Below, piece after piece: positions 1 through 37,115 of a DNA stretch of 37,115 bases. Numbering within the stretch: position 1 is the stretch's first letter; the number at the start of each line of letters is the position of its first letter. A program made the position numbers and the translations under genes. Below the pieces are notes generated by a model. The model saw only the letters and a list, made by a program, of their open reading frames with translations. It ran no database searches and had not been told where the DNA came from. Source of the DNA: a virus; IMG/VR virus record IMGVR_UViG_3300045988_072973; one strand, given 5' to 3'.

Positions 1-55
1 GCATTGACTAAGTTAAGGTCACTCGTACCCGTTACCGCTAATGACTTTGCTTTGA
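1..55. repeat. Exact duplicate of 37061-37115 (terminal overlap of a circular assembly)
   Basis: Read directly: gcattgactaagttaaggtcactcgtacccgttaccgctaatgactttgctttga occurs at both window ends. An ORF is in frame across the join. Confidence 0.9.
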
Positions 56-236
56 GATCATCGTTACCCGCTGATTCACTTTTCTTATACAGATACTCTA
101 AGTCATTCGCAACATAATCTAAAATGCCATCATTTCCCTGCGTGCAAAACGGCGTGTTTTTCCCGAACGCCCCCGGCTGTATTATGTTGTCGTTCTCATC
201 CCGAATTTCCGGATGTTGAAATGTCTGCGGTTTCAT
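1..236 (-). CDS. Tail fibre protein, N-terminal part. It continues at 37060 once the 55-bp overlap is removed (363 aa in total).
   Basis: ATG at 236-234 overlaps the TGA of the upstream ORF (ATGA). Translation MKPQTFQHPEIRDENDNIIQPGAFGKN...DDLKAKSLAVTGTSDLNLVNA joins the frame of 36205-37115, since (236-56) is divisible by 3. Confidence 0.8.
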   Translation of the reverse strand, partial: MKPQTFQHPEIRDENDNIIQPGAFGKNTPFCTQGNDGILDYVANDLEYLYKKSESAGNDDLKAKSLAVTGTSDLNLVN

Positions 237-460
237 TCTTCTACCTCTGCTTTTTCTAACTTTTCGACCGTTTCAGACTCTGATTTTCTGATTTCAAGCG
301 TAACAGTATCGCCGTAGTTCAGTTCATCGGTTTCTTCTTGCGACGTTGTCTGTATCGTCAGCATTTCGCCCGTTTCCGGATTATGAAAGCTGAATGTCGT
401 TAAAACTCCGTCGTTCTGCGGATAAGATACTTTACCGTTTACATTGTAGTTTCTTTTCAT
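233..460 (-). CDS. Hypothetical protein, 75 aa (tail module)
   Basis: ORF track. Tightly packed between tail genes, and its stop overlaps the tail-fibre ATG. Confidence 0.6.
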   Translation of the reverse strand: MKRNYNVNGKVSYPQNDGVLTTFSFHNPETGEMLTIQTTSQEETDELNYGDTVTLEIRKSESETVEKLEKAEVEE

Positions 461-475
461 GATTTTTTCTCCTTT

Positions 476-1222
476 TTAGTAATTTGTAACATCTGATACT
501 AAGTACACCGTGTCTCCGTATGGAATCGCATCCCAAATTTCCCCATCATTATTTGCTTCTGAACGCACAGGGATTTTATCGTACATCTCGGTAGGCAACC
601 CCAGCACATCATATCCAATATATCTCATGCCCTGCTGTGTTAAACAAGCGAACGTTCTATACGATGTTGACATAATAAACAACTCAATAAATCCCAAACC
701 AGCTTCGGATATACTACGGGGAGCATTAAATAAAAATGTAGAAGTACATTGTATAACGCAATATCTACGATTAGGTCTAAATATATTACTGCCCGGCAGA
801 TTATTGTGTCCGCAAAACACTATATTTAACGGTTTCATATTTGAACTGAATATGATATCCCCTTGATTATTATAGATTTCCAGTCCAGTAGACCCAGATT
901 CCCCGGTGTAAAATCCCCATACGTAAATATACACATCATCATAATCCTCAGGGTCCGGCACTATATTGTCGTCTTGAGATATCGTGTACGGTATGATTTC
1001 CGCTTTTTGCGGTTCAATAAAAATAACCGCAGCTCGAATTAAATTTTTTTTGGGATTCCCGACACCTATGAGCAATTCGTCATCGTTCAGCATTACAGTG
1101 TGTCTACCTTCGCTCGTCCTGATGTCTCGTAATTTTATTTTTCTTTTTAAACACAAATTTCTGTACATATCGTCTATAACAATATTTCCGGAAACATTAG
1201 ATACCTCAACATATTTACTCAT
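476..1222 (-). CDS. Hypothetical tail-associated protein, 248 aa
   Basis: ORF track. Position is downstream of the J-like gene. No motif recognised. Confidence 0.6.
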   Translation of the reverse strand: MSKYVEVSNVSGNIVIDDMYRNLCLKRKIKLRDIRTSEGRHTVMLNDDELLIGVGNPKKNLIRAAVIFIEPQKAEIIPYTISQDDNIVPDPEDYDDVYIYVWGFYTGESGSTGLEIYNNQGDIIFSSNMKPLNIVFCGHNNLPGSNIFRPNRRYCVIQCTSTFLFNAPRSISEAGLGFIELFIMSTSYRTFACLTQQGMRYIGYDVLGLPTEMYDKIPVRSEANNDGEIWDAIPYGDTVYLVSDVTNY

Positions 1223-1234
1223 ATAGTTTTCACC

Positions 1235-1759
1235 TCAGTATGTCCCGTAGAGGACAGTTGCGCTAAATGATTTTCCGTCTCCTAAGACGTTGATATCCCA
1301 GTGCAGAACCCCATTTTTGTAGGTAATTCCTGGTACCATCAGTTCTTTTTGTGCCGGTGATGTGTATCCATCTATTTTAATATTAGTGCAGGCAAACCAG
1401 AAATCCGCACTCGATATCCCCGATAAGCGTACCTCTCCGTGAGTACCCGATATGTTAATACTCCCGATACATCGGGTTAGCCGTTCAGTGATATTCAATA
1501 TACATATTCCTTTTTCGTCAAAAACTTGTAACCCTTGCGGCATATACTTAATTGTCACCTCTTTCTTAATCCCGTCTTTAACTATGTACCCTTTGCTTTC
1601 TGTCGGTACTTTTACGATGATTTCTGTATGATTTCCGCCGTCATCAGGCTTTTCGTCCGGCGGCGTTTCTGTGTTGCCTCGTTTCTTCTTTTTCAAGCAC
1701 GCATACACGATGACACCAATAACCGCAATTACAATCAACACGTACATCATTTTTACCAC
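1235..1759 (-). CDS. Membrane-anchored hypothetical protein, 174 aa
   Basis: N-terminal hydrophobic helix MYVLIVIAVIGVIVYACL followed by KKKKR. Overlaps the stop of the J-like gene. Confidence 0.6.
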   Translation of the reverse strand: MVKMMYVLIVIAVIGVIVYACLKKKKRGNTETPPDEKPDDGGNHTEIIVKVPTESKGYIVKDGIKKEVTIKYMPQGLQVFDEKGICILNITERLTRCIGSINISGTHGEVRLSGISSADFWFACTNIKIDGYTSPAQKELMVPGITYKNGVLHWDINVLGDGKSFSATVLYGTY

Positions 1760-4700
1760 ACTCCAATCCGTACCCGTAACCGATTATTACTGTCATACAC
1801 TTCAATCAGATTATCTTTAATTTCTGTTCTTGCTCCGCTTGTCGCTGTTCTTAACAGCCCGATATTTGCTGTTATTGCCGATAACGACGTTACCGCCAAT
1901 TTATCCGCTGTAATCGCTTTTGCCGCAAGCATGCGGCTCACAATGACGTTATTATCAAAGACGGTCTGCCCTGTGACGTGCAGATACTTGCCCGCAATCG
2001 TCGTAGTCGTCGTCGATAGATTAATCTGATTGATCACGTCGCCTTTTTGCACTCTTAAATTAATAGCGTCGGTCATTTGAGCTATGGCGCTGTAATTCGC
2101 TTTTGCAAGCATGAGATTTCCAAGGTTAGATACTATTGTCGTTACGTCTTGCTTTGCGATTGCACCGTCGTTGAGCTTTTGCTTAACTAACGCGTCTACC
2201 TTCGCAATACTAACCGCTTCATCGTCAAGCATTTCTTTGCTGATCGAGATCTTGACGACAACACGGCTTTCTCCGGATTTCTCGCCCTCTCCGAATAGGT
2301 CATAATAAGCGATAGATACGTCATAGATACCGGCGCCGCATGTGTGACTGTAGCTGTTGTTTTCGGTCTTGATTGTCTTCTCTCCGTCGGTATCGCTGAT
2401 GTAGATGTTCATCCCCGCGCAATCTTTCGGAATCGCTTCAGCTGTCAGCCCAAAACCTCCGATTGTACTTGTGAGTACTGGCGGATTCGGTTTCTTCGGT
2501 ACCGGCTTGTTATACTGCAGTATCGCCGGGGCGGAGTATTTACCGATTGCGGATTTTGCGTACAGATACAGTTTCCCACTTCGTTCGGTCAGCGGCAGTA
2601 TCGCAGACAGGTTATTTGTTCGTGCTAACAATCCCGCCGTTTCAGTGCCAGCGTTATCATCTGTCCGGACTTCGTAAAACGCGACGTCGGTATTCGTAAC
2701 TTCTTTCCAATTTGCAGTACAGACAGACCCGAAGTCTATACCGAATCCGTCGGGCGTATTTGGGATTTCCGTCTTGAGTGCGACAAGTATCTTTAGCTGC
2801 GGAGACGTATCCGGGCTTGTTGATTCGCCCCATTCGTCTTTCGTGCAAACTGCGATCAGGTAGGTATCGCCGACGATTGCCTGCGGAATGACGACCTGGT
2901 CTTTTCCGCTGCCTCCGAAAGTCCATTCGCCGTCAAATCCGAGTTCGGAGCCTTTGGTGCCCTCTTTGATGACCAAATCTTTTGCTTGCCCGCTGCTGGT
3001 CTTATACCAGACATCACCTTGCAGATAACTCTGCAACTCGGGCGGCGTCCAGCTGACAACGATATCATAACGGGATACGCCGTCCGCAAGCTGCCTATAC
3101 CTGTTATACGCTGTGATATTTGTGACGGACGGGATGTAATACGGAGCTAATGTGTACTCGTAAGCTTTAACTTCTGACAGATCCTGCTGACCTGCGCCGA
3201 AGATGTTGTATGAGCAGAATTTGAGGTAGATTTTCTTGCCGATGTCGTCTTTCGCGAAAGGTACTTTAAAAACGGAATTGTCCAGCCGGACAAAATCTGT
3301 ATCTTTAGCGTGCGTTCTGACAGCCGTATTGCACTGTCCGCGGTATAACCCCGACAGCAGCCATGCGCCGTTCGACTGCAGATTTGCGTTGATATAGCTC
3401 ACGCATTCACCGTCTATCCAGCAGAGCGTATTCTTGCGTTCTGCGTCCTGCGGCGTACCGCTAAGCAGCTGATCATTGCATGTCACAAATACTTGATTGC
3501 TGGATGGGTGATTCGGCATCGGTGACAACGGCTGCGTTAATTTACCGCACCGCGCAGAGCCTGCAATCTGCCCAACTGTCCGATAATTTGTGTTATCATC
3601 GGAGACATATACTGTGCATCCGCCCCAGCCGTCCGCTTTACCTTTTGCGGCAATCCACAGCTCCAGTCCGTCGGCAGTGAGATCTGCAGGCGGCTGGAAA
3701 ATAACCGGAATGGTGTCCGGAGCTGTTCTGTTGTAGTCAATATACGGCCTGTCGTTTGCATGTACGTTGTACTTTGCGGCAGGATAGTCTCCCGGCGCTC
3801 TTGATATCGCGGTTACCGTCAGACATCCGTCGGTGCCCTCTGTGATACCGTTGATGACTGCGACCTGCTCGAAGATACCAGAATTTTCATCGGTCAGCCG
3901 CACTAAATCACCAACTTCCAGCCGGCACAGGCTCCAATCGAGTTTGAACGTATACTGCGTTCTCTCGTATTTGTTATTTCTTGCTAATTGTTCAGCGATT
4001 TTTACCGCCCGCTCTTTTGTATAAATATAGTGAGCATTCGTTACGCTGGCGGCTCTTACGCCGTAGTTCTTGATGTCTTCTGTAAATTCGTAGCTAACGG
4101 ATTCTTTTTCGTAGCCGTTTGCGCGGTTAATAAATTCTACCGGGAATTGATTATATATTGCGGAGCTGTCTTTTCTTTTATACGTTACAAGAGCTCCGCC
4201 TGACTGCGGCAGGAAATCATCCGCCGTCAGGTCTGTAATACCTGTTTTATCCGGTGCCCAGCTGCCTACCGGTCTATCGGCCAGTGGTACAATTTTTAGC
4301 TTGTCATTTGACCAAAACACATAAGCATTGGTCAGTTTTGCAATTTCATTTACAACTTCCCGGGCGGCTTTTGCGTCTTCGTCCGGCGGAGAGGAAATAA
4401 GCAAGTCGGCTTCTTTGCAATACTTCCGATAGTTGTCCAGCCCGATGATCTGCATGTCTTTTTTACCGATTTTATCAAGTACGTATCTGATGTAGTCGGC
4501 AGGATTGACATCAACGCCGTCTCCAGTCTCTAATAGCCTGCCTTTGACTTCAAAGTTATACGACGGCATCGAGCCAGAATCGCCCAAATCGATAACGCCC
4601 GCCATGTATGCCAACCCCGGGTACGGAAGTGCCTTGTCCGGGTGCTTGCCTTGCGTGTATGCCCAGGGCTGCTGATTTTCTTTCCCATCAAATAACGTTA

Positions 4701-5028
4701 GCTGAATGTCATCTGCTGGGTAATTGTGTACATTCTTACCGACCCATACTTTACCAACTCCCGCAATTGGCCCTTCGCAAAGTCCTAAAATGACCGCTAC
4801 CGTGTAGGTGTAGGTTATGCTGACTTGCTTAGATTTTCCGCCCTTCCCGGCTTTGTGCGTTTCGCGGTGTTCGTGAGCGGTGAAATCGTCATAGTAGAGC
4901 ACGTTTCCCGCAGTTCGCACTGTACCGATGATTTCCGGTATGACGGCTCCGTATTCCGCGGTATTGACTGTAAATTCACTTATTTTATTTGCCCGTGTCG
5001 TTGTCGTGCGTCCACGAAAAAAGCTCAT
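1753..5028 (-). CDS. Host-specificity / central tail-tip protein (lambda gpJ / GTA g15-like), 1091 aa
   Basis: Size, and position after the DUF2460-like, DUF2163-like and NlpC/P60 trio. N-terminus FTVNTAEYGAVIPEIIGTVRTAGNVLYYDDF is typical of the Phage-tail_3 family. Repeated beta-rich FN3-like segments. Confidence 0.8.
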   Translation of the reverse strand: MSFFRGRTTTTRANKISEFTVNTAEYGAVIPEIIGTVRTAGNVLYYDDFTAHEHRETHKAGKGGKSKQVSITYTYTVAVILGLCEGPIAGVGKVWVGKNVHNYPADDIQLTLFDGKENQQPWAYTQGKHPDKALPYPGLAYMAGVIDLGDSGSMPSYNFEVKGRLLETGDGVDVNPADYIRYVLDKIGKKDMQIIGLDNYRKYCKEADLLISSPPDEDAKAAREVVNEIAKLTNAYVFWSNDKLKIVPLADRPVGSWAPDKTGITDLTADDFLPQSGGALVTYKRKDSSAIYNQFPVEFINRANGYEKESVSYEFTEDIKNYGVRAASVTNAHYIYTKERAVKIAEQLARNNKYERTQYTFKLDWSLCRLEVGDLVRLTDENSGIFEQVAVINGITEGTDGCLTVTAISRAPGDYPAAKYNVHANDRPYIDYNRTAPDTIPVIFQPPADLTADGLELWIAAKGKADGWGGCTVYVSDDNTNYRTVGQIAGSARCGKLTQPLSPMPNHPSSNQVFVTCNDQLLSGTPQDAERKNTLCWIDGECVSYINANLQSNGAWLLSGLYRGQCNTAVRTHAKDTDFVRLDNSVFKVPFAKDDIGKKIYLKFCSYNIFGAGQQDLSEVKAYEYTLAPYYIPSVTNITAYNRYRQLADGVSRYDIVVSWTPPELQSYLQGDVWYKTSSGQAKDLVIKEGTKGSELGFDGEWTFGGSGKDQVVIPQAIVGDTYLIAVCTKDEWGESTSPDTSPQLKILVALKTEIPNTPDGFGIDFGSVCTANWKEVTNTDVAFYEVRTDDNAGTETAGLLARTNNLSAILPLTERSGKLYLYAKSAIGKYSAPAILQYNKPVPKKPNPPVLTSTIGGFGLTAEAIPKDCAGMNIYISDTDGEKTIKTENNSYSHTCGAGIYDVSIAYYDLFGEGEKSGESRVVVKISISKEMLDDEAVSIAKVDALVKQKLNDGAIAKQDVTTIVSNLGNLMLAKANYSAIAQMTDAINLRVQKGDVINQINLSTTTTTIAGKYLHVTGQTVFDNNVIVSRMLAAKAITADKLAVTSLSAITANIGLLRTATSGARTEIKDNLIEVYDSNNRLRVRIGVW

Positions 5029-5477
5029 CGTCTCACCTTCTTTTTGTTAAATCGGTATATGCCGCGCAGGCGGCTCCTGCCTTTTGCGTCGAAAAACATC
5101 ACGTCGGAAAGGTCTGTCATGACCACGCCTCTATCTACATAAGCATGAATAACCCGTCCTTTACTGACATAGACGGCGCCGTGGGAAATGCACCGTCCGA
5201 ATTGATACAGCAGTAAATCTCCGGGCTGCATGGTCTCTACTTCATCGCAATATTTTTGTACATAACCCAGGAACCATTCTTCGCTGTGATGCAAGTGCCA
5301 TTCATTAGAGTATGGATCAATTTGTATACTGTCTTTTTTTAGTAGTCCCGCATCTTCTACGCAGCCGATTAGGAGCATACCGCAGTCTACTCCGCGGCCT
5401 TTTACTTTTGCGCCGTTAATGTGCGGCGTGCCTAACCATGCTGCAGCAGCTTTAGCTATCTTTTCCCCGTCCGTCAT
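5025..5477 (-). CDS. Tail-tip NlpC/P60 (C40) peptidase (GTA g14 / lambda gpK-like)
   Basis: AAAWLGTPHINGAKVKGRGVDCGMLL carries the catalytic Cys context. A His context (ISHGAVYV) lies downstream. 150 aa. Confidence 0.8.
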   Translation of the reverse strand: MTDGEKIAKAAAAWLGTPHINGAKVKGRGVDCGMLLIGCVEDAGLLKKDSIQIDPYSNEWHLHHSEEWFLGYVQKYCDEVETMQPGDLLLYQFGRCISHGAVYVSKGRVIHAYVDRGVVMTDLSDVMFFDAKGRSRLRGIYRFNKKKVRR

Positions 5478-6055
5478 ATGAGCACCTCTCTTCGCGGTAC
5501 AAATGGCGCAATCAGCGTAGCGGCATCGGTTTCTTTACTGTAAATAACGCCGTCTTCATTCGTTGTGTAGCTTCCCTGTGGATAGTACCTGCGGACAGGA
5601 AATTCCATGTTGAGACCTTGTGTTTCCGCTTTCACGGACAATTCAATCTTGATACCGCCTGCGGATTTAACTTCTACATTTCCGCCGAATAGGTCAATCA
5701 CCCCCACAACGGACTGATCACGAAAGAAACAGCGGCGGAGATACAGTTTAGCTCTGTCAAGTACCCCATTGTGCGCCGCCTGTAAGAACGGCAGTCCTTC
5801 CAATTTGTCATTGATATCGGCTTGCACGGTAACGGTCATTGTATCAACTACCACACGATCATGAATCTTAACTTGCTGTCGCTTAATCAACAATGCGTTA
5901 TGTAAATATGTATGCCCATTAAACGATATGTCTATATCGGTATCGGCGTAGTAGTACTTGTTACCATTATCTAAGACAAGCTCGTATAGATCGCAAGAAG
6001 TAATCTTCTTTTCTGTCTCAAGATAGGTCTCCAGAGATTTATTCACTGTTTTCAT
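5474..6055 (-). CDS. Distal tail protein, DUF2163 / BR0599-like (gpL-like position)
   Basis: DLYELVLDNGNKYYYADTDIDISFNGHTYLHNAL resembles the DUF2163 N-terminal signature. Synteny with the GTA-type cluster. Confidence 0.6.
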   Translation of the reverse strand: MKTVNKSLETYLETEKKITSCDLYELVLDNGNKYYYADTDIDISFNGHTYLHNALLIKRQQVKIHDRVVVDTMTVTVQADINDKLEGLPFLQAAHNGVLDRAKLYLRRCFFRDQSVVGVIDLFGGNVEVKSAGGIKIELSVKAETQGLNMEFPVRRYYPQGSYTTNEDGVIYSKETDAATLIAPFVPRREVLI

Positions 6056-6624
6056 CGGACTACCTCCAGCTTAAATGTTTTAGACTTGTTGATGTTAAGA
6101 TACTGCCGCTCGATATCTATTCCGTCGTCTGCAAACATGACTTTCCAGTAGTATGTATAGTCCGCCGTAACTTTTGCCGTACTTGCCGGGGCAGTTTTGA
6201 ATTTCACTGCCCCGCCGGTAACTGTATATGCGCTGCTTGCTTGTTTCACTCCGTCAATATATACCGCCACTTTTTCGATATACTCGACAGGTTCTACATA
6301 GTCGCCCATTTTCATAACGGCTTGATAAGTTCCTGCCGTAATAAGCGGCAGCTGGATTCCTTTTTCTTCGTAGTCTTCTGGGTCAAGCCATAAAAAAGGG
6401 ATATGCGCGCCCTTCAGGAGCGCTACAAATCCCAGCAGCTTTCTATATTGTTCATCTGTCAAGATCTGAAATTTCGTTTCTATCGTCCAATTCGGCAAGA
6501 GTTGTGTTGTGAGTGTACGTACTTTACCGCTTCCCGATTTTTGTACTTTTGTATTCCAGTCCATCGATTTTATACTTTCCCAAGCCAATCCGTTAAGATC
6601 CTCCGGGAATTTCCTAAGTATCAT
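6052..6624 (-). CDS. Distal tail protein, DUF2460-like (gpM-like position)
   Basis: First gene after the tape measure. Its start overlaps the TMP stop (TGATG). Call rests on synteny. Confidence 0.55.
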   Translation of the reverse strand: MILRKFPEDLNGLAWESIKSMDWNTKVQKSGSGKVRTLTTQLLPNWTIETKFQILTDEQYRKLLGFVALLKGAHIPFLWLDPEDYEEKGIQLPLITAGTYQAVMKMGDYVEPVEYIEKVAVYIDGVKQASSAYTVTGGAVKFKTAPASTAKVTADYTYYWKVMFADDGIDIERQYLNINKSKTFKLEVVR

Positions 6625-9600
6625 CAGAACACCCCGCTATTTCCTGCAAAATTCAAATCTTCTTCAAAAAATGCTTTCCGAATTTCGTCTACGGCGCCAT
6701 TACGTAAGAAATCCGCAAACGACGCGGCATCAAGAGTATTGATATCCAAATGTACTGATCTGTTTCCGCCTTTCGTGATCGTTGTTGACTCTATATTCCG
6801 GATGTCTGCAGTCTTTACCGCTCCGCCTTTTGCAAAACGTGGCATACGTCCCGAGTTGATTGCATTAAGCAGTGGTAATCCTACTTTTCGGACAGCGTCA
6901 GCATTGAGAACGTACTCGCCATTAGACAACCAAGCTGGAATACTGTCTGATGTAGCCGTCCCCGGACCGCTGATAGGTCCGCCGGTCGCAAATCCAAACA
7001 TGCCAAATCCGAACCCCGACTTTGCAGACATAAGCTGCAGTGCTACAGTAGCCGCACCGACTGCTGTAGTAAATGCTGCCAAAGCGCCTGTAGCAGTAAC
7101 GGTTGCTCCGACTTCTGTCGGCTTTGTGCCTGTATTAATAGCATTTTGGATGACATTGTACGCGCCCATCACCAGTCCGCCTTTTTGTGTGCTGCCGGAG
7201 AAAAGTCCCAATGCTACATTAGACGCGCTTAAATTGTTTTTGAACGCATCAAACATTGTATTCATACCGTTGTCGTATGTTCCGCCGTTACTGTCATTAT
7301 TATTTCCGCCGAGCAGGCTGCCGCCGAATAGAGATTCTGTCAGACGCCCCGCCCATTGTTGCGTAATCTGCTGTAGTATTGTCTCTCCGATTCCTGTTAT
7401 GAGATTATACAGCGAGTCTCCGAGTGTTTCTGATCCTGTCAAAATGTTTTGGAAAAACTCCTGGAATTTATCAGTTGAGCTCTCCGCAAGTTCTGCAATC
7501 TGCGACTGCATTGACTCATGCCCCGTCTTCCATATACTCAGATACGTTTCAAGGGCTTCTGTCTGTCCTTTCCAGTTCATATAGTCTTGCCCGTCACGGC
7601 TGCTCGTTAATGCCCTAAGCAGATCTGAACGATGGTTATCTATTGCGTATTTTGCCTGTTTTTCAAATGACTCTCTATATGCATCTGTACGTTTCTTTGC
7701 AGCTTCGGCAGTCTTAGCAGTATACCATTCTTCGACAGCCACCATCGCTTCTTTATCTTCTTTGTTTTTAGAAACTTCTTTTAGTCGTTCCGCTCTCTCT
7801 TTGTTGAGCGCATTAACTGTAGCTTCATATTCAGCGTCGGCAAGTGCTTTAAAGTCCCCGGTGAGCTCTGCACCTATTTGTTTCGTTTCGGTCTTGATTT
7901 TGTTCCAGCTTTCTGTCCACGTGTCGGTCAGCTTCTGTTTCATGACCGTTCCGTATGTACTGAGCTGTTTTTGCAGTTGTTCTACCGCGTCTTTCGGAAT
8001 ACCGGCATTAGATAACTTGTTAATCTCTTCCTGCTTCTGTCTGATGTCTTCCGCCAGTTTGTTCATACCTGACATGTAGGCACCTTCGGTTTCGCTGTCT
8101 ATAGATTCCTGCATCGTTGAAAACAGCCGAATTGCCTCTTCTTTCGCCTGATTTAACCGTCTCAACGCCTCGTTGGCTTTTTTACCGATTTCATCAGTTG
8201 TAAGCGTTACTGTTTTACCTCCGGTGTACTCACCTATCGACCCGTAACCAAGCGGATTACCGAACCATTGATTTGCTTCTGACATGCTGCCGCGATGCAC
8301 CCCACCGGTCGAGTTTCTTGCTATATATTCACCGTTTCCGGCATAAATTCCGACATGGTCTTTCCAATCTATCATGTCGCCTTCTTGTGGCACGTATCCT
8401 GTTCCGGCGGTGTGATAAGCCGTACCGAACTGATTTACAAGCTGATTCCCGTTAATTGAGTTCAACCCTTGTATGCCTGCCTCTTGATATAGTGCAGAGA
8501 CAAAAGCGGCGCATTGCACACGGGCATCTTCGACAAGCGGTGACATCCATTGTTCCCCTTCAGGATGCCTCGATGCTATATTTACGACTTCTTGACCTAT
8601 TGGCGCTTCTACTTGATACGTTTTTGCTTCCTTAATCGCCTTTGTATTATCTTTTGTTGCAGATGTTCCCGACTCAAAAGCGGCTTTTAACGCCTCGATT
8701 TGTGAATTTATGGACCCTTTGTCAATGCTCGTTCCGTCACCATATTTTTCGTGTAGTTTTTTAGAGTTCTCGTTAGCGGCAGCATACTTCTTGTTCCATG
8801 CCGCTTTGGCTTCATCATTTTCTTCCTGACTATAAACATTCATCCGTGTTCCGTTTTCTTTGACGCGGATCATTGTATTGTCTTTCTCGCTGTAGTAGTA
8901 ATCTTTACCGTTTACGTTGACATACTGAGCATTTTCGGCTTCTCTTTTTTCTTCCTGATGGAATTCATACAGCTTATACGTTGCGGCTACAATAGCAGCA
9001 GCCACACCCAGCCATCCTCCAGCCAGTGCCCATACCGCACTTGCCGCCTGACGCAACGGACCGAGTGACCCTCTCGCTGCTGTGCTCATTCTGATACCGG
9101 TATCCACAGCGGCTTTTCCGGTCTGTTGTGTAGCAACGGTAACCGCGGTCTGTTCCGCCGCCAGCATATTGCTCGACGCACTGGCCGCCGTATTAGCCGC
9201 AACCATCTTCCCTGCTTCGGCTTTATGTGCACCGGCTGCTGTATTTGCCGCGCTCGCCTGCACTGCTGCCGACTGCCGGGCCTGCATATTGATTTCCTGA
9301 TACGCGGCTGTCATGCGTGCTGCTTCTACTCTTGCGGTTTCAGCCGCTTTAGCTTCTCGCATAACACAGTATTTTGAGTAGCTTGCCTCTTTTTCAGCGT
9401 CTGTCATCTGCGCTGTACTAAGAGTCTTCAAATATGCTTTTTCTTCTGCCATTGCCGCTTTTTCTATGTTTTTTATCCGGCGTGCAATGCTTTTTTCCTG
9501 CTGTACTGTTAGCGCATCTTCTGAAACGTCTCCAGTTCCAATCGACGCAAGCGATCCCATTGCTGATCTTGCTTTTTGCAATGCCTGCAGCGTCTTATAC

Positions 9601-10463
9601 GCCACCGTAAAAGCTACCAGTGTCTTCGTCAGCGACAGCAGATTTTCCTTGTTTTCCGCTATATATTTAGCAGTTGATGCCAATCCCTCTAAAATCGGCG
9701 GCAATACTTCTTTCGCTACCGGCGCAAGTATAGCCCCGCCCGCAATAGCGAGTTGTCCGAGCTGTGCCTGCATTACATCAAGCTCTACGCTTATTTCATG
9801 CATCTGCTTTGCGTCAAGCCCTAATCCTTTGATTTTTGCCGCATTTTCTGATGCTTCATTATAGTTTTGCAGGGTTTTAACAAGCGTCAGACCACGGGCG
9901 CCCAGTGTATTCATGATAAATTCCTGCGCATATCCCGCCTGTGACGCTTTTTGATAACCTGCCGCCAATTGTGCGAGCTGATCGTTAAGAGGCAACAGTT
10001 TACCATTCTGGTCTGTCAGAGTAACACCTACGGCACTTAAGACGGCTCTTGTCTTTTCGGCCGCCTCTCCACTGCCTTTGATTGTTGAGTCGAGACGCAT
10101 AAATGCTTTCCCTGCAAGTTCGCTGTCACCGCCGGTTAGCTTGAGTATTCTTGAGAATTTAGCAGCTTCAGCGTTAGTTATTTGCAGCCTTTGTGCGAGT
10201 TCGTATGTTCTGTTTCCCGCATCAACGGCTCCTTTTATCAGGTTCGTCAGTCCGAATCCCGATGCGGCCAGTGCCGCCATTCCGCCGAACTTACCAATTA
10301 GCGTTTCAAGACTTCCCGTGGTTCCTTCCAGTGCAGACTGCATGTCTCTTACTGGATTAACTTTAAACGCTGTCTTGACAGTCCCCGGTACTTTATTTAA
10401 TTCTTTTTGCAGTCCTGACGAATCCGCGCCAATCTTAAGCTGTAAATCAGAAATAGTAGACAT
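6624..10463 (-). CDS. Tape measure protein with an internal NlpC/P60-type peptidoglycan hydrolase domain, 1279 aa
   Basis: Long Ala/coiled-coil-rich ORF after the chaperone pair. Internal QCAAFVSALYQEAGI...DHVGIYAGNGEYIARNSTGG gives a Cys/His signature (Cys codon 8513-8511, His codon 8357-8355). Confidence 0.9.
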   Translation of the reverse strand: MSTISDLQLKIGADSSGLQKELNKVPGTVKTAFKVNPVRDMQSALEGTTGSLETLIGKFGGMAALAASGFGLTNLIKGAVDAGNRTYELAQRLQITNAEAAKFSRILKLTGGDSELAGKAFMRLDSTIKGSGEAAEKTRAVLSAVGVTLTDQNGKLLPLNDQLAQLAAGYQKASQAGYAQEFIMNTLGARGLTLVKTLQNYNEASENAAKIKGLGLDAKQMHEISVELDVMQAQLGQLAIAGGAILAPVAKEVLPPILEGLASTAKYIAENKENLLSLTKTLVAFTVAYKTLQALQKARSAMGSLASIGTGDVSEDALTVQQEKSIARRIKNIEKAAMAEEKAYLKTLSTAQMTDAEKEASYSKYCVMREAKAAETARVEAARMTAAYQEINMQARQSAAVQASAANTAAGAHKAEAGKMVAANTAASASSNMLAAEQTAVTVATQQTGKAAVDTGIRMSTAARGSLGPLRQAASAVWALAGGWLGVAAAIVAATYKLYEFHQEEKREAENAQYVNVNGKDYYYSEKDNTMIRVKENGTRMNVYSQEENDEAKAAWNKKYAAANENSKKLHEKYGDGTSIDKGSINSQIEALKAAFESGTSATKDNTKAIKEAKTYQVEAPIGQEVVNIASRHPEGEQWMSPLVEDARVQCAAFVSALYQEAGIQGLNSINGNQLVNQFGTAYHTAGTGYVPQEGDMIDWKDHVGIYAGNGEYIARNSTGGVHRGSMSEANQWFGNPLGYGSIGEYTGGKTVTLTTDEIGKKANEALRRLNQAKEEAIRLFSTMQESIDSETEGAYMSGMNKLAEDIRQKQEEINKLSNAGIPKDAVEQLQKQLSTYGTVMKQKLTDTWTESWNKIKTETKQIGAELTGDFKALADAEYEATVNALNKERAERLKEVSKNKEDKEAMVAVEEWYTAKTAEAAKKRTDAYRESFEKQAKYAIDNHRSDLLRALTSSRDGQDYMNWKGQTEALETYLSIWKTGHESMQSQIAELAESSTDKFQEFFQNILTGSETLGDSLYNLITGIGETILQQITQQWAGRLTESLFGGSLLGGNNNDSNGGTYDNGMNTMFDAFKNNLSASNVALGLFSGSTQKGGLVMGAYNVIQNAINTGTKPTEVGATVTATGALAAFTTAVGAATVALQLMSAKSGFGFGMFGFATGGPISGPGTATSDSIPAWLSNGEYVLNADAVRKVGLPLLNAINSGRMPRFAKGGAVKTADIRNIESTTITKGGNRSVHLDINTLDAASFADFLRNGAVDEIRKAFFEEDLNFAGNSGVF

Positions 10464-10813
10464 TTATGCACCTCCCTCCAAATGGAATACTTTTTTCAAA
10501 TATTCCATTTCCTTTTTTGCATTTTTCACTTTATCTTCTTCCGTAATCCATAACGGGTCCGCAATCTCATGCGGTTCTATCGGTTTTTTCAGCTGCGGGG
10601 ACATTAGCCATGAAATGAAGTACGCCACGCGGTAATCTTGCAAGCGTCGACGTTCGTCGCTCGCCTCCAGATATCTATAGAATTCAAGCGGCGTCAACCG
10701 CGGAAATTCAGGCGGTTTGAAACCGATGCGGTATGCTATCGGTTCTGCATACCGCATCCAGTCTTCAAATGTCTTTATCGGTGATTCTTCTTTTTCATCG
10801 GCGCCTCTTTTTT
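10464..10813 (-). CDS. T-extension of the tail assembly chaperone, reached by a -1 frameshift from the G frame (GT-like fusion, about 227 aa)
   Basis: The -1 frame is open from the A6 run (minus-strand G AAA AAA G, 10814-10807) through RGADEKEESPIKTFEDWMRYAEP... to the stop at 10464. Confidence 0.7.
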
Positions 10814-11146
10814 CGGCGTCCCCTGTGTAAAAAGTCCGGATTCAACCACCGCATCTACAATGTATTTTGCGAGTTCTCCAATGTTTCCGCCGTTTTCACA
10901 GTACATATCCACGAAATCATAAGCATCAAAATTCTTCGGCTGGTTTAAAAGTCCGGCTCGCAAGCCGGAAATGATAAAGTGTATTGTTGCACTCTGTACC
11001 ATTCCGACCGCGCCGTTAACGAGCACGGAACTTATAACTGAAAAGAGAGACGTTCCGAGATACTGCTCAAATCTCTCAAGGCTTCTTACCGTATACAGCA
11101 ACTGATACCTTGACTCTCCAATTTTGATTTCTATCGGTTTACGCAT
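10775..11146 (-). CDS. Tail assembly chaperone (G-like), 123 aa
   Basis: Position between the major tail protein and the tape measure. Slippery run near its 3' end. Confidence 0.75.
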   Translation of the reverse strand: MRKPIEIKIGESRYQLLYTVRSLERFEQYLGTSLFSVISSVLVNGAVGMVQSATIHFIISGLRAGLLNQPKNFDAYDFVDMYCENGGNIGELAKYIVDAVVESGLFTQGTPKKEAPMKKKNHR

Positions 11147-11148
11147 AA

Positions 11149-11640
11149 TTAGCCTCCGGTAACATCGTCAGCAGCAATTTCAGAAATCGGTCCCTTTCCG
11201 TTTAACGTGGCAGCAACGGTAGCTACCCCGTCGTGGGATACGTCCTTTGTAAAATCGGAAATGGTAACCCATCCGGTCTGGCATGTCTTATCCGGATATG
11301 CGATTTTTACATGAATCGGTATGTCGTGATGGAATGCGTATTCCATAATTGACAGTGCCGCGTCATCCATTACAAGCAAGCCTGTATAGCTGATACTCCA
11401 GGATTTCGGACCCGCGAGCGTTTCTCCCCACCCGCCGGAAGTCTTATGAGATCCATCAATAGAATCTGCTTTGTATTCTACGGGGGAGTTTCTCTGTCCT
11501 CCGACAAGTACCCATGTCGGCTTTTTCCCCGTAGTTGTTGCCTTGTCTATATACAGCAAGGTATCTTTTCCCGCTGTAGCCATAGATGTCCCCTCATATA
11601 CTGGGAGTTTTTTAAGTTCTTCTGCTGATAATTTAGCCAT
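11149..11640 (-). CDS. Major tail (tube) protein, TP901-1/phi13-like
   Basis: 163 aa. Position is right. Sequence LLYIDKATTTGKKPTWVLVGGQRNSPVEYKADSIDGSHKTSGGW is typical of this family. Confidence 0.75.
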   Translation of the reverse strand: MAKLSAEELKKLPVYEGTSMATAGKDTLLYIDKATTTGKKPTWVLVGGQRNSPVEYKADSIDGSHKTSGGWGETLAGPKSWSISYTGLLVMDDAALSIMEYAFHHDIPIHVKIAYPDKTCQTGWVTISDFTKDVSHDGVATVAATLNGKGPISEIAADDVTGG

Positions 11641-11642
11641 TT

Positions 11643-12059
11643 TTATACCTCTTTCTTGTTAAAATTCTGAATAGTAAATAATATTGTTACTGTGCCGTGA
11701 TAGCCTGTTGATACCTCCGGAAAGTCCTCTACCAGATCAATTTGTGTACTATTAATCCGATATTGAGGCAGCTCCATATCGCATCCGTAAGCAGATATCA
11801 GCGCGCATATATCGTTTAGCGTTTCATTGACTTGCTTTTTTCCATCCTCCCCTGCCCATACTTCTACATTCAAGGATGCGTCCCAGATAATTAGATCTTT
11901 ATTTGATAACGGTTTGAACGTAGCCGCGCCTAAGGTGATATAAGGAAGTTTTGCACCCTTAGGAACTGAGCCGTGAATCGGTATCGTTTGACCTTCTTTC
12001 AGCAATTTAAAAACCGCCATCCTGAGAACGGTTGACGGTACGTCTCTGATAAGTCTCAT
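11643..12059 (-). CDS. Tail completion / tail terminator-like protein
   Basis: 138 aa. Synteny between the gp10-like gene and the tube protein. Confidence 0.55.
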   Translation of the reverse strand: MRLIRDVPSTVLRMAVFKLLKEGQTIPIHGSVPKGAKLPYITLGAATFKPLSNKDLIIWDASLNVEVWAGEDGKKQVNETLNDICALISAYGCDMELPQYRINSTQIDLVEDFPEVSTGYHGTVTILFTIQNFNKKEV

Positions 12060-12508
12060 TGAAATATTTTCTCCATTTCATTTTCAATCTTGCCCCGTTC
12101 CTGCATCATTGCCGGCCGCATAAACGGACGCTTCGGCATCTTCCCTGTGCGAATAACTCCGCTTACGAATTTATCGTTTATTCGCATGGCTTTTTTGCCT
12201 TTTCTCGGATCGTTGGATGTTATACGTTCAACTGTCCCGAATTCTACGAGATGCGAATGCGGGGCGTCGCTCTTCACTATTCCCTGCGGCTTTTCTCGTT
12301 CCATTTCGGAATGGATTCCTGCTTTCAGGCTTCCGGTAGGCCCCATCGGCGCTTTTATAATAGCCGCTTTCATAACTGCTATCGTTCCTTTCGCAATGAC
12401 ATTCCTGACTTTCCTTTGCGTTTCCTTATCGTAGCGTTTAATGTCGTTAGCCGCTTTTTGGATTACCTCTCCTGAAAACATCTTGATATCGATTCCGCGC
12501 CTGCTCAT
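12056..12508 (-). CDS. HK97 gp10-family head-tail joining protein
   Basis: HSHLVEFGT and RPFMRPA motifs. 150 aa. Synteny. Confidence 0.75.
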   Translation of the reverse strand: MSRRGIDIKMFSGEVIQKAANDIKRYDKETQRKVRNVIAKGTIAVMKAAIIKAPMGPTGSLKAGIHSEMEREKPQGIVKSDAPHSHLVEFGTVERITSNDPRKGKKAMRINDKFVSGVIRTGKMPKRPFMRPAMMQERGKIENEMEKIFQ

Positions 12509-12819
12509 GTTTCTACCGCCTCTGTTGTTAATACGTAAACGGCAGGATCCGAACGATCTACGTCTATCACCTTATACGTCCGTCCGCTTTCTTCAACATG
12601 CCATCCTTTTTCGATTTTTCGTGGCCGTATTCTTATCCCTTGCGTTATCAAGACAGCCGTGCCGTCTCCTATAATCGCGCTCGGGGTAATACGTTGTTTC
12701 AAGAATTCCGCCCACACGGATCCGACATCTTTCCATTCGATAACGGAGCCAAATCCTACATCCTCACCGATAATAGGCTTTTTAAGCGCTATCCTGTGGC
12801 GCATCTTCCCGATATTCAT
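12505..12819 (-). CDS. Head closure / head-tail adaptor protein
   Basis: 104 aa. The MNIGKMRHRIALKKP start is typical of the phage head-closure family. Synteny. Confidence 0.7.
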   Translation of the reverse strand: MNIGKMRHRIALKKPIIGEDVGFGSVIEWKDVGSVWAEFLKQRITPSAIIGDGTAVLITQGIRIRPRKIEKGWHVEESGRTYKVIDVDRSDPAVYVLTTEAVET

Positions 12820-12822
12820 ACT

Positions 12823-13113
12823 TTACGCTCCGGTTTTCTTCGTGCGCCTGACAGCCCTTCTCGTTGTCTTCGGTTTTTCCTTTGGGGTTTCCTCCGGCTC
12901 TTCATCTTCCTGATCTACTTCCTGATCTACTTCTTCATTCTGATTGTCCGCCGGATCGTCTTCCATGTCTTCATCCTGTTCAAGTACTTCTACATATCCA
13001 CCGGAAATGTAGGCAGTTAATTCTTCCGCTGTTCCGTCGTACGTTTCGCCGGCATCGACGATTGCTCCGTTTATGATAATTTTCTCTAGTGCTTTTACCA
13101 GCATGTCATTCAC
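12823..13113 (-). CDS. Acidic hypothetical protein, 96 aa
   Basis: ORF track. Has a D/E-rich tract (EEVDQEVDQEDEEPEE) and a basic C-terminus. Confidence 0.55.
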   Translation of the reverse strand: MNDMLVKALEKIIINGAIVDAGETYDGTAEELTAYISGGYVEVLEQDEDMEDDPADNQNEEVDQEVDQEDEEPEETPKEKPKTTRRAVRRTKKTGA

Positions 13114-13372
13114 CTCTCGTTTCTAATTGCAGCAGTTGGGCGGTAATTGTAAACGGTAATTCCGCCCCTTGACCTACCGCATTTCTGTTTTCGTACCAGT
13201 AACCTACGATCATATGCATACAAAGGATAGATTGGGCGTCAGTCTCTTTGACTTCGACGCCCGTCCCCTGCAAAATAAACGCTTTGGCTGTATCAATGAG
13301 TGTCCGGATGACCTCATCTTCCTGGTTTCCGTCAACTCGGAGATACGCTTTAACGCCATCCAGAATGCTCAT
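13106..13372 (-). CDS. gp6-like head-tail connector protein
   Basis: LDGVKAYLRVDGNQEDEVIRTLIDTAKAFI is typical of the Phage_connect_1 family. 88 aa. Confidence 0.7.
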   Translation of the reverse strand: MSILDGVKAYLRVDGNQEDEVIRTLIDTAKAFILQGTGVEVKETDAQSILCMHMIVGYWYENRNAVGQGAELPFTITAQLLQLETRGE

Positions 13373-13381
13373 AATACCTCC

Positions 13382-14542
13382 TTATGCAAGCGTCAGCTCG
13401 CCATATACTGCTGCGGCACTGTCAAACGCTTTAACGTCAAGCCTTGTAATTGCCTTGATATCGTAAGAATCGCGAATAAATGAGTTCCCGCCGATACCTG
13501 TGCCTTCAAGTGTAATAAGCTGGCGGTCAAAGAGTACGATTGCATCCGCCAGAGACCCGACAATAATCGGCGCCACTTTCTTCGGAGATGTCGCACTCGA
13601 CAGGTACTTATTGCTGACAACGGTAACCGGATGAGCAAACAACAGTTTCTGTGTCGGATTGAGCGGATTCGGCTGAAGCAGGTAGCGCCCTTCGGAGTCT
13701 TTCAACTTGTCTAAGAAATTAAACCCGTCCTGATTGGTAACGATACCGGACGTCAAAGAAATCGCCGGGTCAAGATCCACATTCAGAATGTCTTTCAAGC
13801 TGTCTACATTAGCAACAGGTTTCTTTGCCAGCGTTTTCATGATTGCGATGATCAAGCTATTTCTTGTGACCACATCTTTCTTAGCAAACCACGCACTCAC
13901 ATAAGAAATGAGATTCTGGTCTGTGTCAGACAACATCTCTTTTGAAATCGGAAGAATGCCTGCATATTTTTTGATCGCGTATGCGATTTTTTCAAATTTC
14001 GGACCGTCGATTTCTTTGATTGTTGCCATTTCATCAACGCTTTCAAGTGGCGTCATTTCTGCCCATTTTTCCATGACGCGTGACCCCGTCATAGTGGTTG
14101 TGGGCGTAATCGTGACAAGCTGGTCCAGCGGATTCAGCGCTCTCTTGAGTTCGTTGATTTTAGTTGAGATGTCCTGCGGAACGATAAGCCCGCCGTCGGC
14201 GTCAACTCCCGCTTTCATGCCCGCCCTGGCTTCTTTCAACACTTCGGCTTCCGCGTCCGTCGGCATCTGGCGCTTAATCTCTTTCACAAGCCCGCTGAAC
14301 ATAAGATCTCTTTTTTCTTCGTCAGTGATTTCAGCCGCGCGTGCCGCCGGGGGAACTGTCGCCGGAACATCTGCCAGCGTCTGCTCAATCTCCAGCTGCC
14401 GCTTGAGTTCTCTCAGTTCAGCTGTTTTACTTTCCGCTTCGTCAAGTTTTTTATCTGCCATTAACGTACGGATCTCTTCTGTTACTTTTGCCATTTTCTG
14501 GCGCAATTCTCTTTCTTTTTCTGTCATTTCTTCTTCCTCCAT
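13382..14542 (-). CDS. Major capsid protein, HK97 family (N-terminal coiled-coil delta domain)
   Basis: 386 aa directly after the prohead protease. Coiled-coil N-terminus followed by an HK97-like body. Confidence 0.9.
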   Translation of the reverse strand: MEEEEMTEKERELRQKMAKVTEEIRTLMADKKLDEAESKTAELRELKRQLEIEQTLADVPATVPPAARAAEITDEEKRDLMFSGLVKEIKRQMPTDAEAEVLKEARAGMKAGVDADGGLIVPQDISTKINELKRALNPLDQLVTITPTTTMTGSRVMEKWAEMTPLESVDEMATIKEIDGPKFEKIAYAIKKYAGILPISKEMLSDTDQNLISYVSAWFAKKDVVTRNSLIIAIMKTLAKKPVANVDSLKDILNVDLDPAISLTSGIVTNQDGFNFLDKLKDSEGRYLLQPNPLNPTQKLLFAHPVTVVSNKYLSSATSPKKVAPIIVGSLADAIVLFDRQLITLEGTGIGGNSFIRDSYDIKAITRLDVKAFDSAAAVYGELTLA

Positions 14543-14544
14543 TT

Positions 14545-14565
14545 AAAAAGCCGCCGTTCGGCGGC
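14545..14565 (-). terminator. GC hairpin plus U5 between the protease and capsid genes
   Basis: Minus strand reads GCCGCC-GAAC-GGCGGC-TTTTT (stem 14565-14550, T-run 14549-14545). Confidence 0.5.
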
Positions 14566-14567
14566 AA

Positions 14568-15191
14568 TTATTGATTTAACAATTCCAGCTCTATATCGAG
14601 CTTCCTTTTTCTGATGTTTTCCTGCTCTTCTTTTAAAGAATTAACATACGCTTCTTTCGATTCCTGCATCGACCGCTGTACGGCCTGCGCTTCGGTGTCC
14701 GGGTATGCCGGTGTTGTGACGATTGACACATCCCATAGCCTTTCGATATGCTTGACTGCCCGATGGTACATGTCTTTCTCACTTTCATATGCCCAGTCTG
14801 CGCCGCTTTCCGCCAGTGTAAATGCGAAAGAACACTGATTGACAACGCCGGCTGCCATATTCGTCATTAAGTCTTTAACGTAAGCCGTATCGGTCGGAAT
14901 CAAGCTAAACCGCAACCCTGTATCATCCACTGTTAATTCCAGGTGTCCCGGTCCTTCGCGGACGGTATTTCTTGCCAGCGGATAGTTCGGGTCGTGATTA
15001 ATCAGCGCCACAACGTTAGACATGTCTGTTTTATCAAGACATCCCCGCTCTAATATTTCATCAACGCCTCCGAAATCTTCCGACCGTTTTCCGAATTTGA
15101 GAGCATACCCCTCTAAGATGATAGTTTTACCATCTTCCAGCGTCCTAATCTCAAACTGCGTCTGATTGATTCTTCTTTCCCTTTTCCCCAT
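14568..15191 (-). CDS. HK97-family prohead protease (S78-like)
   Basis: Synteny between portal and capsid. Start moved to ATG 15191 (MGKRERR), 8 nt after GGGAGG. The ORF track begins at GTG 15200. Confidence 0.85.
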   Translation of the reverse strand: MGKRERRINQTQFEIRTLEDGKTIILEGYALKFGKRSEDFGGVDEILERGCLDKTDMSNVVALINHDPNYPLARNTVREGPGHLELTVDDTGLRFSLIPTDTAYVKDLMTNMAAGVVNQCSFAFTLAESGADWAYESEKDMYHRAVKHIERLWDVSIVTTPAYPDTEAQAVQRSMQESKEAYVNSLKEEQENIRKRKLDIELELLNQ

Positions 15192-16422
15192 TATCATCAC
15201 CTCCCTTCAGTGTTCCGTTCTTCGCTTTTGCTAATTGCAAATCTTTCAGAACGGTAATATCTGTATAATTCAGCGATGCAAGATGGATATCCCCTACATC
15301 GCCTATACATTCCATTTCTTCCATATCGCGGATCTCATTAAGCGTATAAATGCCGGCATAGAGCATGTCTTTGTAGTATTCAGCCCTTGCTTTACTGTCG
15401 CCTCTGAGTTCAGCCGCGGCGTTGAATTTCACATAATAGTTTTCTCTTTCTGGTTCAGTAAACAGTTTATAGTTGATTTCCTGTTCCCATGATGTAAAGA
15501 TCGGAAGAAGCGTTGTTTTGATGTAGTCAAGGCTCATTGCTTCGGCGTTAGCGTACGTTGCACGATCCAGCTGCGCCAGCTTATGCGGCGGTATCCGGTA
15601 GACCTTGGCGACTTCGTTAATTCCGAATTTCTGCGTTTCAATGAACTGCGCCTGATCAAGTTGCATACCCAGCGACTTATACTCCATTCCCAGGTCGAGA
15701 ACTGCTACTCGTCCGGCATTATCTATCCCACCGTTGATTTTTTCCCATTCCTGACGGAGTTTCTTTTTTGCTTCCGGATTGATTTTCGATGCCGCCTGCA
15801 GTACGCCGTGTGTCAGTGTTCCATTCTTGTAGAACTGACTCTGAAATTTCTTGATTGCGTTCTGACTGTCCAGCTCATCAATCAATGTCCGCCATTTCGG
15901 CACACCGATAAGTCCATCTTTTGACATTTCATAGAAATGCAAAACGTCATGCGGCTGCAGATTGTACATCGCGCCTTTTGCATCGCTTGTCGTATATGTC
16001 AGCGCTCCCGATACCACGTTTAATCTGATCGTCGTTTTCGTCGGGTCAAGCGGCCACAGTGATTTCGGGTAGCCGTCCGTCCCCCACTCAATGTATGCGA
16101 TAGCGTTTCCATAAAATCCCATGTGGTATTGTAAAGTCCGCTTAAGAGCAAGCGGTGTCATGAGCGGATTCGGCCGTTTATACAGCAGCTTTGCTACGGG
16201 GTGTTTCATCCCTTCCGTCTTTTTCCCGCCGGTCCTGAATGTGTGGATCGGCAGTTTACCGATGTCGTCAGCCAAAATGTTGACGCACGTATAAATGTTG
16301 CTGTTTTTACTTGCCGTTGCCGCCGTTACGCCGTCACCGTTAATGGCGGATATAAGCCAGTCCGCGGGGCCAAGCAGTGTACCGGAGTCCGCCGGATTTG
16401 AAAAAAGCTGTCTTAAAAGCAT
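15151..16422 (-). CDS. Portal protein, HK97 family
   Basis: 423 aa. Position after terL. Typical portal sequence. Confidence 0.9.
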   Translation of the reverse strand: MLLRQLFSNPADSGTLLGPADWLISAINGDGVTAATASKNSNIYTCVNILADDIGKLPIHTFRTGGKKTEGMKHPVAKLLYKRPNPLMTPLALKRTLQYHMGFYGNAIAYIEWGTDGYPKSLWPLDPTKTTIRLNVVSGALTYTTSDAKGAMYNLQPHDVLHFYEMSKDGLIGVPKWRTLIDELDSQNAIKKFQSQFYKNGTLTHGVLQAASKINPEAKKKLRQEWEKINGGIDNAGRVAVLDLGMEYKSLGMQLDQAQFIETQKFGINEVAKVYRIPPHKLAQLDRATYANAEAMSLDYIKTTLLPIFTSWEQEINYKLFTEPERENYYVKFNAAAELRGDSKARAEYYKDMLYAGIYTLNEIRDMEEMECIGDVGDIHLASLNYTDITVLKDLQLAKAKNGTLKGGDDNGEKGKKNQSDAV

Positions 16423-16592
16423 TATTTACCACCGCCTCTCTGTGCTTTGGCAAAAACAACCGCCAAAAACAGGCACTCTATAGCCGCTGTATATACCGCA
16501 ACTACAGGAGATATCAATACGCCGCCGGCAATCATCAAAATACACCCGACGAACAGGAAAATGTCATCAATCACATATAATATCTTTTTCAC
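16422..16592 (-). CDS. Small two-helix membrane protein, 56 aa (below the ORF-track cutoff)
   Basis: GTG 16592 lies 4 nt after TAAGGAGG. Translation (V/M)KKILYVIDDIFLFVGCILMIAGGVLISPVVAVYTAAIECLFLAVVFAKAQRGGGK. Its stop overlaps the portal ATG (TAATG). Confidence 0.5.
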   Translation of the reverse strand: MKKILYVIDDIFLFVGCILMIAGGVLISPVVAVYTAAIECLFLAVVFAKAQRGGGK

Positions 16593-16601
16593 ATGTCCTC
16601 C

Positions 16602-18323
16602 TTATAAGCTGAAATCGTCACTCAAAATATAGTCACTCATATCATCTTCTTCCGTAATCCGCGCACGCGTAAATGCATTGATGACAGATGCTATCGGGTC
16701 AATTCTGTTTGTTGATTTTTCTTTATCAAGCATGATGTTTTCGTTCTGGTCTTTTTTTGTGACCGCGTTACTGATTGACCAGTCAAGCAGCGGATTTTCA
16801 AAATGCAGAATATTTCCTTGGTACGCATTTTCTCTAAATGATTTTGTCGGTTCTGACAGCGTCATCATGCCCTGCCGGACTTCTACGCATGTATATTCCA
16901 TTTTTTCAAGTTCCTGCGCATAGTAAGTCGCATTATATGGGTCATAGCAGATTTCTTTAATGTTCAGCCCTAACTCTTCTGCTGTTTCTATCATCCATTT
17001 TGTCATGTATCGATAATCGACTACTTCTCCCGGATTTACCGTCAGCCAGCCGCCACGAGCATAGTAGTCATATGGAACTCTATCTGTTTTTATCTTTCTC
17101 TGCAGCGTCTCTTCCGGGATGAAGCTGTGACCGATGACGATGTACTTCGTCCCGCCATCTTCTTTGGCTGGAATAACCATCCCGATGGACGTCAAATCAA
17201 CTTTGCTTGATAAGTCCATGCCGACATAAGCATCTAGTCCGTATAAGTCGTAACTTTCTATCCGTCCTCGAGTGTTCCATTTCCCCATGTCCATATACGA
17301 TGCCCCAGATTGCTGGTTCCATATGTTCATGTTTTTCGTGAGAAATGATGACATTTTTTCCGGTGTTTCGACTGCCACTTTCAACGCGCTCCTTATATTT
17401 GCAATGCCTTCCGGGTACGTTGCTACTATCGGGTTTGCTTTTATCCAGCATTTTTCGTTTTTAACATCGTCGATCAGGTTTCCATCCTTATCTTTATCCA
17501 GTTCATTAACCATACAGAAATAATCCGGTACGTCATAATCAATGTCCGGATTGAGGATCTTTTCTACTAGTGGATATTCTACTCTGTAGCACGGTCCTCC
17601 GAAGTTCGTCCCTGCTGTAGTGATAATAAACAATAGCGGCTGTTTTCTTGCCATCATGCCTGTGTCGATAACATCCAATATTTCTGATGTCGGGTGCGCG
17701 TGATATTCATCAATTAAGCCGCACTGCGGATTGAGGCCGTCTCCGGTCTTTCCGTCATCTTTCGATAATGCACGAATGATAGAGTCGCTTTTCAAGTGTC
17801 GAATGGTACCATAGCTTTCTTTCCACTTTCCTTTCATTTCCGGCCATCGTCTGAGCATGGCCAAAATTTCATTATAGATAATTTTTGACTGTATGCTTTT
17901 GGTTGCTCCGATGTAGACTTCTGACATCGGCTCCCCCATAGCCATCATTTCATAATCGCCGACTATGGCGAGTGACTGTGATTTTGCATTTTTTCTCCCT
18001 ACTTGCCAGTACGCTTTTTTAAAACGCCGGAGTCCCGTATCTTTGTTGACCCATCCGTATATGTTTCCGAAAATAAACCGCCGGATAGGTTCAAAAATAA
18101 TGGGCTGCCCAGCTAAAATCCCTTTTGTGTGTTTATGCATGGCTGCCCATGCGAAGAACCGTTCCGCTCTTTCTTCGTTGAAAACATACGGAAATTTCTT
18201 TGTACCCTCTTTTTCCACGTCCTGCAAAAAACGCATACACGCCCATCTGTGTTTTTGGCATATATGCGTTTTATCTTTTATGCTTTTTTTGCTGTACCTG
18301 CTAAGCTCTTGCTTCAGCGTCAT
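16602..18323 (-). CDS. terL: Terminase large subunit
   Basis: 573 aa. Walker A-like VGRKNAKSQS. Follows the P27-type small subunit. Confidence 0.9.
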   Translation of the reverse strand: MTLKQELSRYSKKSIKDKTHICQKHRWACMRFLQDVEKEGTKKFPYVFNEERAERFFAWAAMHKHTKGILAGQPIIFEPIRRFIFGNIYGWVNKDTGLRRFKKAYWQVGRKNAKSQSLAIVGDYEMMAMGEPMSEVYIGATKSIQSKIIYNEILAMLRRWPEMKGKWKESYGTIRHLKSDSIIRALSKDDGKTGDGLNPQCGLIDEYHAHPTSEILDVIDTGMMARKQPLLFIITTAGTNFGGPCYRVEYPLVEKILNPDIDYDVPDYFCMVNELDKDKDGNLIDDVKNEKCWIKANPIVATYPEGIANIRSALKVAVETPEKMSSFLTKNMNIWNQQSGASYMDMGKWNTRGRIESYDLYGLDAYVGMDLSSKVDLTSIGMVIPAKEDGGTKYIVIGHSFIPEETLQRKIKTDRVPYDYYARGGWLTVNPGEVVDYRYMTKWMIETAEELGLNIKEICYDPYNATYYAQELEKMEYTCVEVRQGMMTLSEPTKSFRENAYQGNILHFENPLLDWSISNAVTKKDQNENIMLDKEKSTNRIDPIASVINAFTRARITEEDDMSDYILSDDFSL

Positions 18324-18895
18324 ACGTCAAACCCCCTTTTACTTAGCGGGTCTTCCTCTTTCTTTTCAGGCTCTTTCGGTACATTTTTTACTTTTGCAAG
18401 CGGGGAAAGGAATAGTCTGTCTTCCATTTGCACCAATGCTGCCATTTTCGCGTTAATTGCTTTATCCATCGCCATTATGCCGCCGGTAGATAAGATATAC
18501 TCTATTTTTTCATAGAGTTTGGCGGCCTTGCGTTGACTGTACTCTACTTCAAGAATTTCCTGCGTTGCCGTCGTTTCTTCACCGTTTAATTCTATTCGGG
18601 CGATCATGTCTCGGCGTTCTATCAAATCTATGTACTGCGCAAACGCCATACAGTATCTTGAAATCATTCCGATGTCTGCCGAAGAAACAAATCTGAAACC
18701 GGTGTAAAGTTTCTTGATTTCTTTCCATTTTTTGTACGCTTCTTTGTTAGATTTTACATAAGCTGGGCATACTAATTTCTGTTCGCCCAAGTGTATTTCT
18801 GATTTTTTTCTGTGTTCGATTTCCGCCTTCGTCAAGTGACTCGGATTGCCTGAAACTATATGCAAATCAATAGGTTTTGCCGGACGCCCAGCCAT
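18320..18895 (-). CDS. terS: Terminase small subunit, P27 family
   Basis: N-terminus MAGRPAKPIDLHIVSGNPSHLTKAEIEHRKKSE is the typical P27-family start. Confidence 0.85.
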   Translation of the reverse strand: MAGRPAKPIDLHIVSGNPSHLTKAEIEHRKKSEIHLGEQKLVCPAYVKSNKEAYKKWKEIKKLYTGFRFVSSADIGMISRYCMAFAQYIDLIERRDMIARIELNGEETTATQEILEVEYSQRKAAKLYEKIEYILSTGGIMAMDKAINAKMAALVQMEDRLFLSPLAKVKNVPKEPEKKEEDPLSKRGFDV

Positions 18896-19022
18896 GTTAT
18901 CCCTCCTTTCTTTTTAATGTTGCCGTTTACTCATACTTGACATATCAACACATGAGTTTAATGTAAGGTCCATTTCCCGAACTTTTTTCACAAAAGAGAA
19001 GGCGCACGGTACTGTCGTCGCT

Positions 19023-19041
19023 GGTCAAAACATTTTTGACC
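19023..19041. promoter_or_regulatory. Perfect palindrome GGTCAAAA-CAT-TTTTGACC next to the G-rich CCGGGGGTGG (candidate cos / terminase recognition region)
   Basis: Read directly in the 159-bp HNH-terS intergenic region. Confidence 0.4.
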
Positions 19042-19054
19042 CGGGGGTGGTCTG

Positions 19055-19432
19055 TCAAGCTTTAATTTTATTCCCGAATCCTCCGTTTTCTCTCGCTGTT
19101 TTCTTGTCATGACATCTCTTGTTCATCGCCTGCCAGTTATTCTCATCCCAGAACAAATTCTGATTTCCTCTGTGCGGAATAATATGGTCAACTACATTAG
19201 CTGGCAGCGGATGCCCTGATGCTTTACACTTAGGGCACTCACAGAACGGATGCTGCGCTAAAAATGCTTTTCGCGCTTTAGTCCATTTATAGTTGTACCC
19301 CCGTTTTGACGGTGACTCCCGTTCAAGTTCTTTCGGACTTCTTATGTGCAATTGTTTATGCTTATCGCAATAGGTTTCTCTCGTTAGTTCATGGCATCCA
19401 GGATGTCCACATTCTCGCAATGCTCTTCTCAT
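19055..19432 (-). CDS. HNH endonuclease (packaging-associated, HK97 gp74-like position)
   Basis: Cys-rich with HIIPHRGN...N...H motifs. Lies immediately upstream of terS. Confidence 0.85.
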   Translation of the reverse strand: MRRALRECGHPGCHELTRETYCDKHKQLHIRSPKELERESPSKRGYNYKWTKARKAFLAQHPFCECPKCKASGHPLPANVVDHIIPHRGNQNLFWDENNWQAMNKRCHDKKTARENGGFGNKIKA

Positions 19433-19475
19433 ATCTCTCCTTTCAAGCAGTCAGTACCGCCGGAAAGCATAGTAA

Positions 19476-19504
19476 ATGCAAAAGCCGCCCATTTCTGAGC
19501 GGCT
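19476..19504 (-). terminator. Intrinsic terminator upstream of the HNH/packaging genes
   Basis: Minus strand reads AGCCGC-tcagaaatgg-GCGGCT followed by TTTGCATTT. Confidence 0.55.
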
Positions 19505-19566
19505 ACATGGCTTTGCAGTTCTTCTATTCAATTTTCGCATCTTAATCTTATCATACCTTGTTCTGT

Positions 19567-19602
19567 CTTTTTTGGTCTTTTTGGCTTTTTTGGCATTTTT
19601 TT
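19567..19602. repeat. Phased T/A tracts (CTTTTTTGG, CTTTTTGG, CTTTTTTGG, CATTTTTTT) at 8-10 bp spacing
   Basis: Read directly. Tracts start at 19568, 19578, 19586 and 19596. Confidence 0.7.
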
Positions 19603-19614
19603 ATTATATTTTGA

Positions 19615-19809
19615 TTAAATTTTGCCATAAACTCGTTCCATTCCCGCCCTGGTTACAAGCCAGATGTGCCCCGACTTGCGGCACTCTTCACTTGTAAACC
19701 GCGGCGGATATCCTCTTTGCCCAGAGCATGCCTGTTTGATTGTCACAACAGGTATGTTCCACAACTCTGCCGCTTCCGCTGTTGTCATAACCTTTTCAAT
19801 TAATTTCAT
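19615..19809 (-). CDS. Small helix-turn-helix DNA-binding protein, 64 aa
   Basis: MKLIEKVMTTAEAAELWNIPVVTIKQACSG... resembles an excisionase/MerR-like HTH. The ORF track extends to 19965, but the upstream part covers repeat hairpins and looks non-coding. The start is uncertain. Confidence 0.6.
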   Translation of the reverse strand: MKLIEKVMTTAEAAELWNIPVVTIKQACSGQRGYPPRFTSEECRKSGHIWLVTRAGMERVYGKI

Positions 19810-19921
19810 TACATCCCAGCCGCCTTTGCTAATGCCATTAACGAAACAAGCAATGCTATAACAGAAATCCATAATGTTAATTTTTGCATAGCTTTTGCGA
19901 ATATGATATATTATGAATGAA

Positions 19922-19956
19922 CCACCCAGAGGGTGGAGGGTGGGTGTTCCACCCTC
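19922..19956 (-). promoter_or_regulatory. Leader RNA structure: GAGGGTGG-aacac-CCACCCT-CCACCCT-ct-GGGTGG (two adjacent or alternative hairpins)
   Basis: Read directly. The tandem CCACCCT repeat is flanked by complementary GGGTGG segments. Confidence 0.5.
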
Positions 19957-19961
19957 TTCGG

Positions 19962-20039
19962 TCATTGAGCCTTGTAAAGTAATATAATCGCTGTTATCAA
20001 ATTGATTATTGCTGTTACAAGGCTTATTTTATTATTCAT
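19962..20039 (-). CDS. 25-aa hydrophobic peptide MNNKISLVTAIINLITAIILLYKAQ (leader peptide or type I toxin-like)
   Basis: Its ATG overlaps the stop of a 3-codon mini-ORF (ATG CGG ATA TGA, 20047-20036) that sits 5 nt after GGGAGGTG. It lies downstream of a consensus promoter. Confidence 0.4.
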   Translation of the reverse strand: MNNKISLVTAIINLITAIILLYKAQ

Positions 20040-20068
20040 ATCCGCATTCTCACCTCCCTTCTGTATTT

Positions 20069-20097
20069 ATTATACATCTTTTCTTATATACTGTCAA
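20069..20097 (-). promoter_or_regulatory. Perfect sigma-70-type promoter TTGACA-17 nt-TATAAT
   Basis: Minus strand: TTGACA 20097-20092 and TATAAT 20074-20069. Confidence 0.7.
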
Positions 20098-20119
20098 GCG
20101 TTTTTATATTTTTTTACTA

Positions 20120-20151
20120 AGAAATCCACCTTTCGATGGATTTCTTTTTTT
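20120..20151 (+). terminator. Plus-strand intrinsic terminator in a minus-strand gene block
   Basis: AGAAATCCA-cctttcga-TGGATTTCT followed by T7 on the plus strand. On the minus strand the hairpin is followed by an A-rich stretch. Confidence 0.55.
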
Positions 20152-20608
20152 ATTTATTGCCAGTATATATCTTTCTTTTCAGTCTTTGAAATACTATCTC
20201 AAAGCTTGCTTCTGCCGCTTCTTTTGTTTTTGTTATATTATTCCTGCTTATGCGGATTGTTCTTGATATTGCTCTATATGACCTGTGGTTTAAATACCAT
20301 TCTCTCAGTACTGTTTTCTCGTCATCGTTTTTTATCATATCTATCAGTCTTCGTGCTTCTATTCTCATGATAATGAGATCTTCATGTTCTTGCATAACCA
20401 TTTCTTTGTATTTTTCTACGAGTATTATTCTGTCTGACAAGTCGTGCTGTATTCCGCCGGAAACCTTGTCTTTTTCGTATCGCTGCCCTTTTATTTGATA
20501 GATATTTGATTTACATTCCGCAAGCTCTCTTTGCACCGACAGGTACCGCCGGTGTTGATTATATATCGCTTGAAGATATTCCTGCCCGGTTTTAAAGTCT
20601 TTTATCAT
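20150..20608 (-). CDS. Putative late-gene regulator with a sigma-70 region-4-like HTH (RinA/ArpU/DUF1492-like)
   Basis: C-terminal EKTVLREWYLNHRSYRAISRTIRISRNNITKTKEAA. Last gene before the packaging-gene leader. Confidence 0.45.
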   Translation of the reverse strand: MIKDFKTGQEYLQAIYNQHRRYLSVQRELAECKSNIYQIKGQRYEKDKVSGGIQHDLSDRIILVEKYKEMVMQEHEDLIIMRIEARRLIDMIKNDDEKTVLREWYLNHRSYRAISRTIRISRNNITKTKEAAEASFEIVFQRLKRKIYTGNK

Positions 20609-20970
20609 TTATCCCTCTTGTTTATTTTTTCAATAATCTTATCTGTTATCTTATCTACGATATCACTTGCTTTATCTATATTCGCAGGTGTTATATAGTT
20701 TGTAACAGTCATTTTGTAGAAAGTGTCTCGTGCCGGGATCATAATATTTAATATTGTGACAACGATAAGTATTTTTAATAACGAATGAAATATTTTCCGG
20801 TTTTGAATAGTTTCGGCTTCTTTATACGGACTTCTATTCGACATATAGTCGCAAAATGCAATCGCAGTAGCTATACACAAAATCCACACCAAAACATTAA
20901 TAACTAAATTAATACTGCCTATTACATCAGCCGCATAGAATATCCATGGATTTATTATTGGTTCATTCAT
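20605..20970 (-). CDS. Membrane protein, 121 aa
   Basis: Two long hydrophobic segments. Confidence 0.55.
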   Translation of the reverse strand: MNEPIINPWIFYAADVIGSINLVINVLVWILCIATAIAFCDYMSNRSPYKEAETIQNRKIFHSLLKILIVVTILNIMIPARDTFYKMTVTNYITPANIDKASDIVDKITDKIIEKINKRDK

Positions 20971-21376
20971 CGTTTTCTCCTTTCATGATTTTCATTATTT
21001 CCTCTTTGTGCATTTCTGCCGATTCTTTTGTCTTGAAACAATTCCCAATCGCTCTGTTTGAACAATCAAAAGTATTATCAGGAACGAACGTTTTATCAAG
21101 TACCCTCCCACCAGCAGTTACAATCCAGTATGTTTCACCACCAACAGGTTTAAACGGCTTTACTTTAAATTCATAAACATCGAAATATTTTATAAAAACA
21201 GCCCACATTGAATTATCATGCCATTCTCCTTTACTATTTTTTGTAAGTAGTTTCCCCTCATAGAACTTATTGTTAAAGTATTCTCCACTTGCGAGCCGTG
21301 CTTCAAACTCTTCATTTTCCGCAACGCCAATCCTATCCATTATCATTTTCATCACTTCTTCTTTTAGCGTTTTCAT
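20963..21376 (-). CDS. Hypothetical protein, 137 aa
   Basis: ORF track. Packed in the operon. Confidence 0.55.
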   Translation of the reverse strand: MKTLKEEVMKMIMDRIGVAENEEFEARLASGEYFNNKFYEGKLLTKNSKGEWHDNSMWAVFIKYFDVYEFKVKPFKPVGGETYWIVTAGGRVLDKTFVPDNTFDCSNRAIGNCFKTKESAEMHKEEIMKIMKGENDE

Positions 21377-21837
21377 ACTCTCACCATCTCCATATTTTTA
21401 ATTAAAAACCCATAATCTCTCAAATCGTATTTATCAAGCCAATTCTGAATAACTTTGTTTATTTCTTTCTCAAGATCTTTCTTTTGTTCCTCTGTGACGT
21501 CTTCAAGAAAACCATCGTAATATACACCGTAAATATAACTTTCATCATTCGCCAGGTCTTCGATTATGTTGTCAATGTCTGCTTTTGGCTTGGGTCTTGT
21601 TAATCGCCCAACATAGAAACATATAATATCGTTATAAATATAATCATTAAAAACCTCTGAATAACCTGCATAAGGTTCTTGATTATACGGTTTAGCATTC
21701 ATGAGTTCCTTGCGTCCCGCCTTTATTGCTTCTTCTTTGCTGGGATATGTATCATCACAGTTAAAATGATCTCCACCAATTCCTATTACCCATTTTTCTT
21801 TATCCTGTTTCATTTCCTCCTCCACCATTTCTGACAT
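21373..21837 (-). CDS. Hypothetical protein, 154 aa
   Basis: ORF track. Packed in the operon. Confidence 0.55.
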   Translation of the reverse strand: MSEMVEEEMKQDKEKWVIGIGGDHFNCDDTYPSKEEAIKAGRKELMNAKPYNQEPYAGYSEVFNDYIYNDIICFYVGRLTRPKPKADIDNIIEDLANDESYIYGVYYDGFLEDVTEEQKKDLEKEINKVIQNWLDKYDLRDYGFLIKNMEMVRV

Positions 21838-22334
21838 CCGATCCGCATCAACCCAATTTTTACTTCAATCGGGATTTTTTCAACATTGAAATATTCAGCA
21901 TTCTTTATTATGTATACTGCCATTTCTTCTGCATTAACAATAATTACTCCTGCTTCCGGGAATTTTTCAAACAGCACTTTCTTGATTTTTCCCTCATTTT
22001 CTTTGTACATGTTATGCGGAAATGCATAATAGACTGCCTTCGTGTACTTTGTAAGATGTTTTTCTTTCTTCTTGAAATCCGCCAAAAAGTCACTATAACT
22101 GAATTTGATTTCAACCTCCGTTAAATAATCATTTTCATTTATCCATATTAAATCTGCTTCATGACGAACCCCCTTAAACGGATATTCATATTCGATAAGA
22201 CAGCCGTCTTTATCATATTTTTTGATTCTGCATGATGTTCGCGCAAAGCTAACATTCGGTATTACAATATTCTTTTCTCCCAAATGTGCCGCTATTACAT
22301 ATTGCATTACTGCTTCTTCTTTACTTTTACTCAT
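21810..22334 (-). CDS. PD-(D/E)XK-fold protein, MmcB-like
   Basis: HEADLIWINENDYLTEVEIKFSYSDFLADFKKKEKH gives a D...E-x-K pattern. ATGA overlap with the dcm stop. Confidence 0.5.
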   Translation of the reverse strand: MSKSKEEAVMQYVIAAHLGEKNIVIPNVSFARTSCRIKKYDKDGCLIEYEYPFKGVRHEADLIWINENDYLTEVEIKFSYSDFLADFKKKEKHLTKYTKAVYYAFPHNMYKENEGKIKKVLFEKFPEAGVIIVNAEEMAVYIIKNAEYFNVEKIPIEVKIGLMRIGCQKWWRRK

Positions 22335-23783
22335 GTCTCTTCCTTAATGTCTTCAACCACCTTACTCATTACATAGTCAGCACATGGCTGTGCCATTCCG
22401 TTTCCTATTGCTCTGTATCTCGCCGTATCACTCCCGCCCTTTGTCCATTTTTCCGGAAGTCCCTGCAGTCTTTCACATTCAAGCGGCGTAAGGCGGCGGA
22501 CGTATGAGCAATCAATGTTTTTGTATATACATCCCACGGCGCTTGGTCCTCTTGCTACCAGTGTTGAGTTGATTCCGTTATCGCTGATCTTAAAATCATA
22601 TTTTGCATTTGCGCCTTGATTAAATGCCGCCCTGTCAATTGCATAGACAACCGCTAATCTTGTGGATGATTTTAATGTAGATGTTTTATCCTCATAGATC
22701 GGCATGTTGTTTTTTATACTTGCGTCTCTGTTAAATGTGTATATGAGCGGTACTTGATTCCCGCCGGTCCCCATCCTGTTATTGAGTGTCTGTACTGTTC
22801 CGTCATTTCTTTCTCTTATGACGTCTTGCGCGTGTGTCATATCAAGGACGCTTATACAGATGCCGCCTTGGTTTCTTGCTGGATTACTTCCGCTTAGATC
22901 TAACGTGTTGCTTTTGTCTACTTCTTTTATACCCGCTGTCGGATTGTTGCTTTTCATCCCCTCGCTTTCGTATGATCCGATTCTGTATGTTTTGACAAGC
23001 ACACATCTCTGGTCATGCATGCAGTTCAGCGCCCCTGCTTTTTCGCTCATTTTTATAGAGTTTATTTGTCCGTTTCCGATATCATAGACTGATGTTTCAG
23101 TACTTGGTACAGCAATTCGGGTAAGCGTTTCTTTCTTGCTTTCGCTCTTCGCAAAATACCTTGACATGCTTTCGGGCTCAAATAGTACTTCCGGTCTACC
23201 CCCCCCTATTTCTAAAACTTGCAATAAGGAAGATTCTCTCTCGATGCTGGGGGACGCCCCAATATTGAGCGTCGAGGACGCGCCATGCGAGGTGACATCT
23301 CTTACTTCGTACCATTCCGCTTCTTGCCCATTTTCCAGATCCAGGCATTGGAATATTGGCTTGTGTGATTTCGCTAAGCACGGCTTGAAAGTCACGCCCT
23401 TTGTTGCTTGAAAATGCTCCAAGAACGTTTTCCCAGATAAAGTATTTCGGGTATTCTCCTTTTGTGGCATTGAGCATATCGGAAACAATGTCATTTGCCG
23501 TCCTAAATAGTCCGCTTCGTTCACCTTTTAATCCCTCTCTTTTCCCCGCTACCGACAGATCTTGGCACGGGCTCCCCGCACAGATAATGTCCACTGGTGG
23601 TATTTTGTCACCTTTTATTTTTCTGATGTCGCCAAGTTGCATGACGTTCGGAAAGTGTTTTTTTGTGACTTCTATACAAAAAGGTTCTATTTCCGATGAC
23701 CACACGGGAACAGCCCCGTTTCGTTCTGCTGCTATACACCACCCGCCGATTCCGTCAAACAGGCTTCCCACTGTTATTTCCAT
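22331..23783 (-). pseudogene. dcm: DNA (cytosine-5) methyltransferase split into two frames at a G8 tract (about 483 aa if the tract were G7)
   Basis: The N-terminal ORF has motifs I (LFDGIGG), IV (SPCQDLS), VI (ENV) and VIII (QHRERIF) and stops right after the G8 run (plus-strand C8 at 23199-23206). The +1 frame continues to motifs IX and X (RRLTPLECERLQG, AIGNGMAQP). Confidence 0.85.
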
Positions 23784-24221
23784 CTATTTCCCTGTACTTC
23801 CCATACCGCCGGTCCTATCACCATCAGCGCTGTCATCATCCACCTTGTAATATTGATGGAAAATCCCCTGTGCAATCCTGTCTCCCATTTTTACGTTATA
23901 AGTTTTGCCTGAAATATTGGTGAGCGCTATCATGATATGCCCCTCGTTATCCGGATTGTTATAGTAGTCCGAATCAATGACGCCTACACCGTTTGCCAAG
24001 ATAAGCCCATATTTAATTGCAAGGCTTGACCTTGCATAAATCCCCAGCCACTCATAAGGTTTCATACATGCTTTTATGCCGGTGGGAATCACCTTTGTTT
24101 CACCTGGTGTGATTACAGCGTCAATGGCACTTTCAATATCATATCCCGCCGATTGTTTCGTTTTTCTTTTTGGCAAGTTTACATACTTATATCCTGTTAC
24201 TCTTTCAAATCCTCTTCTCAT
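23784..24221 (-). CDS. dut: dUTP diphosphatase
   Basis: SAGYDIES, GVGVIDSDYYN and GDRIAQGIF motifs. Confidence 0.9.
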   Translation of the reverse strand: MRRGFERVTGYKYVNLPKRKTKQSAGYDIESAIDAVITPGETKVIPTGIKACMKPYEWLGIYARSSLAIKYGLILANGVGVIDSDYYNNPDNEGHIMIALTNISGKTYNVKMGDRIAQGIFHQYYKVDDDSADGDRTGGMGSTGK

Positions 24222-24355
24222 TTTAGTTTCCTTTCTTTGTAAATCCGCTCTTCTTCATCACGTAGTTTTCTTGCCGCTTCATCGAGTTTAATTGCAGCAT
24301 ACATGATCATGCTGATAAATATCACTACACTCGCTACGTCAATTAATCTATCCAT
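24218..24355 (-). CDS. Small membrane protein, 45 aa (below the ORF-track cutoff)
   Basis: AAAGGAGGAcgaaATG start. Translation MDRLIDVASVVIFISMIMYAAIKLDEAARKLRDEEERIYKERKLK. Its stop overlaps the dut ATG (ATGA). Confidence 0.6.
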   Translation of the reverse strand: MDRLIDVASVVIFISMIMYAAIKLDEAARKLRDEEERIYKERKLK

Positions 24356-24366
24356 TTCGTCCTCCT

Positions 24367-24828
24367 TTAAAATGGGATTTCTCCCTGCTCGTATTCAGGC
24401 GGGGCATATTCTTTGCTTACTGTCCCCATGTCTTCAAATTTCACTGGTGCGGAAAATTGCGTTACAGATGTTCCGCCGGAAAAGCCTGCATTCATTGATT
24501 GTTGATTACTTCCAATCGGTTTTGCAATTACATTCGCTACTACTTCGGTAATATATCGTCTCTGCCCGTCCGGCGTGTCATATGATCTTGTAGAGTACCG
24601 CCCTTCGATAAATACATAGCTTCCTTTTGTGAGTTCATTTCCTACTGCTTCTGCCAGTTTCCCCCATGCGGTTACATTGACCCAATCAGTCAGATCTAAT
24701 ATATCCCCGTTCGCTTTTGTGATTCTCTTACTTACACCCACGGAAAATGACGCTACGGCTTTCCCTGTCTTCGTTGCTCTGATAATTGGATCTTTGGCAA
24801 GATTCCCTGTGATTTGTACTGTGTTCAT
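24367..24828 (-). CDS. ssb: Single-stranded DNA-binding protein
   Basis: OB-fold N-terminus MNTVQITGNLAKDPIIRATKTGKAVASFSVGV and an acidic C-terminal tip EYEQGEIPF. Confidence 0.9.
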   Translation of the reverse strand: MNTVQITGNLAKDPIIRATKTGKAVASFSVGVSKRITKANGDILDLTDWVNVTAWGKLAEAVGNELTKGSYVFIEGRYSTRSYDTPDGQRRYITEVVANVIAKPIGSNQQSMNAGFSGGTSVTQFSAPVKFEDMGTVSKEYAPPEYEQGEIPF

Positions 24829-24832
24829 CTTC

Positions 24833-25162
24833 TTACCTCTCTATGTATACTTCCGCATTCCTGCGTCCGAACTCTATCTCTTCATCGTATGAGTTTTTAA
24901 ATATGTCTATGCCTTCCATGCCGCCCCGGTCTTCCACGGTATACCAGTGTCCGTATATCTGTACTCTTGTTCCGAATGGCAGCCAGTTGCACGCTATGGT
25001 TCTGCCTTCTGTCGGGATGGTTCCCGATGCGGTATGTTCGTTAGGACATTCATATGGCGTATATACTGTGAGTTCTGTCGTTATCCATTCCGCTTTTATA
25101 ATTCCCGTTAGTCCGCATATAAATACCGCTGAAAATAAAACAATCCATAAGTTTCTAAACAT
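24833..25162 (-). CDS. 3D-domain (RlpA-like double-psi beta-barrel) protein with an N-terminal signal/anchor
   Basis: TVYTPYECPNEHTASGTIPTEGRTIACNWLPFGTRVQIYGHWYTVEDRGG. Confidence 0.7.
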   Translation of the reverse strand: MFRNLWIVLFSAVFICGLTGIIKAEWITTELTVYTPYECPNEHTASGTIPTEGRTIACNWLPFGTRVQIYGHWYTVEDRGGMEGIDIFKNSYDEEIEFGRRNAEVYIER

Positions 25163-25164
25163 TG

Positions 25165-25392
25165 TTATGCTCCTTTCTTTTTTAGCTTTCTGATTTCAAC
25201 ATCTCCAATGAGGATCTTTTCTATTAGCGTTCCGTTGGCTTTTGTCCAGTTCTTCCCAACCATTACCATTAAGCCTTTCCGCTCGTCTATGCAGAAGTGT
25301 TTTGATACTCTCTTCTCCGCTGGAAATAATATGCCGAATTCTTCTCCAGGCTTGATACCGAATATGTCTGTAAATGGTTTGATGTAGTTCAT
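25165..25392 (-). CDS. Hypothetical protein, 75 aa
   Basis: ORF track. Overlapping start and stop with its neighbours. Confidence 0.5.
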   Translation of the reverse strand: MNYIKPFTDIFGIKPGEEFGILFPAEKRVSKHFCIDERKGLMVMVGKNWTKANGTLIEKILIGDVEIRKLKKKGA

Positions 25393-25613
25393 TCTTCTAC
25401 CTCGTCTATTCTGTTAATTTCATGTATAAGCAGTGCCGCTGCTCTTTTCAGATTTGTTTTGCGTGATTTTACTCCCCGTATCTTTTTGCCGTGAATGATT
25501 GTTGTACCACCTATCAGGTACGCCGCCATGACGTTAAATAGTTCTGTATTGCTATATGGTTCCGCCGGAAATCCTCGGGATATTTTCAGTATTTCTTCTT
25601 CTGTGTCTGTCAT
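25389..25613 (-). CDS. Hypothetical protein, 74 aa
   Basis: ORF track. Overlapping start and stop with its neighbours. Confidence 0.5.
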   Translation of the reverse strand: MTDTEEEILKISRGFPAEPYSNTELFNVMAAYLIGGTTIIHGKKIRGVKSRKTNLKRAAALLIHEINRIDEVEE

Positions 25614-25903
25614 TGAATACCTCCTATATCTTTTATGTACTGTTCATATCCGTTTTTTATTCTTTTAAATTCAATCGCCATGACGATTTCCGGCGGACCA
25701 TCTTCATGGATCTTTTTAATAGCTGTTTTTATGATGACTATCGGACTGGTAATCAGTGTTATTATTGACGCCAATATTACTACGCCGGCTATGGTTACCA
25801 TTGCGGCAAGCGCTCTTCCCGCTCTGCACGGGATCATACTGTATACAAGCTTCTGCCATTTTCTATATCCTTTATATGCATTGATATAATCTATTTCGTC
25901 CAT
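25610..25903 (-). CDS. Membrane protein, 97 aa
   Basis: Central hydrophobic stretch ALAAMVTIAGVVILASIITLITSPIVII. Confidence 0.5.
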   Translation of the reverse strand: MDEIDYINAYKGYRKWQKLVYSMIPCRAGRALAAMVTIAGVVILASIITLITSPIVIIKTAIKKIHEDGPPEIVMAIEFKRIKNGYEQYIKDIGGIQ

Positions 25904-25912
25904 TTTTTCTCC

Positions 25913-26893
25913 TCAGAATAACGTTGAACTTTGTGATTCATATACAGCTCGTTCAAGGTTCTTTACCGCCTGTGCATAGTACGAATCTTTCAGTTCGATG
26001 CCAATGTACTTTCTTCCCATTTTTACGGATTGATAGCCTTCTGACCCGATGCCCATAAACGGTGACAGCACGATATCTTCTGGATTTGACCACAGCTCCA
26101 CCCCGCGGGCGATTACGTCCAATTGGAGCGGCGCGATGTGTCTTTCATCGTCTTTATCCCTCGCCTGCTGTCTGTTGAGTGTGTTTGACTGGTCGATATC
26201 CATCCATACGGGGGATGCGTATTTCCGCCATGTGTGATGAGAATACGTCGGATCAAGCCGGCTCATAGATATATTTTTGTGGATTTCACTGTTCTTCAGT
26301 GTGGCCGCTCTTTTCGGTGCATTTGGCTCGTTCTCTCCATAGAACCGTGTCAATCCGTCTTTGTGTGTGATGAGTTCCGGATTGTTCCCCGGTTTCCTCA
26401 TTGTAATCAGATAATCCGGCAGTCCGTTTCTACACATACTGCTGTCTTTCATAAGCTGTTTATGCATAAGTCCGATGGCTTTTGTTCTTGTTGCTTCTAT
26501 CAGCGGGTCTTTCCATATCGTTACTCTTGAGTGATAGATAAATCCGTATTCTTCAAAAAGCCGTATCATGTCTCCCGGAAAATCTTTCAGTCCGATGTAT
26601 CCGTCCCGTTCTTTCATCGCTGGTATGTCCATGCAGTGGATAGATATATTTCTTCCTGGTTTAAGGACTCTTGCTAATTCGCTTACAAGGAAACGGAAAT
26701 GTGTATAAAATTCATCGTCGTTTTTGCTGTTTCCCATGTCTTCCAGATAGTTGCTGTACGTGTACAGTGACGAAAACGGCGGAGAAAAGATGGAATAATC
26801 GATGGAATTATCTGGGATGCCTTTGATTACTTCGCAGCAGTCTCCGTGATAAATCGAGTACTTCTCTTGTATTTCCTGATGCAGTATATTCAT
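25913..26893 (-). CDS. Beta-class N4/N6 DNA methyltransferase
   Basis: The SPPF catalytic motif (IFSPPFSS) precedes the C-terminal FxGxG (SPFMGIGSEG). Start moved to ATG 26893 (AAGGAG + 7 nt, ATGA overlap with the SNF2 stop). Confidence 0.85.
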   Translation of the reverse strand: MNILHQEIQEKYSIYHGDCCEVIKGIPDNSIDYSIFSPPFSSLYTYSNYLEDMGNSKNDDEFYTHFRFLVSELARVLKPGRNISIHCMDIPAMKERDGYIGLKDFPGDMIRLFEEYGFIYHSRVTIWKDPLIEATRTKAIGLMHKQLMKDSSMCRNGLPDYLITMRKPGNNPELITHKDGLTRFYGENEPNAPKRAATLKNSEIHKNISMSRLDPTYSHHTWRKYASPVWMDIDQSNTLNRQQARDKDDERHIAPLQLDVIARGVELWSNPEDIVLSPFMGIGSEGYQSVKMGRKYIGIELKDSYYAQAVKNLERAVYESQSSTLF

Positions 26894-28275
26894 GCTGTTT
26901 CTCCTTTCAGCCATTCTGGCAGTCTCATTGCGGTATGCGGTTCATACCTGCTCTGCTGTCTTTTTGTGCTTCGTATATTGTTTTCTGTGATGTGCTGTGT
27001 AGCTTGTATCATGCCTTTCAGCATGCATTCAAAATCCTGCTCTTTTCTTCTGATGTTTGCGACAACGGCTCCCTCTGTATCCGCTACGACAAAATAGACA
27101 TTGACCTCGTGTGTCTGCCCGAACCTCCAGCACCGCCGGACCGCTTGATAATATTGTTCAAAACTGTCAGATAAGCCCACAAATATCATGTTGTGACAAT
27201 GCTGCCAGTTCATGCCAAATCCGCAGATAGACGGCTTGGATATAAATACACGGATTTTCCCGTCGCTGAAATCTTCCATCATCTGTGTTTTGTATTCCGC
27301 CTTGTCAGATCCTTTGACTTCTACCGCCCCCGGTATAGCCGCTTTCAGTGCTTCTCCTTCGGCGTTGAGATTGCACCATATAAGCCATGTGTCTTGTGAT
27401 TGATTGACCAGTTCGGCGGCAGCCGCCACTCTTTGCATGATGCTTTCCCGTCTTGCCTGTTGCCGTTCCTGCAATGTTGACGCTTCCACCGGAAACAGAA
27501 ATCCATCCATTGTTTCTGTCTGTACGGTCACCTGCTGGATGGTGAGCGGCGGCAATTCAAATTTTCTTCCGTCATATCCTAAGTCTGTCGGGTTTGTCAT
27601 CATGACCGCCCATGAAGATACCCATTCCCAAAAATCGGAGACGGCGTGTCCCTTTAGTCTCCATTTGCTCGTATTGCTCCCGTCGTGGATAAAGAACATG
27701 GCAAGCATTTCCAATTCTGTCATGATTCCTAAAAATTCGGAGTGGTTTCCTAATTCCATATAGTCATTCGGTGCCGGTGTGGCGGTGCATGCTAAACGGA
27801 ATGGAACGTCTCTTGATTTATTGATGAGTTCGGTACGGATTTTCCCCGTCTGTGATTTGAGAATAGATGACTCGTCCAAAACCAGTCCGTGAAAACGTCC
27901 GAAATCAAATTTATCCATTTTTTCATAGTTTGTAATATTGATCCCTGGTCTGACGTCTTCATTAGATGTTGCAACATGGACTGCCAGCCCCATTTTTTCT
28001 CCTTCTTTGACTGTCTGATGGTCTACAGCAAGCGGAGCCAATATCAGCACGTCTCCACCGACAACTGATGCCCATGCCAATTGCATTCTTGTCTTTCCTA
28101 ATCCTGTTCCCGCGAAGATGGCGCTCCTACCTTTTGCTACTGCCCATCTGACGATATCCACCTGGTAATCAAATAGGCTCGGAAATTTCTTCTTGATTGT
28201 TTCTACCGGCATCTCTATTCCGCATGTCTTGGCTGAAAATTCTTTTGATTTCAAAAATTCTATGTATGATTTCAT
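26890..28275 (-). CDS. SNF2-family helicase
   Basis: GTGLGKT (motif I), LVLDESS (motif II) and a helicase-C region ending ...QAVRRCWRFGQ. Start moved to ATG 28275 (MKSYIEF, ATGA overlap with the rep stop). Confidence 0.85.
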   Translation of the reverse strand: MKSYIEFLKSKEFSAKTCGIEMPVETIKKKFPSLFDYQVDIVRWAVAKGRSAIFAGTGLGKTRMQLAWASVVGGDVLILAPLAVDHQTVKEGEKMGLAVHVATSNEDVRPGINITNYEKMDKFDFGRFHGLVLDESSILKSQTGKIRTELINKSRDVPFRLACTATPAPNDYMELGNHSEFLGIMTELEMLAMFFIHDGSNTSKWRLKGHAVSDFWEWVSSWAVMMTNPTDLGYDGRKFELPPLTIQQVTVQTETMDGFLFPVEASTLQERQQARRESIMQRVAAAAELVNQSQDTWLIWCNLNAEGEALKAAIPGAVEVKGSDKAEYKTQMMEDFSDGKIRVFISKPSICGFGMNWQHCHNMIFVGLSDSFEQYYQAVRRCWRFGQTHEVNVYFVVADTEGAVVANIRRKEQDFECMLKGMIQATQHITENNIRSTKRQQSRYEPHTAMRLPEWLKGETA

Positions 28276-29108
28276 GTTCTTCTCCTTGGCTTGTCTCTTG
28301 CCTGTTTCACAGTACATTCTTTTTTCTTCTTCGGTACTCTTGACTGTGTAATCGGCCATACGTTCCTTTCGTTCACTTTGTACATTCTGTAAAACTGGTA
28401 AGGAAATCCGTCCGCTGTGTAGCCGCTTTCTACTTTGACTATCTGGTATCCCTTTCTCGGTGTCGGATTGTCTTTCCATTTCCGTGCGTAGATTGTTACC
28501 TTTTTCACATTTGGCTGCTTCAGATTTTTAGACGGCACCCATCGGATTTTTTGTACGGCGGTTTCATTTCGGATTTCTTCATCGGTTTCTTTTACAAAAT
28601 ATTCCGCAAGTCTCATGCAGTCTTCCGGGCTCCCGTCAAAATACCTGAATGATCTGTAATTGAATTTTGCCCATGGCCAGCAATCATTAATTTCTGATCT
28701 TGATATTCCGCAGTCATTAATCAAGACGTGATGATGGACTCGATGGCAGACATGTTCTGTGACGTAGATGTATTTCAGTTCCGCATTTTTCTTTTTATAT
28801 TTTTTGCGGAGGTCTCTGATAAATTTTCTTATTCTGTTTTTTGCTTCTTCTGCTGTCGGCTCCGGATTTGCATATGTCAAGTCAATACGCAGATCATCTC
28901 TTTTGAAATTCGTTGCTATGAGCCGATAGAGTTTTGTTTTCGCCCGGCGGGAGTTTCTTTTCTTGAGTCCCTTATCTGTTTTTTGAATATTGGGACCTCT
29001 GACTCTGTTACCCCCTAATCGATATGTGTGATATTTTTTCACTTCATAAATTCCGGGGGCTTGAAATATTTCTTTTCGGTACGGCACTTTTTTAAATTCC
29101 TGTTCCAA
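28272..29108 (-). CDS. HUH rolling-circle replication initiator (Rep)
   Basis: Motif I-like RIDLTY, HUH motif HRVHHHVLIN and motif III YxxK (AEYFVKE). The only starts are TTG 29108 (no SD) or GTG 29087. Confidence 0.65.
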   Translation of the reverse strand: MEQEFKKVPYRKEIFQAPGIYEVKKYHTYRLGGNRVRGPNIQKTDKGLKKRNSRRAKTKLYRLIATNFKRDDLRIDLTYANPEPTAEEAKNRIRKFIRDLRKKYKKKNAELKYIYVTEHVCHRVHHHVLINDCGISRSEINDCWPWAKFNYRSFRYFDGSPEDCMRLAEYFVKETDEEIRNETAVQKIRWVPSKNLKQPNVKKVTIYARKWKDNPTPRKGYQIVKVESGYTADGFPYQFYRMYKVNERNVWPITQSRVPKKKKECTVKQARDKPRRRT

Positions 29109-29133
29109 GAATTAACTACTATATCAAGTCCTC

Positions 29134-29158
29134 AAAAGGGGCTGAACTCCCCTTTTTT
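29134..29158. terminator. Bidirectional-type hairpin AAAAGGGG-ctgaact-CCCCTTTT(TT) between the antisense-RNA target and the rep start (attenuator candidate)
   Basis: Read directly. A-tract, GC stem and T-tract. Confidence 0.45.
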
Positions 29159-29159
29159 C

Positions 29160-29188
29160 TTGACATTTTGTGCCGTTTCACTTATAAT
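29160..29188 (+). promoter_or_regulatory. Perfect sigma-70-type promoter TTGACA-17 nt-TATAAT on the plus strand
   Basis: TTGACA 29160-29165 and TATAAT 29183-29188. Confidence 0.7.
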
Positions 29189-29194
29189 TTATGT

Positions 29195-29252
29195 AGTGGT
29201 TTGGTGCTACGGCACTTCCGCTCAGGGTTCTTCTCTGAGCGGTTTTATTTTT
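29195..29252 (+). ncRNA. Predicted ~55-nt antisense RNA (countertranscript) opposite the rep leader
   Basis: Bounded by the consensus promoter and the plus-strand terminator CCGCTCAG-ggttcttct-CTGAGCGG-TTTTATTTTT (29218-29252). Confidence 0.5.
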
Positions 29253-29466
29253 CTTCTTTTTCGTTGTTTTCTTCTGGCTCTTCTGTCTTTTCCCGATATA
29301 TACATCTCTGCAAAAAGTCCAGATAATGTTCGCATTTTCTACAGTGCTTCTGGCATATATTGGCTTTTTCTTTTCTGCAGCATACGGTCTGGAATACTTT
29401 CGATTTGCATACACGGCATTTCCTGTTGCGGTAAACTTCTACTGTTTTTCCGCCTGCTAATTTCAT
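29245..29466 (-). CDS. Cys-rich (zinc-ribbon-like) small protein, 73 aa
   Basis: MKLAGGKTVEVYRNRKCRVCKSKVFQTVCCRKEKANICQKHCRKCEH... The start has an ATGA overlap with the upstream stop. Confidence 0.55.
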   Translation of the reverse strand: MKLAGGKTVEVYRNRKCRVCKSKVFQTVCCRKEKANICQKHCRKCEHYLDFLQRCIYREKTEEPEENNEKEEK

Positions 29467-29690
29467 GACTGCCATTCTATGCTCACTCTTTCTTTTCTGT
29501 CCCCGCTTTGGACGATCCAATGTCCGCGGGGATTTTTTATTATCTTGAATTTTCGTCCGCCGGATGATGTATATGTGTTGTTTTCATCCATAAAAAATAC
29601 CGGCATTTCTTTCTGTGGTATCAGCCGTTCTTTATCCGGTGTTTCTTCTATCAGCCAGCCGATAGGATGCTTCCGGACGTTGTCCCACAA
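29463..29690 (-). CDS. Hypothetical protein. Protein-like frame with no ATG (possible TTG start, or a +1 continuation of the upstream ORF).
   Basis: WDNVRKHPIGWLIEETPDKERLIPQKEMPVFFMDENNTYTSSGGRKFKIIKNPRGHWIVQSG. No SD seen. Confidence 0.3.
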   Translation of the reverse strand: MWDNVRKHPIGWLIEETPDKERLIPQKEMPVFFMDENNTYTSSGGRKFKIIKNPRGHWIVQSGDRKERVSIEWQS

Positions 29691-29700
29691 AAGATATATG

Positions 29701-30108
29701 TCAGTACTTCGCCCACTTGGGCTTCTTCGGAATACATCCTGCTCTTTTCTTTTTGATTCTTCGTTCTTCTTCCGTTTTATAAAGTTCCTGCAGTTCCATT
29801 TCATGTTCTTTTCTCCATTCTTTAACCGCATGACAGTTAAGGTATGTTTTGATTTGTTCATCCATGTATTGTTTTCTCGTGCCGGAGAGTCCGTGTGCTT
29901 TGAAACGGTGCGTTTCGTATGACAGATGGATAAGATTATCCTCTTTGTCCGGTCCCCCGCTGCCCGCGTGTTTCGCATGGTGGACTTCCCCGCGCGACGG
30001 CGGCCACTCTCCGATAATAGACTGGTATGTTTCCGCCAGCTCCTCGTCCCTTTGTTTGACAAGCCGGCATAGTTTTCGGAATGCCGCTTCCGGTAGTTTG
30101 AATCTCAC
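29701..30108 (-). CDS. HNH-like nuclease-fold protein, 135 aa
   Basis: GEVHHAKH...NLIHLSYETHRFKAHG. Start moved to GTG 30108 (AAGGAG + 6 nt, GTGA overlap with the upstream stop). Confidence 0.5.
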   Translation of the reverse strand: MRFKLPEAAFRKLCRLVKQRDEELAETYQSIIGEWPPSRGEVHHAKHAGSGGPDKEDNLIHLSYETHRFKAHGLSGTRKQYMDEQIKTYLNCHAVKEWRKEHEMELQELYKTEEERRIKKKRAGCIPKKPKWAKY

Positions 30109-30275
30109 TTTTTTCTCCTTTTCTTTGAATATCTCCATGTTTCATCGGCTCGATAAACGTAGAATGAACAATCCCGATGGACAGGAACCATGTTTCCTTT
30201 TCCGTCTTTCGTCCACATCACATATTCGGCGGGAATTGCTTTCCCGCACTCGTGGCATATCAGTCTACGCTGCAT
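30105..30275 (-). CDS. Small zinc-ribbon-like protein, 56 aa (below the ORF-track cutoff)
   Basis: MQRRLICHECGKAIPAEYVMWTKDGKGNMVPVHRDCSFYVYRADETWRYSKKRRKK, with CxxC...HxxC. Confidence 0.5.
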   Translation of the reverse strand: MQRRLICHECGKAIPAEYVMWTKDGKGNMVPVHRDCSFYVYRADETWRYSKKRRKK

Positions 30276-30613
30276 ATTTCCCCCGTCGGTTTCATTTCAT
30301 AGATCTGCATATCCATTACATACGCAGCGGCATATTCTTGATTGCACCCCTGGCTTTTTTCCCAGTCTCCACAGAGTATCAGCGCATTGCATCGCTGCAG
30401 CACTTCTAAGCAGTCTTTCATCGGCTTATGCTGATGCTCCTTGTCATATGGTGCATATCCCCAATTGTGCAATGGGGAAAACAATGTTTTTTCTGGGTAT
30501 TTCGCTTGCAACATTTTTAAATATGTCTGTACTCTTTCTTTGTTCTTCTCATCGCCTCCGTAAGGGTGAGCGATGTAGAGTAACTGACCTTCTATATATT
30601 CTCTTTTTCCCAT
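30260..30613 (-). CDS. DUF4406 / nucleoside 2-deoxyribosyltransferase-like protein
   Basis: LLYIAHPYGGDEKNKERV...LFSPLHNW...ALILCGDWEKSQGC. Start at ATG 30613 (AAAGGAG + 7 nt). Confidence 0.45.
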   Translation of the reverse strand: MGKREYIEGQLLYIAHPYGGDEKNKERVQTYLKMLQAKYPEKTLFSPLHNWGYAPYDKEHQHKPMKDCLEVLQRCNALILCGDWEKSQGCNQEYAAAYVMDMQIYEMKPTGEICSVD

Positions 30614-30852
30614 TCCCGATCTCCTTTCTCCATTTTCGCAAGAAGGCACTTTTCCATCGTATCAATAACTCTTTTTCTGACTTCTGGATCACGGCTACTC
30701 ATCATTCCTATCAGTTCCGGCGGACACTGGTCACGGTATAGCTCGTTAATCGCAACGGCAACTGCTAATGAAAAGAATTTATCGTCGAAGCCTTTTACTG
30801 CGATATCGTATTGTTTCAGCTCGTTATCTGCTTGTATCTTCAGCTCGTACAT
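30592..30852 (-). CDS. Hypothetical protein, 86 aa
   Basis: ORF track. SD GAGGGA lies 8 nt upstream. Confidence 0.5.
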   Translation of the reverse strand: MYELKIQADNELKQYDIAVKGFDDKFFSLAVAVAINELYRDQCPPELIGMMSSRDPEVRKRVIDTMEKCLLAKMEKGDREWEKENI

Positions 30853-31108
30853 TCGGGATTTCCCTCACTTTGACAACGATTTCTTGTCCGGGCTGTAATG
30901 TTCCCGGGTCTTTGATATTGTTTTCTTTCGCGGTTCTCCAGACTAACTCTTGGAGATTTTCCCGCCCGCCGGAAACGCGGTCACATACATCCCATAAGGT
31001 TTCTCCCTTTGAAATGTTCACCGCGTATGAGATTGCCGGTGGCTCTGGCTGTACTGCGTACCCTGCGATACCGACAGTAATCATGAATGCGGTTAGGAAT
31101 TTATGCAT
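30824..31108 (-). CDS. Membrane-anchored LysM-domain protein (YneA-like architecture), 94 aa
   Basis: N-terminal hydrophobic helix plus a LysM motif (ISKGETLWDVCDRV...IKDPGTLQPGQEIVV). Start at ATG 31108 (GGAGAA + 6 nt). Confidence 0.65.
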   Translation of the reverse strand: MHKFLTAFMITVGIAGYAVQPEPPAISYAVNISKGETLWDVCDRVSGGRENLQELVWRTAKENNIKDPGTLQPGQEIVVKVREIPNVRAEDTSR

Positions 31109-31187
31109 GATAACTTCTCCGCGACCGCAATCATCATTGTCACGAAAACCGCCAGCCATAAATAATTCATCATTTTATCTACCATTT

Positions 31188-31430
31188 TTACGCCCTCATC
31201 TTTCTAACTTCCGCCCGGAAATTATATCCGCTTTGTTTCATCTTCCGTTTCTGCGCATTCTCTTCCATTTTCCGCCGGATAGCCGATTCCGCATCTTTCG
31301 GATCAAACAGATACGCCTTCCCTGATGGAATGAACGGTATCTCTCCTATCCTGCATAGTGCCCGTATTGTTGTAACCGGATATCCGGTTGTCTTACAGAA
31401 ATCTTTTGTATTCGTAAGCATACTTATCAC
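31188..31430 (-). CDS. HTH DNA-binding protein (excisionase/MerR-like), 80 aa
   Basis: TKDFCKTTGYPVTTIRALCRIGEIPFIPSGKAYLF. Confidence 0.6.
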   Translation of the reverse strand: MISMLTNTKDFCKTTGYPVTTIRALCRIGEIPFIPSGKAYLFDPKDAESAIRRKMEENAQKRKMKQSGYNFRAEVRKMRA

Positions 31431-31450
31431 CTCTCTCTTTTTTGTTTGAT

Positions 31451-31480
31451 TTGCTTAATACATCTCCCCCGCCCTATAAT
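31451..31480 (+). promoter_or_regulatory. Candidate promoter TTGCTT-18 nt-TATAAT for the plus-strand gene at 31506
   Basis: Read directly. Followed by the very strong SD AGGAAGGAGGTGA. Confidence 0.45.
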
Positions 31481-31505
31481 TTGAACAGGAAGGAGGTGAA
31501 CTAAT

Positions 31506-31718
31506 ATGAATCCAATTGAAATTAGGTTCAAGCTGAACGGTAAAGTGTCTGATATAACTCCTGAGATACATACCGAAAAACCAGGATACATGCATCATCG
31601 ATATTCGTATAAAGGTAAAATCATAGCTGAAACGATTATTGATAGTAGCAATACTTTTATTAAGACAGATTACAGATTCAGCCTCATTGACGGCATGATC
31701 GTCATTTTTGTTGAGTAG
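31506..31718 (+). CDS. Hypothetical protein, 70 aa, oriented against the early operon
   Basis: GGAGGTGA lies 7 nt before the ATG. Has its own candidate promoter. Confidence 0.6.
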   Translation: MNPIEIRFKLNGKVSDITPEIHTEKPGYMHHRYSYKGKIIAETIIDSSNTFIKTDYRFSLIDGMIVIFVE

Positions 31719-31914
31719 CCAATGCTATGCGTGGATTGTCGTTTTGGTCGAAAACGACAAGTCGATTAGAACACACAAGTATATGGTCTTTAAACTGGAT
31801 AATTTCACTATCGCCCAGTTTTAAAGATGGAGCTCCGTTGCCGCGGGGCTCTTTTTTTATAAACGCTCTTAACTCTTCTGCGTTTCCTTCTATCGTTACT
31901 TTCATCCTTTTCAC
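31702..31914 (-). CDS. Hypothetical protein, 70 aa
   Basis: ORF track. Its 3' end overlaps the convergent plus-strand gene by 17 nt. Confidence 0.5.
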   Translation of the reverse strand: MKRMKVTIEGNAEELRAFIKKEPRGNGAPSLKLGDSEIIQFKDHILVCSNRLVVFDQNDNPRIALATQQK

Positions 31915-31944
31915 CTCTCTTCCTTTCTCTCAAAAATATATTTT

Positions 31945-31961
31945 GTATCTTTTTAGGATAC
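31945..31961. promoter_or_regulatory. Operator-like site O3: GTATCTTTTTAGGATAC
   Basis: Same 17-bp family (GTrTC-N7-GAyAC) as the sites in the switch region. Confidence 0.5.
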
Positions 31962-32174
31962 TCTTTCGTTAAAAAAAATAGCGTCTATTTCTTCCGGCTT
32001 TAATTTATACCTATCTTTTATAAAAAGTATTTCTGCCTGTCGAAAATCTGCCCCACCGTTGATTTTTAGATTTAATCGAGATAGGCTTATCCCTAACGCA
32101 TTCGCTAAATCTTTTTGACTATCTCCATATTTCATCATTTCTGCCCTCATCAATGGTTTATTCATTTTTTTCAC
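31953..32174 (-). CDS. Cro-like XRE-family HTH protein, 73 aa
   Basis: SQKDLANALGISLSRLNLKINGG. First gene of the leftward operon, divergent from the repressor. Confidence 0.75.
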   Translation of the reverse strand: MKKMNKPLMRAEMMKYGDSQKDLANALGISLSRLNLKINGGADFRQAEILFIKDRYKLKPEEIDAIFFNERVS

Positions 32175-32188
32175 CTCACTTTCTTTTA

Positions 32189-32205
32189 GTGTCTTTTCAG
32201 GACAC
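32189..32205. promoter_or_regulatory. Operator-like site O2: GTGTCTTTTCAGGACAC
   Basis: Matches O1 at 13 of 17 positions. Lies just downstream of the leftward -10. Confidence 0.55.
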
Positions 32206-32209
32206 CTTG

Positions 32210-32238
32210 ATTGTATATCTGTTTTTGTATCTTGTCAA
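32210..32238 (-). promoter_or_regulatory. Leftward early (lytic) promoter TTGACA-17 nt-TACAAT
   Basis: Minus strand: TTGACA 32238-32233 and TACAAT 32215-32210. Confidence 0.65.
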
Positions 32239-32243
32239 GATAC
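32227..32243. promoter_or_regulatory. Operator-like site O1: perfect palindrome GTATCTTG-T-CAAGATAC
   Basis: Read directly. Overlaps the -35 of the leftward promoter. Confidence 0.65.
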
Positions 32244-32249
32244 TTTTTC

Positions 32250-32277
32250 TTGTTTTCAAAAAATTTTATGGTATAAT
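32250..32277 (+). promoter_or_regulatory. Rightward repressor promoter TTGTTT-16 nt-(TGg)TATAAT (extended -10)
   Basis: TTGTTT 32250-32255, TG 32269-32270 and TATAAT 32272-32277. Confidence 0.6.
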
Positions 32278-32291
32278 CAAGACACGAAAGG

Positions 32292-32750
32292 ATGGTGATG
32301 CATATGGAATTTAAAGATATCCTTTATACTTTAAGAAAAAAGAATAAGCTAACACAGCAGGAAGTTGCAGAATATGTAGGTTTGCAAAAAGCAGCTATAT
32401 ACAAATATGAACACGGCTTGCTTGTTAATCCCAAACGATCATTGATTTCAAAATTGGCTAAGTTATTTCAAGTTACCCCATCGTATATGATGGGATTAAC
32501 CGATGATGATAAGTCTGCTCATATGTCTCTTGGCACCTCCCTTACCAAAAAGGATGAAAAAGATATTCAAAAAAGGCTGTCCGATATTTTAAATGATATG
32601 GACGGTCAGGATTCTATTGCTATGTATAACGGCGGAGAACCGATGGATCCCGAAACACGGGAGTACATGAAAGCATCTCTTGAAAATGCTCTCCGCTTTG
32701 CAAAATTAAAAGCTAAAGAAAAGTTTACTCCAAAGAAACATCGTAAATAA
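32292..32750 (+). CDS. CI-like XRE-family repressor
   Basis: N-terminal HTH LTQQEVAEYVGLQKAAIYKYEHG plus a C-terminal domain. Alternative starts at 32298 and 32304. Confidence 0.8.
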   Translation: MVMHMEFKDILYTLRKKNKLTQQEVAEYVGLQKAAIYKYEHGLLVNPKRSLISKLAKLFQVTPSYMMGLTDDDKSAHMSLGTSLTKKDEKDIQKRLSDILNDMDGQDSIAMYNGGEPMDPETREYMKASLENALRFAKLKAKEKFTPKKHRK

Positions 32751-32761
32751 AGGATTACATC

Positions 32762-33205
32762 ATGAATATAAAAAAGTTCGCAAATGATATAGCGAATATA
32801 CATGACACAAGGAATCCGTTCCATATTGCTGCGGAAAATGACATCCATATCTTATATGAAGAGCTCGGGAAGAATTTGGGATATTTCAGTAATTTGTTTC
32901 GCATCAAAACAATACGAATAAATGATCATGCCGATCCGTTTCTCCAGCCGTTCATCTGTGCTCATGAACTCGGCCATGCGCTGCTTCATCCGCATGCCGG
33001 CACCCATGCTTTTAATAGAAATTCTTTTATTGCTAATTGCAAGATTGAAAAAGAAGCGAATCAGTTTGCCGTAGAATTGCTGTTCCCTGATGAATTGATA
33101 GCTTGTCATCCGGAAACGGATATTTATAATCTGGCGCGTACATTCGGTATTCCATATCAATTGGTTTATCTTAAGTCTATTTCTTACGGGGCACGTCATT
33201 TATAA
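32762..33205 (+). CDS. ImmA/IrrE-family zinc metalloprotease
   Basis: HEXXH motif (CAHELGHALLH). Lies immediately downstream of the repressor. Confidence 0.8.
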   Translation: MNIKKFANDIANIHDTRNPFHIAAENDIHILYEELGKNLGYFSNLFRIKTIRINDHADPFLQPFICAHELGHALLHPHAGTHAFNRNSFIANCKIEKEANQFAVELLFPDELIACHPETDIYNLARTFGIPYQLVYLKSISYGARHL

Positions 33206-33217
33206 AGGAGTCGAAAA

Positions 33218-33763
33218 ATGAAAAAAGTAGAATTGTTGATTACACTATTAATTACTATCATGTCTTTATTTACATTTAATATCGCTTATGCATCGGCTCC
33301 AAATGTCGCAGTTTTAATGGCTGGCGCAAGACAATCTACAAAAGATAAAAATGAATTGAAAGAGCTAAAAGCAAGGCAGCAGTTGATTGTGAATGCTATG
33401 CAAGGATCCATGATACCGGAAGAAAAAACAGCGCAGGTCGCTAATGATTATATTTTAGGCAATAAGATTGATATTTCGTTCAGTACAACAGATTTAATTA
33501 ATATCGGAAAACTCCTGAATGCCGACTACATCGTATATAGCCAATTTTATATTGATAAAATAAATGCCCCCGGATTATTTCATACAACAATGAAATTTAA
33601 AGGACAAACCGTATTAACAATTATAGATGTCCACTCCGGAGAATATAAATATAAAATTTCAGAAGATGTAAACAATGGAAAATTGAAAGATGTTTCGCGG
33701 TCTATGTTCATCGTGTATGACAAATCGATAGCAGATATTAAATTAAAAGGTTTAAAATTTTAA
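33218..33763 (+). CDS. Secreted protein, 181 aa (lysogeny-expressed moron candidate)
   Basis: Signal peptide MKKVELLITLLITIMSLFTFNIAYA/SAP. Sits in the repressor operon. Confidence 0.6.
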   Translation: MKKVELLITLLITIMSLFTFNIAYASAPNVAVLMAGARQSTKDKNELKELKARQQLIVNAMQGSMIPEEKTAQVANDYILGNKIDISFSTTDLINIGKLLNADYIVYSQFYIDKINAPGLFHTTMKFKGQTVLTIIDVHSGEYKYKISEDVNNGKLKDVSRSMFIVYDKSIADIKLKGLKF

Positions 33764-33942
33764 AACCGAACCATAATACCACTGGTAACAACGGAAAGAG
33801 GATGTGGTTGCGTGAAACAGTATAAAAGAGGATCCTTGATTTACGATAAGATCCATGACAGCTATCGTGCTTTTGTTATGATCAATAGCACGCTCATTTT
33901 GCGCGCGCAACCATTTTATTATAAATTATCTTTATACCACGC

Positions 33943-33969
33943 AATAAAAAAGAGGGCGGTTTCCCGCCC
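33943..33969 (-). terminator. Intrinsic terminator ending the late operon
   Basis: Minus strand reads GGGCGG-gaaa-CCGCCC-TCTTTTTTATT, just after the stop at 33972. Confidence 0.7.
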
Positions 33970-33971
33970 CG

Positions 33972-34454
33972 TTAATTACTTAATTTATCTACCAGCCAGC
34001 CCGTCGCTACTGCCCCTGCGATGTATGACCAGAGGTTTCTTTGCCGTTTTGCAAGCTTCACGTCATGCGTCAGGTCATCTATTTTCTTCGTCAATCTGTC
34101 TAAAGATATCTGTAGCTTCATCAAGTTCTCTTCGGCTTTCTGCAATGATATCTCTGCACTCCGCAATTGTTTCTGCGTTTCTATCAATTCTTTTCTGCAC
34201 TCTATCAGCTGATTCTGCAGCTCGGTCAACGCTTGAGATGCTTCTGTCGAGTTGCTCTCCAGCAGATTTAATTTGCTCTCCAGCAGATCTAACCGCATCT
34301 GCTGATTGCTTGCTGTACTCTTGAGCTTCTCGTACTGCGTCCTTTGCATCGTTACCGTTTCGGTTGCCACCGGTGCCTGTGCATATGAGATAGACAAGCA
34401 GGGCGCAGACAGCAACGACAACGCAAGCAATAGCGATAATTTTTTTCTTCTCAT
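33972..34454 (-). CDS. Coiled-coil envelope protein with an N-terminal signal peptide (Cys19) and a C-terminal hydrophobic segment. Candidate spanin-like lysis accessory, 160 aa.
   Basis: MRRKKLSLLLALSLLSAPC..., then Leu/Gln/Glu heptads, then ...LWSYIAGAVATGWLVDKLSN. The ATG is 8 nt after GGGGTG. Codon choice (cag, acg, ccg, ctg) matches the capsid gene better than the overlapping frame does. Confidence 0.55.
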   Translation of the reverse strand: MRRKKLSLLLALSLLSAPCLSISYAQAPVATETVTMQRTQYEKLKSTASNQQMRLDLLESKLNLLESNSTEASQALTELQNQLIECRKELIETQKQLRSAEISLQKAEENLMKLQISLDRLTKKIDDLTHDVKLAKRQRNLWSYIAGAVATGWLVDKLSN

Positions 34455-34459
34455 ACATT

Positions 34460-34984
34460 TTACACCCCATTTTCTAAATACCACTGCGCTTTTCCGCGGA
34501 GAATATCTCCGCCGGTCCCGATTTCGTCCTGATCACAGAGCTGCTCTAAATCCCATCGGCAGTCAGAATCCCCGCTGTACAGTCCATAGCCGTCGTCATT
34601 CGCCGCTTCGCCGTGTGTCATAAAATACTCACGATTAATCGGATTGTCGAAAACTTCGGCAATGACAGCAAACATCTTTGCCAGCGTTTCAATCTGCGCT
34701 TCCGTCGGCGGGTACTCGCCTAAGTCATTCGGACGTGCATTGTAGCAGCAGCATAAAGCAATAGCAATACTGCCTGTATTTCTGTGATATGTCGCCCTCG
34801 GTACCTCATCAAGCGGTCTTGTGTAGATGATTTCACCGTCTCCGTCAACGTTAAAATGATAATCGTTAAATGTTGTAAAATACCGCCCAGCCGACCAATG
34901 TCCGTAAGTCGTCGCTGGCCACGGAAACTGATAAAAATAGCTCCGTTTATCAATGAGCTCTTGTTTAAATTCGGCTATTGTCAT
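34460..34984 (-). CDS. Endolysin: single-domain N-acetylmuramoyl-L-alanine amidase (Amidase_2/PGRP-like)
   Basis: GHWSAGRY, HRNTGSIAIALC and MTHGEAAND contexts. 174 aa with no recognisable cell-wall-binding domain. Follows the holin. Confidence 0.75.
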   Translation of the reverse strand: MTIAEFKQELIDKRSYFYQFPWPATTYGHWSAGRYFTTFNDYHFNVDGDGEIIYTRPLDEVPRATYHRNTGSIAIALCCCYNARPNDLGEYPPTEAQIETLAKMFAVIAEVFDNPINREYFMTHGEAANDDGYGLYSGDSDCRWDLEQLCDQDEIGTGGDILRGKAQWYLENGV

Positions 34985-35002
34985 AAATACCTCCTATCTA
35001 AA

Positions 35003-35024
35003 ATAGCCGCTAAATAGCGGCTAT
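35003..35024 (-). promoter_or_regulatory. Hairpin ATAGCCGC-N6-GCGGCTAT between holin and endolysin
   Basis: Read directly. Overlaps the holin stop and is followed by TTTAGATAGGAGG (the endolysin SD). Confidence 0.4.
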
Positions 35025-35662
35025 TTCTTGAGCTTTGCAAATATATTGTTGTCAAGTAATGTTATCAACTTGTCTATGTGATGATTGCCTGCGTCTCTTA
35101 AATTCTCACAAATAGATAAAATTTCGTTGTAACAAATGTACCCGAACATGAATTTAAGCACCGGCCACGAAAGCGGAATCTCAATTGCTGATAAAACCGT
35201 ATCAATCTGCGAAGCAGTAAGAATGAGAATTGTGAAGAGAATAAATTTTGTCAGAAACCCCCACAGCATGATTTTCGATTTTAAGCGTTTTGCGCTGAAC
35301 GCAAGAACAATGCCGTATAGTTTTTCACGTGTCGTCAAGTAGTCGGGATCCATCCCTTTATCTACTAAGTATTGATATCCAATGGCCAGCCAGCGTGTAG
35401 AGATGTCAATAATAATCAACCAAAAATAAGCATTGAGTACCACGCCGTAGGAACTGTTGATGAACGATAGAATATACATCAACACAACACTTACGACCGT
35501 CTTCGATTCCCATTTGTCTAAGAGATTAATGCTTGTTCGGCAGAAATACTCCGCAAAATCAATCAAATCTAAGACAAAAACGCAGGTAACGAATCCGCCC
35601 CACATCACCGGTGGTTTGTTATACTTACGTATTTTCCTTTTCAAGTTTTGAAAAAAAGTCAT
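35021..35662 (-). CDS. Holin (Phage_holin_4_1 / TcdE-like C-terminal signature)
   Basis: Several TM segments. C-terminal YNEILSICENLRDAGN resembles the family's NE.LSI.EN...G motif. Confidence 0.7.
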   Translation of the reverse strand: MTFFQNLKRKIRKYNKPPVMWGGFVTCVFVLDLIDFAEYFCRTSINLLDKWESKTVVSVVLMYILSFINSSYGVVLNAYFWLIIIDISTRWLAIGYQYLVDKGMDPDYLTTREKLYGIVLAFSAKRLKSKIMLWGFLTKFILFTILILTASQIDTVLSAIEIPLSWPVLKFMFGYICYNEILSICENLRDAGNHHIDKLITLLDNNIFAKLKK

Positions 35663-35671
35663 GTTGTCCCC

Positions 35672-36190
35672 TCATTCATTCGTAAAATCAGAAATAAACT
35701 CAAACATACAACTCCCTGTTTTCAGCATGGAGTTCGGATACATTCCGATTTTACCGTCAGCCGTATACATGCGTGATAAATTGACAAAACCGCCAGAGAG
35801 CTCTACATACGCGCCGTATCCTTTTTCTTCTTTCGTCAGCACATCGCAGTACATCATCGGATACGTAAGTAATTCATGCCTTACGAACCTTGACGCCGGA
35901 TATCTATCTAAATATGCAGTAGCAATACCAATTGAACTGTTGTAAAAATTCAGCCATCTAAATTCTGTCGTATTTGTACCCGAATCAATGCATGCACATT
36001 GCACGGTAAACTTTACACGCCGATATCCCTCTTCTGTATAGCCTACAATTTCCGCAACGACGGTACCGATATGCGGCGTCATAAATCCAATATTCCCCAA
36101 AAATTTCTTATTTACGATTCCGGTTGCTCTGGCTTTCATTCTTTTGTCTACTATTCTGAATTTTGCACTTCCGTCTGTTATTTCCCGCAT
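35672..36190 (-). CDS. Hypothetical protein, 172 aa (downstream of the tail fibre)
   Basis: Start moved to ATG 36190 (AAGGAG + 8 nt). Confidence 0.55.
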   Translation of the reverse strand: MREITDGSAKFRIVDKRMKARATGIVNKKFLGNIGFMTPHIGTVVAEIVGYTEEGYRRVKFTVQCACIDSGTNTTEFRWLNFYNSSIGIATAYLDRYPASRFVRHELLTYPMMYCDVLTKEEKGYGAYVELSGGFVNLSRMYTADGKIGMYPNSMLKTGSCMFEFISDFTNE

Positions 36191-36204
36191 TTTGTTTACT
36201 CCTT

Positions 36205-37115
36205 TCAATCGTTTGTTAAATATACTAAACATGCAACAGATTCATGTCCTGGCGATGTAGTATATTCATCCGTATAACTGAGATATAGTTTACCGTCTGT
36301 ATTTATTGTCAATCGTACAGCTTTACCGTTGCTGTTGTTTATAGGGGCATAAAATTCAAGATTTATAAATGATTTTGGTAGCCCCGATGCAATTTCAATG
36401 AGACCTTCTTTTGCACTTTTCATTCGTACAAAAAGATGCACTATGTTTTTTATTTTTACACACGATAAATTTTCGATGTACTGTGAGTCTATAGTCGCAT
36501 TAATTGTTTCCATCTTTCCGTAATTATTGAGTTTTTCATCTACATATTCTTTTGCGGTTACCGTTTTGACCGTCCATTTCACGCTTCCGTCATTAACTTC
36601 TACCCCCCCCGATATAGTTGACAAATTAGGTTCGGTGGCTGCTGTTGTGCCTGCTTGCGTGCACTCAAGATATGCCCATGACGGAAGTTTCGATGAGTAA
36701 ACGATATCGCCGACTTTATATGCTTTCATGCGTTGTAGCCTATTTGTAAATGACGCTGTTTCTTCTAAGGCTGCCTGATTCGCCTTTTTGTCTACTTTTG
36801 TTGATACCGCAGCTAAATCCGATTGATTTGCTTTCTTGCCAATTTGATTAGAGACCGTTGTTGCAAAATTCGGGTCATTACCGAGTGCTGTCGCTAATTC
36901 ATTAAGCGTATCAAGAGTTTCCGGTGCGGCTCCGACAAGTCCGGATACTGCACTTTGTACAAATTCTGTATTCGCAATTGTTTTAGAATTGTCACCTGTC
37001 GGTGCCGTTGGCGCTGCACTCGTACCCGTTACCGCTAATGACTTTGCTTTGACCGTATCAGCATTGACTAAGTTAAGGTCACTCGTACCCGTTACCGCTA
37101 ATGACTTTGCTTTGA
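36205..37115 (-). CDS. Tail fibre protein, C-terminal part (the N-terminus is at 236-1 across the circular junction)
   Basis: The frame is open from the window end. ...AAPETLDTLNELATALGNDPNFATTVSNQIGKKANQSDLAAVSTKVDKKANQ... is typical of phage fibre shafts. The ORF-track M at 36729 is internal. Confidence 0.8.
   Translation of the reverse strand, partial: KAKSLAVTGTSDLNLVNADTVKAKSLAVTGTSAAPTAPTGDNSKTIANTEFVQSAVSGLVGAAPETLDTLNELATALGNDPNFATTVSNQIGKKANQSDLAAVSTKVDKKANQAALEETASFTNRLQRMKAYKVGDIVYSSKLPSWAYLECTQAGTTAATEPNLSTISGGVEVNDGSVKWTVKTVTAKEYVDEKLNNYGKMETINATIDSQYIENLSCVKIKNIVHLFVRMKSAKEGLIEIASGLPKSFINLEFYAPINNSNGKAVRLTINTDGKLYLSYTDEYTTSPGHESVACLVYLTND
37018..37115. repeat. 35-nt perfect direct repeat at 63-nt (21-codon) spacing inside the tail-fibre gene
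   Basis: actcgtacccgttaccgctaatgactttgctttga occurs at 37018-37052 and 37081-37115 (equivalent to 21-55). Both copies encode KAKSLAVTGTS. Confidence 0.85.

Follow-up and report, generated by a model that had tools for sequence, protein, structure and literature searches.

The 37,115-nt stretch of viral DNA analysed here (hereafter, the window) carries the immunity switch of a temperate phage but no complete integrase, which raises the question of how such a phage could be maintained as a prophage. The initial annotation left three options: an episomal, phage-plasmid-like prophage, the use of host Xer recombinases at a dif-like site, or a formerly temperate phage that has lost int. Our results support the last of these. 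An integrase remnant, a deletion junction and near-identical int-bearing parents indicate that the window very likely descends from a temperate siphovirus of Dialister invisus by a spontaneous deletion of int, attP and cargo genes, comparable to that of lambda b2. Since this recent 5.1-kb deletion took int, the att site and accessory genes, the missing integrase would reflect ordinary loss rather than a novel mode of prophage maintenance.

The genome had been described as closed, and the window indeed represents a closed 37,060-bp circle: positions 1-55 of the window recur exactly at 37061-37115, and an intact 363-aa tail-fibre ORF spans the join. False circularisation via a 36-nt internal repeat near the contig end was considered and rejected, because the 55-mer overlap is unique and the fibre ORF is intact across the join. 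The gene content is complete for replication (Rep, helicase and SSB), packaging (TerS, TerL and HNH), head and tail, and lysis (holin and endolysin).

We searched all ORFs of at least 40 aa in the six frames of the circle (n = 258) for tyrosine, serine and DDE recombinase families, and obtained no match at E <= 0.01. In particular, there was no six-frame match to the catalytic domain of tyrosine recombinases (PF00589), which is present in full in the parent-type locus L126 (E 3e-25). The claim that the genome lacks an integrase thus holds for recombinase domains in ORFs of this size, but it had missed a remnant of 24 codons. When the 358-aa integrase of the related locus L031 was compared with the window by tblastn, its residues 1-26 matched with 92% identity. 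The remnant opens a 170-aa ORF created by the deletion (Table 1), which the gene callers left uncalled in L124 and which is probably a fusion artefact and not a real gene. On the other side of the switch, a small excisionase/Cox-like protein is a candidate Xis stranded without its integrase.

The immunity switch itself is present as first described. Pfam and PHROG matches identify a CI-like repressor and an ImmA-type protease, and the palindrome GTRTC-N7-GAYAC has three copies in the window as a whole, each within the switch region. The divergent Cro-like gene is also there, on weaker support. Together they form a repressor/anti-repressor switch with predicted operators, as in integrating temperate phages. 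The repressor gene lies directly 5' of the co-directional Peptidase_M78 gene, which is the arrangement of an ImmR/ImmA-type module. ICEBs1 and phage phi105 show the same order, with HTH_3 repressor and Peptidase_M78 genes on one strand and the early lytic genes diverging from them; unlike in those modules, cleavage of the repressor by the protease is only a candidate function here. The repressor ORF has an alternative start at 32292. An exact look-up of the repressor returned short contigs only, and a scan of species-representative bacterial genomes with ImmA gave only a 40%-identical match, in a Bacillales MAG. Between ImmA and int, all relatives carry a gene for a 181-aa signal-peptide protein, whose position is conserved in L031, L056 and L124-L131. 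The protein had no match in Pfam, PHROG or PADLOC, and may be a surface or exclusion protein expressed in lysogeny.

Table 1. Features of the window around the immunity switch, the deletion junction, the replication module and the lysis operon.
Feature	Position	Strand	Evidence or remark
SNF2-type helicase	26890..28275	-	downstream of Rep; Helicase_C E 4.5e-8; 461 aa as called in L124
HUH rolling-circle-type replication initiator (Rep)	28272..29087	-	PF23343 E 7e-11; phrog_3584 E 2e-46
Orphan excisionase/Cox-like HTH protein	31188..31421	-	phrog_575 E 2.3e-5; phrog_66 E 3e-4; HTH_17 E 0.0037 (under the cut-off)
Operator copy 1, GTATCTTTTTAGGATAC	31945..31961		GTRTC-N7-GAYAC
Cro-like small HTH protein	31953..32165	-	divergent from repressor; DUF739 E 9e-4 (under the Pfam cut-off, weak support); PHROG repressor families ~3e-4
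Operator copy 2, GTGTCTTTTCAGGACAC	32189..32205		GTRTC-N7-GAYAC; divergent intergenic region
Operator copy 3, GTATCTTGTCAAGATAC	32227..32243		GTRTC-N7-GAYAC; divergent intergenic region
CI-like HTH_3 repressor	32304..32750	+	PF01381 E 2.4e-11; phrog_8 E 4e-18
ImmA/IrrE-type metalloprotease (predicted anti-repressor protease)	32762..33205	+	PF06114 (Peptidase_M78) E 1.2e-18; phrog_87 E 4e-26
181-aa signal-peptide protein	33218..33763	+	between ImmA and int in all relatives
Tyrosine integrase gene, 5' remnant	33812..33884	+	24 codons, GTG start; encodes integrase residues 1-24, MKQYKRGSLIYDKIHDSYRAFVMI; tblastn, L031 integrase
170-aa fusion ORF made by the deletion	33812..34324	+	integrase N-terminus plus antisense of the sequence that follows the lysis operon
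Deletion junction, ~5.1 kb lost	33884..33885		int codons 25-358, attP, five cargo genes and N6 methylase missing
Intrinsic terminator-like hairpin	33953..33970	-	ends the late (lysis) operon; kept 68 nt inside the right breakpoint
127-aa membrane/coiled-coil protein, intact	34075..34458	-	last gene of the lysis operon; phrog_18860 E 6.5e-7
Amidase_2 endolysin, intact	34460..34984	-	lysis cassette 34460..35662; PF01510 E 2e-8
Holin, intact	35021..35662	-	lysis cassette; PF05105 E 8e-11
55-nt terminal overlap	37061..37115		same as 1-55; assembly circularisation; within the tail-fibre gene

The relatives of this phage show what is missing. Where the window has its remnant, behind the 181-aa gene, at least 39 related loci carry a full-length 358-aa integrase, at 93-99.7% identity. 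Loci L126, L128 and L131 match the window at 100% identity as far as position 33884, beyond which the full integrase gene follows. In sibling sequencing runs of the same project (ERR209716, ERR209717 and ERR209803), contigs are 100.000% identical to the window as far as 33884 and then lead into int, attL and, in the host, alr, hemN and lepA. On the right arm, starting at 33885, identity with the window is 99.95-100% in contigs from ERR209804, ERR209716 and ERR209717, which in the other direction run into the cargo, the methylase, attR and the host gene thrC; L140, L135, L137 and L138 show 99.95-100% identity on this arm up to the exact breakpoint. A collinear, near-identical parent with the missing segment therefore exists, and the window differs by a single novel junction next to a truncated int stump, as expected of a deletion derivative. 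In a blastn comparison with L031, position 11125 is joined to 16338, a gap of 5,213 nt; within the lineage of the phage itself it measures about 5,128 nt. The breakpoints share a microhomology of 0-1 nt, and the late-operon terminator and all lysis genes are kept. Among the deleted cargo, the only PADLOC match to a defence system was a Type II-like methylase. A megablast search with the full window as query and 50,697 phage records as target found no relative (the sole match covered 143 nt in the helicase gene), and literature searches turned up nothing specific on this phage or on close precedents.

The attachment site went with the integrase. In the relatives, attP follows the integrase gene, and its 54-bp core, which is the 3' part of tRNA-Arg(CCG), is found as attP, attL and attR; in L099 it belongs to an intact tRNA-Arg(CCG) at attR. 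In L031 the core occupies 12283-12336, within the stretch lost here, and a search of the window allowing up to 14 mismatches found no copy. Integrated copies are located in Dialister invisus chromosomes between alr-hemN-lepA and tRNA-Arg-thrC, and an exact look-up of housekeeping proteins showed that the flanking proteins are exact D. invisus proteins. One integrated copy is on a 465-kb scaffold, the longest of the chromosomal contigs in which relatives are integrated rather than forming a separate replicon. The outcome that the initial annotation had named as refuting its reading, integrated relatives whose neighbouring int gene this genome has merely lost, is thus what we find: at least 39 related loci have the full-length integrase, and the integrated copies have D. 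invisus genes on their flanks. The host, Dialister invisus, is a diderm Firmicute.

The course of events that best fits these observations would begin with a temperate siphovirus of D. invisus of about 42.2 kb, which integrates through its 358-aa tyrosine integrase at the 54-bp attP core, regenerating the tRNA-Arg(CCG) at attR. One illegitimate (non-homologous) event would have joined int at codons 24/25 to a point 68 nt beyond the lysis-operon terminator. Lost with it would be about 5.1 kb, made up of int from codon 25 onwards, attP, five accessory genes and the N6 DNA methylase. All genes for lytic growth remain, together with the full repressor/ImmA/Cro-like switch and its operators. The derivative would presumably still replicate, be packaged and switch on repression; being unable to integrate, it should be left with lytic growth or with abortive, segregating lysogens only. 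The deleted genome may be carried in virions, replicate as a circle inside cells, or represent a dead-end product of excision. The immunity region of the deleted circle is that of the resident prophage, and the deleted phage should therefore not grow on co-resident lysogens. The abundance of the deleted circle at the assembly level is not accounted for by the deletion reading, and we count this against it.

A junction found in assemblies could have been created by the assembler, with the real molecule keeping int. Outside the missing segment the deleted and parental forms have the same sequence, and they turn up in sibling runs, which could tangle the assembly graph, and the circular overlap sits within a 63-nt repeat of the fibre gene. 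However, the breakpoints share 0-1 nt, so that a k-mer path would need junction-spanning reads, and the absence of any long repeat at the breakpoints excludes a de Bruijn collapse. The junction 60-mer is exact in L124 and L130, and the identical junction is present in three different assemblies: the window (with the 55-nt overlap), an ENA MEGAHIT k127 contig and a Logan contig. The latter two are further assemblies of run ERR209715, and since they share the junction we regard an artefact as very improbable. According to one paper, PRJEB1220 is a longitudinal gut cohort. The junction was found in assemblies of one run only, and an exact search found it neither in JGI metagenome contigs nor in IMG/VR, so there is no evidence of the variant spreading.

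The other two options concern how an int-less genome might persist. As an episome, it would be a repressed circular plasmid copied by the HUH Rep and the helicase, and the complete repression switch, the autonomous replication module and the circular contig all agree with this. The Rep, which the initial annotation had singled out, was confirmed: it passes the PF23343 (REP_ORF2-G2P) cut-off (42.7 bits against 27.8), matches phrog_3584, and has both the HUH motif (HHHVLI at residue 118) and the YxxK tyrosine motif (YFVK at residue 163). However, the same Rep is 95-98% identical at the amino-acid level, as is the helicase, in int-bearing relatives that integrate at tRNA-Arg, and therefore lends no support to an episome; it is part of the normal replication module and not an integrase substitute. 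A role as substitute recombinase was rejected on the same grounds. Compared with the integrating parent nothing has been gained and sequence has only been lost, the variant is seen in one run only, and six-frame Pfam and PHROG scans revealed no ParA/ParB, resolvase, toxin-antitoxin or other maintenance family. We thus consider episomal maintenance as the explanation of this genome very improbable. Similarly, there is only a slim chance that, after the loss of int and attP, the phage persists in some D. invisus cells as a CI-repressed episome replicated by Rep and helicase; if it did, it would be a snapshot of a switch in lifestyle, and would explain the assembly-level abundance among immune lysogens. 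Integration by the host XerC/D at a dif-like site, in the manner of CTX-phi, has the absence of the integrase in its favour and nothing else. A scan of the window with the dif core consensus ATAATRTAYATTATGTNAA, which may not be that of D. invisus, gave no match at up to 3 mismatches (0.24 expected by chance), no copy of this 37-kb genome was found inserted at the dif site of D. invisus in any assembly, and the phage family uses its own tyrosine integrase with an attB in tRNA-Arg. Xer-mediated integration appears exceedingly improbable.

The deletion derivative has counterparts among well-known phages. In lambda b2-type and int/attP deletion mutants, a few kilobases are missing from the non-essential arm near att, and with them the integrase, the att site or both; such phages are viable and keep their immunity switch and lytic functions. 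Here too, the switch and the lytic genes were kept while int and attP were lost by a deletion of a few kilobases, and the genome, at about 88% of the parental length, should still be packageable. Unlike lambda b2, this phage comes from a human gut metagenome and not from laboratory selection, its host is Dialister invisus, and the deletion also took a methylase and five accessory genes. Spontaneous derivatives with deletions in the lysogeny module are also known in temperate phages of dairy Streptococcus and Lactococcus, such as the Sfi21 lineage. Like them, the window appears to record a natural deletion turning an integrating siphovirus into a non-lysogenising phage that is otherwise nearly identical to its parent; in the dairy phages, however, the deletion usually also removes or damages the repressor and makes the phage virulent, whereas the window keeps an intact switch, from repressor and ImmA to the Cro-like gene and the operators. 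Temperate phages without an integrase include the parABS phages of mycobacteriophage Cluster A, P1 and N15, which share with the window a temperate-type repressor. These phages carry parABS or another maintenance cassette in the int slot; the window has a 24-codon stump and a deletion scar there, and six-frame scans found no partition gene anywhere in it.

These results place the window in a widespread family of gut phages, comprising about 90 IMG/VR contigs, that can be assigned to Dialister invisus and to an attB in tRNA-Arg(CCG). They also call for caution: when a complete circular phage genome has a lysogeny switch and no integrase, this alone does not argue for an episomal or Xer-dependent lifestyle, and the comparison of close relatives can expose a fresh deletion scar. 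With the parent prophage and its int-attP deletion derivative both recovered from runs of a single longitudinal human gut cohort, at near-100% identity, the case illustrates how the integration module of temperate phages is shed in nature.

The window derives from a Dialister invisus prophage that integrates at a tRNA-Arg gene, and our analysis shows that a single non-homologous deletion took its integrase gene (from codon 25), attP and cargo arm. We searched Pfam with every ORF of 40 aa or more from the six frames of the circle (258 in total, packed into pseudo-proteins); none matched a tyrosine, serine or DDE recombinase family at E ≤ 0.01. This bears out the initial annotation, which had described a lysogeny switch without any recombinase but had overlooked an integrase stump. 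Queries with Rep, ImmA and endolysin each retrieved dozens of close IMG/VR relatives (87-99% amino-acid identity), most of them 39-43 kb long, compared with 37 kb for the window. In these relatives, a 358-aa tyrosine integrase (PF00589, E 3e-25) directly follows the 181-aa gene that comes after ImmA; tblastn recovered the whole or almost the whole of it in at least 39 loci, and in the window matched residues 1-26 alone. At five further loci the tyrosine integrase is a different one, and four of these (L035, L038, L039 and L041) have it in the same slot. The alternative integrase of these four, at about 11.7-12.2 kb in locus coordinates, is only 28% identical in relatives that are otherwise close, and would imply that some members of the family use another attB.

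The deletion was aligned against L031, the closest phage-form relative. Two blocks (window 31911-33885 with L031 9156-11125, and window 33885-35665 with L031 16338-18115) leave a clean gap of 5,213 nt with about 1 nt of microhomology, so the 170-aa ORF at this site is the integrase N-terminus continued by unrelated antisense sequence. For the window's own lineage, the loss comes to about 5,128 nt, from a parent of about 42.2 kb. The att core (CTCCGGAACCAGGTGCGAGGGTTCGAATCCCTCTAGGCGCTCCATTTATTTTAA; L031 12283-12336), placed by comparing phage-form and integrated copies, falls within the deleted block, and the window has nothing corresponding to it at up to 14 mismatches; at attR of the related locus L099 the core completes an intact tRNA-Arg(CCG) gene. 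The variable cargo arm separating the lysis operon from attR was lost as well; in the own lineage it comprises five genes without assigned function and a 240-aa Type II-like N6 methylase. Between relatives this arm (L031 12474-16051; L135 10629-14354) is wholly different except for the terminal N6 methylase; its unknown genes had no PADLOC or Pfam match, one showing a weak ribbon-helix-helix match. The right breakpoint lies 68 nt past the strong terminator hairpin closing the lysis operon, and no lytic gene was damaged. An excisionase/Cox-like gene is kept despite the loss of its partner integrase, and appears to be a further vestige of the integrative past.

Exact-protein look-ups identified the parent in the window's own ENA project. 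On the left, the window is matched at 100.000% identity, over up to 10,667 nt ending at 33884, by contigs of ERR209717, ERR209716 and ERR209803, which beyond that point enter a full integrase, attL and host alr, hemN and lepA. On the right, starting exactly at 33885 and in the direction of the lysis and tail genes, identity is 100% in ERR209804 and 99.95-99.97% in ERR209716 and ERR209717, and the other side of these contigs leads to the cargo, the methylase, attR, host thrC and an RND pump. The flanking LepA, Alr and ThrC are exact D. invisus protein matches, and a 465-kb scaffold carries one of the integrated copies. Integrated relatives with the int gene that the window lacks, which the initial annotation had named as a finding that would refute it, thus exist in D. 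invisus. Of its three options, the third, an ex-temperate phage that lost int, is the correct one. The project, PRJEB1220, is a longitudinal study of a human gut cohort (PMC8269207), so the runs may come from one person.

That the junction is an assembly artefact is unlikely: the identical junction 60-mer occurs in two further assemblies of ERR209715 (an ENA MEGAHIT k127 contig and one from Logan), each matching the window at 100% identity, and with no repeat common to the two breakpoints a graph assembler would need junction-spanning reads to join them. The junction was absent from JGI metagenome contigs and IMG/VR and is spanned by no other related locus, and is thus private and recent. Episomal maintenance of an int-less genome is not supported, since the window gained nothing over its integrating parent and since Rep and helicase are standard replication genes of this family that integrated relatives also have; the six-frame Pfam scan and PHROG scans found no partition, resolvase or addiction family. 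Integration through host Xer is likewise not supported: allowing up to 3 mismatches, the dif core consensus does not occur in the window, although this consensus may not be D. invisus's own. Identity as a phage-plasmid or an Xer-dependent element was rejected, the defining features of each having been tested and found absent. The window is instead the same in kind as lambda b2, likewise an int/attP deletion derivative. Natural deletions of the lysogeny module occur in dairy phages; the window resembles these, but its repressor module is intact.

Features of the window discussed in the text
Feature	Position	Strand	Remarks
Packaging and head: TerS, TerL, HNH, portal, S78 protease, capsid, connectors			Pfam scan
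Tail: tube, tape measure, RcGTA-like distal tail			Pfam scan
Lysis: holin, Amidase_2 endolysin			Pfam scan
Early region: SSB, dUTPase, two DNA methylases, SNF2-type helicase, HUH Rep			Pfam scan
C5 cytosine methylase	22331-23783	-	two overlapping ORFs, different frames
Excisionase/Cox-like small HTH gene	31188-31421	-	
Small HTH gene, candidate Cro-like	31953-32165		divergent from repressor; weak assignment
HTH_3 repressor	32304-32750	+	
Peptidase_M78 ImmA-type protease	32762-33205		co-directional with repressor, directly after it
181-aa signal-peptide protein	33218-33763	+	between ImmA and int; conserved in all relatives
Match to integrase residues 1-26	33812-33889		
170-aa ORF	33812-34324		
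Tail-fibre gene	36205-37115 plus 56-236	-	

The repressor/ImmA/Cro-like switch is genuine. The palindrome GTRTC-N7-GAYAC has three copies, all in the switch, and is absent elsewhere in the window. In the related locus L056, a 179-aa repressor (9450-9989) shares its C-terminal half with that of the window and has an unlike N-terminal HTH domain; this looks like a DNA-binding-domain swap, which would yield a new immunity type. The 181-aa protein, whose gene is located within the lysogeny operon, had no Pfam, PHROG or PADLOC match, and may be a factor for superinfection exclusion or surface modification.

The 3' end of the window exactly repeats its first 55 nt, giving a 37,060-bp circle; a shorter, 36-nt repeat just inside this end is part of the 63-nt periodic repeat of the tail-fibre gene. 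We accepted the closure on two grounds, the uniqueness of the 55-mer and an unbroken 363-aa fibre ORF across the join. The 63-nt repeat, within which the circular overlap falls, encodes AKSLAVTGTS, and the fibre of L141 (a Logan contig from ERR209716) has one repeat fewer (342 aa, versus 363 aa in the window). The gene content is that of a typical HK97/RcGTA-like siphovirus. The HUH Rep matches PF23343 and phrog_3584 (E 2e-46) and has the motifs HHHVLI and YFVK. The C5 methylase pieces cover profile positions 2-160 (ORF 23196-23783) and 269-322 (ORF 22331-23524), and the relative L129 has a single 483-aa product; the split could reflect a frameshift or a variable target-recognition insert. In another relative, L127 (2022-4523), the SNF2-type helicase and an N6/N4 methylase are called as one 833-aa fusion protein.

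The deletion may have occurred in an excised or replicating circle, or through aberrant excision joining two points inside the prophage; both routes yield the identical product and are indistinguishable. The deleted phage should replicate and lyse normally and package its genome, which has 88% of the parent's length; it should also be able to set up repression, though not a stable lysogen by integration. Since its immunity region is identical to the one in the resident prophage, immunity is expected in co-resident lysogens. The simplest answers for an abundance sufficient for closed assembly are non-lysogenic D. invisus in the same gut or a post-induction burst; a repressed episome ranks below these as a less likely source, and would be the more interesting one.

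Follow-up and report, generated by a model that had tools for sequence, protein, structure and literature searches.

A predicted antisense RNA gene upstream of an HUH initiator gene in temperate tailed phages, and its possible role as a plasmid-style control of replication

Antisense-RNA control of initiator synthesis is textbook knowledge for plasmids. In pMV158, for example, RNAII is an RNA of ~50 nt whose 5′ tail is single-stranded and which carries a terminator hairpin. In phage lambda, OOP is a short terminated antisense RNA against the upstream cII message, and it is located between cII and replication gene O with its promoter beside this replication initiator gene. RNAII of pMV158 inhibits translation of an HUH rep inside a polycistronic mRNA, whereas attenuation in pT181 and pIP501 requires a pre-emptor and a true U-rich terminator (PMC5703833). 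For pSK41 it was proposed that RNAI binds ~100 nt upstream from the region of translation initiation (TIR) and induces a stem-loop that sequesters the RBS (PMC5703833). In pC194 and pUB110 an origin with a CTTGATA nick core, the Rep_1/pC194 nick site, lies upstream of rep (PMC10378824), and antisense RNAs counter-transcribed in the rep 5′ region have been proposed to block translation (PMC5703833). In the literature we searched, no description was found of antisense-RNA control of the rolling-circle-type initiators of tailed phages.

Here we analyzed a viral DNA stretch of 37,115 nt (hereafter the window) and found that a short, structured and terminated RNA is predicted antisense to the region upstream of an HUH rep gene. 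On the plus strand, a promoter scan located a -35 hexamer TTGACA (29160..29165) and, after a 17-nt spacer, a -10 hexamer TATAAT (29183..29188). The 12/12 match to consensus claimed in a first-pass annotation of this DNA thus holds, and the site (29160-29188) is the top promoter match within 24000-37115. The chance rarity claimed for it was upheld in part: the whole window has two exact copies of the 12/12 pattern against 0.01 expected from shuffles, so that the site is rare, but it is not unique, since the second copy lies at 20097..20069 on the minus strand. The -35 hexamer is unchanged in 25 close relatives, as is the -10 hexamer except for TATGAT in 2 of the 25, and distant lineages carry TTGAC-type hexamers in the equivalent position.

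Downstream, an intrinsic terminator occupies 29218..29252 of the plus strand, with a stem-loop (CCGCTCAGGG-TTCTT-CTCTGAGCGG, 29218-29242) of 10 pairs, 7 of them G-C, and then a U-tract (TTTTATTTTT, 29243-29252). It is strand-specific, as had been claimed, because the hairpin, when read on the minus strand, comes after an A-run and has no T-run behind it. With the transcription start placed 7 nt past the -10 hexamer and the 3′ end within the U-tract, promoter and terminator predict a countertranscript of ~55-58 nt (29195..29252, plus strand), in line with the earlier prediction of a ~55-nt RNA opposite the rep-upstream region. The 58-nt RNA is predicted to fold into a 5′ tail, a small hairpin (hairpin 1, GGUGC-UACG-GCACU, 29203..29216) and the terminator, at -25 kcal/mol and z = -6.2; its target spans -108 to -165 relative to the rep GTG at 29087 and lies in a non-coding stretch. 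A hidden ORF in this region was considered and rejected, the RNA being just 58 nt long and the region lacking a coding signal. Rfam holds no family for the predicted sRNA: no match was found in the window at the gathering score, matches at E up to 10 in 28900-29600 were at chance level only, and 20 related loci yielded nothing but one tRNA. No tRNA or tmRNA was found by ARAGORN. An operator that the sRNA promoter might share with the cI/cro switch region was also sought. The sole match was the -35 region, and there is thus no sign of repressor control of the sRNA promoter.

The rep gene (28272..29087, minus strand) encodes a protein of 271 aa that was identified through profile matches to PF23343 (E = 1e-11) and phrog_3584 (E = 3.5e-46), so the rolling-circle Rep of the first-pass annotation stands as an HUH rolling-circle-type initiator. 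All 21 family members matched PF23343 only, plus weak matches to other HUH families, and none matched PF01446 (Rep_1) or PF05840 (Phage_GPA) at E up to 1. Among homologues, the HHH and YxxK motifs vary little or not at all. An AF2 model (pLDDT 82) gave generic HUH Rep nucleases as its best fold matches, with weak E-values; a PDB sequence search gave a weak CRESS-type Rep match only (E = 0.3), and NCBIfam had no match for Rep or its neighbour genes. The start codon, previously left as either TTG or GTG, is the GTG at 29087 and not the TTG at 29108, since 20 of 20 homologues begin with MPY or MAY there. The accompanying statement that no clear SD exists was only partly right, as an SD-like AGGA can be read from the sequence 10 nt upstream of the true GTG (29098..29101, minus strand). 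Between the sRNA gene and rep, a promoter scan found no promoter on the sense strand, and on that strand the sRNA terminator is no terminator. With no sense-strand promoter in its leader, the rep transcript would be a read-through product of the early operon. Farther upstream, and outside the cassette discussed below, lies a Cys-rich ORF of 91 aa without a family match (29245..29520, minus strand), whose TAA stop (29247-29245) falls within the sRNA U-tract.

We sought relatives of this arrangement. A blastn search of 28272-30200 against 50,697 phage records gave no match, and relatives were found at the protein level only. Rep-upstream sequences formed 63 clusters, each represented by one sequence and referred to here as a lineage. 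An antisense promoter followed by a hairpin and T-run was present at the equivalent position in 37 of the 63 lineages, with unrelated stem sequences; in 26 of these 37 the promoter scores 10/12 or better. The hairpin and T-run lie 16-77 nt downstream of the promoter, and the distance from the -35 hexamer to the rep start is 58-110 nt in most lineages and up to ~150 in three. On the sense strand, such a promoter and hairpin match was found in only 2 clusters. In the 300 nt upstream of rep, the antisense strand (18.9 kb over all lineages) contained 29 strong promoters, 26 of them with a terminator, whereas the remainder of the loci had 111 in 647 kb, 19 with a terminator, so promoter-terminator pairs are ~47-fold enriched upstream of rep relative to flanking DNA. 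The other 26 lineages fall short of the promoter-plus-terminator criteria, some having weaker versions by eye, and in several of the most distant of the 63 the leader is absent altogether. Flanking genes are poorly kept (the upstream ORF in 4/63 lineages, an SNF2 helicase in 2/63), and therefore the sRNA travels with rep and the origin. Corresponding RNAs are predicted in cultured phages as well: phiSM101 (NC_008265.1, about 24458-24528, plus strand), PhiS63 (NC_017978.1, about 27489-27406, minus strand), Clostridium phage Saumur (ON453901.1, about 44041-44119, plus strand) and Latilactobacillus phage TMW 1.1381 P1 (OQ240258.1, about 23663-23601, minus strand). Judged from this comparison of sequences, the antisense sRNA gene that had been proposed opposite the rep leader is real and is kept, in position although not in sequence, in dozens of phage lineages of gut bacteria.

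Substitutions in the terminator indicate that its stem is under RNA-level selection on the plus strand. In close relatives the stem changes (T:A to T:G, A:T to G:T, and G:T to A:T or G:C) keep pairing on the plus strand only. When hairpins were chosen symmetrically in 26 lineages, the terminator was more stable on the sRNA strand in 20 and on the sense strand in 5 (p = 0.0014), with -17.7 versus -14.5 kcal/mol and G·U pairs at 40/326 versus 11/284 for the two strands, respectively. In a same-register alignment of 8 sequences from one subfamily, RNAalifold found an 11-pair terminator helix with 4 compensatory pairs and 0 broken ones. Column-wise covariation counts and RNAalifold were also applied to MAFFT alignments that mix subfamilies, in which stems are offset by 1-2 columns between groups; 61% of cells were paired for the terminator and shuffles did equally well.

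How might such an RNA affect rep? Three elements of the rep transcript bear on this. X1 (GUGCCGUAGCAC, 29204..29215, minus strand), part of an inverted repeat, lies inside the sRNA target. X* (GUGAAACGGCAC, 29170..29181, minus strand), complementary to the spacer of the sRNA promoter, is a candidate anti-TIR element. X2 (AAGUGCCGUA, 29080..29089, minus strand) is the rep translation-initiation region, with the GTG start at 29087-29085. X* is able to pair with either X1 or the rep start region, and X2 is an exact repeat of the X1 core. The sequence TACGGCAC has three copies in the window, two of which sit at X2 and in the sRNA, and the 3′ arm of hairpin 1 holds an X*-like sequence, UACGGCACUU. 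In permutation tests, which are inflated by the relatedness of the lineages, X1:X* complementarity was lineage-specific (mean z = -3.0; rank ≤0.1 in 21/28 lineages), while X*:TIR and sRNA:TIR complementarity was only moderately enriched (rank ≤0.1 in 11/28 lineages each). Compensatory X1/X* changes distinguish lineages L074 from L075 and L055 from L061. In many lineages X* is complementary to the SD or the start codon, and it covaries with an altered Rep N-terminus (MHR.. in L138 and L148).

Folding of the window's leader predicts two states. Growing transcripts form the X1:X* fold, and in the full leader this state and one with X* on the start codon are near iso-energetic (-54.2 and -55.3). 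In the full-leader minimum free energy structure X* is paired with X2, and the start codon is paired even when no sRNA is present. Blocking the sRNA target lowered the predicted accessibility of the TIR in 21/28 lineages (p = 0.025), with an equilibrium shift (0.39 to 0.36) that is small and supports a switch weakly. Because of this small equilibrium effect and a start codon paired without the sRNA, a switch would need kinetic, co-transcriptional control.

We propose that a strong, probably constitutive sigma-A-type promoter on the plus strand produces a ~58-nt RNA of 5′ tail, hairpin and terminator that would be complementary over its whole length to a part of the rep transcript lying ~108-165 nt before the start of the gene. 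In the nascent leader, X1:X* pairing would keep the rep SD and GTG accessible. Binding of the sRNA to X1 would release X*, which would then pair with X2 over the start codon and block translation of Rep. In the window, UACGGCACUU of the sRNA itself could also pair directly at X2, and RNase III cleavage of the duplex, together with interference from convergent transcription, may aid the block. The sRNA thus most likely limits Rep production as plasmid copy-control RNAs do, and we lean, by a little, towards a plasmid-style countertranscript that represses Rep translation through a pSK41-like, three-element switch. As with pSK41 RNAI, the target lies well upstream of the TIR (108-165 nt); the alternative pairing predicted in the phage leader would extend over the start codon. 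Unlike in the staphylococcal plasmid, with its RepA_N theta initiator, the initiator here is an HUH protein (PF23343) of a tailed prophage, RNAI and the phage sRNA have no sequence similarity, the candidate anti-TIR element is complementary to the spacer of the sRNA's own promoter, and target and TIR are separated by a putative origin.

This putative origin combines two elements. The hairpin H0 (AAAAGGGG-N7-CCCCTTTT, 29134..29156, with arms at 29134-29141 and 29149-29156) is kept in position. Directly adjoining it is an invariant CTTGATATAG..TTAA motif with the look of an HUH nick site (CTTGATATAGTAGTTAA, 29112..29128, minus strand; candidate nick region of a double-strand origin). Its core CTTGATA, at 29128-29122 on the rep strand, occurs once in the window. 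ATATCAAG is invariant in 21 Negativicutes-type sequences, most lineages share a CTTGWT..TATTAAC consensus, and 29088-29133 has 0 variable sites among 25 relatives. H0 is flanked by an invariant inverted repeat made up of CTTGACA (the -35 hexamer and the C before it) and CTTGATA. The -35 hexamer of the sRNA promoter lies within 35 bp of the nick-like motif. The CTTGATA..TTAA motif, which resembles the nick sites of pC194 and phiX174, and H0 most likely constitute a double-strand origin nicked by Rep. The layout of sRNA, origin and rep is that of pC194 and pUB110; the phage Rep differs in having no Rep_1 (PF01446) match in 21 family members, the phage sRNA does not directly overlap the TIR, and the element is a temperate tailed phage of ~40 kb.

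The hairpin described at 29134-29158 in the first-pass annotation is present, yet the role suggested for it, an attenuator of the pT181/pIP501/pAMbeta1 type, was not borne out in that form. In attenuation of the pT181/pIP501 kind, binding of the sRNA would let 29134-29158 form a Rho-independent terminator before rep. The mechanism has plasmid precedent, and the locus resembles pT181 RNAI/RNAII and pIP501 RNAIII in pairing a constitutive-promoter countertranscript against the rep leader with a hairpin between target and rep. This GC hairpin is kept in nearly all lineages, has a small mean advantage in stability on the rep strand (-9.7 versus -8.8, the rep strand being favoured in 36 versus 22 of 71 sequences), and is followed by 3-4 U. 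However, its tail on the rep strand, UUUUGAGG, is U-poor, and 5 or more U among the 8 nt that follow the stem were found on the rep strand of only 1/26 lineages compared with 15/26 for the opposite strand. Nor did free, truncated or constrained folding reveal a pre-emptor: H0 forms in free, co-transcriptional and target-blocked leader folds alike, unlike the regulated hairpins of pT181 and pIP501. In two relatives, C29152T leaves a G·U pair on the plus strand but a C·A mismatch on the rep strand. The hairpin also adjoins the invariant nick-like motif, and the initiator, with PF23343 in 21/21 members, is neither of the Rep_trans type (pT181) nor a theta initiator as in pIP501 and pAMbeta1. We thus consider attenuation unlikely. 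H0 is probably part of the double-strand origin and/or a bidirectional insulator rather than a regulated attenuator, and a translational switch that hides the rep start fits the data better than regulated attenuation does.

The other readings we weighed concern the promoter and the X elements. In some HUH Rep systems, among them those of CRESS-DNA viruses, iterons typically lie beside the nick hairpin, and the X motif (GTGCCGT, in the promoter spacer, the sRNA and the rep start) could be such a set bound by Rep or a repressor, leaving the sRNA a generic antisense RNA only. Lineage-specific repeats are expected from co-evolution with a DNA-binding protein, and the strand asymmetry of X1:X* is weak overall (-13.2 sense versus -12.3 antisense). 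Nevertheless, in several lineages (L108, L117, L138, L148, L182, L075) mismatches between copies are G·U pairs on the rep-sense RNA only, the motif tracks N-terminal codon changes, and the third copy, at distances that vary, overlaps the SD or start codon in every case. Its placement suits occlusion at the RNA level but, with no rep promoter at that spot, not a DNA operator. We find the iteron reading, in which the sRNA would act only through RNase III cutting the polycistronic early mRNA and through collision with convergent transcription, quite unlikely. Still less probable, in our estimate, is that the promoter serves mainly DNA replication and not rep expression, either through negative supercoiling or strand opening for nicking or through an RNA that primes the complementary strand on the displaced one, much as an sso or the M13 minus-strand origin does. 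The -35 hexamer is indeed close to the nick-like motif, the CTTGACA/CTTGATA repeat flanks H0, X1:X* and CAAG/CTTG pairings would also form in a displaced rep-sense single strand, and the RNA has the right polarity for priming on that strand. Yet a strong terminator selected at the RNA level frees the transcript, the opposite of what a primer needs; in the folded single strand the -10 hexamer would sit in a loop without a partner, it is not obvious why a tailed phage of 40 kb that has helicase genes should need an sso, and the complementarity of X* to the rep SD and start is left unexplained. As for a lambda OOP-like RNA whose true target is the upstream gene (29245-29520), reached through the 3′ end of the RNA, the short terminated antisense RNA, the temperate phage and the promoter adjoining the initiator gene are all shared, and the sRNA 3′ end overlaps the stop codon of that gene. 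The overlap is just ~8 nt, though, and the upstream ORF is present in 4/63 lineages while the sRNA accompanies rep in 37/63; unlike OOP, the sRNA is linked to rep and the origin. This very improbable role was rejected. Finally, a functionless chance pair of promoter-like and terminator-like sequences might be suspected, consensus scans alone being no evidence and a second 12/12 site occurring in the window, but the ~47-fold positional enrichment, the structure-preserving substitutions and the invariant hexamers effectively refute it, and we assign it almost no probability.

Of the known countertranscripts, pMV158 RNAII is likewise a small antisense RNA with a 5′ tail and terminator hairpin acting on an HUH rep. 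It differs in belonging to a Rep_2 system and in being paired with the repressor CopG, encoded just upstream; profile searches detected no CopG-like gene near the phage rep.

Overall, we incline slightly to the view that 29080-29252 is the control region of a portable cassette of sRNA gene, origin and rep in a temperate tailed phage. If so, many temperate phages would use a plasmid-style brake on replication, including phages of Dialister, Megasphaera, Lachnospiraceae, Acetobacterium, Clostridium perfringens (phiSM101, PhiS63), Enterocloster and Latilactobacillus. Such a brake would explain how an HUH nickase gene and its origin stay silent in lysogens and by what means an episomal prophage like phiSM101 could fix its copy number, and it would suggest an RNA-based layer of phage-phage exclusion. 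For annotators, the non-coding module (sRNA, hairpin and CTTGWT..TATTAAC) would mark the replication origin. A more speculative and rather doubtful extension is that sRNA, origin and rep form a portable plasmid-like replicon by which tailed temperate phages of gut Firmicutes would be divided into RNA-based incompatibility groups. The sRNA of a resident prophage, integrated or episomal like phiSM101, would then silence its own Rep and act in trans on incoming phages with the same X and terminator sequences. This would amount to superinfection immunity at the level of replication, distinct from that of a CI-type repressor, and the fast, structure-preserving turnover seen in the stems and in the X sequences would be the trace of escapes to new specificity groups. 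In addition, since the CTTGACA of the -35 region mirrors CTTGATA across H0, origin-bound Rep could feed back on synthesis of the sRNA.

The plus strand opposite the leader of the minus-strand rep gene carries a promoter that matches the consensus at 12/12 positions (TTGACA 29160-29165, 17-nt spacer, TATAAT 29183-29188). It is followed ~30 nt downstream by an intrinsic terminator, CCGCTCAGGG-TTCTT-CTCTGAGCGG (29218-29242) and then TTTTATTTTT; on the minus strand the same hairpin has an A-run before it and lacks a T-run after it. We re-found every sequence feature of the first-pass annotation, with the promoter, strand-specific terminator and hairpin at the positions claimed; promoters and terminators were scanned for with simple purpose-written scripts. 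For the predicted small RNA (sRNA, 29195-29252), folding gives an 8-nt tail followed by a small hairpin (29203-29216) and then the terminator (-25 kcal/mol, z = -6.2). Its promoter (29160-29188) is the sole 12/12 match within 24000-37115, and the exact pattern is present in two copies in the whole window versus 0.01 expected. The second copy (20097..20069) lies on the minus (operon) strand between ORFs 20150-20608 and 19615-19965, and is probably a real internal phage promoter.

We gathered 186 loci with Rep relatives from IMG/VR and GTDB genomes, with named hosts including Dialister, Megasphaera, Lachnospiraceae, Acetobacterium and Oscillospiraceae, and grouped the DNA upstream of rep into 63 lineages by clustering. 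In 37 of these, an antisense sigma-70-type promoter, matching at least 10/12 positions in 26 of the 37, has a hairpin and T-run 16-77 nt downstream of it; promoter and terminator were found on the sense strand in 2 lineages. Upstream of rep, the -35 is 58-110 nt away from the start in most lineages and up to ~150 nt in three; the stem sequences are unrelated between lineages. Several lineages below the thresholds have weaker versions visible by eye, and the leader is entirely missing from several of the most distant, GC-rich lineages. A terminator accompanies 26/29 strong antisense promoters in the target zone (18.9 kb), compared with 19/111 strong promoters in the rest of the same loci (647 kb), a positional enrichment of ~47-fold; some of those 19 pairs may be further prophage small RNA genes. 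The genes flanking the cassette are not conserved, so that the conserved unit consists of the sRNA, a non-coding motif and rep.

Substitution patterns point to selection on the RNA. Among 25 close relatives (94-98% identical), the -35 never varies and the -10 changed once, to TATGAT, while all terminator-stem changes (T:A to T:G, A:T to G:T, G:T to A:T or G:C) keep plus-strand pairing; on the minus strand these would give C·A mismatches. When hairpins were selected symmetrically in 26 lineages, stability was -17.7 kcal/mol on the sRNA strand versus -14.5 on the other. The sRNA strand was the more stable in 20 lineages and the sense strand in 5 (p = 0.0014), and G·U pairs numbered 40/326 versus 11/284, respectively. 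RNAalifold on a same-register subfamily alignment gave an 11-pair helix with none broken and four pairs with compensatory double changes; covariation counts on mixed-subfamily alignments are limited by alignment register. Overall, the sRNA gene is very probably real and functional.

The rep ORF (28272-29108, minus strand) encodes an HUH initiator (PF23343, E = 1e-11; phrog_3584, E = 3.5e-46), with HHH and YxxK motifs invariant or nearly so among aligned homologues. Its AF2 model (pLDDT 82) has HUH Rep nucleases as top fold matches, at weak E-values. It had been described as having only a TTG or GTG start and no clear Shine-Dalgarno sequence (SD). The residue matching GTG 29087 is the start in 20/20 aligned homologues, which fixes the start there, and with an SD-like AGGA 10 nt upstream the second part of that description is only partly right. 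Across lineages the rep family often uses GTG or TTG starts, as would fit selection for low or regulated initiation of translation. Genes for an SNF2-like helicase and a DNA methylase lie downstream of rep, and the stop codon of an upstream 91-aa ORF falls within the sRNA U-tract. Promoter scans found no sense-strand promoter in the rep leader, and thus rep would be transcribed by read-through from upstream. The early operon on this strand begins at a promoter (32238..32210, minus, 11/12) divergent from a cI-like repressor and ImmA-like metalloprotease (32292-33205, plus). Within this genetic-switch region (32160-32300), the palindrome GTATCTTGTCAAGATAC (32227-32243) overlaps the -35 of that promoter, between these genes and a cro-like gene (31953-32174, minus).

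Most lineages have a GC hairpin (H0; AAAAGGGG-N7-CCCCTTTT, 29134-29156 in the window) directly upstream of the sRNA -35. On the rep strand, the 3' side of H0 directly adjoins a nick-like motif, CTTGATATAGTAGTTAA (29128-29112), which occurs once in the window. All 21 Negativicutes-type sequences share ATATCAAG unchanged, and most other lineages have a CTTGWT..TATTAAC consensus. The 46 non-coding nucleotides holding this motif and the rep SD region (29088-29133) have no variable sites in the 25 close relatives, versus 9% in the rep 5' coding region and 20% in the upstream ORF. The CTTGATA core matches the phiX174 origin, CAACTTG^ATATTAATAAC. In Rep_1/pC194 origins, CTTGATA serves as the conserved nick site (PMC10378824); by family profile search, our Rep is not a Rep_1 protein. 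H0 and the motif are likely to form the double-strand origin. Taken together with the C before it, the sRNA -35 (CTTGACA, plus) is an inverted near-repeat of CTTGATA (minus) across H0 (29122-29165), with CAAG/CTTG pairing invariant in 21/21 Negativicutes-type sequences; origin-bound Rep might therefore touch the sRNA promoter.

An inverted repeat, different in sequence in every lineage, joins the sRNA promoter spacer to a segment 12-25 nt into the sRNA. On the rep transcript, the sRNA target (X1, 29204-29215) can thus pair with the spacer complement (X*, 29170-29181). This complementarity exceeds permuted sequences in 28 lineages (mean z = -3.0; rank <=0.1 in 21/28), although kinship of lineages overstates independence. 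Compensatory X1:X* changes separate L074 from L075, one being a U·G valid on the rep strand only, and L055 from L061. X* can also pair with the rep SD or start codon (X2, 29080-29089), and in a further group of lineages so can the sRNA, as with ACGGCAC and GUGCCGU in the window, where the exact 10-nt repeat TACGGCACTT occurs at 29080 and 29208. Pairing with X2 spans the SD in L104, L108, L110 and L117. The Rep of L138 and L148 starts with MHR.., and there X* is altered to match AUGCACAG. Enrichment for pairing with the translation-initiation region (TIR) is moderate (X* 11/28, sRNA 11/28, at rank <=0.1), with independence again overstated by related lineages. Window transcripts ending before the TIR are predicted to fold as X1:X*, and for the full leader this state (-54.2 kcal/mol) and X*:start codon (-55.3) have nearly equal energies. 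Blocking the sRNA target lowered predicted TIR accessibility in 21/28 lineages, slightly (0.39 to 0.36, p = 0.025).

The sRNA is probably a negative regulator of rep. For its mode of action we lean towards a constitutive countertranscript that would bind X1 on the nascent leader, whereupon freed X* would occlude the rep start region, or the sRNA would pair there directly, and Rep translation would drop. Regulated transcription attenuation at H0, as proposed in the first-pass annotation after pT181/pIP501/pAMbeta1-type plasmids, is unlikely. The 8 nt after H0 contain 5 or more U on the rep strand in 1/26 lineages versus 15/26 on the opposite strand, H0 is present in all states predicted for the leader in the window with no competing pairing found in these folds, and it adjoins the conserved nick-like motif. 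That the X repeats are instead protein-binding iterons is quite unlikely. We doubt still more that the sRNA promoter or RNA serves origin activation or priming, to which a terminator under RNA-level selection is ill-suited. An OOP-like role is effectively excluded, given the non-conserved flanking genes, and more firmly so is a chance promoter-terminator pair, given the positional enrichment across lineages.

A second plus-strand-only terminator-like hairpin, CCCCGC..GCGGGG followed by T6, lies at 29501-29537 within minus-strand ORFs. Some relatives show C29506T together with G29526A (C-G to T-A), and C29502T creates a U·G that pairs on the plus strand only. No plus-strand promoter was seen between 29253 and 29500, and the hairpin may thus serve as a fallback stop for sRNA transcripts that read through. 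A weak RybB-like Rfam match (E = 0.54) is simply this terminator.

In layout the phage module corresponds to pC194/pUB110, where a CTTGATA-core origin precedes rep and a countertranscript is read in the 5' region of rep. With pSK41 RNAI it shares the inferred mechanism, a target ~100 nt upstream and induced sequestration of the ribosome-binding site (PMC5703833), whereas the defining features of pT181/pIP501 attenuators are absent. No Rfam family matched the module and no description of the module was found in the searchable literature. We class it as a widespread case of a known control type, and not as a new kind of control, with tailed temperate phages as an unusual element to carry it. The same layout is found in the cultured temperate phages phiSM101 and PhiS63 of C. 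perfringens, Enterocloster phage Saumur and a Latilactobacillus phage. phiSM101 has been described as episomal (PMC3442830), and its relatives are entered in PLSDB as 'plasmids'. At their loci, L188 (phiSM101, NC_008265.1 ~24423-24528), L189, L190 and L191, the motif, antisense promoter and terminator lie upstream of an annotated 'replication initiation protein', in a region annotated with no RNA gene; in phage Saumur, small antisense ORFs are annotated across this region.
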